DNA of 64,000 nucleotides, taken from positions 1,488,001 to 1,552,000 of the forward strand of contig NC_135903.1 of assembly GCF_964194155.1 (NCBI RefSeq), given 5' to 3'. The notes under the pieces are model-generated. The model ran no database searches. It was given only the letters and a program-made list of their open reading frames with translations, and was not told the origin of the DNA. The position numbers and the translations under genes are program-made. Position 1 is the stretch's first letter. Every line of letters begins with the position of its first letter. This document shows positions 1-64,000 of this stretch, one piece after another. Source of the DNA: Cetorhinus maximus. Lineage: Eukaryota.

Positions 1-843
1 AATTCATTGGGAAAATGATCTTTAAGTTGTTTGGATATAGAATTGCAAAAATATTGCACCTTGTATAGCTTTGAATAAGTTGTCAGATCATTGATATTTT
101 AATCAAATGACAATGTGTTTGCAGTTTGTCACAGACGCTACTTGTTTTTTAGTTTTTGGAGTGGGAAATGTCAGCAATTTTACTGCAGTAGTGTCTCAGG
201 ATATTGTTTGTCAACACCTCAGAATGGAAATTCCATTTTTAATCCTTCCCTTTGGAAGGGGAAATAATTGGGTATGCTTCCGCAGCATAGAATAAGGTAT
301 AATGTTTTTTTTTCAATAACTATCAAGATTTGTTTTTGCACAAGTAAGTGGAAAATAATGCCAGAACGGCAGGTTTTTAAAAGTAGGTAAACTGAATTTT
401 ACTTGATATGTTGCCATGGACTTTTGACCTTCATGTAAAAGGATGGAATCACAGGTTTTTGTTCATTGGGTTGACCACTATATAATTTTTGTTTCATAAA
501 GATCACTAAGTAGCTATTTGATTTGAGAGCCCTGGCTCTTGAATAGCACTCAACCTACTGGGGCTGAGATCATTGAAGTGTACATAGCCCAGGAGTAAAA
601 CCTGACCAGCCTGAGTGTTGAGGGGTGTGGGTAGTGCTGGGCAGTGGAATGTCACTTCTGGCTTAGTAACATTTAAAACAATTAAGGTCGGCTTAAGGGC
701 AAACCAGCCAAATTATATTTTTCCTCAGCACCAGGTTTTGAACTTAGTTTGGTCTTAAATGATTAAGACAAATAGTAGAAGAAATTTTAATTTGTCTTTT
801 GTCATTGCCTGAAGTTAATACCTGTATCAAATTTCACTTTCAG

Positions 844-995
844 CTGCCTTTCTAACACAGACGGTCTGTTTGGATGATACAACAGTTAAATTCGAGATCT
901 GGGATACTGCTGGGCAAGAGAGATATCATAGCTTGGCACCAATGTACTACAGGGGAGCACAGGCTGCCATTGTGGTCTACGACATAACCAACACA
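844..995 (+). CDS. RAB5C: RAB5C internal coding exon ([50 protein letters not shown])
   Basis: tttcag acceptor ending 843, gtaagt donor at 996; Rab G3 motif WDTAGQE; upstream exon(s) lie outside the window. Confidence 0.96.
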
Positions 996-2004
996 GTAAG
1001 TAATCCCTATTGCTTCCTTTATGTTCTCCAACTGCCCCCCCTCCCAGCCAAAACACCGCCTGTTCCCTCCTGAGCCATGGGTATTCTGCATGCAGAACCT
1101 TCCCAGATGAAATTATAAACTTCCTGAACATCCTGATGTATGGTGCTAAACAGCTTCAGATTTAGGACTTCAGTTCATTTTAGCATGGCTGAAGGCTTCT
1201 GTTAAGCTCCTTGTGTCTCTCAAAGAAACAAAGGACTTTGATATCCAGAAAATGGAAAGCAGCAAAAGGCCTACTGATCCATCCAACTGGTCCCTTGTAA
1301 TGCCTTACATATTGCACTATGTACATTCCCCACCCACCCAGAATCATATAGTTGCCTTTTGTGCACTATTCATGCTTTTAGGTACTAAACCTTAAACAAA
1401 ACAAAATTCTCTGTACATTTAATCTTGTGCCCATTTGTGCAATAAGCTTAAAAAGGGTAAATAATTTGTGTTCAGTTTGGGAAGTGGTGAAAAGGTATGT
1501 TAATACTGCTTTGATGAACAGTAAATTCTCAACTCATTAACGAGGGGAAAATTTGTAAATGCAAATGGTATACCATTAGCCATATTAAATGCTTCCTGCA
1601 AATCAAGTTTTATAATGTCGATTATTTCAGTCTTGCCAATGAAACCTGTTAGTTTGTGAGTTCCACTAAACTTTAAAAAGTGAGCAGGTCTGGAACTTTT
1701 CACAACACTGGTTTGTAAATCTGTATTATATGATGGGGTTTCCCTTCTGATGTTTAACCTCCATTGGGAGTCCTTGCCAAACTGTTAAGTACTTTTTTCA
1801 TTATTTCCTCCATATTTCAAATTGACAAGGAATTCAGACTGGGATGTTTATAAGTACTTGAGCATTTACTTCAAGGCTCATCAGATTTTTGGTTTGCGCT
1901 TGCTATTGCCTACTTGGTGAGAAGTTTCTAGTAACTATGGCTGAGATGGGTGTTGACTTCAATAACTCATTATTAATAATAGTTTCCAGCAAGGCACGAA
2001 GGAT

Positions 2005-2152
2005 TGAATAAGTATTTAAAGAGGAAAAAAATTTTCATAGGGCCATGGAGAAAGCGTGGGCAGGAGTGAGGACTGATTTGCTAGTTCTCTCGAGAGCCAA
2101 CGCAGGCACGATGGGCCGAATGGCAGCCTTCCGTGCCATAACATTCTTATTT
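2005..2152 (+). mobile_element. CR1-type LINE 3' tail fragment (intronic)
   Basis: gcaggcacgatgggccgaatggc stem-loop tail, matching other CR1 3' ends in the window. Confidence 0.6.
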
Positions 2153-2746
2153 CTGCAGGAAAACATTTGGCTTTATTTAAGTGTGTGACTGTGCTGTCAA
2201 GCTCTCTTCTGACTTTTTGATCTGGTTGTGATGACCCTTATCCCCACTTGTTCTGCATGAACAATTTAGAGTCTTGGAACATTTTACTTTGTATGATTTT
2301 CTTTTTTTTAAACAATATTGTTGGCACCTGAGCTTGTAACTGTTCCAATGCTGCCCTAGGGCCATTGAGTAAGTTGTTCATTGTTCAGTCACAAACTTTT
2401 TTTTTGAAGCTGGTTTGATAATGCTATGCATTTTTAGCTAGTAAAAATATTTTCCAAATTAATTATGTTTTTTTTTGCCAGAATAGTCAACTGTTGAGCA
2501 AATTTGGTTGCAAGATGTGCTTTATACCTTGAGCAATTGGGTGGCAGATAACTTAAACCCTGCTGTGTAAGGGAAGAGATTGCTAGTCTGTATAGCTCAG
2601 GAAATTATAAGACACTGCCATTTCCTGTTCAAGTTGACTAGTGATGTTGCTAATACTGTACTACTGGGTATATGCTGGACACTTGGATGAAATCTGTAGA
2701 TCTGCAGCTCAGCTCTAGTAATAAATTTAATGTTTGTATTTTAAAG

Positions 2747-2869
2747 GACACCTTTGCACGAGCCAAGAACTGGGTAAAAGAACTGCAGCGACAAGCCAGC
2801 CCAAATATAGTGATTGCATTAGCTGGTAACAAGGCTGACCTTGCAAATAAGAGAGCTGTAGAATTCCAG
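2747..2869 (+). CDS. RAB5C: RAB5C coding exon ([41 protein letters not shown])
   Basis: taaag acceptor, gtaaac donor; G4 motif GNKAD; DTF..ALAGNK..AVEFQ fits the RAB5C paralogue. Confidence 0.96.
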
Positions 2870-3021
2870 GTAAACATGTGTGCTTCAATTTCCTTCCTTG
2901 TCCCCGTGGTATAAAATGTAGTTCTTGCAGCCCTAATTTATTTTGCATTTAGATGTGTTGGTTGTGCTGGTTATTTGGATGCTGCTGTTTAGAGTTCTGA
3001 TTGCTTTGCTTTGTTTTGCAG

Positions 3022-3115
3022 GAAGCACAAGCATATGCAGAAGACAACAGCTTGCTGTTCATGGAGACATCAGCAAAGACTGCAATGAATGTGAATGAAA
3101 TATTTATGGCCATAG
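3022..3115 (+). CDS. RAB5C: RAB5C coding exon ([31 protein letters not shown])
   Basis: Polypyrimidine-cag acceptor, gtatgg donor; G5 motif ETSAK; frame continues from the previous exon. Confidence 0.96.
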
Positions 3116-3887
3116 GTATGGGAATATTCTTGATGTGCACAGCCAGATTCTCTGAATCGAATGTTTTCTGATTCCCCTGTCCTTTCTAGTTCTTCCTTTT
3201 TGACCATTGCATGTATGCTGTCTTCTCCAACTGTTTTTCCTGTAAGTTGGGCTGTTTTAGCCCTTTTGTACTTCTGTTGACTCATGGCAGAGTTGAGTGT
3301 TAATTTATCTAAGGTGGTAAGTGTAACTGCTTTTAAATGCACTTGACGTTCATTTATTTATCCTCCATGAACAATGAAGGTAGATCACTGGACAATAGCC
3401 CTGCAGGAATTTTCAGCTAACTGAAGTTGAGTCGCCCTCTATTTTAACAACAGGATTTTGTTGCTTTCGCTTAGGAGAAATACTGAATCACTTCTTCAAA
3501 TAAGCTAATTGCAAGTATTAGTCTTTTTGTGGTGGCATGTCATGCATTTATGTTAAACATTAAAAGCTGCTGCAGAAAGGACTTGATTATAATCCAATAA
3601 CCAGTGAAGCCAAATGGTTATGTAGTATTTTAATGTGCTTTAGGTATGCCTGGCATTCTTTGCTTATACTGAAGGGAAATAAAAATTTGAATGTATAAAC
3701 TTTATATCCTGTCCCAGCCTGGAATGTTAATTTTTGATTCTCGTTTTGGCACAGTTTGCACTATTTTGGAATCTACAGTGGACGTTTTTTTCCAAGGAAA
3801 ATCCAAGCCTAAGGAAATATACTGTATTTTAAAAATATAAACTGCTTGTTATTTGACTGAATTCTGGCCATTCTTTCCCTTTGTGTT

Positions 3888-4050
3888 AGCCATGGCATAG
3901 TTGGCAGTACTTTCTCCGTTGAGACAGAGATTGTGGATTCAATTCCCATTCCAGAGATTGGAGAACAAAAATCAAGACTGATGCTCCAGTGCAGAATAGA
4001 GCAAGTGCTGTGCTGTTAGTGGTGCTGTCTTTTGGATGAGGTGGTAAACC
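3888..4050 (+). mobile_element. tRNA-derived SINE fragment (intronic)
   Basis: Degenerate A-box (tggcatagttgg) and B-box (ggattcaattccc) followed by SINE body; a similar sequence is inverted at ~8030-8340. Confidence 0.55.
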
Positions 4051-4508
4051 TCTTGGGGTGGGGGGGAGTGGGGAGAAGATAGTATGCTAAACAAAGTAGC
4101 AAACAGAGACTAAGAATTTTCTTGGAGTTTTAATGCTGTTCTATACTGGTGTGACATTATGGAGGAGGCCAGTAAGTTGGCTTCTTGCATTAAATATATG
4201 TGGTGCTTGAAGTGCAGCCAGAGTCAGGAGGAGGTATCTCCAGGGTGGGTGGAAATCTAAAAGATTTTCCTTAATCTTAGGGCAGGAACAAAAAAAGACT
4301 CATGGCTTTGGGCTATCTTACAGTCTTCAAAAATTTCTTGAGGCCATCACGTTGACCTTGATTTCCGTTTTGGTGTTTCAGGTTCTCGGTATACGGCTAT
4401 AGCCCATAGGGGTCAGCTGAAATCGATTGTGCACAACTGAATTTTTATGTTGTGAATAAGTAAAGTTCTACAATAACCTGCGTCTTTTTCTTTTAAAACC
4501 CTTTACAG

Positions 4509-4624
4509 CCAAAAAGCTGCCGAAGAATGAACCTCAGAATGCAGGTGGAACCTCAGGCCGAACCAGGGGCGTGGACCTCCAGGAGACCAGTCCGCAGAGT
4601 CGGAGCCAGTGCTGCAGTAATTAA
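4509..4624 (+). CDS. RAB5C: RAB5C last coding exon ([38 protein letters not shown])
   Basis: ttacag acceptor; C-terminal CCSN prenylation motif; TAA at 4622-4624. Confidence 0.96.
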
Positions 4625-6641
4625 ATTGGTAACTGGCAGGCGTCTTCACAAAACCCCGACCGGAATCCCTTTTACCACTCGCACTTACCGCAAGAGCGGC
4701 GACAGATCGCCGCATTGATTCTTCACACCACTCCAATCAGATGGGAGGAAATCCGCCAACACTTGCCATATAAAATAAATTTTAAGTCTTAAATCACTTT
4801 TTTAATAGAACCTTTCGCTCTTCCCTTCTAATTCTGGTGGCGGATGCATGCACCAGTTATTTTGACCCAACTTTTTCTGGGCAATTCCTTTGTTTTCAGA
4901 CTCTACAATCTTGTATAATATCCTGGAGAGAAAAGATTTAAAAAAAAATAGATTAGGTGTCTTTTTGTGAAAATCTTCCTAAAGAGCTACTTACATAGTA
5001 CACAGCCCATCTAATAAATGTAACAAATATTAATTTAACATGGGAATCAGCAGTTAAATGTTCGTTCTGACCAAATCTCAATTATGAATTTTGAAAAGAT
5101 TTCTGTATTTGTAATGTAAGTTTTCTTTACCATGTATTCAATGAGTAGACCATTATGTCCATACAGCACCTTCCAATATACCTGTTTTGCTCTTCCTCTT
5201 TGTGTTCAGAAAGCATGGAGTGTTCTTTTTGGTTTCTAGTGTAATGCACTATTCTATTCCGATGTTTGCAATAACTTGTAAATTTTGATGTCCTTGGAGG
5301 TGATGTGATGTCACTAATGTCAGTAATTACAATCTTGCACACTGCTCTGATTTGTGGACCTTGTTCAGTCATGCTGTGACTGTTGGCAGTGAAAGACCGA
5401 GCTTGTGTGTGAGAAGCACCAGTCTGTAATTCAAAGATCTGTAATTTGACAAATAAAAATAGAGGGAGGTATCAATTAATTCCAGTTTGTATTTGTTCTG
5501 TAATGATAAGAGTGTATAGAACTTTTTATTTACCAACTCCCTTGGTTTCGCAGACTTGTAGTAATACAAGTGGCAATTAACCGACAGTATCATTTATGTA
5601 TTGAAGTATTAATTTGACAACTCTGCAAATGCATATGGTGGAACTAATTCTTATAACAATTTGGTATAAAGTATGCTTCACGTGCAGTACTGCACACTGG
5701 AAATGTTAATAGTTAATAACATCTTCAAATGTTGCTGCCAGCTAGCTTGAGAGAAAATGCCTAATGTGACAAGATTGTAAAAGGCTGAGAGAATGGCTTT
5801 TTAAACTGGTAGTGATAATGAAACTTAATTTTGTCCTCCAGCAGAGAGTAATTTCATTTTCACTAACTTCAGTAAGTGGTCCTAGTTCTGAGATGACTTG
5901 CGCTAAGTACAATGCAGATCTCATCCAGCAACTAGTACCTTGCAATATAAATTGCACCATAATCTCAATCTGTAGTTTTCATACGAGTGTATCCTACTGG
6001 TATCAAATGTGGACCTGTACACACTACTGTGCAACAGCCTTTAACATTCTGGAGCTGAGGCACATTTTGATAACTCAGCACTAGTGGTTTAGCATCCCAC
6101 AAATTAGTGCTAATTACTTCTAATAAACTCATCAACTTCAAAAAAAAATGGCTGTATCTATCTTCCTTTTGGTAATGTGAACTTGCAACAAACAAAACCA
6201 TCACAGTTCAAAGTGAGTTGCTGTGGTTTCCTGAATACAACCTAGTTTGAGGGGATTAAACTTACAAAAGACACTCACTTGAGTTTTGAATTGCCTGTGC
6301 AAAAAGCTTGAAGCACTGGAAAGCTTGTCATGGTTATTTTGTCACTTTCAGCACCAGTTTTGTATTTGGCAAAGTTTGTAAGAAATCTGTAACTTAATGG
6401 ATATGGGTCAGAGATCAGTTTAGAAACCTAGCATATTTGTGACGTGCTGGATTGGAAAACAGCAGGTTTCAGGGACAGCACTTAATATTGAACCATCATA
6501 AATCTACCATGCATCTCCCTCTCCCTCTTTCTTGCCCTGCTGCCTCCCCCCCAACCTTTCCCTGTGTGTGTCTCTAACTTTTACAACAGAGAATAAGCTC
6601 TTTAGAAAGTAAAGAGAATATTGCCAAATTATAATTTTGTA

Positions 6642-6647
6642 AATAAA
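6642..6647 (+). terminator. Candidate distal RAB5C polyadenylation signal
   Basis: AATAAA at the end of an ~2 kb AT-rich, repeat-poor stretch after the stop codon; more proximal AATAAA hexamers also exist. Confidence 0.4.
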
Positions 6648-7254
6648 AAATGGTGTTTTAATTGATGGCTAGCGCCTGCTGACTTCACAAGCAACCCAAA
6701 TTAGCTCTTTTACTCTTTTCCAGTAGATAACACAGCCACATAGGGTAACTGACCTTTAGGTTTTTTTAAAATGGCAAAACCCAATATGAGAAATATAGAA
6801 AATTACATAGCCTTTTGATTACGTTGTGACAAAATGACTAGATACCGGTGTCTAATATAAAGCAAAAACTTTTTAAAACCATGTTTTGATTTACAGGAAC
6901 CAGTTTCAAGTTGAGAAAAAGGAACTAGTCAAAATTCTCTTCACTTGGTGCTTTAGTTCAAGGAGATTGACCACAAGATGTTTACAGATGGAAAAGACCA
7001 CTAAACCTATCTTTCATCATTCCAGAAAGCATAGCTTCCTCACTGCAGTGGTCAGATATTAAATTATTCCAGTGCTTCAACCTCCACTCCAATTGGAGGT
7101 GCATTCTGTTTATTAATCACTGTGTGAAGAACTTCTAATACCATTTCTAAATCTGCCTTTAATTGGTTTAAATCTGTGGTGTCTGGTTCTATGCTGTCAA
7201 TTTAAAGTAATTTTCCAAATTTGTTTGTGCTGTTAGATTGTCTTAACTTATATA

Positions 7255-7490
7255 GCCTTCCACAGTCCCAGATGCTCCAAAGTGCTTTACAATCAATGAA
7301 ATACTTGAAGTGTAGTTATATACAGCAAATAACAATGTGATGATGACCAGATTTTTGAATTGAAATATTGACCATGACAATAGGGATAACTTTTAATGAC
7401 CACTGCACATCTCAAAGCACTTTACAGCCAATGAAGTACTTTGGAAGTGTAGCCACTATTGTAATGGAAACCCAGCAGCTAATTCTGGCA
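7255..7490 (-). mobile_element. Two adjacent SINE/L2-tail fragments
   Basis: Duplicated caaag(t/c)(g/a)ctttaca..caatgaa..tact..gaagtgtag motif typical of L2-tailed SINE 3' ends. Confidence 0.45.
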
Positions 7491-8029
7491 GTTAAAACTC
7501 CCAGATAGAATCAACTTGGATAAATACCATCCAGGTTACTTTGAGGAAAGTTGGTATGAGACATTGCTATTGAAAGAGCCTGTTGTTCTGCCATATCATG
7601 GATCTGGGTAAGCTGCGAATGCTAGTCAAAGAACAGACTACAGAACTGTGAAGAAACCTGAAAGACCAGTAAATGATGTGTACTGTTTAACATCCTGGGA
7701 AAGGGAAAAAGGCCCAGTTTGCCAGCAGGAGAAATGAAGAAAATAAGGAAATTGATGGGTTCTGTGTTTTGTTGCTGCTTACAACTTTATATAGCATGAT
7801 TAAATGTCTTGAGGCACTGTGCAGAGCTGTGATCGGTCAGCAATTGCAGGATGATGAGTAAACAGGACAGTGTAAGTTAGGATAGGGGAAACGGAGTTTT
7901 GGATGAGCTCGAGCTCATGAAAGCGTCAATTCTATGGGTGTAAAAAAAAAACTTTAAAGTTCCAAAATCAAAGCTTTTCCTCCTCTTGGATCAAAATCTG
8001 TCATCCTGACCTATTGGCAAGTATAAAAA

Positions 8030-8340
8030 ATGTAGTCACATCAATGTAGGAAATGTGGCAGCCAATTTACAGAGCATGTGTGAAATGTGATAATGACCAG
8101 ATCACCTGCTTTGTTATATCTGTGTAATAAATGTTGATCAGGGCACAGTGAATGACACTTTAAAAAGTGCCATAGGATCTTCAACACCCAGATGAAAGGT
8201 TTAATGTTTCACCTGATCATGCAACATTCCCACAGTACTGTTGTGCTTTCAGCCTACATTATGTCCACAAGTCTCTGGCCTGGGTCATGAACCCATAACC
8301 ACCCCACTCAGGAGACAATGCTGCCACTGAGCCAAGGCTG
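8030..8340 (-). mobile_element. tRNA-derived SINE
   Basis: Reverse complement has tggctcagtgg A-box and ggttcatgacc B-box, then SINE body. Confidence 0.55.
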
Positions 8341-8914
8341 ATATACTAATTATGTTGGGTTTTATGCAAAATATTTATTTCCATCTACAAATCCACTTTG
8401 CAAATGTCAAATTTTACCACTAATTTGGAGGTTGTAGATAAAACTCAAAAGTTTACATTCAAGCTTCTCAAATGCAATGATATCAATCTCATAATTCCAG
8501 TTGCGTCTCATTCCATCTGAGATCCAATGAAGAATGTACCATACAAATCATTTTTCTTCACCAGGCCTATGACTTGACAGCTTATGTGCAATTTGCTCTG
8601 CCACGAAATTGATGTGATCCACTTAGAAAGCTTTGAGCTACTGGTAACATTTCCAGAAATATTGAAGGGAAATCTCCAGGCAACTTTGCAGTCACAATCC
8701 ACTGTCAGTCGTTTTGGCATTTGACAGATTTGATCACGGGTTCAGCACTATTTTCAGTGGTGTATTTGACATCTATTCTTAGAACGTTTAAGTGGTTAGC
8801 AATTGGCTTTTTTTTTTAAAGGCATGTAATGCAATTTGTATTTTTTTTAAAAAATGACTTGCATCTGTGGTAGAAGTTTTGAGGCTTTTGTACTTTTATC
8901 ATCGCCATCTACAT

Positions 8915-9245
8915 TTTAATTCTTTCACAGGATGTGGGCACCACTGGTTAGGCCAGCATTTGTTGCCCATCCCTAATTGCCCTTGGAAAGGTGGTTGTGA
9001 GCCACCACTGCAGTCCATGTAGTGTCGGTCCACCCACAGTGCTGTTAGAGGGGTGTGTAGCTTAGAGGGGAACTTGCAGGTGATGATCATGTTCCCATGC
9101 ATCTGCTGCTCCCCCCCCCCCCCCCACCACCCCCACTCCCACCTTTCAAGGTGGTAGAGGTCACTGCTTTGGAAGGTGCTGTCAGAGAAGCCTTGGTGAG
9201 TTGCTGCAGTGCAGCCTATTTACGGTGCACACTGCTGCCACTGTG
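8915..9245 (-). mobile_element. LINE 3' end fragment interrupted by a poly-C tract
   Basis: Reverse complement gggcaattagggatgggcaacaaatgctggcc..cccacatcc tail; the same tail occurs on + at ~9765-9825. Confidence 0.55.
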
Positions 9246-9629
9246 ACTATATAACCAATTTTAAAGAATGGGATCTCATATTCTCTCTACTCCACACCTA
9301 TAAAAACTGGCTCAGTATAATGAGTCACTGATGCATGTTTATTCCGTGAGCCAGTTGGGCTGCTACCATATATCATTTTCAGGTTGAAGTCACCGTGAGT
9401 AATCGCAGTTGTACTTCATGAACCATAAGCAGTTCCTAATGGGAGCTGTTCCCAAACTGATGCCAAGCTGAATGGCCTGTAATCTAGATGTCCTGTAAAA
9501 AATAAATAAATTTGATGCTTACTGCTCTCTAACTTAGAGTAAACAAAACACTTGGATCTAAAAGTTTGCCCATCTGTCTAAGGATTAGTACAAGTTGATT
9601 TAAGATATTAAAATGAGATTGTCAGCCTG

Positions 9630-10085
9630 TCCCCATGGTTCAAGTGGATGTTAAGGATCCTAAAGCACTTTTTGAAGAGGAGCAGGAACTTACTTCCTAA
9701 CAGCACTGTGTACACCGACACCATGTGGACTGAAGCTGTTCACGAAAACAGCTCACCGCCACTTTCTCAAGGGCGATTAGGAATGGCAATAACTGCTGCC
9801 TGTACCAGCAACATCCCACACATTAATTTAAAAACACAGGGGTTCCCCTGGTCATCATTCCCTTCTCAACTAACACCAGCAGGAAACAAATGATCATCAT
9901 TGCTTTTTGTGTGTTGTTAACTTAGAATGGTTGCCACATTTGCCTGCATTACGATTACTGTACCTCTGTGTAAAATGCTATGTGCAAACTGCATTTTCTA
10001 CGTTACAATGACTACACTCTACAAGCACTTTGGGATATCCTGAGGTGTGAAAGGTGTTATATAAATGCAAGCCTTCATAAATGCA
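9630..10085 (+). mobile_element. SINE fragments with LINE-derived tails
   Basis: SINE body plus gggcgattaggaatggcaataa tail, and an L2-like aagcactttggga..aaaggtgttatataaatgcaag tail. Confidence 0.45.
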
Positions 10086-10609
10086 AGCTTTTGCTATCAC
10101 TTGATTTTCCTTTGATGTTCTCTGACCTATACTAAGTGTTCATAGGTTAACTATAATGAGTTTCATTATATTTGAGATATACTGTGGCACACTGAAATTA
10201 CTTCTGGTTTCATGTGTAGAATTACTGTAGGACCAGTGCATGGAATTTGTTTCAGAACTTATAATTTAGCTATTTCCAGGGAAACTTGCCTGATTAATAT
10301 ACACTCAGCAACAAACAGTCTAACTAATAATTAACTACTGTTGACTTGATTACAAAGTATAGATAGAGCACTATAACATCTGCCTTCCAATCCATGACCA
10401 TGTCTTTGGCCTGTTTCTGACTCTGCACTCAATTTGGTGTTAATGTTGCTTTGGGGCCCTTTCACCTGCTCCTAGTGTTTTCTTTACATTGTCTCGGGAG
10501 AGAATTAAATTGAGGTGGAAAGAGATACAAAGATAGAAAGCAGAGTCAGAACCAAGAGGTGAGGAAGTGTGCTTCTGCTTCAATAATTTCAGTTGGATCA
10601 TTATTGATA

Positions 10610-10890
10610 CTGGAAGGGACATACATTCATGCACAGGGACTCTGCCTGCAAACAAAGGGAATATGTTCAAGCCTTGTGCCTTTTTAAAATTACCTGGGAG
10701 CTTGGGGAGCCTATAGTACCCCGCTGCTTTTTTAATGCAATGCTCTGGCCAATCACAATCGACTTGACAATCAACCAGCACCCTTTTCTCCTGCAGCATA
10801 AATTGTGACTGTTTGAAATTTGGCATTCTTGTGTTTGTCCTGATGAGTGCAAGACAAAAAGATTCAGCAACATGTCTCTCTTTTCAGCGA
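10610..10890 (+). mobile_element. Penelope-like element 3' fragment with decayed hammerhead motif
   Basis: Frameshifted EGTYIHAQG..QREYVQALCLF* resembles the end of a PLE GIY-YIG domain; gtcCTGATGAgtgcaagacAAAA at ~10838-10860. Confidence 0.5.
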
Positions 10891-11649
10891 TATTATTGAT
10901 GTTGTTTGATCAGAAATTGAAAACTCACCATTAGACTGTTTAAAGTATATGTTTAATGTTGCAGAATTCAATTTCAAAAAGTGTATTTAAGAAAAAAAAC
11001 TGAAAAATGACCATGTAAGTTATAAAATGGTCTGCAGTTATAAAATTTGGAGTATCTTTTGAGCTTCAATATAGCTCGCTCGATGAACTGGAAGGGAACT
11101 CTATCACATTCTTGAAGTGGTTTTAACTACATGGTGCTGGCGTGTTGCTGTAAGGAACCAATATTTTTCTCACCTTTAATTTGATGTTGCAGAAGTAATG
11201 CAGAATGGATGATCCCATTGTGTTAATGGACAGACAAGGCAGTGTTCATAACTTTGAGTGGAAACACAGCTGAAGCAGCTTTTTCTGTTTGACTGTATTC
11301 CCCTACGATCTGTAGTCCACCTTAAGTCCCTCTATCTGACAGTTCAAGTCTCATCTGATGTTTGGTGAGCATTCTGACCCCTCACTGAATGGAAAACCAC
11401 TGACTGAAAAAAACTTCAGCCATCGCTGTGGAGCAGAGGCTGACACTTTATGCAAACCAAAGACAGGAACTGCAACTTTTTTTATATTAATAACTACAAG
11501 CATTTCATGTTCCCTTTTTGCACATAGAAGAACTTCAGTTAATATGCACCCTTTAAGTTGGTAGTTTATGGATATAATTTTATTAGCCAATATTGTAAAA
11601 CGCATGCAAACCCTGAGGGTAGATAAATAGAATACATTTCCCAGACATA

Positions 11650-11731
11650 GAGAATGACCACACCCAGAATACTGTGTAGAGTTTTGGTCACCATACTTAA
11701 AGAGGAATATATTTGCATTGGAAGCAGTTCA
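11650..11731 (+). mobile_element. Older CR1 fragment, left part (interrupted)
   Basis: Encodes EYCVEFWSPYLKRNIFALEAV; the sequence resumes at 14619 after the nested insertion. Confidence 0.7.
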
Positions 11732-14618
11732 CAGAATCACAGTGCAGAAGAGGCCCTTCGGCCCATCGAGTCTGCACTGACATGTGAGAAACACCTGGCC
11801 TACCTACCTAATCCCATTTACCAGCACTTGGCTCATAGCCTTGAATGTTATGAAGTGCCAGGTGCTCATCCAGGTACTTTTTAAAGGATGTGAGGCAACC
11901 CGCCTCCACCACCCTCCCAGGCAGTGCATTCCAGACCGTCACCACCCTCTGGGTAAGAAGGTTTTTCCTCACATCCCCCCCTAAACCTCCTGCCCCTCAC
12001 CTTGAACTTATGCCCCCTTGTGACTGACCCTTTAACTAAGGGGAACAGCTGCTCCCTATCCACCCTGTCCATGCCCCTCATAATCTTGTACACCTCGATC
12101 AGGTCGCCCCCTCGATCTTCTCTGCTCCAATGAAAACAACCCAAGTCCATCCAACCTCTCTTCATAACTTAAATGTTTCATCCCAGGCAACATCCTGGTG
12201 AATCTCCTCTGCACCCCCTCCAATGCAATCACATCCTTCCTATAATGTGGTGACCAGAACTGCACACTACTCCAGCTGTGGCCTCACCAAGGTTCTATAC
12301 AACTCCAACATGACCTCCCTACTTTTGTAATCTATGCCTCGATTGTTAAAGGCAAGTGTCCCATATGCCTTTTTCACCACCCCACTAACATACCCCTCTG
12401 CCTTCAGAGATCTATGGACACACACGCCAAGGTCCCTTTGTTCCTCAGGCCTTCCTAGTGTCATGCTGTTCAATGAATACTTCCTTGTCAAATTACTCCT
12501 TCCAAAGTGTATCACCTCACACTTTTCAGGGTTAAATTCCATCTGCCACTTATCTGCCCATTTGACCATCCTGTCTATATCTTCCTGTAGCCCAAGACAC
12601 TCATCTCACTGTTTACCACCTGGCCAATCTTTGTGTCATCCACAAACTTACTAATCCTCCCCCCGACATAGTCATCTATGTCGTTTATATAAATGATAAA
12701 TAATAGGGGATCGAGCACAGATCCCTGTGGTACGGCACTGGACACTGGCTTCCAGTCACTAAAGCTTCCTTCTGTCATCACCCTCTGCCTCCTATAACTA
12801 AGCCAATTTTGAATCCACCTTATCAAATTACCCTGTATCCCATGTGCATTTGCCTTCTTTATAAGTCTCCCATGTGGGACCTTGTCAAAGGCTTTGCTGA
12901 AATCCATATAAACTACATCAACTACACTACCCTCATCTACACACCTGGTCACCTCCTCAAAAAATTCAATCAAATTTGTTAGGCATGACCTCCCTCTGAC
13001 AAAGCCATGCTGACTATCCCTGATCAAACCTTGCCTCTCCAAGTGGAGATGGATACTCTCCTTCAGAACTTCCTCCAATAGTTTCCCTACCACTGACGTG
13101 AGACTCACTGGCCTGTAGTTCCCTGGCTTATCTGTACAACCCTTCTTAGATAGCGGAACCACATTAGCTGTTCTCCAGTCCTCTAGCACCTCCCCCGTGG
13201 CCAGAGAGGAATTAAAAATTTGGGTCAGAGCCCCTGTGATGATCTCCCATGCCTCCCTCAGCAGTCTGGGACACAAATCATTTGGACCTGGAGATTTGTC
13301 CACTTTTAAGTCTGCCAACACCTCCAATACCTTGTCACTCCCTATATCAACTTGCTCAAGAACTTTGCAGTCTCTCTCCCCGAGATCGATACCTTCATCC
13401 TCATTCTCTTGGGTGAAGACGGATGTGAAGTATTCATTCAACACTCTACCGATGTCCTCTGGCTCCACCCATAGATTGCCCCCCTTGGTCCCTTATGGGC
13501 CCTACTCTTTCCCTGGTTATCCTCTTCCCACTGATATACTTATAGAATATCTTGGGATTTTCCCTACTTTTACCAGCCAGAACTTTCTCATAACCCCTCT
13601 TTGCTCTCCTAATTGTTTTCTTAGGCTCCACCCTGCACTGTCTGTACTCCACTAATGCCTCCGCTGATTTGCTCCCCTTGTACCTGCTGAAAGCCTCTTT
13701 TTTCTTTCTCATCGTATCCTGAATATCTCTGGTCATCCATGGTTCTCTGGGCTTGTTACTCCTTCCTATCACCCTAGAGGGAACATGTTGAGTCTGTACC
13801 CTCCCCATTGCCTTTCTGAACACCCCCCACTGTTCCTCTGTAGATTTCCCCACAAGTAGCTGTTCCCAGTCTACCTTGGCCAAATCCTGCCTTATTTTAC
13901 TAAAATCCACTCTCCCCCAATCCAAAACATTTTTTTGCAACTTGTTGATTTCTTTGTCCATAAGAAACTTAAACTGTACCATGTTGTGGTCGCTATCGCT
14001 AAAATGCTCGCCCACCACCACCTCAGCCACCTGTCCGGCTTCATTCCCCAGAATTAGGTCCAGCAATGTGCCATCCCTTATTGGACCCTCTATATATTGA
14101 CCTAAAAAGTTCTCCTGTACACATTTCAAGAAATCCACTCCATCCAAGCCCTTAACACTATGTCTATCCCAATTAATGTTGGGAAAGTTGAAATCACCTA
14201 ATATAATTACCCTATTGTTATTGTTTTTACACACCTCCGCAAATTGTGCACATATTTGCTCCTCAATTTCCTGCTGACTATCTGGGGGTCGATAATAAAC
14301 ACCTAACAATGTGGTTGCCCCTTTTTTATTCCTAAGTTCTACCCACAAAGCTTCATTTGATGCCCCCTCCAAGATATCATCTCTCCTTACTGCAGTAACT
14401 GACTCCTTAACTAATAATGCAACGTCTCCTCCTCTTTTACCCCCTCCCCTGTCTCGCCTGAAGATTCTATATCCCGGAATGTTGAGCTGCCAATCCTGCC
14501 CTTCCATCAACCACGTCTCAGTGATGGCTACGATATCACAATTCCACATGTCAATCCTCACCCTTAACTCATCCGTTTTACCTGTAATACTCCTGGCATT
14601 AAAGTAAAGGCCATCCTT
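11732..14618 (-). mobile_element. CR1 LINE with near-complete but frameshifted ORF2 (APE endonuclease + reverse transcriptase), 5'-truncated
   Basis: ORFs 13446-14561 (ITETW, YYRPP, LGDFN, SDHN), 12575-13468 (NYRPVSL, DFSKAFD, PQGSVL, KFVDD), 12267-12569 and 12056-12265; ctgtgattctgtg 3' tail; 7-bp TSD CAGTTCA at 11725-11731 and 14619-14625. Confidence 0.95.
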
Positions 14619-15105
14619 CAGTTCAGAGAAGATTGAGGATAATTATTGGGATGAAAGGATGACCCCTGTAGAAAAGCTGAGCAGGTTGGACCTTTCCTCA
14701 TTCGAAAAATAAGAGGTGATCTAATTGAAACATATAAGATTCAGAGGGGACTTGACAGGGTGGATGTGGAGAAGATGTTTCCTCTTGTGGAGGGATCTGG
14801 AACTAGGGGGACAGTTTAAAAATAAGGGGTTTCCATTTAAGATGAAGTTGAGGAATTCCTTTGCTCAGAGGGTCACTAGACTTTGGAATCCTCTTCCTTA
14901 GACAACAGTTGAGGCTGGGTCATTGAATATATTCAAGGCTGAGTCAGACAGATTGTTAATCGACAAGGGAGTCAAGGATTATGGTGTTGTGTGTAGGAGG
15001 GGTGGTGGGTGCAGGTAGGAAAACTGAGTTAAGTCACAATTAGATCAAGCACAATCTTATTAAAGTAGGCTTGAAGGGCCCAATCCCTTTCTTATGAACT
15101 TACTT
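14619..15105 (+). mobile_element. Older CR1 fragment, right part with 3' tail
   Basis: Degenerate RGDLIETYKI..DRVDVEKMFPLV..GTRG; similar to the CR1 at 62541-63449. Confidence 0.8.
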
Positions 15106-15229
15106 ATTTGAAGGAATCTAATTCCTGTTGCACATCAAATACGAAGATGGGACACAGAGTAAATTTATTTTCTGTTGTATTTAGTGACATATTTGGCAAT
15201 ATAATGAGTAAATCAAACTTGATTCCTTT

Positions 15230-15630
15230 ATTGGCCCACATTGGTTCTCAGTCCGTCAATGCTTCAATTTTAAAATTCTCATCCACTTTTTCAAATCCCT
15301 CCATCGTCATGTCCCTTCCTATCTCTGTAACCTCTTCACACTCCACAACTCCATGCTCCTCCAGTCTAAGCCTCTTGCAAATTCCTGATTTTAATCACTC
15401 CACCATCGGCAGCAGTGCCTTCAGCTGCCCGGGAACTAATGTCCAGAATTTCCTCCCCTCTCTCTACCTCTCCCTTCCTTAAAATGCTGCTAAAAACATG
15501 CCTCTATGACCAAGCTTTTGGCCACTTGTCCGAATATCCCCTTAAGACACTGTCAAATTTTGTTTGATAATGAGCCTGTAAAGTGCCTTGGGATGTTTTA
15601 CTACATTAAAGTCACTATCTAAATTCAAGT
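15230..15630 (+). mobile_element. L2-like LINE 3' fragment
   Basis: Degenerate ..FKILI.LFKSL..STIGSSAFS..; gtaaagtgccttgggatgttttactacattaaag..aaattcaagtt L2-type tail. Confidence 0.6.
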
Positions 15631-15860
15631 TAAATAATTTCTGTCTCTCTCTCTTCCTTTTTGTTACTTGCCTGTTCTGTTTTGCCCCTCGTGCCAGTAT
15701 TTAAGAAGCAACTTACTGCAAAGATAAAACTGTACATTCCAAGATATAGAACAATGAAGCAAATAACTAGGAATATCAAATTCAATCTATTTGTCATCCA
15801 CACATAATTAGATTTTTATGCAACATTTACTCAGATTTAGGACTGTGGACTCGATCAGTT

Positions 15861-16469
15861 CTAATTGCCACTTTCCATTTCTCCTGTTCCTATCATTAAC
15901 TTTAACATTGCAGTCATTCTGTTCTCAGTGCCAACTTCTGGCTGGGCAGTAGCTGTTGTATCAGAGGTGACGTTAATAGGGACAGTTCGTTCATTCACAG
16001 CTGGAGTGCCAGGCATGAGGCTTGAACATTTAACCGACCATCCTGTAACAATTAAGAGCTTCAGCATTGACATCTTCTGGCAGCTGAAATTCTCTCCTGA
16101 AATCTTCATACTTGTAGCTGGAAGAGCCGCTGCCATCATCACTTTTCTTCTCGTGTTTTCCTGTCACCAGCACTTTTCTTCCAAGTACTTTCACATTCAG
16201 TTCTTCTGGGGAGAATCGCTGGACATCCAGGGACAGGGAAAAGCCATTTCCCTCCTTGTCCTCTGATTGTCTTTTACCTTCTTCATTCTTCATTGTCTGT
16301 TGTCCTGATTTCTTGGTCTCTGCTCCAACAATGTTTTTTAAGACCACCTCATTCTGTTCTCCGCTTCCACTATTTGTTTCTGCGTGTTGTGCTAAAACTG
16401 TTTAAAGGCTATTAGTGCTCCAGGATGCTGGTGTAGGCATCAGGAAGTGGAATCCTGACCACTCAGCAT
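15861..16469 (-). pseudogene. Inverted hsp30/HSPB9-like pseudogene
   Basis: ATG CTG AGT at 16469 (homologous to array MLS) hits TGA at codon 10; alpha-crystallin segment FSLSLDVQRFSPEEL..FRREFQLPEDV intact; ~7-bp deletion near 16048 and a 1-bp deletion near 16006 shift the frame; diverged C-terminus ends ESGN*. Confidence 0.88.
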
Positions 16470-16689
16470 TTTTCTTTGCCTTTAATAATTCTTATCAGTT
16501 CTCAGAAAACCTTGGCTGATGGAGCCTCCCAATTTTCAGTCTCCAAGCATCCAGAACACATGTCTTAAACAGCCTACTCTGAGAAGTCTTCAACCTTGCA
16601 GATTAACTGAAGTTTGACACGCGTGAGATGTGAACAGTCATTTATTATAATACTTCAGTCTTGCATTAAACAGGAATTACTACTGCCAG

Positions 16690-16966
16690 CGTTCGAGTCC
16701 CACCCCAAGACTTGATGATCAAGGAAGGTACATTCATAACATGGTCAAACAGGTTGACTATTAGCCTGCAAATGCTTCCAACACATGCCAATCACAGATG
16801 GCATGAGTGGGAAGATTCCTGGTTAGTCATGTGATGGAAAGAAAGCTGGAGCCTCTACCATCACCATCCAAAGCTCCAGACTACAACATGGATGTAAAAA
16901 GTGCATGTTGCCACAGCAACTCAGACTCCCTGAGTGACCTGTAACACAGCATCACCACCACTACTG
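16690..16966 (+). mobile_element. 5'-truncated SINE-like insertion in the pseudogene promoter
   Basis: Starts with B-box GTTCGAGTCC, ends in a cac/tac triplet tail; flanked by CTGCCAG at 16683-16689 and 16967-16973. Confidence 0.55.
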
Positions 16967-16988
16967 CTGCCAGTGACAAGCCGGCACA

Positions 16989-17003
16989 ATTCTGGAATGT
17001 TCT
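16989..17003. promoter_or_regulatory. Perfect three-unit heat shock element upstream of the pseudogene
   Basis: aTTCtgGAAtgTTCt, i.e. alternating nGAAn units. Confidence 0.65.
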
Positions 17004-17659
17004 AACTCAGTGACATCGTAAGTAGGAGGAGCTTGTCTGGAACACTTTCTCTGAAGATACTTTTGAACCTTACAAATGTACTGGACCCTCATAAGTCAAA
17101 ATATAAAAATCAGTTTATGTTTTAATTTCCACTGTCTGTGAATCTCAGTAAAAAAAATGGAGAGTGGGCCAAACAGGAAATGAGGTCATTCGTGACCGAT
17201 TCATGGTTGTCCTTTCACATCAGGAAATTTCAGTGCAGTTCGATTGTTTTTCTTTTCAAAGTTAAACAGTTAAAATTCAATTTACTGCTTTAGTACAGAA
17301 GATCAGGTGCACAGGTTGGAAATTAGTTAAGAATTCCACACACAGAGGACAGTTAAATCATTGATTTAAAAACTTAATTTTTTGGCCATGTTTTTAGGAA
17401 AATAAATATTTATTTCTTTAACACTTTTTGCAGAAAATTAAGACCTTGGGACAGTTTTAAATTGAATAAGGAAAGCAAAATATATTAGCAAGTATTTTAA
17501 TGTTTTGGATAAAATGAATACATCAGGTAATTCACATTAAACCCGGACACCAACAAAGCATTCCACCCAATAATGGTCCTCTTTACATTAGGGTACAAGT
17601 GTTGGTATGCCAATGACACTGCTTAATTAAATCTTTAGGCTCTTCCTGGAGCTCAGAGG

Positions 17660-17770
17660 TTATCATCAGAACTGATGAAGAGTCATACGGACTCGAAACG
17701 TTAACTGTATTCATCTCCGCAGATGCTGTCAGACCTGCTGAGTTTTTCCAGCTATTTTTATTTTTGTTAA
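17660..17770 (+). mobile_element. Short Penelope-like 3' end fragment
   Basis: gatgctgtcagacctgctgagtttttccagc end shared with the PLE copies at 19.2-19.7 kb and in the array spacers. Confidence 0.75.
17668..17706 (+). ncRNA. Minimal type I hammerhead-ribozyme-like motif
   Basis: CTGATGA-A-GAGTC(atacg)GACTC-GAAA-CG-TT: intact core, 5-bp helix II, palindromic ACGT helix III; helix I disrupted. Confidence 0.5.
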
Positions 17771-18329
17771 ATATTTGCAAACTGTCTTATTTCTGCTAAC
17801 AGAATAGTGCAAAAAAATTGGCTGTGGCAAGCCAATATGCTGTGCCCAAGCAGACACGTGTCCTTGTCTGTTTAATGTTGATACTTTGCCCTGCAAGTTG
17901 CTGGAAATGACAGCTGCTGTCCCTGTGAACAGGGTAAGAAGCACTTGGGTATCTCCTTAAACCAATCAGATTTAAAGATTCTGAAATTATTAGAAGGAGG
18001 ACTGGCATGAAGTGTAATGTAGAGAGGTGAATTCAAGATCAAATCAGTTATAGGACGAGGAATATAAAAAAGGGGAAAAAGACTGGATTAAGAGAGAAAA
18101 AAAAAGAGGGGAAAAATTGAAAGTTTTAAAACTCCAACAACAATTAACACCTGAAGTAATATGATTTGAAACTTATACATAGATCATGGTGTGCGCTATT
18201 AGCTCGTTGTTACTTAGACAACAGTATTTGATCCATTAATGTATGTTGAATGTGCTGCCCAGTTTAATACAAGCAGAGGAATACTGTACAGTACGTGCTT
18301 ACCTATTGACCATATGTCTGCTGCTCTTT

Positions 18330-18344
18330 CCAGTAGGTGGCAGC
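18330..18344 (+). promoter_or_regulatory. CTCF consensus site
   Basis: CCAGTAGGTGGCAGC matches CCASYAGRKGGCRS at every position. Confidence 0.5.
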
Positions 18345-19165
18345 GTTCCATACATTAATGATTAACCAGGAAATTAGCTGAGATGGTGATTTCTTTAATC
18401 TGTAAGTGTGCTCTGATTCTGCACAGCACAGCACCCCACATCCACCACATTAATTCCCTTTATTATGTTGAAATAATTTTGAAGGGGAAATATATTGAGT
18501 CATCATTTACAGCTAGGATCCAAGTGATCCCCTTCACTGTTGTCTTTTTTTCTGTTTCCTTTCTACAATCTTACAATCTCTAATATATTTCAATGTCTTG
18601 TGTATAGTGCAAAGTTCCTTAGCAATAGCTATCCCATCACACTTAGCTAATAAATACAGTTTTCCCAACTCAGCAATGCCACAGGTGAGATGGCAGTCTT
18701 TTCCGGAATGTAGTAACAGTAAGTGATTATTATGCTGTTTCCACTGTGCAAAACACACTTTAAAGTTTGCAAATTATACAAAAGTCAAAATTAATTGACT
18801 GTGCGCACAGGTTGGGCTATTAACACAGGAAAAGAGTCCAGAGTATTGACAGAAGATTGTAGAACTGGTGAATAATGGGCCATTTGTAACAACATATTGC
18901 AGGAAATACATACACAAAACAATGGAATTAATGGCTCAGTGTGTGATAGTACCAGAAATTTATATATTCCACATCAAACTGGCCTGAATGTCATTTTCTT
19001 ATCAATCTATTCTGCTGCTGCACAATAATACAAGAATCTCTCTCCATGACAGTAACTGCACAAAAAACATTTAGAAAATGAAGTTCTTAATATGAACACC
19101 TTATATTTGAGATTAGATAAGTAAAATGCTTCTGCTACTTTAAAAAAACACTTTATGACACCAAG

Positions 19166-19695
19166 ATAAAAGCAAAAAGCTGTGGATGCTAGAAATCCAA
19201 AACAAAAATAAAAATAAAAATAGCTGGAAAAACTCAGCAGGTCTGGCAGCATCTGCGGAGAGGAACACAGTTAACATTTCAAGTCCATATGACTCTTCAA
19301 CAGAACTAAGGAAAAATTGAAAAGAGGTGAAAGATAAGCTGGTTTAAGGGGGGGTGAGACAAGTAGAGCTGGATAGAGGGCCAGTAATTAATTTAATTAG
19401 CACATTCATTAGATAATATCACCATCTTCAACACCTCTTTGTCCTTTTGTCTATGACATCTTTTGGTTATCTCCACCTATCACTGGCCCTCTATCCAGGT
19501 CTACCTGTCCCACCCCCCCTTAAACCAGCTTATATTTCACCTCTTTTCTATTATTCCTTAGTTCTGTTGAAGAGGCATACGGACTTGAAACGTTAACTGT
19601 CCATCTCTCTGCAGATGCTGTCAGACCTGCTGAGTTTTTCCAGGTATTTTTATTTTTGTTTTGGATTTCCAGTATCGGCAGTTTTTTGCTTTTAT
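19166..19695. mobile_element. Fold-back Penelope-like insertion (inverted 3'-end pair)
   Basis: 19166-19385 is an imperfect reverse complement of 19482-19695; same family as the spacer PLE; abuts the first hsp30 promoter. Confidence 0.85.
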
Positions 19696-19727
19696 ATTAA
19701 CATTGCTCTCTATTCCCTCACTGGCTG

Positions 19728-19900
19728 AGTACATTCCAGAAGTCTCTGGAACGGCTCCAGTGGGTGTCACTGAGTCGAGTCATTCTTGTTTAAAGCAAGG
19801 CTGGGATGAGATGTCATTTATTTGCAGCTCACATGTCATAAACCCAGCAAAGTTGAGTTCATTCTGGAAATGTCTGGGTTTCTGGGAGTAGAATATATAA
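19728..19900 (+). promoter_or_regulatory. hsp30 copy 1 promoter: distal HSE, proximal HSE, TATA box
   Basis: aTTCcaGAAgtCTCtgGAAc at 19733-19752; aTTCtgGAAa at 19861; TATATAA at 19894-19900, 100 bp before the ATG. Confidence 0.85.
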
Positions 19901-19993
19901 GGCGTGTGTTCTGAGTGCTGCAGCAGATCAGAGACTGAAGACTGGGAGTTCACATCAGTCGGTTTGAGAGAAGTGAGAGAAGAGGCAGAGACA

Positions 19994-20656
19994 ATGCTGA
20001 GCTGTCGGGCTTTCCACCCTTCACGTCTGTGCCAGCAGCCAGTGTACACATTGTGGCCTGTTCCACACAGGGTCTGGGAGCCGCTTGAATGCAACACGTG
20101 GAAACAGGTAGAAGAAGTGAGAAAGAGCATGAACTTCATGGAGCGAGTTCTTGAGGAGCTGGCAAAAGCATTTTGGGAGGAAAAACCAAGAAATCAGGAC
20201 AACAGACCTGATGATAATGAAGAAGGTAAAAGACAATCAGAGGACAAGGAGGGAGATGGCTTTTCTCTGTCCCTGGATGTCCAGCGATTCTCTCCAGAAG
20301 AACTGAAGGTGAAAGTACTTGGAAGAAAAGTGCTGGTGACAGGAAAACACGAGAAGAAAAGTGATGATGGCAGCGGCTCTTCCAGCTACAAATATGAAGA
20401 GTTCAGGAGAGAATTTCAGCTGCCAGAAGATGTCGATGCTGAAGCTCTTAACTGCTGTTTGTCACAGGATGGTCGGTTAAAGGTTCAAGCCCCACGCCTG
20501 GCACTGCCAGCTGTGAATGAACGAACCGTGCCCGTCAACATCACCTCGGATACAACAACCAGTCCCCGGCTAAATCCTGGCCAAGAGGCACCGAAACTGG
20601 AGAGTGGGAAGGGTGAGAGGAACAAGGAAGAGCAGGAAGTAAAAATGGACAATTAA
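19994..20656 (+). CDS. HSP30: Small heat shock protein hsp30/HSPB9-like, copy 1 (220 aa, intronless)
   Basis: ATG in acaATGc context (the ORF-track GTG start is too close to the TATA box); alpha-crystallin domain FSLSLDVQRFSPEEL..GKHEKK..FRREFQLP..LSQDGRLKVQAP; VPV motif; next to RAB5C as HSPB9 is in other vertebrates. Confidence 0.93.
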   Translation: MLSCRAFHPSRLCQQPVYTLWPVPHRVWEPLECNTWKQVEEVRKSMNFMERVLEELAKAFWEEKPRNQDNRPDDNEEGKRQSEDKEGDGFSLSLDVQRFSPEELKVKVLGRKVLVTGKHEKKSDDGSGSSSYKYEEFRREFQLPEDVDAEALNCCLSQDGRLKVQAPRLALPAVNERTVPVNITSDTTTSPRLNPGQEAPKLESGKGERNKEEQEVKMDN

Positions 20657-20833
20657 ACCTCATTTACAGTTAACTTTTGTACGACGTAAGAGTGGTTTAT
20701 TTGCAGAAATGAGTTTCTGAGACTATGATATGAAGGCATTATGTTGAAAATTAATTGTTTTCATCTTGTATGTTTGAACTGTGTTGTTAGCCGCGTTCAT
20801 GTGGATTATTTTTATATATATTTATTTTGGAAC

Positions 20834-20839
20834 AATAAA
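20834..20839 (+). terminator. hsp30 polyadenylation signal (repeated after most copies, e.g. 23980-23985)
   Basis: AATAAA about 180 nt after the stop, preceded by a TA-rich element. Confidence 0.7.
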
Positions 20840-20942
20840 TACTTTTGAAAAAAATGATGATTTCGCTTTTTCACTTCATAAAAAATTAAACTGAAAAACT
20901 AGACACTTACTTCCTTTACACTCAGTAAAAAAAAACCACATT

Positions 20943-21515
20943 GGCCAGAATTTTACGCTCCTCCATGCCCAGCGGGAGCTGAGACGGTGTGGGGGGTGGG
21001 TGGGGGGGGTGTGGGGGTGGGGGGGGAGCGTGTAATTGGATGGACGGATTCCCTCGGGTCCTGCCTGCCCTGACCTTTCACTGATTTTATGCTGGGTCGG
21101 GCATGGGTTCAGAGTGGAAGCCTGGTCTTACCCCAGCTAAGGCCCTTAATGCCAGTTCAGGGCCGTTTCTTGCCAACCTCAATCTTTAGGCTGGTGCGCT
21201 GATGACAGCTCAGGTGGGAAAATCCATGAAAGAAGAGATTTTGATCTCGGGTGGGAAGGGGGCTGGTGGGTGACTCACATCAGAAGTCCCCTTCTGACTG
21301 GAGGTGCCCTCTCCTGTTGGCCTGGTGCCCTCTGGACATCCCTCCCCTGCCGGCCTATCGTCCGAGATCCCGATCCCCCCCATCGTGATTCCCGAGGCCT
21401 CCCCTACCTTCCCCACCCGGACCCCTGACGCCTTTTGCTCCACTTCCAGGGTCTTAGTCCCAGAAATCGTCGTGCAGTTAGTGCGCCTTTCCCTGTCATC
21501 CCAAAAATTCAGGGC
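20943..21515. mobile_element. GC-rich MITE (PIF/Harbinger-like)
   Basis: Imperfect TIRs GGCCAGAATTTT / AAAATTCAGGGC; 3-bp ATT duplication; empty site in the 3.75-kb spacers (~24100). Confidence 0.65.
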
Positions 21516-21852
21516 ATTTTAACTAGAATTAATTTAAAACCCAGAGAAAGAATTCTCTATGTCAAGATCTGTCTGAAATTGAACTCAGTTCGTTAAAAAA
21601 TATGTCAACTTATTGCACAGACCCAGTGCACCAAATCTCTGTATTACTCTGCAGCCTGACAATGAGCAGCAACAACAGCTTATCTTCCAACACAGACACC
21701 AGACTGGACACCACTCAATTACTGATGGTGGAATCCTCTTTCATTGGGGTTATCTATTCAATATGAATAACTGGGAGGAAAAGTAAAGTTAGTTGCATTG
21801 TAAGCAACTTGTATAAAGTTTCAGTGAAATAATATTACTGATTCTGTCCCCT

Positions 21853-22255
21853 GAACATAAGAACATAAAGAATAGGAACAGGCGTAGGCCATTCTGCCCC
21901 TTGATCCCCTCCTTCACCATTCAGTTAGATCATGACTGATCTGATTGTGGCCTTACCTCCATTTTCCTGTCTGTCCCCCCATAACACTTGGATTCATTGT
22001 CAATCAAACATCTGTCAAACAGCTGTGAATATATTCAATGGCCCAGCCTGACACTGCTCACTGGGGAAGAAAAGTGAGAACACTGGCGACCCTCTGAGAG
22101 AAGAAATTTCTCCTCATCTTCATTTAAATGCCACAGCTCTTATTTTTAAACTGCCACCTAGTTCCTGATTCCCCCTGAGGGCGATCATCCTCTCACCAGC
22201 TACCCTGTCAAACCCCAAAGAATCTTACACATTTCAATAAGGGATCTGTATCTCC
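21853..22255 (-). mobile_element. CR1 3' fragment, present in every array spacer
   Basis: gaacataagaacata..gtaggccattc inverted CR1 tail; homologues at ~24438-24835, in each later unit and at ~61310-61700. Confidence 0.75.
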
Positions 22256-22878
22256 CTGTATCAGTATGGTGTGTAATATTTCTTGCCGACAGGCAGCAGT
22301 AATGTTCCCTCAGTAAATTTACTGGATGATACTGACGGACTCGTGTGTTCAGGTTGATGCTGGACAGTGGGAAACATCAACAATCGTATCACAGGTTGTG
22401 GAATACATGGGCAACGCCACAGCTTATTTATTAGTTAAAATGTTAAATGGTTCTAGATCAATCGGTAATTTATATTAATTTTCATATTTGAAAATTTCAT
22501 ATCAAAATACAAAACAGACAACAGGATTTAGTAACTTTGAAGTGCACAGCAGCTTTATCTGTAAATAATCCATTTTTAAACATGTTATTATGAATAGAAC
22601 AAAACTAACACCTCGATCCAAACTTCACTTAAAACAAACAGATTTGAATTTCACTCTATTACACAGTTAAAAATCGCTTTAATATCACCAAAATCACTAA
22701 AAAGCGCAATACTAGAAAGCCAAATATGGACTCAGCATTCTCCCATAATATCAGTTTATATTTCATTCGCATAAACAGATCCTGCTCCTCACGAAACTCA
22801 CTTTCTTGCACTTGCTATACCTGCTGCTAGGCTGTCAATCACTAACATTGCTCCTCCCATCTATTCCCTCACTGGCTG

Positions 22879-23050
22879 AGTACATTCCAGAAGTCTCTGG
22901 AACGGCTCCAGTGGGTGTCACTGAGTCGAGTCATTCTTGTTTAAAGCAAGGCTGGGATGAGATGTCATTTATTTGCAGCTCACGTGTCATTACCCAGCAA
23001 AGTTGAGTTCATTCTGGAAATGTCTGGGTTTCTGGGAGTAGAATATATAA
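22879..23050 (+). promoter_or_regulatory. hsp30 copy 2 promoter (HSEs, CACGTG E-box, TATA)
   Basis: Same HSE/TATA layout as copy 1. Confidence 0.85.
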
Positions 23051-23143
23051 GGCGTGTGTTCTGAGTGCTGCAGCAGATCAGAGACTGAAGACTGGGAGTT
23101 CACATCAGTCGGTTTGAGAGAAGTGAGAGAAGAGGCAGAGACA

Positions 23144-23806
23144 ATGCTGAGCTGTCGGGCTTTCCACCCTTCACGTCTGTGCCAGCAGCCTGTGTACACA
23201 TTGTGGCCTGTTCCACACAGGGTCTGGGAGCCGCTTGAATGCAACACGTGGAAAGAGGTGGAAGAAGCGAGAAAGAGCATGAACTTCATGGAGCGAGTTC
23301 TTGAGGAGCTGGCAAAAGAATTTTGGGAGGAAAAACCAAGAAATCAGGACAACAGGCCTGATGATAATGAAGAAGGTAAAAGACAATCAGAGGACAACGA
23401 GGGAAATGGCTTTTCTCTGTCCCTGGATGTCCAGCGATTCTCCCCAGAAGAACTGAATGTGAAAGTACTTGGAAGAAAAGTGCTGGTGACAGGAAAACAC
23501 GAGAAGAAAAGTGATGATGGCAGCGGCTCTTCCAGCTACAAATATGAAGAGTTGAGGAGAGAATTTCAGCTGCCAGAAGATGTCGATGCTGAAGCTCTTA
23601 ACTGCTGTTTGTCACAGGACGGTCAGTTAAAGGTTCAAGCCCCACGCCTGGCACTGCCAGCTGTGAATGAACGAGTCGTGCCCGTCAACATCACCTCGGA
23701 TACAACAACCAGTCCCCAGCTAAATCCTGGCCAATTGGCACCGAAACTGGAGAGTGGGAAGGATGAGGGGAACAAGGAAGAGGAGGAAGTAAAAATGGAC
23801 AATTAA
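23144..23806 (+). CDS. HSP30: hsp30/HSPB9-like copy 2 (220 aa)
   Basis: Intact ORF, near-identical to copy 1. Confidence 0.93.
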   Translation: MLSCRAFHPSRLCQQPVYTLWPVPHRVWEPLECNTWKEVEEARKSMNFMERVLEELAKEFWEEKPRNQDNRPDDNEEGKRQSEDNEGNGFSLSLDVQRFSPEELNVKVLGRKVLVTGKHEKKSDDGSGSSSYKYEELRREFQLPEDVDAEALNCCLSQDGQLKVQAPRLALPAVNERVVPVNITSDTTTSPQLNPGQLAPKLESGKDEGNKEEEEVKMDN

Positions 23807-25454
23807 AACTCATTTACAGTTATCTTTTGTAAGAAGTAAGAATGGTTTATTTGCAGAAATGAGTTTCTGAGACCATGAAACGAAGTCATAATGCTGAAAA
23901 TGAATTGTTAATGTGTAAGTCTGAACTGTGTTGTTATCGGAATTCATGTGGATTGTTTTTATATATATGTATTTGGAAAAATAAATACTTTTGAAAATAA
24001 TAGTGATGATTCAGCTTTTTTACCCTGTATAAAGAAACTAAAGTGACTCAGCGGAGAGACTAGACGTTTAGTTCTTATATTCTCAGTGAAGAAAAACATA
24101 TTTTAATTTGGATTCACCTAAAACCCAGAGAAAAAATTCTATTTGTCAAGATCTGTCTCCAACTGGTCTCAGTCCAGTAAACAATATATCAAATGATTGC
24201 ACAGACCCAGTGCACCAAATCTCTGTATTACTCTGCAGCCTGACAATGAGCAGCAACAACAGCTTATCTTCCAACACAGACACCAGACTGGACACCACTC
24301 AATTACTGATGGCGGAATCCTCTTTCATTGGAGTTACCTGTTCAATTTAAATAATTGGGAGTAAAAGCAAAGTTACTTGCATTGTAAGCAACTTTTATAA
24401 AGTTTCTGGGAAATAATAACACTGATCCAGTACTATTGAACATAAGAACATCTGGAACAGGAGCATGTGTAGGCCATTCGGCCCCTCAAGCCTCCTTCAC
24501 CATTCAATGCATCACAGTTTACCTAATTCTGGCCATAATTCCACCTTCCTCTCCGCTCCCCATGACCCTTGACTCCATTGTCAATCCAAAATCCATCTAA
24601 CAGCCTTGAATATACTCAAAGGCCCAGCTCTCCTGCTCACTGTGGAAGAGAGTTCCAATCGCAAACCTCCCTCTGAGAGAAGAAATTTCCCTGCATCTCC
24701 ATCTTAAGAGGCAGACCTCTTATTTTTAAAGTTTCTCCTAGTTCTTGACTTCCCCCCTGAGGGAGAATATCCTCTCAGCAGCTATCCTGTCCAGCCCCAA
24801 AGAATCTTCCACACTTCAATAAGGGATCTGTATCTTACTGGATCAGTGTGGTGTGTAATATTTCTTGCAGTGTCAGTCAGCAGTTATATTCCTTCAGCAA
24901 ATTTACTGTATGATACTGACGGACAAACAGCTCGTGTGTTTAGGTTGATGCTGGACAGTGGGAAACATCAACAATCGTATCACAGGTTGCGGAATACGTG
25001 AGTAACACCACAGCTTATTTATTTGTTAAAATGTTAAATGGTGTAAAAATGTAAATCCAGCCTCTGAACTTAGACTGAACCTGGAATCTATTTGATCGTA
25101 ATGCTGCCAAAACACACCTGAGAATAAAGATTTATGTTGTAGTTTATAGGAAACTCCTGTGTGTGATGGAAACTCTCATTTACCAATTTAGGAACTTATG
25201 ATGTTGAGAACTTGGCAACAACATTAATAGGCTGGGCCTTCATATTCATGAATTTAACATAATACAATATAAAATTAAAACATTGCTACATTTAATCAAT
25301 AATATGTTGTCAATGTTGATGTTATCATTGAAGAGACCAGAGGGAAGATGAGCAGTTTTCATTTGTGTTGTTTTTTGTTACTGGAATGGATGAAGTGAAA
25401 GGGTAGATTCTATGGCAACTTTCAATATGGAAAAAGATATATACCTGCAAAGAA

Positions 25455-25571
25455 ATAATTTGCAGAGTTTTGGCGAAAGAGCAGGGGAGTCGGGAGTAAT
25501 TGGATAGCACTTTCAAAGACCTGACATAGGTGTGGTGGACCGAATGGCCTCATTTTGAGCTGAGAGATTCT
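25455..25571 (+). mobile_element. Short CR1 3' tail, repeated in the 3.75-kb spacers and unit 12
   Basis: gaaagagcaggggag..ttggatagc..gaccgaatggcctc..gattct CR1 end. Confidence 0.6.
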
Positions 25572-25774
25572 GGACCTGTCAGTAATTTATTATTAATTTT
25601 CTATATTTGCAAATCTTATATCAAAATACATAATGGACAACATGCTTTAGTAATTATGAATTACACAGCAGCTTTATATGTATCTATTCTGTTTCTAAAC
25701 CTATGTTATTAGGATTAGAACGGAATTAATGCCTCAATCCGAACTTCACTCTTACAAAACTGATTTGAATTTCA

Positions 25775-26386
25775 AAAACAAAAACAGAAATACCTGGAAA
25801 AACTCAGCAGGTCTGGCAGCATCGGTGGAGAAGAGCACAGTTGACGTTTGAGTCCTCATGACCCTTCAACAGAACTAAGTAAAAATAGGAAAGGTGTGAA
25901 ATATAAGCTGGTTTAAGGGGGGGTGGGTGGGACAAGAAGAGTTGGATAGAGGGCCAGTGATAGGAGGAGATAACCAAAAGATGTCATAGACAAAAGGAAA
26001 AAAGAGGTGTTGAAGGGAGTGATATTATTTAAAGGAATGTGCTAATTAAGGGTAGAAAGCAGGACGAGCAAGGTATAGATAGCCCTAGTGGGGGAGGGGT
26101 GGGGTGAAGGAATACTAAAAAGGCTAAAAGGTAAAGATAAAGTAATGGATGGAAATACATTTAAATATAATGGAAATAGGTGGGAAAGGAAAAATCCATA
26201 TAAATTTTGGAAAAAACAAAAAGGAGGGGGGAAAACGGAAAGGGGGTGGGGATGGAGGAGAGAGTTCATGATCTAAAATTTTTGAACTCAATATTCAGCC
26301 CGGAAGGCTGTAAAGTGCCTAGTCGGAAGATGAGGTGCTGTTCCTCCAGTTTGCGTTGAGCTTCACTGGAACATTGCAGCAAGCCA
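25775..26386 (-). mobile_element. Penelope-like 3' fragment (GIY-YIG C-terminus + hammerhead-like motif), spacer 2-3
   Basis: Encodes GLLQCSSEAQRKLEEQHLIFRLGTLQPSGLNIEF; TSD ATTTGAATTTCA at 25763-25774 and 26387-26398; empty sites at 22642, 59508 and 63534. Confidence 0.85.
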
Positions 26387-26617
26387 ATTTGAATTTCACT
26401 CTTTTTCATTGATAGATGTGGCTTCAACATCTCAGAAATCAATGAAAACAGCAATACTAGAAAGAAAAACACCACATTCTCTCATAGAATCTGTTCAAAG
26501 TTCATTCAGTTAAACGCATCTTATTCTCAGAATATCTCATGTGTTTACACTTGCTCTGCCTTCTGTGAGGCTGTCAATCATTAACAATGCTCCTCCCATC
26601 TATTCCCTCACTGGCTG

Positions 26618-26790
26618 AGTACATTCCAGAAGTCTCTGGAACGGCTCCAGTGGGTGTCACTGAGTCGAGTCATTCTTGTTTAAAGCAAGGCTGGGATGAG
26701 ACGTCATTTATTTTCAGTTCACGTGTCATAAACCCAGCAAAGTTGAGTTCATTCTGGAAATGTCTGGGTTTCTGGGAGTAGAATATATAA
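26618..26790 (+). promoter_or_regulatory. hsp30 copy 3 promoter
   Basis: HSEs + TATATAA. Confidence 0.85.
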
Positions 26791-26883
26791 GGCGTGTGTT
26801 CTGAGTGCTGCAGCAGATCAGAGACTGAAGACTGGGAGTTCACATCAGTCGGTTTGAGAGAAGTGAGAGAAGAGGCAGAGACA

Positions 26884-27543
26884 ATGCTGAGCTGTCGGGC
26901 TTTCCACCCTTCACGTCGGTGCCAGCAGCCTGTGTACACATTGTGGCCTGTTCCACACAGGGTCTGGGAGCCTCTTGAATGCAACACGTGGAAAGAGGTG
27001 GAAGAAGCGAGAAAGAGCATGAACTTCATGGAGCGAGTTCTTGAGGAGCTGGCAAAAGAATTTTGGGAGGAAAAACCAAGAAATCAGGACAACAGGCCTG
27101 ATGATAATGAAGAAGGTAAAAGACAATCAGAGGACAAGGAGGGAGATGGCTTTTCCCTGTCCCTGGATGTCCAGCGATTCTCCCCAGAAGAACTGAATGT
27201 GAAAGTACTTGGAAAAAAAGTGCTGGTGACAGGAAAACACGAGAAGAAAAGTGATGATGGCAGCGGCTCTTACAGCTTCAATTATGAAGAGTTCAGGAGA
27301 GAATTTCAGCTGCCAGAAGATGTCGATGCTGAAGCTCTTAACTGCTGTTTGTCACAGGACGGTCGGTTAAAGGTTCAAGCCCCACGCCTGGCACTGCCAG
27401 CTGTGAATGAACGAATCGTGCCCGTCAACATCACCTCGGATACAACAACCAGTCCCCGGCTAAATCCTGGCCAAGAGGCACCGAAACTGGAGAGTGGGAA
27501 GGATGAGAGGAAAAATGAGGAGGAAGTGAAAATGGACAATTAA
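26884..27543 (+). CDS. HSP30: hsp30/HSPB9-like copy 3 (219 aa)
   Basis: Intact ORF with alpha-crystallin domain. Confidence 0.93.
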   Translation: MLSCRAFHPSRRCQQPVYTLWPVPHRVWEPLECNTWKEVEEARKSMNFMERVLEELAKEFWEEKPRNQDNRPDDNEEGKRQSEDKEGDGFSLSLDVQRFSPEELNVKVLGKKVLVTGKHEKKSDDGSGSYSFNYEEFRREFQLPEDVDAEALNCCLSQDGRLKVQAPRLALPAVNERIVPVNITSDTTTSPRLNPGQEAPKLESGKDERKNEEEVKMDN

Positions 27544-29511
27544 ATCTCATTTACAGTTATCTTTTGTAAGAAGTAAGAATGGTTTATTTGCAGAAATGAG
27601 TTTCTGAGACCATGAAATGAAGGCATAATGCTGAAAATGAATTGTTAATGTGTAAGTCTGAACTGTGTTGTTATCAGAATTCATGTGGATTGTTTTTATA
27701 TATATGTATTTGGAAAAATAAATACTTTTGAAAATAATAGTGATGATTCAGCTTTTTTACCTTGTATAAAGAAACTAAAGTGACTCAGCGGAGAGACTAG
27801 ACGTTTAGTTCCTATATTCTCAGTGAGGAAACACATATTTTAATTTGGATTCACCTAAAACCCAGAGAAAAAATTCTATTTGTCAAGATCTGTCTCCAAC
27901 TGGTCTCAGTCCAGTAAACAATATATCAAATTATTGCACAGACCCAGTGCACCAAATCTCTGTATTACTCTGCAGCCTGACAATGAGCAGCAACAACAGC
28001 TTATCTTCCAACACAGACACCAGACTGGACACCACTCAATTACTGATGGTGGAATCCTCTTTCATTGGAGTTACCTGTTCAATTTAAATAATTGGGAGTA
28101 AAAGCAAAGTTATTTGCATTGTTACCAACTTTTATAAAGTTTCTGTGAAATAATAACACTGATCCTGTACTACTGAACATAAGAACATCTGGAACAGGAG
28201 CATGCGTAGGCCATTCGGCCCCTCAAGTCTCCTTCACCATTCAATGCATCACAGTTTACCTAATTCTGGCCATAATTCCACCTTCCTCTCCGCTCCCCAT
28301 AACCCTTGACTCCATTGTCAATCCAAAATCCATCTAACAGCCTTGAATATAATCAAAGACCCAGCTCTCCTGCTCACTGTGGAAGAGAGTTCCAATCACA
28401 AAGGCCCCTCTGAGAGAAGACATTTCTCTGCATCTCCATCTTAAGTGGCAAACCTCTTATTTTTAAAGTGCCTCCTAGTTCTTGACTTCCCCCCTGAGGG
28501 AGAATATCCTCTCAGTAGCTATCCTGTCCAGCCCCAAAGAATCTTCCACACTTCAATAAGGGATCTGTATCTTAATGGATCAGTGTGGTGTGTAATATTT
28601 CTTGCAGTGTCAGTCAGCAGTTACATTCCTTCAGCAAATTTACTGTATGATACGGACGGACAAACAGATCGTGTGTTTAGGCTGATGTTGGACAGTGGGA
28701 AACATCAACAATCGTATCACAGGTTGCGGAATACGTGAGTAACACCACAGCTTATTTATTTGTTAAAATGTTAAATGGTGTAAAAATGTAAATCCAGTCT
28801 ATGAACTTAGACTGAACCTGGAATCTATTTGATCGTAATGCTGCCAAAACACACCTGAGAATAAAGATTTATGTTGTAGTTTGTAGGAAACTCCTGTGTG
28901 TGATGGAAACTCTCATTTACCAATTTAGGAACTTATGATGTTGAGAACTTGGCAACAACATTAATAGGCTGGGCCTTCATATTCATGAATTTAACATAAT
29001 ACAATAAAAAATTAAAACATTGCTACATTTTATCAATAATGTGTTGTCAATGTTGATGTTATCAGTGAAGAGACCAGAGGGAAGATGAGCAGTTTTCATT
29101 TGTGTTGTTTTTTGTTACTGGAATGGAAGAAGTGAAAGGGTAGATTCAATGGCAACTTTCAAAATGGAAAAAGATATATACCTGCAAAGAAATAATTTGC
29201 AGAGTTTTGGCGAAAGAGCAGGGGAGTCGGGAGTAATTGGATAGCACTTTGAAAGACCTGGCATAGGTGTGATGGACCGAATGGCCTCTTTTTGAACTGA
29301 GAGATTCTGGACCTGTCAGTAATTTATTATTAATTTTCTATATTTGCAAATCTTATATCAAAATACATAATGGACAACATGCTTTAGTAATTATGAATTA
29401 CACAGCAGCTTTATATGTATCTATTGTGTTTTTAAACCTATGTTATTAGGATTAGAACGGAATTAATGCCTCAATCCAAACTTCACTCTTACAAAACTGA
29501 TTTGAATTTCA

Positions 29512-30133
29512 AAAACAAAAACAGAAATACCTGGAAAAACTCAGCAGGTCTGGCAGCATCGGCGTAGAAGAGCACAGTTGACGTTTCGAGTCCTCACGAC
29601 CTTTCAACGGAACTAAGTAAAAATAGGAAAGGGGTGAAATATAATCTGGTTTAAGTGGGGTGGGGTGGGGTTGGGACAAGAAGAGCTAGGTAAAGGGCCA
29701 GTGATAGGAGGAGATAACCAAAGGATGTCACAGACAAAAGGAAAAAAGAGGTGTTGAAGGTGGTGATATTATCTAAAGGAATGTGCTCATTAAGGGTAGA
29801 AAGCAGGACGAGCAAGGTACAGATAGCCCTAGTGGGGGTGGGGTGGGGTGAAGGAATACTAAAAAGGCTAAAAGGTAAAGATAAAGCAATGGATGGAAAT
29901 ACATTTAAAAATAATGGAAATAGGTGGGAAAAGAAAAACCCATATAAATTATTGGAAAAAACAAAAAGGAGGGTGTTAAAACGGAAAGGGGGTTGGGGAT
30001 GGAGGAGAGAGTTCATGATCTAAAGTTGTTGAACTCAATATTCAGTCTGGAAGGCTGTAAAGTGCCTAGTTGGAAGATGAGGTGCTGTTCCTCCAGTTTG
30101 CGTTGAGCTTCACTGGAACAATGCAGCAAGCCG
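29512..30133 (-). mobile_element. Penelope-like fragment, spacer 3-4
   Basis: Copy of 25775-26386 with the same TSD (one mismatch). Confidence 0.85.
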
Positions 30134-30370
30134 AATTGAATTTCACTCTTTTTCATTGATAGATGTGGCTTCAACATCTCAGAAATCAATGAAAACAGCA
30201 ATACTAGAAAGAAAAAGATCGAGTCCTCATTCTCTCATAATATCTGTTCAAAGTTCATTAAGTTAAACGCATCTTATTCTCAGAATATCTCATGTGTTTA
30301 CACTTGCTCTGCCTTCTGTGAGGCTGTCAATCATTAACAATGCTCCTCCCATCTATTCCCTCACTGGCTG

Positions 30371-30543
30371 AGTACATTCCAGAAGTCTCTGGAACGGCTC
30401 CAGTGAGTGTCACTGAGTCGAGTCATTCTTGTTTAAAGCAAGGCTGGGATGAGATGTCATTTATTTGCAGCTCACGTGTCATGAGTCCAGCAAAGTTGAG
30501 TTCATTCTGGAAATGTCTGGGTTTCTGGGAGTAGAATATATAA
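30371..30543 (+). promoter_or_regulatory. hsp30 copy 4 promoter
   Basis: HSEs + TATATAA. Confidence 0.85.
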
Positions 30544-30636
30544 GGCGTGTGTTCTGAGTGCTGCAGCAGATCAGAGACTGAAGACTGGGAGTTCACATCA
30601 GTCGGTTTGAGAGAAGTGAGAGAAGAGGCAGAGACA

Positions 30637-31296
30637 ATGCTGAGCTGTCGGGCTTTCCACCCTTCACGTCTGTGCCAGCAGCCTGTGTACACATTGTGGC
30701 CTGTTCCACACAGGGTCTGGGAGCCGCTTGAATGCAACACGTGGAAAGAGGTGGAAGAAGCGAGAAAGAGCATGAACTTCATGGATCAAGTTCTTGAGGA
30801 GCTGGCAAAAGAATTTTGGGAGGAAAAACCAAGAAATCAGGACAACAAAACTGATGATAATAAAGAAGGCAAAGGACAATCAGACGACAAGGAGGGAAAT
30901 GGCTTTTCTCTGTCCCTGGATGTCCAGCGATTCTCCCCAGAAGAACTGAATGTGAAAGTACTTGGAAGAAAAGTGCTGGTGACAGGAAAACACGAGAAGA
31001 AAAGTGATGATGGCAGCGGCTCTTCCAGCTACAAATATGAAGAGTTCAGGAGAGAATTTCAGCTGCCAAAAGATGTCGATGCTGAAGCTCTTAACTGCTG
31101 TTTGTCACAGGACGGTCGGTTAAAGGTTCAAGCCCCACGCCTGGCACTGCCAGCTGTGAATGAACGAACCGTGCCCGTCAACATCACCTCGGATACAACA
31201 ACCAGTCCCCGGCTAAATCCTGGCCAAGAGGCACAGAAACTGGAGAGTGGGAAGGATGAGAGAAAAAATGAGGAGGAAGTGAAAATGGACAATTAA
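30637..31296 (+). CDS. HSP30: hsp30/HSPB9-like copy 4 (type A, 219 aa)
   Basis: Intact ORF; diagnostic MDQV, DNKTDDNK, LPKD, EAQK. Confidence 0.93.
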   Translation: MLSCRAFHPSRLCQQPVYTLWPVPHRVWEPLECNTWKEVEEARKSMNFMDQVLEELAKEFWEEKPRNQDNKTDDNKEGKGQSDDKEGNGFSLSLDVQRFSPEELNVKVLGRKVLVTGKHEKKSDDGSGSSSYKYEEFRREFQLPKDVDAEALNCCLSQDGRLKVQAPRLALPAVNERTVPVNITSDTTTSPRLNPGQEAQKLESGKDERKNEEEVKMDN

Positions 31297-33264
31297 ATCT
31301 CATTTACAGTTATCTTTTGTAAGAAGTAAGAATGGTTTATTTGCAGAAATGAGTTTCTGAGACCATGAAATGAAGGCTTAATGCTGAAAATGAATTGTTA
31401 ATGTGTAAGTCTGAACTGTGTTGTTATCAGAATTCATGTGGATTATTTTGATATATATGTATTTGGAAAAATAAATACTTTTGAAAATAATAGTGATGAT
31501 TCAGCTTTTTTACCCTGTATAAAGAAACTAAAGTGACTCAGCGGAGAGACTAGACGTTTAGTTCCTATATTCTCAGTGAGGAAAAACATATTTTAATTTG
31601 GATTCACCTAAAACCCAGAGAAAAAATTCTATTTGTCAAGATCTGTCTCCAACTGGTCTCACTCCAGAAAACAATATATCAAATGATTGCACAGACCCAG
31701 TGCACCAAATCTCTGTATTACTCTGCAGCCTGACAATGAGCAGCAACAACAGCTTATCTTCCAACACAGACACCAGACTGGACACCACTCCATTACTGAT
31801 GGTGGAATCCTCTTTCATTGGAGTTACCTGTTCAATTTAAATAATTGGGAGGAAAAGCAAAGTTAGTTGCATTGTAAGCAACTTTTATAAAGTTTCTGTG
31901 AAATAATATTACTGATCCTGTACTATTGAACATAAGAACATCTGGAACAGGAGAATGCGTAGGCCATTCGGCCCCTCAAGCCTCCTTCACCATTCAATGC
32001 ATCACAGTTTACCTAATTCTGGACGTAATTCCACCTTCCTCTCCGTTCCCCACAACCCTTGACTCCATTGTCAATCCAAAATCCATCTAACAGCCTTGAA
32101 TATAATCAAAGACCCAGCACTCCTGCTCACTGTGGAAGAGAGTTCCAATCACAAAGGCCCCTCTGAGAGAAGAAATTTCTCGGCATCTCCATCTTAAGTG
32201 GCAGACCTCTTATTTTTAAAGTGCCTCCTAGTTCTTGATTTCCCCCCTGAGGGAGAACATCCTCTCAGCAGCTATCCTGTCCAGCCCCAAAGAATCTTCC
32301 ACACTTCAGTAAGGGATCTGTATCTTACTGGATCAGTGTGGTGTGTAATATTTCTTGCAGTGTCAGTCAGCAGTTATATTCCTTCAGCAAATTTACTGTA
32401 TGATACTGACGGACAAACAGCTCGTGTGTTTAGGTTGATGCTGGACAGTGGGAAACATCAACAATCGTATCACAGGTTGCGGAATACGTGATTAACACCA
32501 CAGCTTATTTATTTGTTAAAATGTTAAATGGTGTAAAAATGTAAATCCAGCCTCTGAACTTAGTCTGAACCTGGAATCTATTTGATCGTAACGCTGCCAA
32601 AACACACCTGAGAATAAAGATTTATGTTGTAGTTTATAGGAAACTCCTGTGTGTGATGGAAACTCTCATTTACCAATTTAGGAAGTTATGATGTTGAGAA
32701 CTTGGCAACAACATTAATAGGCTGGGCCTTCATATTCATGAATTTAACATAATACAATATAAAATTAAAACATTGCTACATTTTATCAATAATATGTTGT
32801 CAATGTTGATGTTATCAGTGAAGAGACCAGAGGGAAGATGAGCAGTTTTCATTTGTGTTGTTTTTTGTTACTGGAATGGATGGAGTGAAAGGGTAGATTC
32901 TATGGCAACTTTCAATATGGAAAAAGATATATACCTGCAAAGAAATAATTTGCAGAGTTTTGGCGAAAGAGCAGGGAAGTCGGGAGTAATTGGATAGCAC
33001 TTTCAAAGACCTGACATAGGTGTGGTGGACCGAATGGCCTCATTTTGAGCTGAGAGATTCTGGACCTGTCAGTAATTTATTATTAATTTTCTATATTTGC
33101 AAATCTTATATCAAAATACATAATGGACAACATGCTTTAGTAATTATGAATTACACAGCAGCTTTATATGTATCTATTCTGTTTCTAAATCTATGTTATT
33201 AGGATTAGAATGGAATTAATGCCTCAATCCGAACTTCACTCTTACAAAACTGATTTGAATTTCA

Positions 33265-33875
33265 AAAACAAAAACAGAAATACCTGGAAAAACTCAGATG
33301 GTCTGGTAGCATCGGTGGAGAAGAGGACAGTTGACGTTTCGAATCCTCATGACCCTTCAACAGAACTAAGTAAAAATAGGAAATGGGTGAAATATAAGCT
33401 GGTTTAAGGGGGGGTGGGTGGGACAAGAAGAGTTGGATAGAGGGCCAGTGATAGGAGGAGATAACCAAAAGATGTCATAGACAAAAGGAAAAAAGAGGTG
33501 TTGAAGGGAGTGATATTATTTAAAGGAATGTGCTAAGTAAGGGTAGAAAGCAGGACGAGCAAGGTACAGATAGCCCTAGTGGGGGGTGGGGTGGGGTGAA
33601 GGAATACTAAAAAGGCTAAAAAGTAAAGATAAAGTAATGGATGGAAATACATTTAAATATAATGGAAATAGGTGGGAAAGGAAAAATCCATATAAATTTT
33701 GGAAAAAACAAAGAGGGGGGAAAACGGAAAGGGGGTGGGGATGGAGGAGAGAGTTCATGATCTAAAATTGTTGAACTCAATATTCAGTCTGGAAGGTTGT
33801 AAAGTGCCTAGTCGGAAGATGAGGTGCTGTTCCTCCAGTTTGCTTTGAGATTCACTGGAACAATGCAGCAAGCCA
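33265..33875 (-). mobile_element. Penelope-like fragment, spacer 4-5
   Basis: Same insertion and TSD. Confidence 0.85.
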
Positions 33876-34106
33876 ATTTGAATTTCACTCTTTTTCATTG
33901 ATAGATGTGGCTTCAACATCTCAGAAATCAATGAAAACAGCAATACTAGAAAGAAAAAGACCACATTCTCTCATAGAATCTGTTCAAAGTTCATTCAGTT
34001 AAACGCATCTTATTCTCAGAATATCTCATGTGTTTACACTTGCTCTGCCTTCTGTGAGGCTGTCAATCATTAACAATGCTCCTCCCATCTGTTCCCTCAC
34101 TGGCTG

Positions 34107-34279
34107 AGTACATTCCAGAAGTCTCTGGAACGGCTCCAGTGGGTGTCACTGAGTCGAGTCATTCTTGTTTAAAGCAAGGCTGGGATGAGATGTCATTTAT
34201 TTGCAGCTCACGTGTCATGAGTCCAGCAAAGTTGAGTTCATTCTGGAAATGTCTGGGTTTCTGGGAGTAGAATATATAA
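34107..34279 (+). promoter_or_regulatory. hsp30 copy 5 promoter
   Basis: HSEs + TATATAA. Confidence 0.85.
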
Positions 34280-34372
34280 GGCGTGTGTTCTGAGTGCTGC
34301 AGCAGATCAGAGACTGAAGACTGGGAGTTCACATCAGTCGGTTTGAGAGAAGTGAGAGAAGAGGCAGAGACA

Positions 34373-35032
34373 ATGCTGAGCTGTCGGGCTTTCCACCCTT
34401 CACGTCTGTGCCAGCAGCCTGTGTACACATTGTGGCCTGTTCCACACAGGGTCTGGGAGCCTCTTGAATGCAACAGGTGGAAAGAGGTGGAAGAAGTGAG
34501 AAAGAGCATGAACTTCATGGAGCGAGTTCTTGAGGAGATGGCAAAAGAATTTTGGGAGGAAAAACCAAGAAATCAGGACAAGAGACCTGATGATAATGAA
34601 GAAGGGAAAAGACAATCAGAGGACAAGGAGGGAGATGGCTTTTCCCTGTCCCTGGATGTCCAGCGATTCTCCCCAGAAGAACTGAATGTGAAAGTACTTG
34701 GAAGAAAAGTGCTGGTGACAGGAAAACACGAGAAGAAAAGTGATGATGGCAGCGGCTCTTCCAGCTTCAATTATGAAGAGTTCAGGAGAGAATTTCAGCT
34801 GCCAGAAGATGTCGATGCTGAAGCTCTTAACTGCTGTTTGTCACAGGACGGTCGGTTAAAGGTTCAAGCCCCACGCCTGGCACTGCCCGCTGTGAATGAA
34901 CGAACCGTGCCCGTCAACATCACCTCGGATACAACAACCAGTCCCCGGCTAAATCCTGGCCAAGAGGCAGAGAAACTGGAGAGTGGGAAGGATCAGAGGA
35001 AAAATGAGGAGGAAGTAAAAATGGACAATTAA
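34373..35032 (+). CDS. HSP30: hsp30/HSPB9-like copy 5 (type B, 219 aa)
   Basis: Intact ORF; diagnostic CNRW, EEMAK, DKRPDD, SFNY, DQRK. Confidence 0.93.
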   Translation: MLSCRAFHPSRLCQQPVYTLWPVPHRVWEPLECNRWKEVEEVRKSMNFMERVLEEMAKEFWEEKPRNQDKRPDDNEEGKRQSEDKEGDGFSLSLDVQRFSPEELNVKVLGRKVLVTGKHEKKSDDGSGSSSFNYEEFRREFQLPEDVDAEALNCCLSQDGRLKVQAPRLALPAVNERTVPVNITSDTTTSPRLNPGQEAEKLESGKDQRKNEEEVKMDN

Positions 35033-37000
35033 ACCTCAATTACATTTATCTTTTGTACGATGTAAGAATGGTTTATTTGCAGAAATGAGTTTCTGAGACT
35101 ATGAAACAAAGGCTTAATGCTGAAAATGAATTGTTAATGTGTAAGTCTGAACTGTGTTGTTATAAGAATTCATGTGGATTGTTTTTATATATATGTATTT
35201 GGAAAAATAAATACTTTTGAAAATAATAGTGATGATTCAGCTTTTTTACCTTGTATAAAGAAACTAAAGTGACTCAGCGGAGAGACTAGACGTTTAGTTC
35301 CTATATTCTCAGTGAAGAAACACATATTTTAATTTGGATTCACCTAAATCCCAGAGAAAAAATTCTATTTGTCAAGATCTGTGTACAACTGGTCTCAGTC
35401 CAGAAAAAAATATATCAAATTATTGCACAGACCCAGTGCACCACATCTCTGTATTACCCTGCAGCCTGACAATGAGCAGCAACAACAGCTTATCTTCCAA
35501 CACAGACACCAGACTGGACACCACTCAATTACTGATGGTGGAATCCTCTTTCATTGGAGTTACCTGTTCAATTTAAATAATTGGGAGTAAAAACAAAGTT
35601 ATTTGCATTGTAAGCAACTTTTATAAAGTTTCTGTGAAATAATAATACTGATCCTGTACTATTGAACATAAGAACATCTGGAACAGGAGCATGCGTAGGC
35701 CATTCGGCCCCTCAAGCCTCCTTCACCGTTCAATGGATCACAGTTTACCTAATTCTGGCCGTAATTCCACCTTCCTCTCCGTTCCCCATAACTCTTGACT
35801 CCATTGTCAATCCAAAATCCATCTAACAGCCTTGAATATAATCAAAGACCCAGCTCTCCTGCTCACTGTGGAAGAGAGTTCCAATCGCAAACCTCCCTCT
35901 GAGAGAAGAAATTTCCCTGCATCTCCATCTTAAGTGGCAAACCTCTTATTTTTAAAGTGCCTCCTAGTCCTTGACTTCCCCCCTGAGGGAGAATATCCTC
36001 TCAGCAGCTATCCTGTCCAGCCCCAAAGAATCTTCCACACTTCAATAAGGGATCTGTATCTTAATGGATCAGTGTGGTGTGTAATATTTCTTGCAGTGTC
36101 AGTCAGCAGTTACATTCCTTCAGTAAATTTACTGTATGATACTGACGGACAAACAGCTCGTGTGTTTAGGTTGATGCTGGACAGTGGGAAACATCAACAA
36201 TCGTATCACAGGTTGCGGAATACGTGAGTAACGCCACAGCTTATTTATTTGTTAAAATGTTAAATGGTGTAAAAATGTAAATCCAGTCTATGAACTTAGA
36301 CTGAACCTGGAATCTATTTGATCGTAATGCTGCCAAAACACACCTGAGAATAAAGATTTATGTTGTAGTTTATAGGAAACTCCTGTGTGTGATGGAAACT
36401 CTCATTTACCAATTTAGGAACTTATGATGTTGAGAACTTGGCAACAACATTAATAGGCTGGGCCTTCATATTCATGAATTTAACATAATACAATATAAAA
36501 TTAAAACATTGCTACATTTTATCAATAATATGTTGTCAATGTTGATGTTATCAGTGAAGAGACCAGAGGGAAGATGAGCAGTTTTCATTTGTGTTGTTTT
36601 TTGTTACTGGAATGGATGAAGTGAAAGGGTAGATTCTATGGCAACTTTCAATATGGAAAAAGATATATACCTGCAAAGAAATAATTTGCAGAGTTTTGGC
36701 GAAAGAGCAGGGAAGTCGGGAGTAATTGGATAGCACTTTCAAAGACCTGACATAGGTGTGGTGGACCGAATGGCCTCATTTTGAGCTGAGAGATTCTGGA
36801 CCTGTCAGTAATTTATTATTAATTTTCTATATTTGCAAATCTTATATCAAAATACATAATGGACAACATGCTTTAGTAATTATGAATTACACAGCAGCTT
36901 TATATGTATCTATTGTGTTTTTAAACCTATGTTATTAGGATTAGAACGGAATTAATGCCTCAATCCAAACTTCACTCTTACAAAACTGATTTGAATTTCA

Positions 37001-37622
37001 AAAACAAAAACAGAAATACCTGGAAAAACGCAGCAGGTCTGGCAGCATCGGCGTAGAAGAGCACAGTTGACGTTTCGAGTCCTCACGACCTTTCAACGGA
37101 ACTAAGTAAAAATAGGAAAGGGGTGAAATATAATCTGGTTTAAGTGGGGTGGGGTGGGGTTGGGACAAGAAGAGCTAGGTAAAGGGCCAGTGATAGGAGG
37201 AGATAACCAAAGGATGTCACAGACAAAAGGAAAAAAGAGGTGTTGAAGGTGGTGATATTATCTAAAGGAATGTGCTCATTAAGGGTAGAAAGCAGGACGA
37301 GCAAGGTACAGATAGCCCTAGTGGGGGTGGGGTGGGGTGAAGGAATACTAAAAAGGCTAAAAGGTAAAGATAAAGCAATGGATGGAAATACATTTAAAAA
37401 TAATGGAAATAGGTGGGAAAAGAAAAACCCATATAAATTATTGGAAAAAACAAAAAGGAGGGTGTTAAAACGGAAAGGGGGTTGGGGATGGAGGAGAGAG
37501 TTCATGATCTAAAGTTGTTGAACTCAATATTCAGTCTGGAAGGCTGTAAAGTGCCTAGTTGGAAGATGAGGTGCTGTTCCTCCAGTTTGCGTTGGGCTTC
37601 ACTGGAACATTGCAGCAAGCCA
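37001..37622 (-). mobile_element. Penelope-like fragment, spacer 5-6
   Basis: Same insertion and TSD. Confidence 0.85.
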
Positions 37623-37859
37623 ATTTGAATTTCACACTTTTTCATTGATAGATGTGGCTTCAACATCTCAGAAATCAATGAAAACAGCAATACTAGAAAG
37701 AAAAAGACCGAGTCCTCATTCTCTCATAATATCTGTTCAAAGTTCATTCAGTTAAACGCATCTTATTCTCAGAATGTCTCATGTGTTTACACTTGCTCTG
37801 CCTTCTGTGAGGCTGTCAATCATTAACAATGCTCCTCCCATCTATTCCCTCATTGGCTG

Positions 37860-38032
37860 AGTACATTCCAGAAGTCTCTGGAACGGCTCCAGTGGGTGTC
37901 ACTGAGTCGAGTCATTCTTGTTTAAAGCAAGGCTGGGATGAGATGTCATTTATTTGCAGCTCACGTGTCATGAGTCCAGCAAAGTTGAGTTCATTCTGGA
38001 AATGTCTGGGTTTCTGGGAGTAGAATATATAA
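37860..38032 (+). promoter_or_regulatory. hsp30 copy 6 promoter
   Basis: HSEs + TATATAA. Confidence 0.85.
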
Positions 38033-38125
38033 GGCGTGTGTTCTGAGTGCTGCAGCAGATCAGAGACTGAAGACTGGGAGTTCACATCAGTCGGTTTGAG
38101 AGAAGTGAGAGAAGAGGCAGAGACA

Positions 38126-38785
38126 ATGCTGAGCTGTCGGGCTTTCCACCCTTCACGTCTGTGCCAGCAGCCTGTGTACACATTGTGGCCTGTTCCACAC
38201 AGGGTCTGGGAGCCGCTTGAATGCAACACGTGGAAAGAGGTGGAAGAAGCGAGAAAGAGCATGAACTTCATGGATCAAGTTCTTGAGGAGCTGGCAAAAG
38301 AATTTTGGGAGGAAAAACCAAGAAATCAGGACAACAAAACTGATGATAATAAAGAAGGCAAAGGACAATCAGACGACAAGGAGGGAAATGGCTTTTCTCT
38401 GTCCCTGGATGTCCAGCGATTCTCCCCAGAAGAACTGAATGTGAAAGTACTTGGAAGAAAAGTGCTGGTGACAGGAAAACACGAGAAGAAAAGTGATGAT
38501 GGCAGCGGCTCTTCCAGCTACAAATATGAAGAGTTCAGGAGAGAATTTCAGCTGCCAAAAGATGTCGATGCTGAAGCTCTTAACTGCTGTTTGTCACAGG
38601 ACGGTCGGTTAAAGGTTCAAGCCCCACGCCTGGCACTGCCAGCTGTGAATGAACGAACCGTGCCCGTCAACATCACCTCGGATACAACAACCAGTCCCCG
38701 GCTAAATCCTGGCCAAGAGGCACAGAAACTGGAGAGTGGGAAGGATGAGAGAAAAAATGAGGAGGAAGTGAAAATGGACAATTAA
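38126..38785 (+). CDS. HSP30: hsp30/HSPB9-like copy 6 (type A)
   Basis: Intact ORF; protein identical to copy 4. Confidence 0.93.
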   Translation: MLSCRAFHPSRLCQQPVYTLWPVPHRVWEPLECNTWKEVEEARKSMNFMDQVLEELAKEFWEEKPRNQDNKTDDNKEGKGQSDDKEGNGFSLSLDVQRFSPEELNVKVLGRKVLVTGKHEKKSDDGSGSSSYKYEEFRREFQLPKDVDAEALNCCLSQDGRLKVQAPRLALPAVNERTVPVNITSDTTTSPRLNPGQEAQKLESGKDERKNEEEVKMDN

Positions 38786-40753
38786 ATCTCATTTACAGTT
38801 ATCTTTTGTAAGAAGTAAGAATGGTTTATTTGCAGAAATGAGTTTCTGAGACCATGAAATGAAGGCTTAATGCTGAAAATGAATTGTTAATGTGTAAGTC
38901 TGAACTGTGTTGTTATCAGAATTCATGTGGATTATTTTGATATATATGTATTTGGAAAAATAAATACTTTTGAAAATAATAGTGATGATTCAGCTTTTTT
39001 ACCCTGTATAAAGAAACTAAAGTGACTCAGCGGAGAGACTAGACGTTTAGTTCCTATATTCTCAGTGAGGAAAAACATATTTTAATTTGGATTCACCTAA
39101 AACCCAGAGAAAAAATTCTATTTGTCAAGATCTGTCTCCAACTGGTCTCACTCCAGAAAACAATATATCAAATGATTGCACAGACCCAGTGCACCAAATC
39201 TCTGTATTACTCTGCAGCCTGACAATGAGCAGCAACAACAGCTTATCTTCCAACACAGACACCAGACTGGACACCACTCCATTACTGATGGTGGAATCCT
39301 CTTTCATTGGAGTTACCTGTTCAATTTAAATAATTGGGAGGAAAAGCAAAGTTAGTTGCATTGTAAGCAACTTTTATAAAGTTTCTGTGAAATAATATTA
39401 CTGATCCTGTACTATTGAACATAAGAACATCTGGAACAGGAGAACGCGTAGGCCATTCGGCCCCTCAAGCCTCCTTCACCATTCAATGCATCACAGTTTA
39501 CCTAATTCTGGACGTAATTCCACCTTCCTCTCCGTTCCCCACAACCCTTGACTCCATTGTCAATCCAAAATCCATCTAACAGCCTTGAATATAATCAAAG
39601 ACCCAGCACTCCTGCTCACTGTGGAAGAGAGTTCCAATCACAAAGGCCCCTCTGAGAGAAGAAATTTCTCGGCATCTCCATCTTAAGTGGCAGACCTCTT
39701 ATTTTTAAAGTGCCTCCTAGTTCTTGATTTCCCCCCTGAGGGAGAACATCCTCTCAGCAGCTATCCTGTCCAGCCCCAAAGAATCTTCCACACTTCAGTA
39801 AGGGATCTGTATCTTACTGGATCAGTGTGGTGTGTAATATTTCTTGCAGTGTCAGTCAGCAGTTATATTCCTTCAGCAAATTTACTGTATGATACTGACG
39901 GACAAACAGCTCGTGTGTTTAGGTTGATGCTGGACAGTGGGAAACATCAACAATCGTATCACAGGTTGCGGAATACGTGATTAACGCCACAGCTTATTTA
40001 TTTGTTAAAATGTTAAATGGTGTAAAAATGTAAATCCAGCCTCTGAACTTAGTCTGAACCTGGAATCTATTTGATCGTAACGCTGCCAAAACACACCTGA
40101 GAATAAAGATTTATGTTGTAGTTTATAGGAAACTCCTGTGTGTGATGGAAACTCTCATTTACCAATTTAGGAAGTTATGATGTTGAGAACTTGGCAACAA
40201 CATTAATAGGCTGGGCCTTCATATTCATGAATTTAACATAATACAATATAAAATTAAAACATTGCTACATTTTATCAATAATATGTTGTCAATGTTGATG
40301 TTATCAGTGAAGAGACCAGAGGGAAGATGAGCAGTTTTCATTTGTGTTGTTTTTTGTTACTGGAATGGATGGAGTGAAAGGGTAGATTCTATGGCAACTT
40401 TCAATATGGAAAAAGATATATACCTGCAAAGAAATAATTTGCAGAGTTTTGGCGAAAGAGCAGGGAAGTCGGGAGTAATTGGATAGCACTTTCAAAGACC
40501 TGACATAGGTGTGGTGGACCGAATGGCCTCATTTTGAGCTGAGAGATTCTGGACCTGTCAGTAATTTATTATTAATTTTCTATATTTGCAAATCTTATAT
40601 CAAAATACATAATGGACAACATGCTTTAGTAATTATGAATTACACAGCAGCTTTATATGTATCTATTCTGTTTCTAAATCTATGTTATTAGGATTAGAAT
40701 GGAATTAATGCCTCAATCCGAACTTCACTCTTACAAAACTGATTTGAATTTCA

Positions 40754-41367
40754 AAAACAAAAACAGAAATACCTGGAAAAACTCAGATGGTCTGGTAGCA
40801 TCGGTGGAGAAGAGGACAGTTGACGTTTCGAATCCTCATGACCCTTCAACAGAACTAAGTAAAAATAGGAAATGGGTGAAATATAAGCTGGTTTAAGGGG
40901 GGGTGGGTGGGACAAGAAGAGTTGGATAGAGGGCCAGTGATAGGAGGAGATAACCAAAAGATGTCATAGACAAAAGGAAAAAAGAGGTGTTGAAGGGAGT
41001 GATATTATTTAAAGGAATGTGCTAAGTAAGGGTAGAAAGCAGGACGAGCAAGGTACAGATAGCCCTAGTGGGGGGTGGGGTGGGGTGAAGGAATACTAAA
41101 AAGGCTAAAAAGTAAAGATAAAGTAATGGATGGAAATACATTTAAATATAATGGAAATAGGTGGGAAAGGAAAAATCCATATAAATTTTGGAAAAAACAA
41201 AAAGGAGGGGGGAAAACGGAAAGGGGGTGGGGATGGAGGAGAGAGTTCATGATCTAAAATTGTTGAACTCAATATTCAGTCTGGAAGGTTGTAAAGTGCC
41301 TAGTCGGAAGATGAGGTGCTGTTCCTCCAGTTTGCTTTGAGATTCACTGGAACAATGCAGCAAGCCA
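40754..41367 (-). mobile_element. Penelope-like fragment, spacer 6-7
   Basis: Same insertion and TSD. Confidence 0.85.
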
Positions 41368-41598
41368 ATTTGAATTTCACTCTTTTTCATTGATAGATGT
41401 GGCTTCAACATCTCAGAAATCAATGAAAACAGCAATACTAGAAAGAAAAAGACCACATTCTCTCATAGAATCTGTTCAAAGTTCATTCAGTTAAACGCAT
41501 CTTATTCTCAGAATATCTCATGTGTTTACACTTGCTCTGCCTTCTGTGAGGCTGTCAATCATTAACAATGCTCCTCCCATCTGTTCCCTCACTGGCTG

Positions 41599-41771
41599 AG
41601 TACATTCCAGAAGTCTCTGGAACGGCTCCAGTGGGTGTCACTGAGTCGAGTCATTCTTGTTTAAAGCAAGGCTGGGATGAGATGTCATTTATTTGCAGCT
41701 CACGTGTCATGAGTCCAGCAAAGTTGAGTTCATTCTGGAAATGTCTGGGTTTCTGGGAGTAGAATATATAA
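41599..41771 (+). promoter_or_regulatory. hsp30 copy 7 promoter
   Basis: HSEs + TATATAA. Confidence 0.85.
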
Positions 41772-41864
41772 GGCGTGTGTTCTGAGTGCTGCAGCAGATC
41801 AGAGACTGAAGACTGGGAGTTCACATCAGTCGGTTTGAGAGAAGTGAGAGAAGAGGCAGAGACA

Positions 41865-42524
41865 ATGCTGAGCTGTCGGGCTTTCCACCCTTCACGTCTG
41901 TGCCAGCAGCCTGTGTACACATTGTGGCCTGTTCCACACAGGGTCTGGGAGCCTCTTGAATGCAACAGGTGGAAAGAGGTGGAAGAAGTGAGAAAGAGCA
42001 TGAACTTCATGGAGCGAGTTCTTGAGGAGATGGCAAAAGAATTTTGGGAGGAAAAACCAAGAAATCAGGACAAGAGACCTGATGATAATGAAGAAGGGAA
42101 AAGACAATCAGAGGACAAGGAGGGAGATGGCTTTTCCCTGTCCCTGGATGTCCAGCGATTCTCCCCAGAAGAACTGAATGTGAAAGTACTTGGAAGAAAA
42201 GTGCTGGTGACAGGAAAACACGAGAAGAAAAGTGATGATGGCAGCGGCTCTTCCAGCTTCAATTATGAAGAGTTCAGGAGAGAATTTCAGCTGCCAGAAG
42301 ATGTCGATGCTGAAGCTCTTAACTGCTGTTTGTCACAGGACGGTCGGTTAAAGGTTCAAGCCCCACGCCTGGCACTGCCCGCTATGAATGAACGAACCGT
42401 GCCCGTCAACATCACCTCGGATACAACAACCAGTCCCCGGCTAAATCCTGGCCAAGAGGCAGAGAAACTGGAGAGTGGGAAGGATCAGAGGAAAAATGAG
42501 GAGGAAGTAAAAATGGACAATTAA
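41865..42524 (+). CDS. HSP30: hsp30/HSPB9-like copy 7 (type B)
   Basis: Intact ORF; differs from copy 5 by V>M (PAMNE). Confidence 0.93.
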   Translation: MLSCRAFHPSRLCQQPVYTLWPVPHRVWEPLECNRWKEVEEVRKSMNFMERVLEEMAKEFWEEKPRNQDKRPDDNEEGKRQSEDKEGDGFSLSLDVQRFSPEELNVKVLGRKVLVTGKHEKKSDDGSGSSSFNYEEFRREFQLPEDVDAEALNCCLSQDGRLKVQAPRLALPAMNERTVPVNITSDTTTSPRLNPGQEAEKLESGKDQRKNEEEVKMDN

Positions 42525-44492
42525 ACCTCAAATACATTTATCTTTTGTACGATGTAAGAATGGTTTATTTGCAGAAATGAGTTTCTGAGACTATGAAACA
42601 AAGGCTTAATGCTGAAAATGAATTGTTAATGTGTAAGTCTGAACTGTGTTGTTATAAGAATTCATGTGGATTGTTTTTATATATATGTATTTGGAAAAAT
42701 AAATACTTTTGAAAATAATAGTGATGATTCAGCTTTTTTACCTTGTATAAAGAAACTAAAGTGACTCAGCGGAGAGACTAGACGTTTAGTTCCTATATTC
42801 TCAGTGAAGAAACACATATTTTAATTTGGATTCACCTAAATCCCAGAGAAAAAATTCTATTTGTCAAGATCTGTGTACAACTGGTCTCAGTCCAGAAAAA
42901 AATATATCAAATTATTGCACAGACCCAGTGCACCACATCTCTGTATTACCCTGCAGCCTGACAATGAGCAGCAACAACAGCTTATCTTCCAACACAGACA
43001 CCAGACTGGACACCACTCAATTACTGATGGTGGAATCCTCTTTCATTGGAGTTACCTGTTCAATTTAAATAATTGGGAGTAAAAACAAAGTTATTTGCAT
43101 TGTAAGCAACTTTTATAAAGTTTCTGTGAAATAATAATACTGATCCTGTACTATTGAACATAAGAACATCTGGAACAGGAGCATGCGTAGGCCATTCGGC
43201 CCCTCAAGCCTCCTTCACCGTTCAATGGATCACAGTTTACCTAATTCTGGCCGTAATTCCACCTTCCTCTCCGTTCCCCATAACTCTTGACTCCATTGTC
43301 AATCCAAAATCCATCTAACAGCCTTGAATATAATCAAAGACCCAGCTCTCCTGCTCACTGTGGAAGAGAGTTCCAATCGCAAACCTCCCTCTGAGAGAAG
43401 AAATTTCCCTGCATCTCCATCTTAAGTGGCAAACCTCTTATTTTTAAAGTGCCTCCTAGTCCTTGACTTCCCCCCTGAGGGAGAATATCCTCTCAGCAGC
43501 TATCCTGTCCAGCCCCAAAGAATCTTCCACACTTCAATAAGGGATCTGTATCTTAATGGATCAGTGTGGTGTGTAATATTTCTTGCAGTGTCAGTCAGCA
43601 GTTACATTCCTTCAGTAAATTTACTGTATGATACTGACGGACAAACAGCTCGTGTGTTTAGGTTGATGCTGGACAGTGGGAAACATCAACAATCGTATCA
43701 CAGGTTGCGGAATACGTGAGTAACGCCACAGCTTATTTATTTGTTAAAATGTTAAATGGTGTAAAAATGTAAATCCAGTCTATGAACTTAGACTGAACCT
43801 GGAATCTATTTGATCGTAATGCTGCCAAAACACACCTGAGAATAAAGATTTATGTTGTAGTTTATAGGAAACTCCCGTGTGTGATGGAAACTCTCATTTA
43901 CCAATTTAGGAACTTATGATGTTGAGAACTTGGCAACAACATTAATAGGCTGGGCCTTCATATTCATGAATTTAACATAATACAATAAAAAATTAAAACA
44001 TTGCTACATTTTATCAATAATATGTTGTCAATGTTGATGTTATCAGTGAAGAGACCAGAGGGAAGATGAGCAGTTTTCATTTGTGTTGTTTTTTGTTACT
44101 GGAATGGATGAAGTGAAAGGGTAGATTCTATGGCAACTTTCAATATGGAAAAAGATATATACCTGCAAAGAAATAATTTGCAGAGTTTTGGCGAAAGAGC
44201 AGGGAAGTCGGGAGTAATTGGATAGCACTTTCAAAGACCTGACATAGGTGTGGTGGACCGAATGGCCTCATTTTGAACTGAGAGATTCTGGACCTGTCAG
44301 TAATTTATTATTAATTTTCTATATTTGCAAATCTTATATCAAAATACATAATGGACAACATGCTTTAGTAATTATGAATTACACAGCAGCTTTATATGTA
44401 TCTATTGTGTTTTTAAACCTATGTTATTAGGATTAGAACGGAATTAATGCCTCAATCCAAACTTCACTCTTACAAAACTGATTTGAATTTCA

Positions 44493-45114
44493 AAAACAAA
44501 AACAGAAATACCTGGAAAAACTCAGCAGGTCTGGCAGCATCGGCGTAGAAGAGCACAGTTGACGTTTCGAGTCCTCACGACCTTTCAACGGAACTAAGTA
44601 AAAATAGGAAAGGGGTGAAATATAATCTGGTTTAAGTGGGGTGGGGTGGGGTTGGGACAAGAAGAGCTAGGTAAAGGGCCAGTGATAGGAGGAGATAACC
44701 AAAGGATGTCACAGACAAAAGGAAAAAAGAGGTGTTGAAGGTGGTGATATTATCTAAAGGAATGTGCTCATTAAGGGTAGAAAGCAGGACGAGCAAGGTA
44801 CAGATAGCCCTAGTGGGGGTGGGGTGGGGTGAAGGAATACTAAAAAGGCTAAAAGGTAAAGATAAAGCAATGGATGGAAATACATTTAAAAATAATGGAA
44901 ATAGGTAGGAAAAGAGAAATCCATATAAATTATTGGAAAAAACAAAAAGGAGGGGGGAAGAACGGAAAAGGGGATGGGAATGGAGGAGAGAGTTCATGAT
45001 CTAAAGTTGTTGAACTCAATATTCAGTCTAGAAGGCTGTAAAGTGCCTAGTTGGAAGATGAGGTGCTGTTCCTCCAGTTTGCGTTGGGCTTCACTGGAAC
45101 ATTGCAGCAAGCCA
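44493..45114 (-). mobile_element. Penelope-like fragment, spacer 7-8
   Basis: Same insertion and TSD. Confidence 0.85.
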
Positions 45115-45351
45115 ATTTGAATTTCACACTTTTTCATTGATAGATGTGGCTTCAACATCTCAGAAATCAATGAAAACAGCAATACTAGAAAGAAAAAGAC
45201 CGAGTCCTCATTCTCTCATAATATCTGTTCAAAGTTCATTCAGTTAAACGCATCTTATTCTCAGAATGTCTCATGTGTTTACACTTGCTCTGCCTTCTGT
45301 GAGGCTGTCAATCATTAACAATGCTCCTCCCATCTATTCCCTCATTGGCTG

Positions 45352-45524
45352 AGTACATTCCAGAAGTCTCTGGAACGGCTCCAGTGGGTGTCACTGAGTC
45401 GAGTCATTCTTGTTTAAAGCAAGGCTGGGATGAGATGTCATTTATTTGCAGCTCACGTGTCATGAGTCCAGCAAAGTTGAGTTCATTCTGGAAATGTCTG
45501 GGTTTCTGGGAGTAGAATATATAA
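45352..45524 (+). promoter_or_regulatory. hsp30 copy 8 promoter
   Basis: HSEs + TATATAA. Confidence 0.85.
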
Positions 45525-45617
45525 GGCGTGTGTTCTGAGTGCTGCAGCAGATCAGAGACTGAAGACTGGGAGTTCACATCAGTCGGTTTGAGAGAAGTGA
45601 GAGAAGAGGCAGAGACA

Positions 45618-46277
45618 ATGCTGAGCTGTCGGGCTTTCCACCCTTCACGTCTGTGCCAGCAGCCTGTGTACACATTGTGGCCTGTTCCACACAGGGTCTG
45701 GGAGCTGCTTGAATGCAACACGTGGAAAGAGGTGGAAGAAGCGAGAAAGAGCATGAACTTCATGGATCAAGTTCTTGAGGAGCTGGCAAAAGAATTTTGG
45801 GAGGAAAAACCAAGAAATCAGGACAACAAAACTGATGATAATAAAGAAGGCAAAGGACAATCAGACGACAAGGAGGGAAATGGCTTTTCTCTGTCCCTGG
45901 ATGTCCAGCGATTCTCCCCAGAAGAACTGAATGTGAAAGTACTTGGAAGAAAAGTGCTGGTGACAGGAAAACACGAGAAGAAAAGTGATGATGGCAGCGG
46001 CTCTTCCAGCTACAAATATGAAGAGTTCAGGAGAGAATTTCAGCTGCCAAAAGATGTCGATGCTGAAGCTCTTAACTGCTGTTTGTCACAGGACGGTCGG
46101 TTAAAGGTTCAAGCCCCACGCCTGGCACTGCCAGCTGTGAATGAACGAACCGTGCCCGTCAACATCACCTCGGATACAACAACCAGTCCCCGGCTAAATC
46201 CTGGCCAAGAGGCACAGAAACTGGAGAGTGGGAAGGATGAGAGAAAAAATGAGGAGGAAGTGAAAATGGACAATTAA
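45618..46277 (+). CDS. HSP30: hsp30/HSPB9-like copy 8 (type A)
   Basis: Intact ORF; differs from copy 4 by P>L (WELLE). Confidence 0.93.
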   Translation: MLSCRAFHPSRLCQQPVYTLWPVPHRVWELLECNTWKEVEEARKSMNFMDQVLEELAKEFWEEKPRNQDNKTDDNKEGKGQSDDKEGNGFSLSLDVQRFSPEELNVKVLGRKVLVTGKHEKKSDDGSGSSSYKYEEFRREFQLPKDVDAEALNCCLSQDGRLKVQAPRLALPAVNERTVPVNITSDTTTSPRLNPGQEAQKLESGKDERKNEEEVKMDN

Positions 46278-48245
46278 ATCTCATTTACAGTTATCTTTTG
46301 TAAGAAGTAAGAATGGTTTATTTGCAGAAATGAGTTTCTGAGACCATGAAATGAAGGCTTAATGCTGAAAATGAATTGTTAATGTGTAAGTCTGAACTGT
46401 GTTGTTATCAGAATTCATGTGGATTATTTTGATATATATGTATTTGGAAAAATAAATACTTTTGAAAATAATAGTGATGATTCAGCTTTTTTACCCTGTA
46501 TAAAGAAACTAAAGTGACTCAGCGGAGAGACTAGACGTTTAGTTCCTATATTCTCAGTGAGGAAAAACATATTTTAATTTGGATTCACCTAAAACCCAGA
46601 GAAAAAATTCTATTTGTCAAGATCTGTCTCCAACTGGTCTCACTCCAGAAAACAATATATCAAATGATTGCACAGACCCAGTGCACCAAATCTCTGTATT
46701 ACTCTGCAGCCTGACAATGAGCAGCAACAACAGCTTATCTTCCAACACAGACACCAGACTGGACACCACTCCATTACTGATGGTGGAATCCTCTTTCATT
46801 GGAGTTACCTGTTCAATTTAAATAATTGGGAGGAAAAGCAAAGTTAGTTGCATTGTAAGCAACTTTTATAAAGTTTCTGTGAAATAATATTACTGATCCT
46901 GTACTATTGAACATAAGAACATCTGGAACAGGAGAACGCGTAGGCCATTCGGCCCCTCAAGCCTCCTTCACCATTCAATGCATCACAGTTTACCTAATTC
47001 TGGACGTAATTCCACCTTCCTCTCCGTTCCCCACAACCCTTGACTCCATTGTCAATCCAAAATCCATCTAACAGCCTTGAATATAATCAAAGACCTAGCA
47101 CTCCTGCTCACTGTGGAAGAGAGTTCCAATCACAAAGGCCCCTCTGAGAGAAGAAATTTCTCGGCATCTCCATCTTAAGTGGCAGACCTCTTATTTTTAA
47201 AGTGCCTCCTAGTTCTTGATTTCCCCCCTGAGGGAGAACATCCTCTCAGCAGCTATCCTGTCCAGCCCCAAAGAATCTTCCACACTTCAATAAGGGATCT
47301 GTATCTTACTGGATCAGTGTGGTGTGTAATATTTCTTGCAGTGTCAGTCAGCAGTTATATTCCTTCAGCAAATTTACTGTATGATACTGACGGACAAACA
47401 GCTCGTGTGTTTAGGTTGATGCTGGACAGTGGGAAACATCAACAATCATATCACAGGTTGCGGAATACGTGATTAACACCACAGCTTATTTATTTGTTAA
47501 AATGTTAAATGGTGTAAAAATGTAAATCCAGCCTCTGAACTTAGACTGAACCTGGAATCTATTTGATCGTAACGCTGCCAAAACACACCTGAGAATAAAG
47601 ATTTATGTTGTAGTTTATAGGAAACTCCTGTGTGTGATGGAAACTCTCATTTACCAATTTAGGAAGTTATGATGTTGAGAACTTGGCAACAACATTAATA
47701 GGCTGGGCCTTCATATTCATGAATTTAACATAATACAATATAAAATTAAAACATTGCTACATTTTATCAATAATATGTTGTCAATGTTGATGTTATCAGT
47801 GAAGAGACCAGAGGGAAGATGAGCAGTTTTCATTTGTGTTGTTTTTTGTTACTGGAATGGATGGAGTGAAAGGGTAGATTCTATGGCAACTTTCAATATG
47901 GAAAAAGATATATACCTGCAAAGAAATAATTTGCAGAGTTTTGGCGAAAGAGCAGGGAAGTCGGGAGTAATTGGATAGCACTTTCAAAGACCTGACATAG
48001 GTGTGGTGGACCGAATGGCCTCATTTTGAGCTGAGAGATTCTGGACCTGTCAGTAATTTATTATTAATTTTCTATATTTGCAAATCTTATATCAAAATAC
48101 ATAATGGACAACATGATTTAGTAATTATGAATTACACAGCAGCTTTATATGTATCTATTCTGTTTCTAAATCTATGTTATTAGGATTAGAATGGAATTAA
48201 TGCCTCAATCCGAACTTCACTCTTACAAAACTGATTTGAATTTCA

Positions 48246-48859
48246 AAAACAAAAACAGAAATACCTGGAAAAACTCAGATGGTCTGGTAGCATCGGTGGA
48301 GAAGAGGACAGTTGACGTTTCGAATCCTCATGACCCTTCAACAGAACTAAGTAAAAATAGGAAATGGGTGAAATATAAGCTGGTTTAAGGGGGGGTGGGT
48401 GGGACAAGAAGAGTTGGCTAGAGGGCCAGTGATAGGTGGAGATAACCAAAAGATGTCATAGACAAAAGGAAAAAAGAGGTGTTGAAGGGAGTGATATTAT
48501 TTAAAGGAATGTGCTAAGTAAGGGTAGAAAGCAGGACGAGCAAGGTACAGATAGCCCTAGTGGGGGGTGGGGTGGGGTGAAGGAATACTAAAAAGGCTAA
48601 AAAGTAAAGATAAAGTAATGGATGGAAATACATTTAAATATAATGGAAATAGGTGGGAAAGGAAAAATCCATATAAATTTTGGAAAAAACAAAAAGGAGG
48701 GGGGAAAACGGAAAGGGGGTGGGGATGGAGGAGAGAGTTCATGATCTAAAATTGTTGAACTCAATATTCAGTCTGGAAGGTTGTAAAGTGCCTAGTCGGA
48801 AGATGAGGTGCTGTTCCTCCAGTTTGCTTTGAGATTCACTGGAACAATGCAGCAAGCCA
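48246..48859 (-). mobile_element. Penelope-like fragment, spacer 8-9
   Basis: Same insertion and TSD. Confidence 0.85.
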
Positions 48860-49090
48860 ATTTGAATTTCACTCTTTTTCATTGATAGATGTGGCTTCAA
48901 CATCTCAGAAATCAATGAAAACAGCAATACTAGAAAGAAAAAGACCACATTCTCTCATAGAATCTGTTCAAAGTTCATTCAGTTAAACGCATCTTATTCT
49001 CAGAATATCTCATGTGTTTACACTTGCTCTGCCTTCTGTGAGGCTGTCAATCATTAACAATGCTCCTCCCATCTGTTCCCTCACTGGCTG

Positions 49091-49263
49091 AGTACATTCC
49101 AGAAGTCTCTGGAACGGCTCCAGTGGGTGTCACTGAGTCGAGTCATTCTTGTTTAAAGCAAGGCTGGGATGAGATGTCATTTATTTGCAGCTCACGTGTC
49201 ATGAGTCCAGCAAAGTTGAGTTCATTCTGGAAATGTCTGGGTTTCTGGGAGTAGAATATATAA
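49091..49263 (+). promoter_or_regulatory. hsp30 copy 9 promoter
   Basis: HSEs + TATATAA. Confidence 0.85.
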
Positions 49264-49356
49264 GGCGTGTGTTCTGAGTGCTGCAGCAGATCAGAGACTG
49301 AAGACTGGGAGTTCACATCAGTCGGTTTGAGAGAAGTGAGAGAAGAGGCAGAGACA

Positions 49357-50016
49357 ATGCTGAGCTGTCGGGCTTTCCACCCTTCACGTCTGTGCCAGCA
49401 GCCTGTGTACACATTGTGGCCTGTTCCACACAGGGTCTGGGAGCCTCTTGAATGCAACAGGTGGAAAGAGGTGGAAGAAGTGAGAAAGAGCATGAACTTC
49501 ATGGAGCGAGTTCTTGAGGAGATGGCAAAAGAATTTTGGGAGGAAAAACCAAGAAATCAGGACAAGAGACCTGATGATAATGAAGAAGGGAAAAGACAAT
49601 CAGAGGACAAGGAGGGAGATGGCTTTTCCCTGTCCCTGGATGTCCAGCGATTCTCCCCAGAAGAACTGAATGTGAAAGTACTTGGAAGAAAAGTGCTGGT
49701 GACAGGAAAACACGAGAAGAAAAGTGATGATGGCAGCGGCTCTTCCAGCTTCAATTATGAAGAGTTGAGGAGAGAATTTCAGCTGCCAGAAGATGTCGAT
49801 GCTGAAGCTCTTAACTGCTGTTTGTCACAGGACGGTCGGTTAAAGGTTCAAGCCCCACGCCTGGCACTGCCTGCTGTGAATGAACGAACCGTGCCCGTCA
49901 ACATCACCTCGGATACAACAACCAGTCCCCGGCTAAATCCTGGCCAAGAGGCAGAGAAACTGGAGAGTGGGAAGGATCAGAGGAAAAATGAGGAGGAAGT
50001 AAAAATGGACAATTAA
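49357..50016 (+). CDS. HSP30: hsp30/HSPB9-like copy 9 (type B)
   Basis: Intact ORF; differs from copy 5 by F>L (EELRR). Confidence 0.93.
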   Translation: MLSCRAFHPSRLCQQPVYTLWPVPHRVWEPLECNRWKEVEEVRKSMNFMERVLEEMAKEFWEEKPRNQDKRPDDNEEGKRQSEDKEGDGFSLSLDVQRFSPEELNVKVLGRKVLVTGKHEKKSDDGSGSSSFNYEELRREFQLPEDVDAEALNCCLSQDGRLKVQAPRLALPAVNERTVPVNITSDTTTSPRLNPGQEAEKLESGKDQRKNEEEVKMDN

Positions 50017-51984
50017 ACCTCAATTACATTTATCTTTTGTACGATGTAAGAATGGTTTATTTGCAGAAATGAGTTTCTGAGACTATGAAACAAAGGCTTA
50101 ATGCTGAAAATGAATTGTTAATGTGTAAGTCTGAACTGTGTTGTTATAAGAATTCATGTGGATTGTTTTTATATATATGTATTTGGAAAAATAAATACTT
50201 TTGAAAATAATAGTGATGATTCAGCTTTTTTACCTTGTATAAAGAAACTAAAGTGACTCAGCGGAGAGACTAGACGTTTAGTTCCTATATTCTCAGTGAA
50301 GAAACACATATTTTAATTTGGATTCACCTAAATCCCAGAGAAAAAATTCTATTTGTCAAGATCTGTGTACAACTGGTCTCAGTCCAGAAAAAAATATATC
50401 AAATTATTGCACAGACCCAGTGCACCACATCTTTGTATTACCCTGCAGCCTGACAATGAGCAGCAACAACAGCTTATCTTCCAACACAGACACCAGACTG
50501 GACACCACTCAATTACTGATGGTGGAATCCTCTTTCATTGGAGTTACCTGTTCAATTTAAATAATTGGGAGTAAAAACAAAGTTATTTGCATTGTAAGCA
50601 ACTTTTATAAAGTTTCTGTGAAATAATAATACTGATCCTGTACTATTGAACATAAGAACATCTGGAACAGGAGCATGCGTAGGCCATTCGGCCCCTCAAG
50701 CCTCCTTCACCGTTCAATGGATCACAGTTTACCTAATTCTGGCCGTAATTCCACCTTCCTCTCCGTTCCCCATAACTCTTGACTCCATTGTCAATCCAAA
50801 ATCCATCTAACAGCCTTGAATATAATCAAAGACCCAGCTCTCCTGCTCACTGTGGAAGAGAGTTCCAATCGCAAACCTCCCTCTGAGAGAAGAAATTTCC
50901 CTGCATCTCCATCTTAAGTGGCAAACCTCTTATTTTTAAAGTGCCTCCTAGTCCTTGACTTCCCCCCTGAGGGAGAATATCCTCTCAGCAGCTATCCTGT
51001 CCAGCCCCAAAGAATCTTCCACACTTCAATAAGGGATCTGTATCTTAATGGATCAGTGTGGTGTGTAATATTTCTTGCAGTGTCAGTCAGCAGTTACATT
51101 CCTTCAGTAAATTTACTGTATGATACTGACGGACAAACAGCTCGTGTGTTTAGGTTGATGCTGGACAGTGGGAAACATCAACAATCGTATCACAGGTTGC
51201 GGAATACGTGAGTAACGCCACAGCTTATTTATTTGTTAAAATGTTAAATGGTGTAAAAATGTAAATCCAGTCTATGAACTTAGACTGAACCTGGAATCTA
51301 TTTGATCGTAATGCTGCCAAAACACACCTGAGAATAAAGATTTATGTTGTAGTTTATAGGAAACTCCTGTGTGTGATGGAAACTCTCATTTACCAATTTA
51401 GGAACTTATGATGTTGAGAACTTGGCAACAACATTAATAGGCTGGGCCTTCATATTCATGAATTTAACATAATACAATATAAAATTAAAACATTGCTACA
51501 TTTTATCAATAATATGTTGTCAATGTTGATGTTATCAGTGAAGAGACCAGAGGGAAGATGAGCAGTTTTCATTTGTGTTGTTTTTTGTTACTGGAATGGA
51601 TGAAGTGAAAGGGTAGATTCTATGGCAACTTTCAATATGGAAAAAGATATATACCTGCAAAGAAATAATTTGCAGAGTTTTGGCGAAAGAGCAGGGAAGT
51701 CGGGAGTAATTGGATAGCACTTTCAAAGACCTGACATAGGTGTGGTGGACCGAATGGCCTCATTTTGAACTGAGAGATTCTGGACCTGTCAGTAATTTAT
51801 TATTAATTTTCTATATTTGCAAATCTTATATCAAAATACATAATGGACAACATGCTTTAGTAATTATGAATTACACAGCAGCTTTATATGTATCTATTGT
51901 GTTTTTAAACCTATGTTATTAGGATTAGAACGGAATTAATGCCTCAATCCAAACTTCACTCTTACAAAACTGATTTGAATTTCA

Positions 51985-52607
51985 AAAACAAAAACAGAAA
52001 TACCTGGAAAAACTCAGCAGGTCTGGCAGCATCGGCGTAGAAGAGCACAGTTGACGTTTCGAGTCCTCACGACCTTTCAACGGAACTAAGTAAAAATAGG
52101 AAAGGGGTGAAATATAATCTGGTTTAAGTGGGGTGGGGTGGGGTTGGGACAAGAAGAGCTAGGTAAAGGGCCAGTGATAGGAGGAGATAACCAAAGGATG
52201 TCACAGACAAAAGGAAAAAAGAGGTGTTGAAGGTGGTGATATTATCTAAAGGAATGTGCTCATTAAGGGTAGAAAGCAGGACGAGCAAGGTACAGATAGC
52301 CCTAGTGGGGGGTGGGGTGGGGTGAAGGAATACTAAAAAGGCTAAAAGGTAAAGATAAAGCAATGGATGGAAATACATTTAAAAATAATGGAAATAGGTA
52401 GGAAAAGAGAAATCCATATAAATTATTGGAAAAAACAAAAAGGAGGGGGGAAGAACGGAAAAGGGGGTGGGAATGGAGGAGAGAGTTCATGATCTAAAGT
52501 TGTTGAACTCAATATTCAGTCTGGAAGGCTGTAAAGTGCCTAGTTGGAAGATGAGGTGCTGTTCCTCCAGTTTGCGTTGGGCTTCACTGGAACATTGCAG
52601 CAAGCCA
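51985..52607 (-). mobile_element. Penelope-like fragment, spacer 9-10
   Basis: Same insertion and TSD. Confidence 0.85.
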
Positions 52608-52844
52608 ATTTGAATTTCACACTTTTTCATTGATAGATGTGGCTTCAACATCTCAGAAATCAATGAAAACAGCAATACTAGAAAGAAAAAGACCGAGTCC
52701 TCATTCTCTCATAATATCTGTTCAAAGTTCATTCAGTTAAACGCATCTTATTCTCAGAATGTCTCATGTGTTTACACTTGCTCTGCCTTCTGTGAGGCTG
52801 TCAATCATTAACAATGCTCCTCCCATCTATTCCCTCATTGGCTG

Positions 52845-53017
52845 AGTACATTCCAGAAGTCTCTGGAACGGCTCCAGTGAGTGTCACTGAGTCGAGTCAT
52901 TCTTGATTAAAGCAAGGCTGGAATGAGATGTCATTTACTTGCAGCTCACGTGTCATAAACCCAGCAAAGTTGAGTTCATTCTGGAAATGTCTGGTTTTCT
53001 GGGAGTAGAGTATATAA
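52845..53017 (+). promoter_or_regulatory. hsp30 copy 10 promoter
   Basis: HSEs + TATATAA, with a few private substitutions. Confidence 0.85.
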
Positions 53018-53110
53018 GGCGTGTGTTCTGAGTGCTGCAGCAGATCAGAGACTGAAGACTGGGAGTTCACATCAGTCGGTTTGAGAGAAGTGAGAGAAGA
53101 GGCAGAGACA

Positions 53111-53770
53111 ATGCTGAGCTGTCGGGCTTTCCACCCTTCACGTCTGTGCCAGCAGCCTGTGTACACATTGTGGCCTGTTCCACACAGGGTCTGGGAGCCG
53201 CTTGAATGCAACAGTTGGAAAGAGGTGGAAGAAGCGAGAAAGAGCATGAACTTCATGGAGCGAGTTCTTGAGGAGCTGGCAAAAGAATTTTGGGAGGAAA
53301 AACCAAGAAATCAGGACAACAAAACTGATGATAATGAAGAAGGCAAAAGACAGTCAGAGGACAAGGAGGGAAATGGCTTTTCTCTGTCCCTGGATGTCCA
53401 GCGATTCTCCCCAGAAGAACTGAATGTGAAAATACTTGGAAGAAAAGTGCTGGTGACAGGAAAACACGAGAAGAAAAGTGATGATGGCAGCGGCTCTTCC
53501 AGCTACAAATTTGAGGAGATCAGGCGAGAATTTAAGCTGCCAGAAGATGTCGATGCTGAAGCTCTTAACTGCTGTTTGTCACAGGACGGTCGGTTAAAGG
53601 TTCAAGCCCCACGCCTGGCACTGCCAGCTGTGAATGAACGAACCGTGCCCGTCAACATCACCTCGGATACAACAACCAGTCTCCGGCTAAATCCTGGCCA
53701 AGAGGCAGAGAAACTGGAGAGTGGGAAGGATGAGAGGAAAAATGAGGAGGAAGTAAAAATGGACAATTAA
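53111..53770 (+). CDS. HSP30: hsp30/HSPB9-like copy 10 (219 aa)
   Basis: Intact ORF; private KFEEIRREFK variant. Confidence 0.93.
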   Translation: MLSCRAFHPSRLCQQPVYTLWPVPHRVWEPLECNSWKEVEEARKSMNFMERVLEELAKEFWEEKPRNQDNKTDDNEEGKRQSEDKEGNGFSLSLDVQRFSPEELNVKILGRKVLVTGKHEKKSDDGSGSSSYKFEEIRREFKLPEDVDAEALNCCLSQDGRLKVQAPRLALPAVNERTVPVNITSDTTTSLRLNPGQEAEKLESGKDERKNEEEVKMDN

Positions 53771-55740
53771 AACTCATTTACAGTTATCTTTTGTAAGAAG
53801 TAAGAATGGTTTATTTGCAGAAATGAGTTTCTGAGACCATGAAATGAAGGCATAATGCTGAAAATGAATTGTTAATGTGTAAGTCTGAACTGTGTTGTTA
53901 TCAGAATTCATGTGGATTCTTTTTATATATATGTATTTGGAAAAATAAATACTTTTGAAAATAATAGTGATGATTCAGCTGTTTTACCTTGTATAAAGAA
54001 ACTAAAGTGACTCAGCGGAGAGACTAGACGTTTAGTTCCTATATTCTCAGTGAGGAAATACATATTTTAATTTGGATTCACCTAAAACCCAGAGAAAAAA
54101 TTCTATTTGTCAAGATCTGTCTCCAACTGGTCTCAGTCCAGTAAACAATATATCAAATTATTGCACAGACCCAGTGCACCAAATCTCTGTATTGCCCTGC
54201 AGCCTGACAATGAGCAGCAACAACAGCTTATCTTCCAACACAGACACCAGACTGGACACCACTCAATTACTGATGGTGGAATCCTCTTTCATTGGGGTTA
54301 CCTGTTCAATTTAAATAATTGGGAGTAAAAGCAAAGTTACTTGCATTGTAAGCAACTTTTATAAAGTTTCCGTGAAATAATAACACTGATCCTGTACTAT
54401 TGAACATAAGAACATCTGGAACAGGAGCATGCGTAGGCCATTCGGCCCCTCAAATCTCCTTCACCATTCAATGCATCACAGTTTACCTAATTCTGGCCGT
54501 AATTCCACCTTCCTCTCCGCTCCCCATAACCCTTGACTCCATTGTCAATCCAAAATCCATCTAACAGCCTTGAATATAATCCAAGACCCAGCTCTCCTGC
54601 TCACTGTGGAAGAGAGTTCCAATCGCAAACCTCCCTCTGAGAGAAGAAATTTCCCTGCATCTCCATCTTAAGTGGCAAACCTCTTATTTTTAAAGTGCCT
54701 CCTAGTTCTTGACTTCCCCCCTGAGGGAGAACATCCTCTCAGCAGCTATCCTGTCCAGCCTCAAAGAATCTTCCACACTTCAATAAGGGATCTGTATCTT
54801 ACTGGATCAGTATGGTGTGTAATATTTCTTGCATTGTCAGTCAGCAGTTACATTCCTTCAGTAAATTTACTGTATGATACTGATGGACAAACAGCTCATG
54901 TGTTTAGGTTGATGCTGGACAGTGGGAAACATCAGCAATCGTATCACAGGTTGTGGAATACGTGAGTAACACCACAGCTTATTTATTTGTTAAAATGTTA
55001 AATGGTGTAAAAATGTAAATCCAGTCTATGAACTTAGACTGAACCTGGAATCTATTTGATCGTAATGCTGCCAAAACACACCTGAGAATAAACATTTATG
55101 TTGCAGTTTATAGGAAACTCCTGTGTGTGATGGAAACTGTCATTTACCAATTTAGGAAGTTATGATGTTGAGAACTTGGCAACAACATTAATAGGCTGGG
55201 CCTTCATATTCATGAATTTAACATAATACAATATATAAAATTAAAACATTTTTACATTTTATCAATAATGTGTTGTCAATGTTGATGTTATCAGTGAAGA
55301 GACCAGAGGGAAGATGAGCAGTTTTCATTTGTGTTGTTTTTTGTTACTGGAATGGATGAAGTGAAAGGGTAGATTCAATGGCAACTTTCAAAATGGAAAA
55401 AGATATATACCTGCAAAGAAATAATTTGCAGAGTTTTGGTGAAAGAGCAGGGGAGTCGGGAGTAATTGGATAGCACTTTCAAAGACCTGACATAGGTGTG
55501 GTGGACCGAATGGCCTCATTTTGAGCTGAGAGATTCTGGACCTGTCAGTAATTTGTTATTAATTTTCTATATTTGCAAATGTTATATCAAAATACATAAT
55601 GGACAACATGCTTTAGTAATTATGAATTACACAGCAGCTTTATATTTGTCTATTCTGTTTATAAACCTATGTTATTAGGATTAGAACGGAATTAATGCCT
55701 CAATCCGAACTTCACTCTTACAAAACTGATTTGAATTTCA

Positions 55741-56350
55741 AAAACAAAGACAGAAATACCTGGAAAAACTCAGCAGGTCTGGCAGCATCGGTGGAGAAGA
55801 GCACAGTTGACGTTTCGAGTCCTCATGACCCTTCAACAGAACTAAGAAAAATAGGAAAGGGGTGAAATATAAGCTGGTTTAAGGAGGGTGGGGGGGGGGC
55901 AGTTGGGACAAGAAGCCAGTGATAGGTGGAGATAACCAAAAGATGTCACAGACAAAAGGAAGAAAGAGGTGTTGACGGTGGTGATATTATCTAAAGGAAT
56001 GTGCTCATTAAGGGTAGAAAGCAGGACGAGCAAGGTACAGATAGCCCTAGTGGGGGTGGGGTGGGGTGAAGGAATACTAAAATGGCTAAAAGGTAAAGAT
56101 AAAGCAATGGATGGAAATACATTTAAAAATAATGGAAATAGGTGGGAACAGAAAAATCTATATAAATTATTGGAAAAAACAAAAAGGAGGGGGGAAAACG
56201 GAAACGGGGTTGGGGATGGAGGAGAGAGTTCATGATCTAAAATTGTTGAACTCAATATTCAGTCTAGAAGGCTGTAAAGTGCCTAGTTGGAAGATGAGGT
56301 GCTGTTCCTCCAGTTTGCTTTGAGATTCACTGGAACAATGCAGCAAGCCA
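55741..56350 (-). mobile_element. Penelope-like fragment, spacer 10-11
   Basis: Same insertion and TSD. Confidence 0.85.
55805..55843 (-). ncRNA. Hammerhead-like motif in the spacer PLE (best-preserved of nine copies)
   Basis: Minus strand AGTT-CTGTTGA-A-GGGTC(atgag)GACTC-GAAA-CG-TC-AACT: helix I AGTT/AACT, helix II, ACGT helix III, GUC site; core has A6>U. Confidence 0.45.
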
Positions 56351-56581
56351 ATTTGAATTTCACTCTTTTTCATTGATAGATGTGGCTTCAACATCTCAGA
56401 AATCAATGAAAACAGCAATACTAGAAAGAAAAACACCACATTCTCTCATAGAATCTGTTCAAAGTTCATTCAGTTAAACACATCTTATTCTCAGAATGTC
56501 TCATGTGTTTACACTTGCTCTGCCTTCTGTGAGGCTGTCAATCATTAACAATGTTCCTCCCATCTGTTCCCTCACTGGCTG

Positions 56582-56754
56582 AGTACATTCCAGAAGTCTC
56601 TGGAACGGCTCCAGTGGGTGTCACTGAGTCGAGTCATTCTTGTTTAAAGCAAGGCTGGGATGAGACGTCATTTGTTTTCAGCTCACGTGTCATAAACCCA
56701 GCAAAGTTGAGTTCATTCTGGAAATGTCTGGGTTCCTGTGAGTAGAATATATAA
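56582..56754 (+). promoter_or_regulatory. hsp30 copy 11 promoter
   Basis: HSEs + TATATAA; TATA-proximal element altered (ttcctgtgag). Confidence 0.8.
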
Positions 56755-56847
56755 GGCGTGTGTTCTGAGTGCTGCAGCAGATCAGAGACTGAAGACTGGG
56801 AGTTCACATCAGTCGGTTTGAGAGAAGTGAGAGAAGAGGCAGAGACA

Positions 56848-57471
56848 ATGCTGAGCTGTCGGGCTTTCCACCCTTCACGTCTGTGCCAGCAGCCTGTGTA
56901 CACATTGTGGCCTGTTCCACACAGGGTCTGGGAGCCGCTTGGATGCAACACGTGGAAAGAGGTGGAAGAAGCGAGAAAGAGCATGAACTTCATGGAGCGA
57001 GTTCTTGAGGAGCTGGCAAAAGAATTTTGGGAGGAAAAACCGAGAAATCGGGACAACAGACCTGATGATAATGAAGAAGGTAAAAGACAATCAGAGGACA
57101 AGGAGGGAGATGGCTTTTCTCTGTTCCTGGATGTCCAGCGATTCTCTCCAGAAGAACTGAATGTGAAAATACTTGGAAGAAAAGTGCTGGTGACAGGAAA
57201 ACACGAGAAGAAAAGTGATGATGGCAGCGGCTCTTCCAGCTACAAATATGAAGAGTTGAGGAGAGAATTTCAGCTGCCAGAAGATGTCGATGCTGAAGCT
57301 CTTAACTGCTGTTTGTCACAGGACGGTCGGTTAAAGGTTCAAGCCCCACCCCTGGCACTGCCAGCTGTGAATGAACGAACCGTGCCCGTCAACATCACCT
57401 CGGATATAACAACCAGTCCCCGGCTAAATCCTGGCCAAGAGGCCCCAAAACTGGAGAGTGGAAAACAATGA
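56848..57471 (+). CDS. HSP30: hsp30/HSPB9-like copy 11, C-terminally truncated (207 aa)
   Basis: Frameshift after ESGK gives an early TGA; the ancestral MDN* remnant follows at ~57499-57510. Confidence 0.8.
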   Translation: MLSCRAFHPSRLCQQPVYTLWPVPHRVWEPLGCNTWKEVEEARKSMNFMERVLEELAKEFWEEKPRNRDNRPDDNEEGKRQSEDKEGDGFSLFLDVQRFSPEELNVKILGRKVLVTGKHEKKSDDGSGSSSYKYEELRREFQLPEDVDAEALNCCLSQDGRLKVQAPPLALPAVNERTVPVNITSDITTSPRLNPGQEAPKLESGKQ

Positions 57472-57812
57472 GGGGAACAAGGAATAGGAAGAAGAAAAAT
57501 GGACAATTAAACCTCAATTACATTCATCTTTTGTACGATGTAAGAATGGGTGATTTGCAGAAATGAGTTTCTGAGACTATATTATGAAGGCACAATGGTA
57601 AAAATTAATTGTTTTGACATTGTATGTTTGAACTGTGTTGTTAGCCGCGTTCATGTGGATTATTTTTATATATATTTATATTGGAACAATCAATACTTTT
57701 GAAAAAAATGATTTTTGACTTGAAATGACTTTTTCTCTTCATAAAATGAAACTGATCTTGAAAAACTGAAAAACTAGACACTTATTACTTTTACTCAGTA
57801 AAAAAACACATT

Positions 57813-58371
57813 GGCGAAAATGTTACACTCCCCCACGCCCAGCGGTTTCTGAAGTGGGGGTGGGGTGAAACGTGCAGTTGGATGGACGGATTCCCTCTGG
57901 GTTCCTGAGAGGACTGACCTTGCAGCAATTTTACTCTGGGGCGGACAGGGGCTCTGAGGGGAAACCTGACCTTGCCCCAGTTAAGGTCCTTCAGTAGCCA
58001 CATAATGCCAGTTAAGGGCTGTTTCTTGCCAACCTCAATCTTTAGGCTGGCGCGCTGATGACAGCTCAGGTGGGAAAACCCGTAAATGAAGAGATTTTGA
58101 TCTCGGGTGGGAAGGGGGCTGGTGGGTGACTCACATCAGAAGTCCCCTTCTGACTGGAGGTGCCCTCTCCTGTGGGCCTGGTGACCTCTGGACCTCCCTC
58201 CCCTGCCGGCCTATCGTCCGAGAGCCCGATCCCCCCCATCGGAACTCCCCAGGCCTCCCCTACCTTCCCCACCCGGACCCCTGACAGATTTTGCTGCACT
58301 TCCAGGGTCTTAGTCCCAGGAAGCTTCGCGCAGCTAGTGCGCCTTTCCCTGTCATCCCAAAAATTCAGAGC
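57813..58371. mobile_element. Second copy of the GC-rich MITE
   Basis: Homologous to 20943-21515, at the same insertion point with ATT flanks. Confidence 0.65.
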
Positions 58372-59743
58372 ATTTTAACTAGAATTAATTTAAAACCCAG
58401 AGAAAGAATTCTCTATGTCAAGATCTGTCTGAAATTGAACTCAGTTCGTTAAAACATATATCAAATGATTGCACAGACCCAGTGCACCAAATCTCTGTAT
58501 TACCCTGCAGCCTGACAATGAGCAGCAACAACAGCTTATCTTCCAACACAGACACCAGACTGGACACCACTCAATGACTGGATGGTGGAATCCTCTTTCA
58601 TTGGGGTTATCTATTCAATATGAATAACTGGGATGAAAAGCAAAGTTAGTTGCATTGTAAGCAACTTGTATAAAGTTTCAGTGAAATAATATTACTGATC
58701 CTGTCCCCCTGAACAGAAGAACATAAAGAATAGGAACAGGCGTAGGCCATTCTGACCCACGATCCCCTCCTTCACCATTCAGTTAGATCATGACGGATCT
58801 GATTGTGGCCTTACCTCCATTTTCCTGTCTGTCCCCCCATAACACTTGAATTCATTGTCAATCAAACATCTGTCAAACAGCTGTGAATATATTCAATGAC
58901 CCAGCCTGACACTGCTCACTGGGGAAGAAAAGTGAGAACACTGGCAACCCTCTGAGAGAAGAAATTTCTCCTCATCTTCATTTAAATGGCACAGCTCTTA
59001 TTTTTAAACTGCCACCTAGTTCCTGATTCCACCTGAGGGGGATCATCCTCTCACCAGCTACCCTGTCAATCCCCAAAGAATCTTACACATTTCAATAAGG
59101 GATCTGTATCTCCCTGTATCAGTATGGTGTGTAATATTTCTTGCCGACAGGCAGCAGTAATGTTCCCTCAGTAAATTTACTGGATGATACTGACGGACAA
59201 ACAGCTCGTGTGTTCAGGTTGATGCTGGACAGTGGGAAACATCAACAATCGTATCACAGGTTGTGGAATACATGGGCAACGCCACAGCTTATTTATTAGT
59301 TGAAATGTTAAATGGTTCTAGATCAATCGGTAATTTATATTAATTTTTAATATTTGCAAATCTCATATCAAAACACATAACAGACAACAGGTTTTAGTAA
59401 TTTTGAAGTGCACAGCAGCTTTATCTGTAAATAATCCATTTTTAAACGTGTTATTACGATAAGAAGGGAACTAATGCCTCGATCCGAACTTCATTTAAAA
59501 CAAACCGATTTGAATTTCACTCTTTTTCGCTGTTAAGTATCACTTTAATATCTTTAAAATCACTAAAAAGCGCAACACTAGAAAGCAAAGATGGGGTCAG
59601 CATTCTCCCATAATATCAGTTTATATTTCATTCGCATAAACAGATCTGGTTCCTCACGAAACTCACTTTCTTGCACTTGCTATACCTGCTGCTAGGCTGT
59701 CAGTCACTAACATTGTTCCTCCCATCTGTTCCCTCACTGGCTG

Positions 59744-59916
59744 AGTACATTCCAGAAGTCTCTGGAACGGCTCCAGTGGGTGTCACTGAGTCGAGTCATT
59801 CTTGTTTAAAGCAAGGCTGGGATGAGACGTCATTTATTTGCAGCTCACGTGTCATAAACCCAGCAAAGTTGAGTTCATTCTGGAAGTGTCTGGGTTTCTG
59901 GGAGTAGAATATATAA
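59744..59916 (+). promoter_or_regulatory. hsp30 copy 12 promoter
   Basis: HSEs + TATATAA. Confidence 0.85.
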
Positions 59917-60009
59917 GGCGTGTGTTCTGAGTGCTGCAGCAGATCAGAGACTGAAGACTGGGAGTTCACATCAGTCGGTTTGAGAGAAGTGAGAGAAGAG
60001 GCAGAGACA

Positions 60010-60669
60010 ATGCTGAGCTGTCGGGCTTTCCATCCTTCACGTCTGTGCCAGCAGCCTGTGTACACATTGTGGCCTGTTCCACACAGGGTCTGGGAGCCGC
60101 TTGAATGCAACACGTGGAAACAGGTGGAAGAAGCGAGAAAGAGCATGAACTTCATGGAGCAAGTTCTTGAGGAGCTGGCAAAAGAATTTTGGGAGGAAAA
60201 ACCAAGAAATCAGGACAAGAGACCTGATGATAATGAAGAAGGTAAAGGACAATCAGAGGACAAGGAGGGAGATGGCTTTTCTCTGTCCCTGGATGTCCAG
60301 CGATTCTCCCCAGAAGAACTGAAGGTGAAAGTACTTGGAAGAAAAGTGCTGGTGACAGGAAAACACGAGAAGAAAAGTGATGATGGCAGCGGCTCTTCCA
60401 GCTACAAATATGAAGAGTTCAGGAGAGAATTTCAGCTGCCAGAAGATGTTGATGCTGAAGCTCTTAAATGCTGTTTGTCACAGGACGGTCGGTTAAAGGT
60501 TCAAGCCCCACGCCTGGCACTGCCAGCTGTGAATGAACGAACCGTGCCCGTCAACATCACCTCGGATACAACAACCAGTCCCCGGCTAAATCCTGGCCAA
60601 GAGGCACCGAAACTGGAGAGTGGGAAGGATGAGCAAATAAATGAGAACCAAGAAAAAATGGACAATTAA
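60010..60669 (+). CDS. HSP30: hsp30/HSPB9-like copy 12 (219 aa, divergent tail DEQINENQEKMDN)
   Basis: Intact ORF with alpha-crystallin domain. Confidence 0.93.
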   Translation: MLSCRAFHPSRLCQQPVYTLWPVPHRVWEPLECNTWKQVEEARKSMNFMEQVLEELAKEFWEEKPRNQDKRPDDNEEGKGQSEDKEGDGFSLSLDVQRFSPEELKVKVLGRKVLVTGKHEKKSDDGSGSSSYKYEEFRREFQLPEDVDAEALKCCLSQDGRLKVQAPRLALPAVNERTVPVNITSDTTTSPRLNPGQEAPKLESGKDEQINENQEKMDN

Positions 60670-62540
60670 TATTCATATGCAGCAATCATTTGTAAGGTGT
60701 AAGAATGGTTTATATGTAGAAATAAGTTTCTGAGACCATGATATGAAGGAATAATGGACAAAATTAATTGTTTCCAATATTTTCTATATAGTCTGTACTG
60801 TACACTTATCAGCATTCACGTGGATTATTTTTATATATATTTATATTGGAACAATAAATACTTTCAGAAATAATGATGATGATTAAGCTTTTCTGCTTCA
60901 TAAAAACAAAGTGAAAATAAATAACTGAAAATCTAAGCACTTAATTCCTTTACACCCAGTAAAAAAAACACACTTTTAAATTGGATTAACGTAAAACACA
61001 GGGAAAGAATTTGTCATGTCAAAATTTGTCTGAAATTGAACTCAGTCCATTAAAAAATATATCAAACTATTGCACAGACCCTGTGCACCAAATCTCTGTA
61101 TTACCCTGCAGCCTGACAATGAGCAGCAACAACAGCTTATCTTCCAACACAGACACCAGACTGGACACCACTCAATTACTGGATGGTGGAACCTGCTTCA
61201 TTGGGGTTATCTCTTTGAAATTAATAATTAGGAAGGAAATGATGTTGCAAGCATAGTAACTAACTTTTATAAAGTTTCGGTTAAATAATATTGCTGATCC
61301 TGTACCTTTCAACATAAGAACATAAGGAGTAGGAGCAGGCATAGGCCAATTAGCCCCTCCAGCCTCCTTCGCTATTCAATTAGATCATGACTGATTTTAT
61401 TGTAGCTTTAACTCCATTTTCCTGTCAGTCCCCCGTAACCCGACCCCATTGTCAATCAAAAATCTGTCAAACAACCTTCAATATATTCATGACCCAGCCG
61501 CCACTGCTCACAGTGGAAGAAAATTACAAACATCATCCACCCTCTGAGAGAAGGAATTTTGTCTCATCTCCATCTTAAATGGCATACCTCTTATTTTTAA
61601 ACTGCCCCTTGTTCTTGATTTCCCCATAAGGGGCAACATCCTCTCAGCACCTACCCTGTCAAAGAATCCTACACGTTTCAATAAGGAATCTGTATCTTAC
61701 AGTATCAGTATAATGTATAATATTTCTTGCAGCGTCAGTCAGCAGTTATGTTACCTCAGGAACTTTACTGTAAACACCTCGTGTGTTTAGGTTGATGCTG
61801 GGCAGTGGGTAACATCAACAATCGTATGACAGGTTGCAGGATACATGAGCAATGCCACAGCTTATTTATTAGTTAAAAAGTTAAATGGTGTACAAATATA
61901 AAATCAGACTATGAACTTATACTAAACCTGGGTTTCATCGCAATGCTGCCAAAACGCACTTGGGAATAAAGATTTATGTTGCAGATCAGAGGAATCTCTT
62001 GTGTGCGATGGAAACTGTCATTTACCAATTTAGAAAATTGTGACGTGGGGAGCTTTGCAACAACATTACTGGTAGGCCCTTCATTTTTATGAATTTAATA
62101 TAATAGTGTAGAAAATTCAAACTTTGCTATATTTAATCTACAATATGTTGTCAATGTTGATGTTATGCATGAAGAGACCAGAGGGAAGATGAACTGTTTT
62201 CATTTGTGTTGTTTTTTGTTACTGGAATGGAAGATGTGAAATGGTAAATTCAATGGCAGCTATCAAAATGGAAAAGGATATATACCTACAAAGAAATAAT
62301 TTGCAGAGTTTTGGCGAAAGAGCAGGGGAGTTGGGAGTAATTGGATAGCACTTCCAAAGATCTGAGACAGGTGTGGTGGACCGAATGGCCTCATTTTGAG
62401 CTGAGAGATTCTAAATTAATTGGTAACTTATTATTAATTTTCTATATTTTCAAGTGTCATGTCAAAACATATAACAAACAACAGATTGTAGTAATAGTGA
62501 AGTACACAGCAGCTCTATTTGTAACTACTCCATTTTTAAA

Positions 62541-63449
62541 TGGTACAAAGATAGGTAGGACACTTACGTTGTCAAGATGACACAAGAAGGTGACAAAAGG
62601 CTATAGATGAGTTAGGTGAGTGGGCAAAGATCTGGCAAATGGAGTACAATGTGGGAAAAGGTGAGGTTGTCCATTTTGGCAGAATGAATAAAAAAGAGGC
62701 ATATTATCTAAATGGTGAGAGATTGCAGAGCTCTGAGATGCAGAGGGATCTGGGTGTCCTAGTGCATGAATCACAAAAGGCAGCTATGGAGGTGCAGCAA
62801 GAAATTAGCAAAGCTAATACAATGTTGCGAGGGGAATTGTATACAAAAATAGGGAGGTTATGCTCCTGTTATACAGAATATTGTTGAGATCACATCTGAA
62901 GTACTGTGTACACTATTGGTCTCCATGTTTAAGGAAAGATAGGCATGCATTTGAAGTGGTTCAGAGAAGGTTTACCAGATTTATACCTGGAATAGGCAGG
63001 TTTTCTTATGAGGACAGGCTAGGCTTGTACCTACTGGAGTTTCAAAGAGGAAGAGGCGACTTCATTGAAACATATAAGATCCTGAGAGGATTTGACAGGG
63101 TGGATGTGCAGAGAACGTTTCCTCTTGTGGGAGAATCTAGAACTAGGGGCCATTGTTTAAAAATAAGGGGGCGTCCATTTTAGGCAGAGGTGAGGAAATT
63201 CTTTATTCTCCCAGAGGATTGTGAGACTTTGGAATTCTCTTCTTCAAAAGATAGTTGAGGCAGACTCTTTGAGTATTTTTAAATCAGAGGTAGATAGATT
63301 CTTGATAATCAAGGGGTGAAAGGTTATCAGGGGTAGGCAGGAATGTGGAGTTGAGGTTACAATCAGATCAGCCATGATCTTATTGAATGGCGGAGCAGGC
63401 TCGAGGGGCCGAGTGGCCTACTCCTGCTCCTAATTCATATGTTCATATG
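62541..63449 (+). mobile_element. CR1 LINE 3' fragment unique to spacer 12-13
   Basis: ORF fragments WQMEYNVGK.EVVHFG and YCVHYWSP..VQRRFTR..RGDFIETYKIL; ggggccgagtggcctactcctgctcct..tatgttcatatg tail. Confidence 0.9.
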
Positions 63450-63770
63450 CAGATATATATTACCATTATCATAAGGGAAATAATGCTCCTCAATTAGACA
63501 CAATCAGAACTTCATTTGGCCTAAACTAAACTGATTTGAATTTCACTCCTTCGCACTCTGCTCAATATCACTTTAACAAGGTACAAATTACTGAAAACAG
63601 CAAAGCTAGAAAGCCAAAGACCGAGTCCTCATTCTCATAATATCTGTTCAAAGTTCATTCAGTTAAACGCATCTTATTCTCAGAATATCTCATGTGTTTA
63701 CACTTGCTCTGCCTTCTGTGAGGCTGTCAATCATTAACAATGCTCCTCCCATCTGTTCCCTCACTGGCTG

Positions 63771-64000
63771 AGTACATTCCAGAAGTCTCTGGAACGGCTC
63801 CAGTGGGTGTCACTGAGTCGAGTCATTCTTGTTTAAAGCAAGGCTGGGATGACATGTCATTTATTTGTAGCTCACGTGTCATAAACCCAGCAAAGTTGAG
63901 TTCATTCTGGAAATGTCTGGGTTTCTGGGAGTAGAATATATAAGGCGTGTGTTCTGAGTGCTGCAGCAGATCAGAGACTGAAGACTGGGAGTTCACATCA
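63771..64000 (+). promoter_or_regulatory. Promoter and 5' UTR of hsp30 copy 13 (ATG expected ~37 bp beyond the window)
   Basis: HSEs, TATATAA at 63937-63943, and 5' UTR matching the other copies. Confidence 0.88.

Follow-up and report, generated by a model that had tools for sequence, protein, structure and literature searches.

The locus between RAB5C and KAT2A

We analyzed a window of 64,000 nucleotides from Cetorhinus maximus (contig NC_135903.1, positions 1,488,001 to 1,552,000) and the contig sequence beyond it. Across both, the gene order is RAB5C, an array of hsp30 genes, KAT2A, and DHX58, and the locus has no internal assembly gaps. The features of the window, in window coordinates, are as follows.

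844-995, 2747-2869, 3022-3115, 4509-4624, plus strand: last four coding exons of RAB5C, the left anchor (sequence match)
15854-16567, minus strand: old inverted hsp30 pseudogene, lacking an ATG-led full open reading frame (ORF), with frameshifts at its 3' end
19734-19751, plus strand: distal four-unit heat-shock element of c01
19861-19900, plus strand: proximal heat-shock element (ATG-132) and TATA box (ATG-100) of c01
19994-20656, plus strand: hsp30 copy c01, 220 aa (ORF)
23144-23806, plus strand: copy c02, 220 aa (ORF)
26884-27543, plus strand: copy c03, 219 aa (ORF)
30237-52710, plus strand: three A-B dimers of about 7.49 kb, c04 to c09 (repeat comparison)
30637-31296, plus strand: copy c04 (type A), 219 aa (ORF)
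34373-35032, plus strand: copy c05 (type B), 219 aa (ORF; Pfam HSP20 at residues 85-182)
38126-38785, plus strand: copy c06 (A), 219 aa (ORF)
41865-42524, plus strand: copy c07 (B), 219 aa (ORF)
45618-46277, plus strand: copy c08 (A), 219 aa (ORF)
49357-50016, plus strand: copy c09 (B), 219 aa (ORF)
53111-53770, plus strand: copy c10, 219 aa, a mosaic with an A-type upstream flank and different promoter and coding variants (ORF and variants)
56848-57471, plus strand: copy c11, 207 aa, with a short C-terminal tail (ORF)
60010-60669, plus strand: copy c12, 219 aa (ORF)
63762-64000, plus strand: promoter of c13, the array continuing past the window end

Beyond the window, in contig coordinates, the locus continues.

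1552037-1552696, plus strand: c13 ORF
1557162-1557824, plus strand: c14 ORF
between 1572002 and 1586236, minus strand: inverted arm, c15 to c19
1591090-1591737, minus strand: end copy c20, on the KAT2A side
1607186-1619484, plus strand: KAT2A exons
1718285, plus strand: DHX58-like exon

The left anchor is identified by the exon at 2747-2869, in which 40 of 41 residues match RAB5C (73.7 bits, compared to 70.4 for RAB5A and 65.2 for RAB5B). The initial annotation had placed the array beside RAB5C and suggested looking for KAT2A and DHX58 downstream; extending the contig past the window uncovered KAT2A and then the DHX58-like exon, which bears out this placement. About 11 kb separate c20 from the likely first KAT2A exon.

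Within the window are 12 intact ORFs without introns, of 207 to 220 aa and all on the plus strand, and a repeat family of 13 copies if the promoter at about 63700-64000 is counted. This agrees with the earlier count of at least 13 copies, and the whole locus contains 20 intact copies, 14 on the plus strand followed by six on the minus strand, plus the one old inverted pseudogene. All 20 copies have a single-ORF, intronless coding region (207 to 231 aa). In the 14-kb gap between the two arms, we found no further hsp30 coding matches, only spacer-type and repeat matches. The inverted pseudogene, the c13 ORF, the seven further ORFs outside the window (six of them inverted), and the A-B dimers go beyond what had been annotated. 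An antisense ORF of 119 aa lies over each promoter, which we take to be a by-product of the repeat. Tandem Repeats Finder reported nothing relevant for the array, because the array period is above the program's limit.

The Pfam HSP20 model (PF00011) matched residues 85 to 182 with 71.6 bits (cutoff 20.8, E value 6e-20), and the 20 full copies score 62 to 75 bits. The C-terminal I/V-x-I/V motif is present as VPV at 179 to 181, aligned with the IPI of alpha-B-crystallin; across 16 sequences, P180 is invariant and position 181 nearly so. Tortoise hsp30C scored 114 bits, compared to 69 bits for alpha-B-crystallin, the best solved small heat-shock protein. Among the 120 matches listed of 184, all are HSP20-domain proteins, and nearly all come from jawed vertebrates and have hsp30-, hspb11-, or sHSP-like names. 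Our tree took in hsp30 sequences from amphibians, turtle, lungfish, coelacanth, and paddlefish and had no crystallin outgroup. Judging from these matches, the array protein is an hsp30/hspb11-type chaperone, in line with the hsp30-like identity first annotated, and by analogy the array proteins would act as oligomeric, ATP-independent holdases.

Each copy had also been described as having its own heat-shock elements and TATA box. The proximal heat-shock element and the TATATAA at ATG-100 (-99 in c16) are each present in 20 of 20 copies, and the distal four-unit element, at ATG-260 (-259 in c02 and c16), is present in 19 of 20, including 13 in the window. In the window we counted 13 occurrences of the four-unit pattern TTCnnGAAnnYTCnnGAA, compared to 0.03 on average over 100 shuffles; these occurrences are copies of a single element rather than independent sites. 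These promoter motifs suggest that the array genes are likely heat-inducible. Two sequencing runs from other organisms (B and C), which we guessed to be RNA, produced contigs that cover the coding region, with no contig over 35103-35407. Because a contig from one of these putative RNA runs spans the promoter (34065-34390), so that DNA or read-through is possible, we did not count them toward expression.

Divergence and sequence exchange along the unit

We measured divergence as the mean pairwise difference over the 20 copies. It is 26% upstream of -275, 4.4% from -275 to -100, 0.9% from -100 to 0, 0.6% in codons 1 to 29, 5.2% in codons 30 to 85, 3.0% in the alpha-crystallin domain, and 20% in the 3' UTR; the flanks of many copies are 20 to 40% different. 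The earlier description of a nearly invariant promoter and 5' UTR of about 270 bp, together with the first 29 or so codons, thus holds best for -100 to +87; the distal promoter is no more uniform than the coding region. Special homogenization of the 5' end is supported in part, by c20, in which none of 222 bases there is a private site versus 4 to 8% elsewhere. For the other copies, pS is 1.4% in codons 1 to 29 compared to 3.9 to 8.7% elsewhere, but codons 1 to 29 contain only about 20 synonymous sites, too few to tell conversion from selection. The pN/pS ratio is 0.56 over codons 1 to 205 and 0.96 at codons 183 to 205, which indicates loose constraint on single copies.

Gene conversion among copies is directly visible in sequence tracts. 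Copies c14 (plus strand) and c17 (minus strand) are identical over 531 bases, with 18 to 36 differences per 100 bases upstream of the tract and 16 to 49 downstream. The pseudogene, roughly 30% diverged, has 64 to 81% identity to live copies at its 5' end and 94 to 100% identity over about codons 67 to 150, a block that, by this pattern, is converted. Tracts bounded by diverged flanks, a feature of concertedly evolving arrays, are thus present here. Four-gamete incompatibility grows with distance (p 0.0005), with a minimum of 17 to 18 recombination events, counts that recurrent mutation may inflate.

The dimers c04 to c09 show a second pattern. Units of the same type differ at 7 to 17 sites per 3.75 kb (99.5 to 99.8% identical; 0.2 to 0.5% diverged), mostly by substitutions rather than indels, while A and B units are about 96% identical. 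Judged by these differences, the dimers are the sole recent amplification in the array.

Related copies in other sharks and rays

Sharks and rays of many orders have several copies: each of 12 further species has at least 5 to 14 distinct proteins, which in most cases lie together on a single contig. These counts, which are lower bounds, include 14 in Carcharodon, 14 in Chiloscyllium punctatum, 13 in Heptranchias, 9 each in Scyliorhinus canicula, Pristiophorus, and Hemitrygon, and 8 in Hemiscyllium. We considered a tie to the physiology of warm-bodied lamniforms and rejected it, since catsharks, bamboo sharks, and rays likewise have many copies. We found no description of shark hsp30 arrays in a literature search that covered few subscription papers.

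Copies cluster by lineage. Labels on the tree change 36 times, where the fewest possible changes would be 28 and shuffling gives 120.7 on average, and paralogues are closer within than between lineages at the order and family levels. SH-aLRT values are 99 for the lamniform bulk copies and 100 for the orectolobiform clade, in a quick tree search without bootstrap that leaves the bulk copies of Cetorhinus and Carcharodon unsplit. Identity within a species exceeds identity to the Cetorhinus genome in eight of nine species, the exception being Carcharodon.

End copy c20 appears to be shared across galeomorph orders. Six other sharks each have a single copy bearing the C-terminal tail of c20, whereas the front part of c20 goes with its own lineage. 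Among 141 rows from sharks and rays, 7 end in NKKG or NKKA, one per species, and c20 groups with the Carcharodon end copy (99 SH-aLRT). In species-disjoint pairs, sites 1 to 205 favor grouping by own lineage (54:4 and 46:1), whereas the tail favors grouping end copies together (4:0 and 3:0, with three to four gap-free sites per set). End copies of other species were picked by sequence (tree position and tail) rather than by map position. Within a lineage, bulk and end copies have lineage-specific N-terminal residues in common.

Lineage-wise clustering by itself is also compatible with repeated independent expansions. A birth-and-death process, with an independent expansion in each order, strong purifying selection, and little true conversion, would also accommodate the pseudogene and the shortened copy c11. 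The promoter and N terminus are conserved between species, as this process would have it: over 34223-34581 (about 360 bases), a contig from organism B shows only 7 differences, six of which are listed at 34456 or later, and codons 1 to 29 have too few synonymous sites for testing. Nevertheless, we regard this explanation as unlikely, because selection cannot yield 531 identical bases in opposed copies with diverged flanks, the 94 to 100% block inside a dead copy, or the N-terminal residues common to bulk and end copies.

The initial annotation had instead proposed a recent amplification, here a species-specific one from one or two genes, selected for chaperone dosage. The small differences among the three A-B dimers would fit, as would a copy number of 20, given that no other species in the tree has more than 14 distinct proteins, although those counts are minima. 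Most sharks and rays sampled have multi-copy sets, however, many copies differ by 20 to 40% in their flanks, and the locus holds both the 30%-diverged pseudogene and the end copy common with Carcharodon. Recent amplification therefore stands only for c04 to c09; as an account of the whole array it is largely refuted, and we give it a low probability.

Copy number was assessed from contig k-mer depth, which by the tool's own warning is not a copy number. Our single-copy yardstick was the pseudogene contig, which matches the variants of the assembly at seven substitutions and a deletion and has one extra variant. Depth ratios agree with the assembly expectation in two segments (14.8 versus 16.9 and 5.0 versus 6.0), whereas a third segment falls short of it (6.7 versus 11 to 12). 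It is very improbable that dimer haplotypes were laid in tandem and the real array is much smaller, even with like dimer units 99.5 to 99.8% identical and one of three ratios at about 57% of expectation, given that at least 16 copies are clearly distinct in flanks or variants, the locus is gap-free, and the core contig has about 15 times the depth of the pseudogene contig in a run that is possibly the assembly's own sample. Divergence among the dimers is about as low as might be seen between alleles, so the precise dimer count could reflect misassembly.

Interpretation and comparison with known systems

We are rather confident in the following explanation: a 20-copy hsp30-type array lies between RAB5C and KAT2A, is likely heat-inducible, has likely been multi-copy since early shark and ray evolution, and consists of copies that exchange sequence. 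Copies, promoter motifs, gene order, mosaic tracts, and lineage-wise clustering are what we observed; the steps of the mechanism are ones that we infer. HSF1 would bind both heat-shock elements of each short unit, so that many templates fire together and provide a fast, large supply of ATP-independent holdase chaperone. Unequal crossing-over within each head-to-tail arm would shift copy number and may have recently made the three A-B dimers. Gene conversion, including between the arms, would maintain uniformity over roughly 900 bases (from ATG-275 to about +620), with the flanks on either side left to drift and gather transposon pieces. Copy c20 may be an old fixed member that undergoes conversion over most of its length and keeps its own tail.

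The process of concerted evolution is textbook knowledge, and its role in keeping the copies uniform, as first proposed, is upheld by the c14/c17 tract, the pseudogene block, and the clustering by lineage. What changes is the reading of the locus: not an amplification peculiar to one shark, but a feature general to sharks and rays. Fully assembled, and with two opposed arms, visible conversion tracts, and variants diagnostic of single copies, this vertebrate stress-gene array is a clean system in which to measure conversion and to ask whether hsp30 dose tracks thermal habitat.

Members of the vertebrate HSP30 subfamily (Xenopus hsp30C/D, salmon HSP30, fish hspb11, and chicken HSP25 and HSP30C-like) are, like the array protein, alpha-crystallin domain proteins of about 220 aa. 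The coding region of the HSP30/hspb11 subfamily is intronless, and Xenopus hsp30 genes are clustered and heat-inducible. The shark array differs in having 20 copies, two opposed arms, and higher-order dimers.

Dipteran hsp70 clusters are described as tight, with coding sequence homogenized by conversion, variable spacers, transposons near 3' ends, and pseudogenes in a related species (PMC3071340). The shark array is likewise a tight stress-gene cluster with conversion-homogenized coding sequence and variable spacers, but it belongs to another chaperone family, is found in a vertebrate, and has an end copy, apparently persistent, whose tail is its own.

Gene order ties hsp30 to the position of mammalian HSPB9, since the shark array likewise lies between RAB5C and KAT2A, with DHX58 beyond. 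Mammalian HSPB9 is single-copy, whereas the shark locus comprises 20 genes of 207 to 231 aa with strong heat-shock elements. No mammalian HSPB9 was found among the matches listed (120 of 184). Human KAT2A (17:42113108-42121358) is listed as adjoining HSPB9 (17:42121431-42123352) (PMC5473753), and a cattle gene list gives the order DHX58, KAT2A, HSPB9, RAB5C (PMC12075139). HSPB9 is reported as a testis-specific protein of 159 aa (PMC12081433), and one paper puts hsp30-type proteins together with HSPB9 of human and mouse, all under an "HSPB9-like" domain (PMC5101479). Tentatively, c20 might be a fixed anchor older than the split of the galeomorph orders and the positional counterpart of mammalian HSPB9. 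Ancestral jawed vertebrates would then have had a converting hsp30 array plus anchor; sharks would have kept both, and mammals would have lost the heat-inducible array, with the anchor now a testis gene. If true, this would settle both the origin of HSPB9 and the apparent mammalian lack of hsp30.

Extent and layout of the array

The plus strand of the window contains 12 intronless open reading frames (ORFs) of 207 to 220 amino acids, spaced 3.1 to 4.0 kb apart, with a 13th promoter copy at the right edge; ORF and repeat analysis thus bore out the small heat shock protein count of the initial annotation. A DNA search of the 3.99-Gb genome returned 21 matches, all on this contig (C26, the window being G000:C26:1488001-1552000) within approximately 90 kb, which extended the count to 20 intact ORFs and one pseudogene. 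The ORFs, numbered c01 to c20 from RAB5C toward KAT2A, are arranged as 14 on the plus strand, a 14-kb gap, and 6 on the minus strand, so that two arms face each other; no assembly gap was found within the array. They encode 19 distinct proteins. Nineteen copies are mutually 89 to 100% identical, versus 82 to 88% for c20, the KAT2A-side end copy, against those. The pseudogene is:

15854-16567, minus strand: inverted hsp30 pseudogene, the 21st DNA match; old

Its 5' end is approximately 30% diverged, and it carries a recently converted block, 94 to 100% identical, across the domain.

RAB5C lies to the left of the array, as initially annotated, and the expected KAT2A and DHX58 were found on the other side: KAT2A domain exons (110.7 bits to KAT2A versus 79 for the paralogue on contig C3) start 15 kb past c20, and a DHX58-like exon follows approximately 100 kb beyond them. 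The accessible portions of PMC12075139 and PMC5473753 give the mammalian order as DHX58, KAT2A, HSPB9, RAB5C.

Each copy has a TATA box at ATG-100 and a shorter heat shock element at ATG-132. The distal four-unit element, at about ATG-260, occurs 13 times in the window versus 0.03 expected, all being copies of one element. The claim that each copy in the window has its own elements and TATA box holds; beyond the window, the distal element of c20 has lost one unit.

Several other features accompany the locus. Heat-shock-element-like words also occur at about 16990-17070, near the pseudogene. An antisense 119-amino-acid ORF across the promoter and first codons (e.g., 19780-20139, minus strand), present in 11 of 12 copies in the window, is probably a by-product of the repeat. 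Two inverted short interspersed repeat copies (19199-19668; 190-base arms, 89% complementary, 90 bases between) stop just short of the conserved promoter block of c01. A broken LINE, presumably CR1/L2-like, lies at 12267-14549 (minus strand) with an endonuclease domain and reverse-transcriptase-like pieces, and unit c13 contains another element of this kind (G000:C26:1553699-1555747, plus strand). Between KAT2A and the DHX58-like exon, at about 1.687-1.691 Mb (minus strand), is a broken non-LTR retrotransposon, typed by eye only, with a 519-amino-acid ORF1-like frame and endonuclease/reverse-transcriptase-like frames.

Contig k-mer depths from run X1 were scaled to the single-copy pseudogene contig. 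The core promoter/first-codon contig had a depth of 1600 versus 108 (ratio 14.8, 16.9 expected), the 3' contig ratio was 5.0 (6.0 expected from the assembly), and the mid-gene contig did not fit (6.7, 11 to 12 expected). Because such depth is not a copy number and X1 is possibly the assembly's own sample, these values argue only against gross inflation of copy number.

Protein family and the end copy

The array protein has an HSP20 domain at residues 85 to 182. All 66 matches in a single-sequence search were HSP20-domain proteins of shark, ray, or tortoise, most named hsp30- or hspb11-like, and a profile search, among the 120 of 184 matches listed, added turtles, amphibians, lungfish, coelacanth, and paddlefish. 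The closest named proteins are from basking and white sharks, which makes a basking shark the probable source of the genome; crystallins and HSPB1-8 scored far lower than hsp30 relatives. By sequence comparison we therefore identify the protein as hsp30, in agreement with the initial annotation. The shark, ray, turtle, and amphibian matches are at odds with the limits suggested in the parts of PMC5101479 and PMC8945262 available to us, where hsp30 is perhaps confined to egg-layers or to teleosts. HSPB9 orthology of the array would draw on gene order and on the domain label shared by hsp30 and HSPB9 in the accessible part of PMC5101479.

A second cluster, at G000:C13:58.23-58.68 Mb (L044-L048, L050), holds at least six divergent alpha-crystallin-domain ORFs (35 to 44 bits), open frames of 167 to 669 amino acids with long low-complexity tails that are Cys/Pro-rich or repeat-bearing.

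Our tree, a quick search without bootstrap, combined the 20 copies with 121 named proteins from sharks and rays and 12 outgroup sequences, for a total of 153 rows. It omitted one protein of <160 amino acids, five proteins that were partial or came from draft assemblies, unnamed contig proteins, Cetorhinus maximus database entries, and most turtle and amphibian matches. Cluster members were taken from 10 of the 66 clusters, with at most 15 per cluster, so the number for each species is a minimum; a few of the rows carry an isoform annotation.

On this tree, c20 paired with one white shark protein (SH-aLRT 99), and similar outliers occurred in catsharks, bamboo sharks, Mustelus, and Heterodontus. 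An NKKG or NKKA ending marks 7 of 141 shark and ray rows, one per species; end copies of other species were picked by sequence, not map position. Species-disjoint pairs were compared in two sets of three: a copy's own lineage was favored over sites 1 to 205 (54:4 and 46:1), and grouping with the end copies of other species was favored over the gap-free sites of the tail (4:0 and 3:0). Private bases of c20 numbered zero from -120 to +102, versus 4 to 8% elsewhere. This pattern fits an old fixed member that would have been overwritten save at its tail. Copy c20 is oriented away from KAT2A, as is human HSPB9, and its possible link to HSPB9 deserves a test.

Homogenization and age of the copies

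The copies resemble one another only within a block that runs from roughly ATG-275 to +620, with a sharp drop in similarity on either side. Copies c14 (plus) and c17 (minus) match without a single difference over 531 bases (-90 to +440), and the sequence flanking this stretch shows 16 to 49 differences per 100; the longest identical runs in nine other pairs examined were 115 to 369 bases. The nearest neighbor of a copy shifts between segments, and site incompatibility rises with distance (p 0.0005), implying a minimum of 17 to 18 exchanges, a count that recurrent mutation could inflate. Together with the converted block in the dead copy, these observations establish gene conversion among copies as a pattern. 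Copies also clustered by lineage on the tree (36 label changes; minimum 28, shuffled mean 120.7), with no clean separation of Cetorhinus maximus copies from white shark, and concerted evolution was thus upheld by both tracts and clustering. Purifying selection is also at work on the copies (overall pN/pS 0.56) and probably underlies part of the 5' uniformity.

The proposed recent amplification stood only for c04-c09, three 7.49-kb dimers of alternating A and B units in which like units differ at 7 to 17 sites, mostly substitutions. It did not extend to the rest of the array, given flanks differing by 20 to 40% inside the locus, the diverged pseudogene, and at least 5 to 14 rows in each of 12 other shark and ray species, among which multi-copy hsp30 sets are the rule.

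Proposed mechanism and comparison with known clusters

Heat induction and chaperone activity of the copies are predictions from sequence. Each unit would be a self-contained predicted HSF1 target, and many intronless templates could supply holdase chaperone in a rapid burst. Copy number may change through unequal crossing-over within arms, conversion within and between arms may keep the promoter/coding block uniform, and copies at the edges may partly escape or decay.

A literature search, with most subscription papers outside its reach, found no description of a shark hsp30 array; automatic database names already exist for relatives and for at least some of the copies. Clusters of stress genes are known to evolve in concert (PMC3071340, in the part accessible), and the array is a real addition to a known kind.

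What the first reader, a model, noticed from the sequence alone, without database searches (positions are those of the whole stretch)
23144..56848. Satellite-like higher-order (A/B dimer) organisation of a protein-coding array
Seen: unit lengths alternate 3736-3740 and 3753-3754 bp over nine units. Copies 4/6/8 share one protein type and 5/7/9 another, with a dimer period of 7489-7493 bp. Spacer marks alternate as well (gaccgagtcctcattc before even copies, accacattc before odd copies). Inference: the amplified unit was a two-gene cassette, which holds two isoforms near 1:1 dosage and could matter for hetero-oligomeric sHSPs.
Basis: partly seen in the sequence, partly recalled or inferred. Interest (0 to 1): 0.7.

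Follow-up and report, generated by a model that had tools for sequence, protein, structure and literature searches.

The report
Triplicated hsp30 gene pair in shark
Inside a cluster of about 20 small heat-shock (hsp30-type) genes in a shark, a 7.5-kb block holding two neighbouring genes is present three times in a row, likely through ordinary unequal crossing-over, and nothing found suggests that the two alternating proteins are a specially paired set.

Summary
The alternation is real. The window lies in a 20-gene, intronless hsp30/hspb11-like cluster of a lamniform shark. Unit lengths, spacer marks and the two protein types alternate as reported. The near-identical dimers number three, at 30407-52879. 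They are 99.7% identical to each other, whereas any two monomers differ by about 3.5%. Copies 2, 3 and 10 share the two-unit phase only in patches of the distal spacer. The two internal junctions are hybrids of copy-9-type and copy-3-type DNA that switch within a 68-bp promoter interval: the footprint of an unequal crossover offset by two units, later blurred by gene conversion. The dosage idea is not supported. A and B are 3+3 of 20 genes, have identical proximal promoters, and differ no more than typical paralogue pairs. Twelve of their 17 differing positions carry residues found in other copies, and none of 18 white-shark copies groups with A or B. Public contigs (one sample, possibly the assembly's own) fit the paralogue set and roughly 2-4 dimers but cannot show A-B adjacency. 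It is a small higher-order repeat of whole genes, like the human AMY1A-AMY1B block.

The parts
30407..37895 (+). Dimer copy D1 (promoter + gene A copy 4 + spacer + promoter + gene B copy 5 + spacer), 7489 bp
37896..45387 (+). Dimer copy D2 (copies 6 and 7), 7492 bp; 99.75% to D1
45388..52879 (+). Dimer copy D3 (copies 8 and 9), 7492 bp; 99.76% to D2, 99.68% to D1
30637..31296 (+). hsp30-like gene copy 4, type A, 219 aa, single ORF, Pfam HSP20 at residues 85-182
34373..35032 (+). copy 5, type B, 219 aa
38126..38785 (+). copy 6, type A (protein identical to copy 4)
41865..42524 (+). copy 7, type B
45618..46277 (+). copy 8, type A
49357..50016 (+). copy 9, type B
37853..37921 (.). Hybrid junction at the end of unit 5: copy-9-type alleles up to 37853, copy-3-type alleles from 37921; inferred crossover interval, -272 to -205 from the next ATG, spanning the distal HSE-like motif
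   Evidence: 9 informative sites before, 8 after
45345..45413 (.). Same hybrid junction at the end of unit 7
23144..26883 (+). Unit 2 (220-aa gene + spacer): same 3.74-kb monomer family, A-like only in the distal spacer
26884..30636 (+). Unit 3: own gene type; spacer 29297-30105 differs from unit 5 at 1 of 805 sites (likely conversion in two-unit register)
53111..56847 (+). Unit 10: own gene type, equidistant from A and B; shares the A-type 6-bp deletion mark at its far end
34101..34461 (.). 361-bp tract identical between A and B units (proximal promoter, 5' UTR, first 30 codons); repeated before copies 4-9 with at most 1 difference; likely gene conversion
   Evidence: permutation p = 2e-4; 91 pairs among 14 copies differ at 3-15 of 349 sites
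32593..33178 (.). About 590-bp spacer tract with 2 differences between A and B (other pairs 3-21); likely gene conversion
30376..30395 (+). Distal heat-shock-element-like motif (about -260), aligned in all 20 copies; consensus recalled
30504..30513 (+). Proximal HSE-like motif (about -132)
30537..30543 (+). TATA box (TATATAA, -100)
31470..31475 (+). Poly(A) signal AATAAA of copy 4
33259..33865 (.). About 600-bp high-copy interspersed-repeat fragment in the spacer; present in units 2-10 and in no other unit, so it marks them as one monomer expansion
   Evidence: homology of other units stops at +2628; word depth 1e5-1e6
19994..20656 (+). copy 1 (220 aa), different 3.15-kb unit type
56848..57471 (+). 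copy 11, ends early at 207 aa, 3.16-kb unit type like copy 1
60010..60669 (+). copy 12 (219 aa)
15941..16338 (-). Inverted partial hsp30 copy (fragment)

Best explanation
Three near-identical copies of a 7.49-kb two-gene block lie in tandem inside a 20-gene shark hsp30 cluster; they likely arose by unequal crossing-over between promoters two units apart, and the A/B alternation is likely a passive by-product of that offset rather than a selected pairing. Steps. (1) Shown: units 2-10 are one family of 3.74-kb monomers that share a repeat insertion and differ by about 3.5%. (2) Inferred from the hybrid junctions: the ancestral order was 3-A-B-10; mispairing by two units put B's spacer against copy 3's spacer, and a crossover 272-205 bp upstream of the ATG gave 3-A-B-A-B-10. 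(3) Inferred: a second crossover between the now near-identical 7.5-kb blocks gave the third copy, roughly 1-3 million years ago on borrowed shark rates. (4) Shown as patterns, inferred as process: gene conversion has worked in one-unit register (identical A/B promoter tract) and in two-unit register (unit 3 spacer = unit 5 spacer), so the even/odd phase leaks into flanking units. (5) Inferred function: all copies are heat-inducible chaperone genes; A and B would enter a statistical mixture of oligomers with the products of the other 14 genes, and any benefit would be total hsp30 dose.
For: Dimers 99.68-99.76% identical against 102-149 substitutions between unlike monomers. Units 5 and 7 follow copy 9 at 9 of 9 informative sites in columns 3233-3491 and copy 3 at 8 of 8 sites from column 3559. 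19 of 30 columns that vary among sister A or sister B units match an allele of another unit (a 3-bp indel left out). A/B identical tract of 361 bp, p = 2e-4. A-B protein identity is 92.2%; 41 of 105 paralogue pairs, this one included, are as or less identical, median 93.2%. At 12 of 17 A/B positions both residues occur in other copies. pN 0.034 vs pS 0.031, no excess over site expectation. No white-shark copy groups with A or B; 17 of 18 form their own group (93/78). NAHR that adds or removes a two-gene block is described for AMY1A-AMY1B (10.1101/2023.11.27.568916, passages). A statistical mixture is the expected state after duplication of a homomer (PMC9548406, passages).
Against: The whole-unit tree does split all nine units into even and odd at 100/99, and unit 2 groups with A at 95/97. 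An older two-unit duplication under the recent one is therefore possible, and two-unit recombination may be recurrent here. Two of the three A/B differences in the alpha-crystallin domain (Y132F, K133N) align to the start of the beta6+7 strand, which forms the vertebrate dimer interface (PMC6119766, passages). A-B ranks 17th of 105 pairs by non-synonymous differences, 10 of 16 in residues 48-88. A-B pN/pS is about 1.1 against a family mean of 0.60, on only 4 synonymous changes. A-B adjacency and the count of three were not shown from reads. The white-shark comparison used proteins only, and its clade support is modest.
Confidence: 0.82

Rival explanations
1. Selected pairing: A and B are functionally complementary subunits, and amplification as a block is kept because it preserves a 1:1 ratio in hetero-oligomers.
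For: 3 A + 3 B with identical proximal promoters; Y132F and K133N lie at the beta6+7 strand by alignment to alphaB-crystallin; A and B differ at 10 non-synonymous sites in residues 48-88; vertebrate sHSPs do co-assemble, some at fixed ratios (PMC6119766, passages).
Against: 14 other full-length copies dilute the pair; F132/N133 also occur in copy 3, and the same strand varies in copies 9, 10, 14 and m3; only B departs from the family consensus there, so there is no reciprocal change in A; no A or B counterpart in 18 white-shark proteins; no excess of amino-acid change.
Confidence: 0.06
2. Assembly artefact: the order or number of dimers comes from interleaved haplotypes or false duplication.
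For: The dimers are 99.7% identical over 7.5 kb, which assemblers can miscount. No listed contig piece bridges an A-specific and a B-specific site (32 pieces listed). On the 16 fully reconstructed pieces the depth fit is flat from 1 to 4 dimers.
Against: A and B differ by 3.5% plus indels, like any two paralogues, not like alleles. Three distinct dimer versions exist (18-24 substitutions apart), more than two haplotypes could supply. The junctions have a crossover structure. No second contig holds a close copy among the candidates scored. 40 of 40 listed contig variants are alleles of units 2-10 (10 more were not shown). On 28 of 32 pieces the depth fit is best at 3-4 dimers (residual 0.172-0.174, against 0.246 for one and 0.188 for six).
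Confidence: 0.06
3. Layered two-unit history: units 2+3 are an older copy of the same A+B dimer, so the array has been amplifying in two-unit steps for a long time and is a maturing higher-order repeat.
For: Whole-unit and distal-spacer trees group 2 with A and 3 with B; the derived 6-bp deletion is shared by the ends of units 2, 4, 6, 8 and 10; the protein tree joins copy 3 with B (95/87) and copy 10 with A (95/88).
Against: Over columns 1-2420, unit 2 is 76 from A and 78-79 from B, unit 3 is 78 from A and 70-71 from B, unit 10 is 82 from A and 77-80 from B; informative sites there favour no pairing. Patchy conversion in two-unit register explains the same signal. This reading is compatible with the best explanation and differs only in depth of history.
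Confidence: 0.25

Closest known systems
Human AMY1A-AMY1B two-gene block (10.1101/2023.11.27.568916, passages read)
   Same: A block of two paralogous genes is gained or lost as one by non-allelic homologous recombination; chimeric segments mark the breakpoints; gene conversion blurs dating.
   Different: AMY1 proteins are identical and the segments are far larger; here the two genes are 92% identical sHSPs in a 7.5-kb head-to-tail block inside a 20-gene cluster, and polymorphism is untested.
NBPF 3mer higher-order repeats (Olduvai triplets) and alpha-satellite HORs (PMC9584774, passages read)
   Same: Divergence between higher-order copies is about ten times smaller than between monomers; the copies are in tandem; NBPF HORs are also protein-coding.
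   Different: NBPF monomers are exon pairs within one gene, about 18% apart, with up to 19 HOR copies per array; alpha-satellite monomers are 20-40% apart. Here monomers are whole genes 3.5% apart and there are three dimers.
Tandem, species-specific sHSP clusters of insects and nematodes (PMC2745388, passages read); hsp30 family of frogs, fish and birds (PMC5101479 and PMC3511540, passages read)
   Same: Intronless sHSP genes in tandem, lineage-specific expansion ascribed to unequal crossing-over; HSE-driven induction is described for Xenopus hsp30.
   Different: The silkworm study found little gene conversion; here conversion tracts are evident. A duplicated two-gene sHSP block (C. elegans hsp-16.1/hsp-16.48 inverted repeat) is recalled, not checked.
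Fixed-ratio sHSP hetero-oligomers, HspB2/HspB3 3:1 (PMC6119766, passages read)
   Same: Same protein family and the same beta6+7 dimer interface.
   Different: Those partners are old, conserved, strongly diverged paralogues (recalled); A and B are young, lineage-restricted and 92% identical, with no sign of reciprocal interface change.

Membership tests
Vertebrate hsp30/hspb11-like small heat-shock proteins | Alpha-crystallin (HSP20) domain | tested here: met
   PF00011 at E about 1e-19, residues 85-182, in both A and B; best PDB sequence match alphaB-crystallin
Vertebrate hsp30/hspb11-like small heat-shock proteins | Nearest named relatives are hsp30/hspb11-like | tested here: met
   Top hits among 71 are shark and ray 'heat shock protein beta-11-like / 30C-like'
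Vertebrate hsp30/hspb11-like small heat-shock proteins | Intronless gene | tested here: met
   One ORF of 207-231 aa per copy in 20 of 20 copies; no transcript evidence
Vertebrate hsp30/hspb11-like small heat-shock proteins | C-terminal IXI/V motif | tested here: met
   VPV aligns with IPI of alphaB-crystallin
Vertebrate hsp30/hspb11-like small heat-shock proteins | HSE and TATA promoter | tested here: met
   Motifs at -260, -132 and -100, aligned across 20 copies; consensus recalled, function not shown
Vertebrate hsp30/hspb11-like small heat-shock proteins | Synteny with KAT2A as for mammalian HSPB9 (recalled) | tested here: inconclusive
   PCAF_N exons begin 15 kb beyond the last copy (C26:1607186); whether this gene is KAT2A or KAT2B was not determined
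Vertebrate hsp30/hspb11-like small heat-shock proteins | Heat-inducible expression and chaperone activity | not testable with these tools
   No expression or assay data
Higher-order repeat (Willard-type definition as in PMC9584774) | Divergence between HOR copies much smaller than between monomers | tested here: met
   0.24-0.32% vs about 3.5%
Higher-order repeat (Willard-type definition as in PMC9584774) | [quoted passage not shown] | tested here: met
   Three tandem A-B copies, the minimum
Satellite-type HOR array | Strongly diverged monomers (about 18-40%) and long arrays | tested here: not met
   Monomers 3.5% apart; three dimers; depth fit gives no sign of a large collapsed array
Fixed-ratio sHSP hetero-oligomer pairs (HspB2/B3 type) | Two partner lineages conserved across species | tested here: not met
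   0 of 18 white-shark proteins group with A or B
Fixed-ratio sHSP hetero-oligomer pairs (HspB2/B3 type) | Preferential co-assembly at a set ratio | not testable with these tools
   Needs native MS; no complex prediction was run, as it could not rank hetero- against homo-assembly of 92%-identical chains

The most novel reading that the evidence does not exclude
The A-B block is a selected unit: B's changed beta6+7 interface residues and A's distinct N-terminal linker make a preferred heteromer, and two-unit recombination plus promoter homogenisation keeps the two at equal dose while spreading the even/odd phase into neighbouring genes, a gene cluster caught turning into a stoichiometry-locking higher-order repeat.
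Probability: 0.06. Interest if true: 0.65.

Novelty: new member of a known kind. Interest (0 to 1): 0.25.

Why it matters
As read here it is a clean, small example of how a higher-order repeat starts in an array of whole genes, with the crossover mapped to 68 bp and conversion visible in both registers. It is useful for studying concerted evolution in slowly evolving shark genomes, but it answers no open question. The larger setting may matter more to a specialist: sharks and rays carry many hsp30 copies, and my ten literature searches (listings only, open-access library) showed no paper on this cluster. If the pairing were selected, it would be a rare case of genome architecture fixing subunit ratio.

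Tried and rejected
1. Older dimer repeat in the minus-strand arm beyond the window (gene spacing 3658, 3153, 3672, 3092; a 5.3-kb match at 94.6%): rejected, since the second units have different spacer types and the match is one similar monomer plus the next gene. The same holds for units 1+2 against 11+12. 2. Type A as a conversion product of the divergent end copy m6: 4 of the 9 departures of A from the majority in nucleotides 150-262 are shared with m6, 3 with copy 10 and 2 with copy 12; no single donor, left open. 3. Positive selection on residues 48-88: 10 non-synonymous to 1 synonymous change is what site counts predict (binomial p = 1.0; Fisher against the rest p = 0.28). The script stopped with an error after printing the values used. 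4. Absolute copy number from read depth: no single-copy calibration was obtained, so only a relative fit was possible; 4 of 32 pieces were dropped for two or more unknown letters, and the 16 complete pieces give a flat fit. 5. Expression: no RNA holder listed. 6. Tandem Repeats Finder found only two short G-rich rows (period limit 500). 8. Earlier scan notes: none near this place or by sequence; one unrelated non-coding mammalian repeat by words. 9. Two papers were not held; passages of PMC11485256 gave nothing usable. No supplements were read. 10. Genomic order of copies in other sharks could not be examined, as only proteins were available.
Full report
Setting. The window is G000:C26:1488001-1552000 in a 3.99-Gb genome. 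It holds 12 intronless ORFs of 207-220 aa and one inverted fragment, with a Pfam HSP20 domain in the two tested. The nearest named proteins are shark 'hspb11-like / hsp30C-like'. NCBI proteins matching five copies just outside the window carry Cetorhinus maximus names, so this is a lamniform shark. With the flanks the cluster has 20 full-length genes encoding 19 distinct proteins: 14 on the plus strand, then 6 on the minus strand. PCAF_N exons start 15 kb beyond the last copy. That fits the HSPB9-KAT2A neighbourhood of mammals, which I recall and did not verify.

Observation. Lengths of units 2-10 are 3740, 3753, 3736, 3753, 3739, 3753, 3739, 3754 and 3737, with two-unit periods of 7489-7493. 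Units 4/6/8 differ by 2-9 substitutions, units 5/7/9 by 17-24, and all other pairs by 81-149. The order is non-random (p = 8.8e-5, exact permutation). The odd mark precedes 5 of 5 odd copies. The even mark is exact before 3 of 5 even copies, has one mismatch before copy 4 and is absent before copy 2. The even form resembles that of copy 13 and other outside copies, so the 6-bp deletion is likely the derived state.

Anatomy. The near-identical region is three 7.49-kb blocks, 30407-37895, 37896-45387 and 45388-52879, which are 18-24 substitutions apart (99.68-99.76%). Units 2-10 share a 600-bp high-copy repeat fragment that other units lack, so a monomer expansion came first. Over the gene and proximal spacer, units 2, 3 and 10 are equidistant from A and B. 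The whole-unit tree nevertheless splits even from odd at 100/99. That signal is in the distal spacer (100/100) and drops to 72/79 without it. In a tree of -250 to +690 for all 20 copies, only 4/6/8 and 5/7/9 are strongly supported clades, and they are not sisters.

Mechanism. At sites where unit 3 and unit 9 differ, units 5 and 7 follow unit 9 at 9 of 9 sites in columns 3233-3491 and unit 3 at 8 of 8 sites from column 3559. This is the hybrid expected if an ancestral 3-A-B-10 array mispaired by two units and crossed over 272-205 bp upstream of the ATG, around the distal HSE-like motif (inference). A second exchange between the blocks would give the third copy. Conversion is visible in both registers. 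A and B are identical over 361 bp around the promoter (p = 2e-4), whereas 91 pairs among 14 copies differ there at 3-15 of 349 sites. They differ at 2 sites in a 590-bp spacer tract. Unit 3 matches unit 5 at 804 of 805 spacer sites. Of 30 columns that vary among sister units, 19 match another unit's allele and 11 are private among the nine aligned units. Eleven changes in 3 x 7.49 kb, at 1.8e-10 per site per year (derived from the mako and white-shark values in PMC9826928, passages read), give roughly 1-3 million years. This is an order of magnitude only: the changes are unevenly spread, and some may be conversions from copies outside the nine.

Artefact check. Close matches to the protein and to a 1.2-kb spacer probe lie only on C26 among the candidates scored. 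Four runs of one sample, possibly the assembly's own and so not independent, were laid as contigs on D1. All 40 listed variants are alleles of units 2-10 (10 more not shown). Depth per assembled k-mer copy is fairly even. A fit of dimer number on 28 of 32 pieces is best at 3-4 (residual 0.172-0.174; 0.246 for one, 0.188 for six), but on the 16 complete pieces it is flat from 1 to 4. No single-copy calibration was obtained, and no listed piece bridges A- and B-specific sites. The alternation is very unlikely to be interleaved alleles, since A and B differ like paralogues. The exact count of three is plausible but unproven.

Do A and B form a functional pair? They differ at 17 of 219 residues. 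At 12 of these both residues occur in other copies; R35, M56 and Q208 are private to B, D83 and K145 to A. Identity is 92.2% against a family median of 93.2%. The pair ranks 17th of 105 by non-synonymous differences, with pN 0.034 and pS 0.031 against a family ratio of 0.60, with no excess over site expectation. Y132F and K133N align to the start of the beta6+7 strand, the vertebrate dimer interface (PMC6119766, passages). In a 50-protein tree, 0 of 18 white-shark proteins group with A or B, and 17 form their own group at 93/78. Promoter motifs are shared by all 20 copies, so A and B would each supply about 15% of the pool if all copies are equally active (inference). A statistical mixture of oligomers is the expected state after duplication (PMC9548406, passages).

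Comparison and verdict. It meets the formal definition of a higher-order repeat at the minimum of three copies (PMC9584774, passages) but not the scale or monomer divergence of satellite HORs. The closest mechanism is the AMY1A-AMY1B block (10.1101/2023.11.27.568916, passages). Tandem, lineage-specific sHSP clusters are known (PMC2745388, passages). Ten searches of the open library (listings and abstract starts) showed no description of this shark cluster; subscription papers and supplements were not seen. Verdict: real, explained by known processes, a new member of a known kind; interest 0.25.

Noticed in passing
G000:C26:1507994-1591737: The whole cluster has 20 full-length hsp30-like genes in two convergent arms (14 plus, 6 minus). 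Protein clusters suggest large families in other elasmobranchs too (members per cluster: 16 Scyliorhinus canicula, 14 Hemiscyllium, 13 Chiloscyllium punctatum, 24 Leucoraja); at least 18 white-shark proteins were retrieved. No paper on this expansion turned up in my searches.
   Followed up: partly
G000:C26:1591108-1591737 (copy m6, locus L004): The end copy nearest the PCAF_N gene is divergent (21-27 aa from the others) and groups with white-shark P0012 at 100/99: an orthologous anchor copy that escapes homogenisation.
   Followed up: partly
G000:C26:1607186-1619484: PCAF_N (KAT2-type) exons start 15 kb from the cluster, divergently oriented to the last hsp30 copy; recalls the mammalian HSPB9-KAT2A arrangement.
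   Followed up: partly
window 56848-57471: Copy 11 ends at 207 aa by an early TGA and lacks the acidic C-terminal tail; copy m5 has a longer 231-aa frame.
   Followed up: partly
upstream of copies 6, 8 and 10 (about -277): A C-to-T change creates ATTGG (a reverse CCAAT box) just upstream of the distal HSE-like motif in these three promoters, not in copy 4.
   Followed up: no
window 37415-37487 vs 44907-44979: A 73-bp patch inside the spacer repeat differs at about 10 sites between units 3/5 and units 7/9; possibly ectopic conversion from a dispersed repeat copy.
   Followed up: partly
copies 14 (G000:C26:1557162) and m3 (G000:C26:1579425): These two copies on opposite arms differ by 1 aa over the first 204 columns and group at 86/99: likely conversion across the inversion.
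   Followed up: partly
white-shark proteins P0003, P0088, P0089: Three near-identical proteins suggest a separate recent local amplification in that species; gene order unknown.
   Followed up: no
window 12267-14549, minus strand: Fragmented LINE-like element with an endonuclease ORF (PF03372, PF14529).
   Followed up: partly
window 19203-19665: Two inverted pieces of the same high-copy repeat found in the unit 2-10 spacers lie just upstream of copy 1; the layout recalls Penelope-like element ends (recalled, untested).
   Followed up: no
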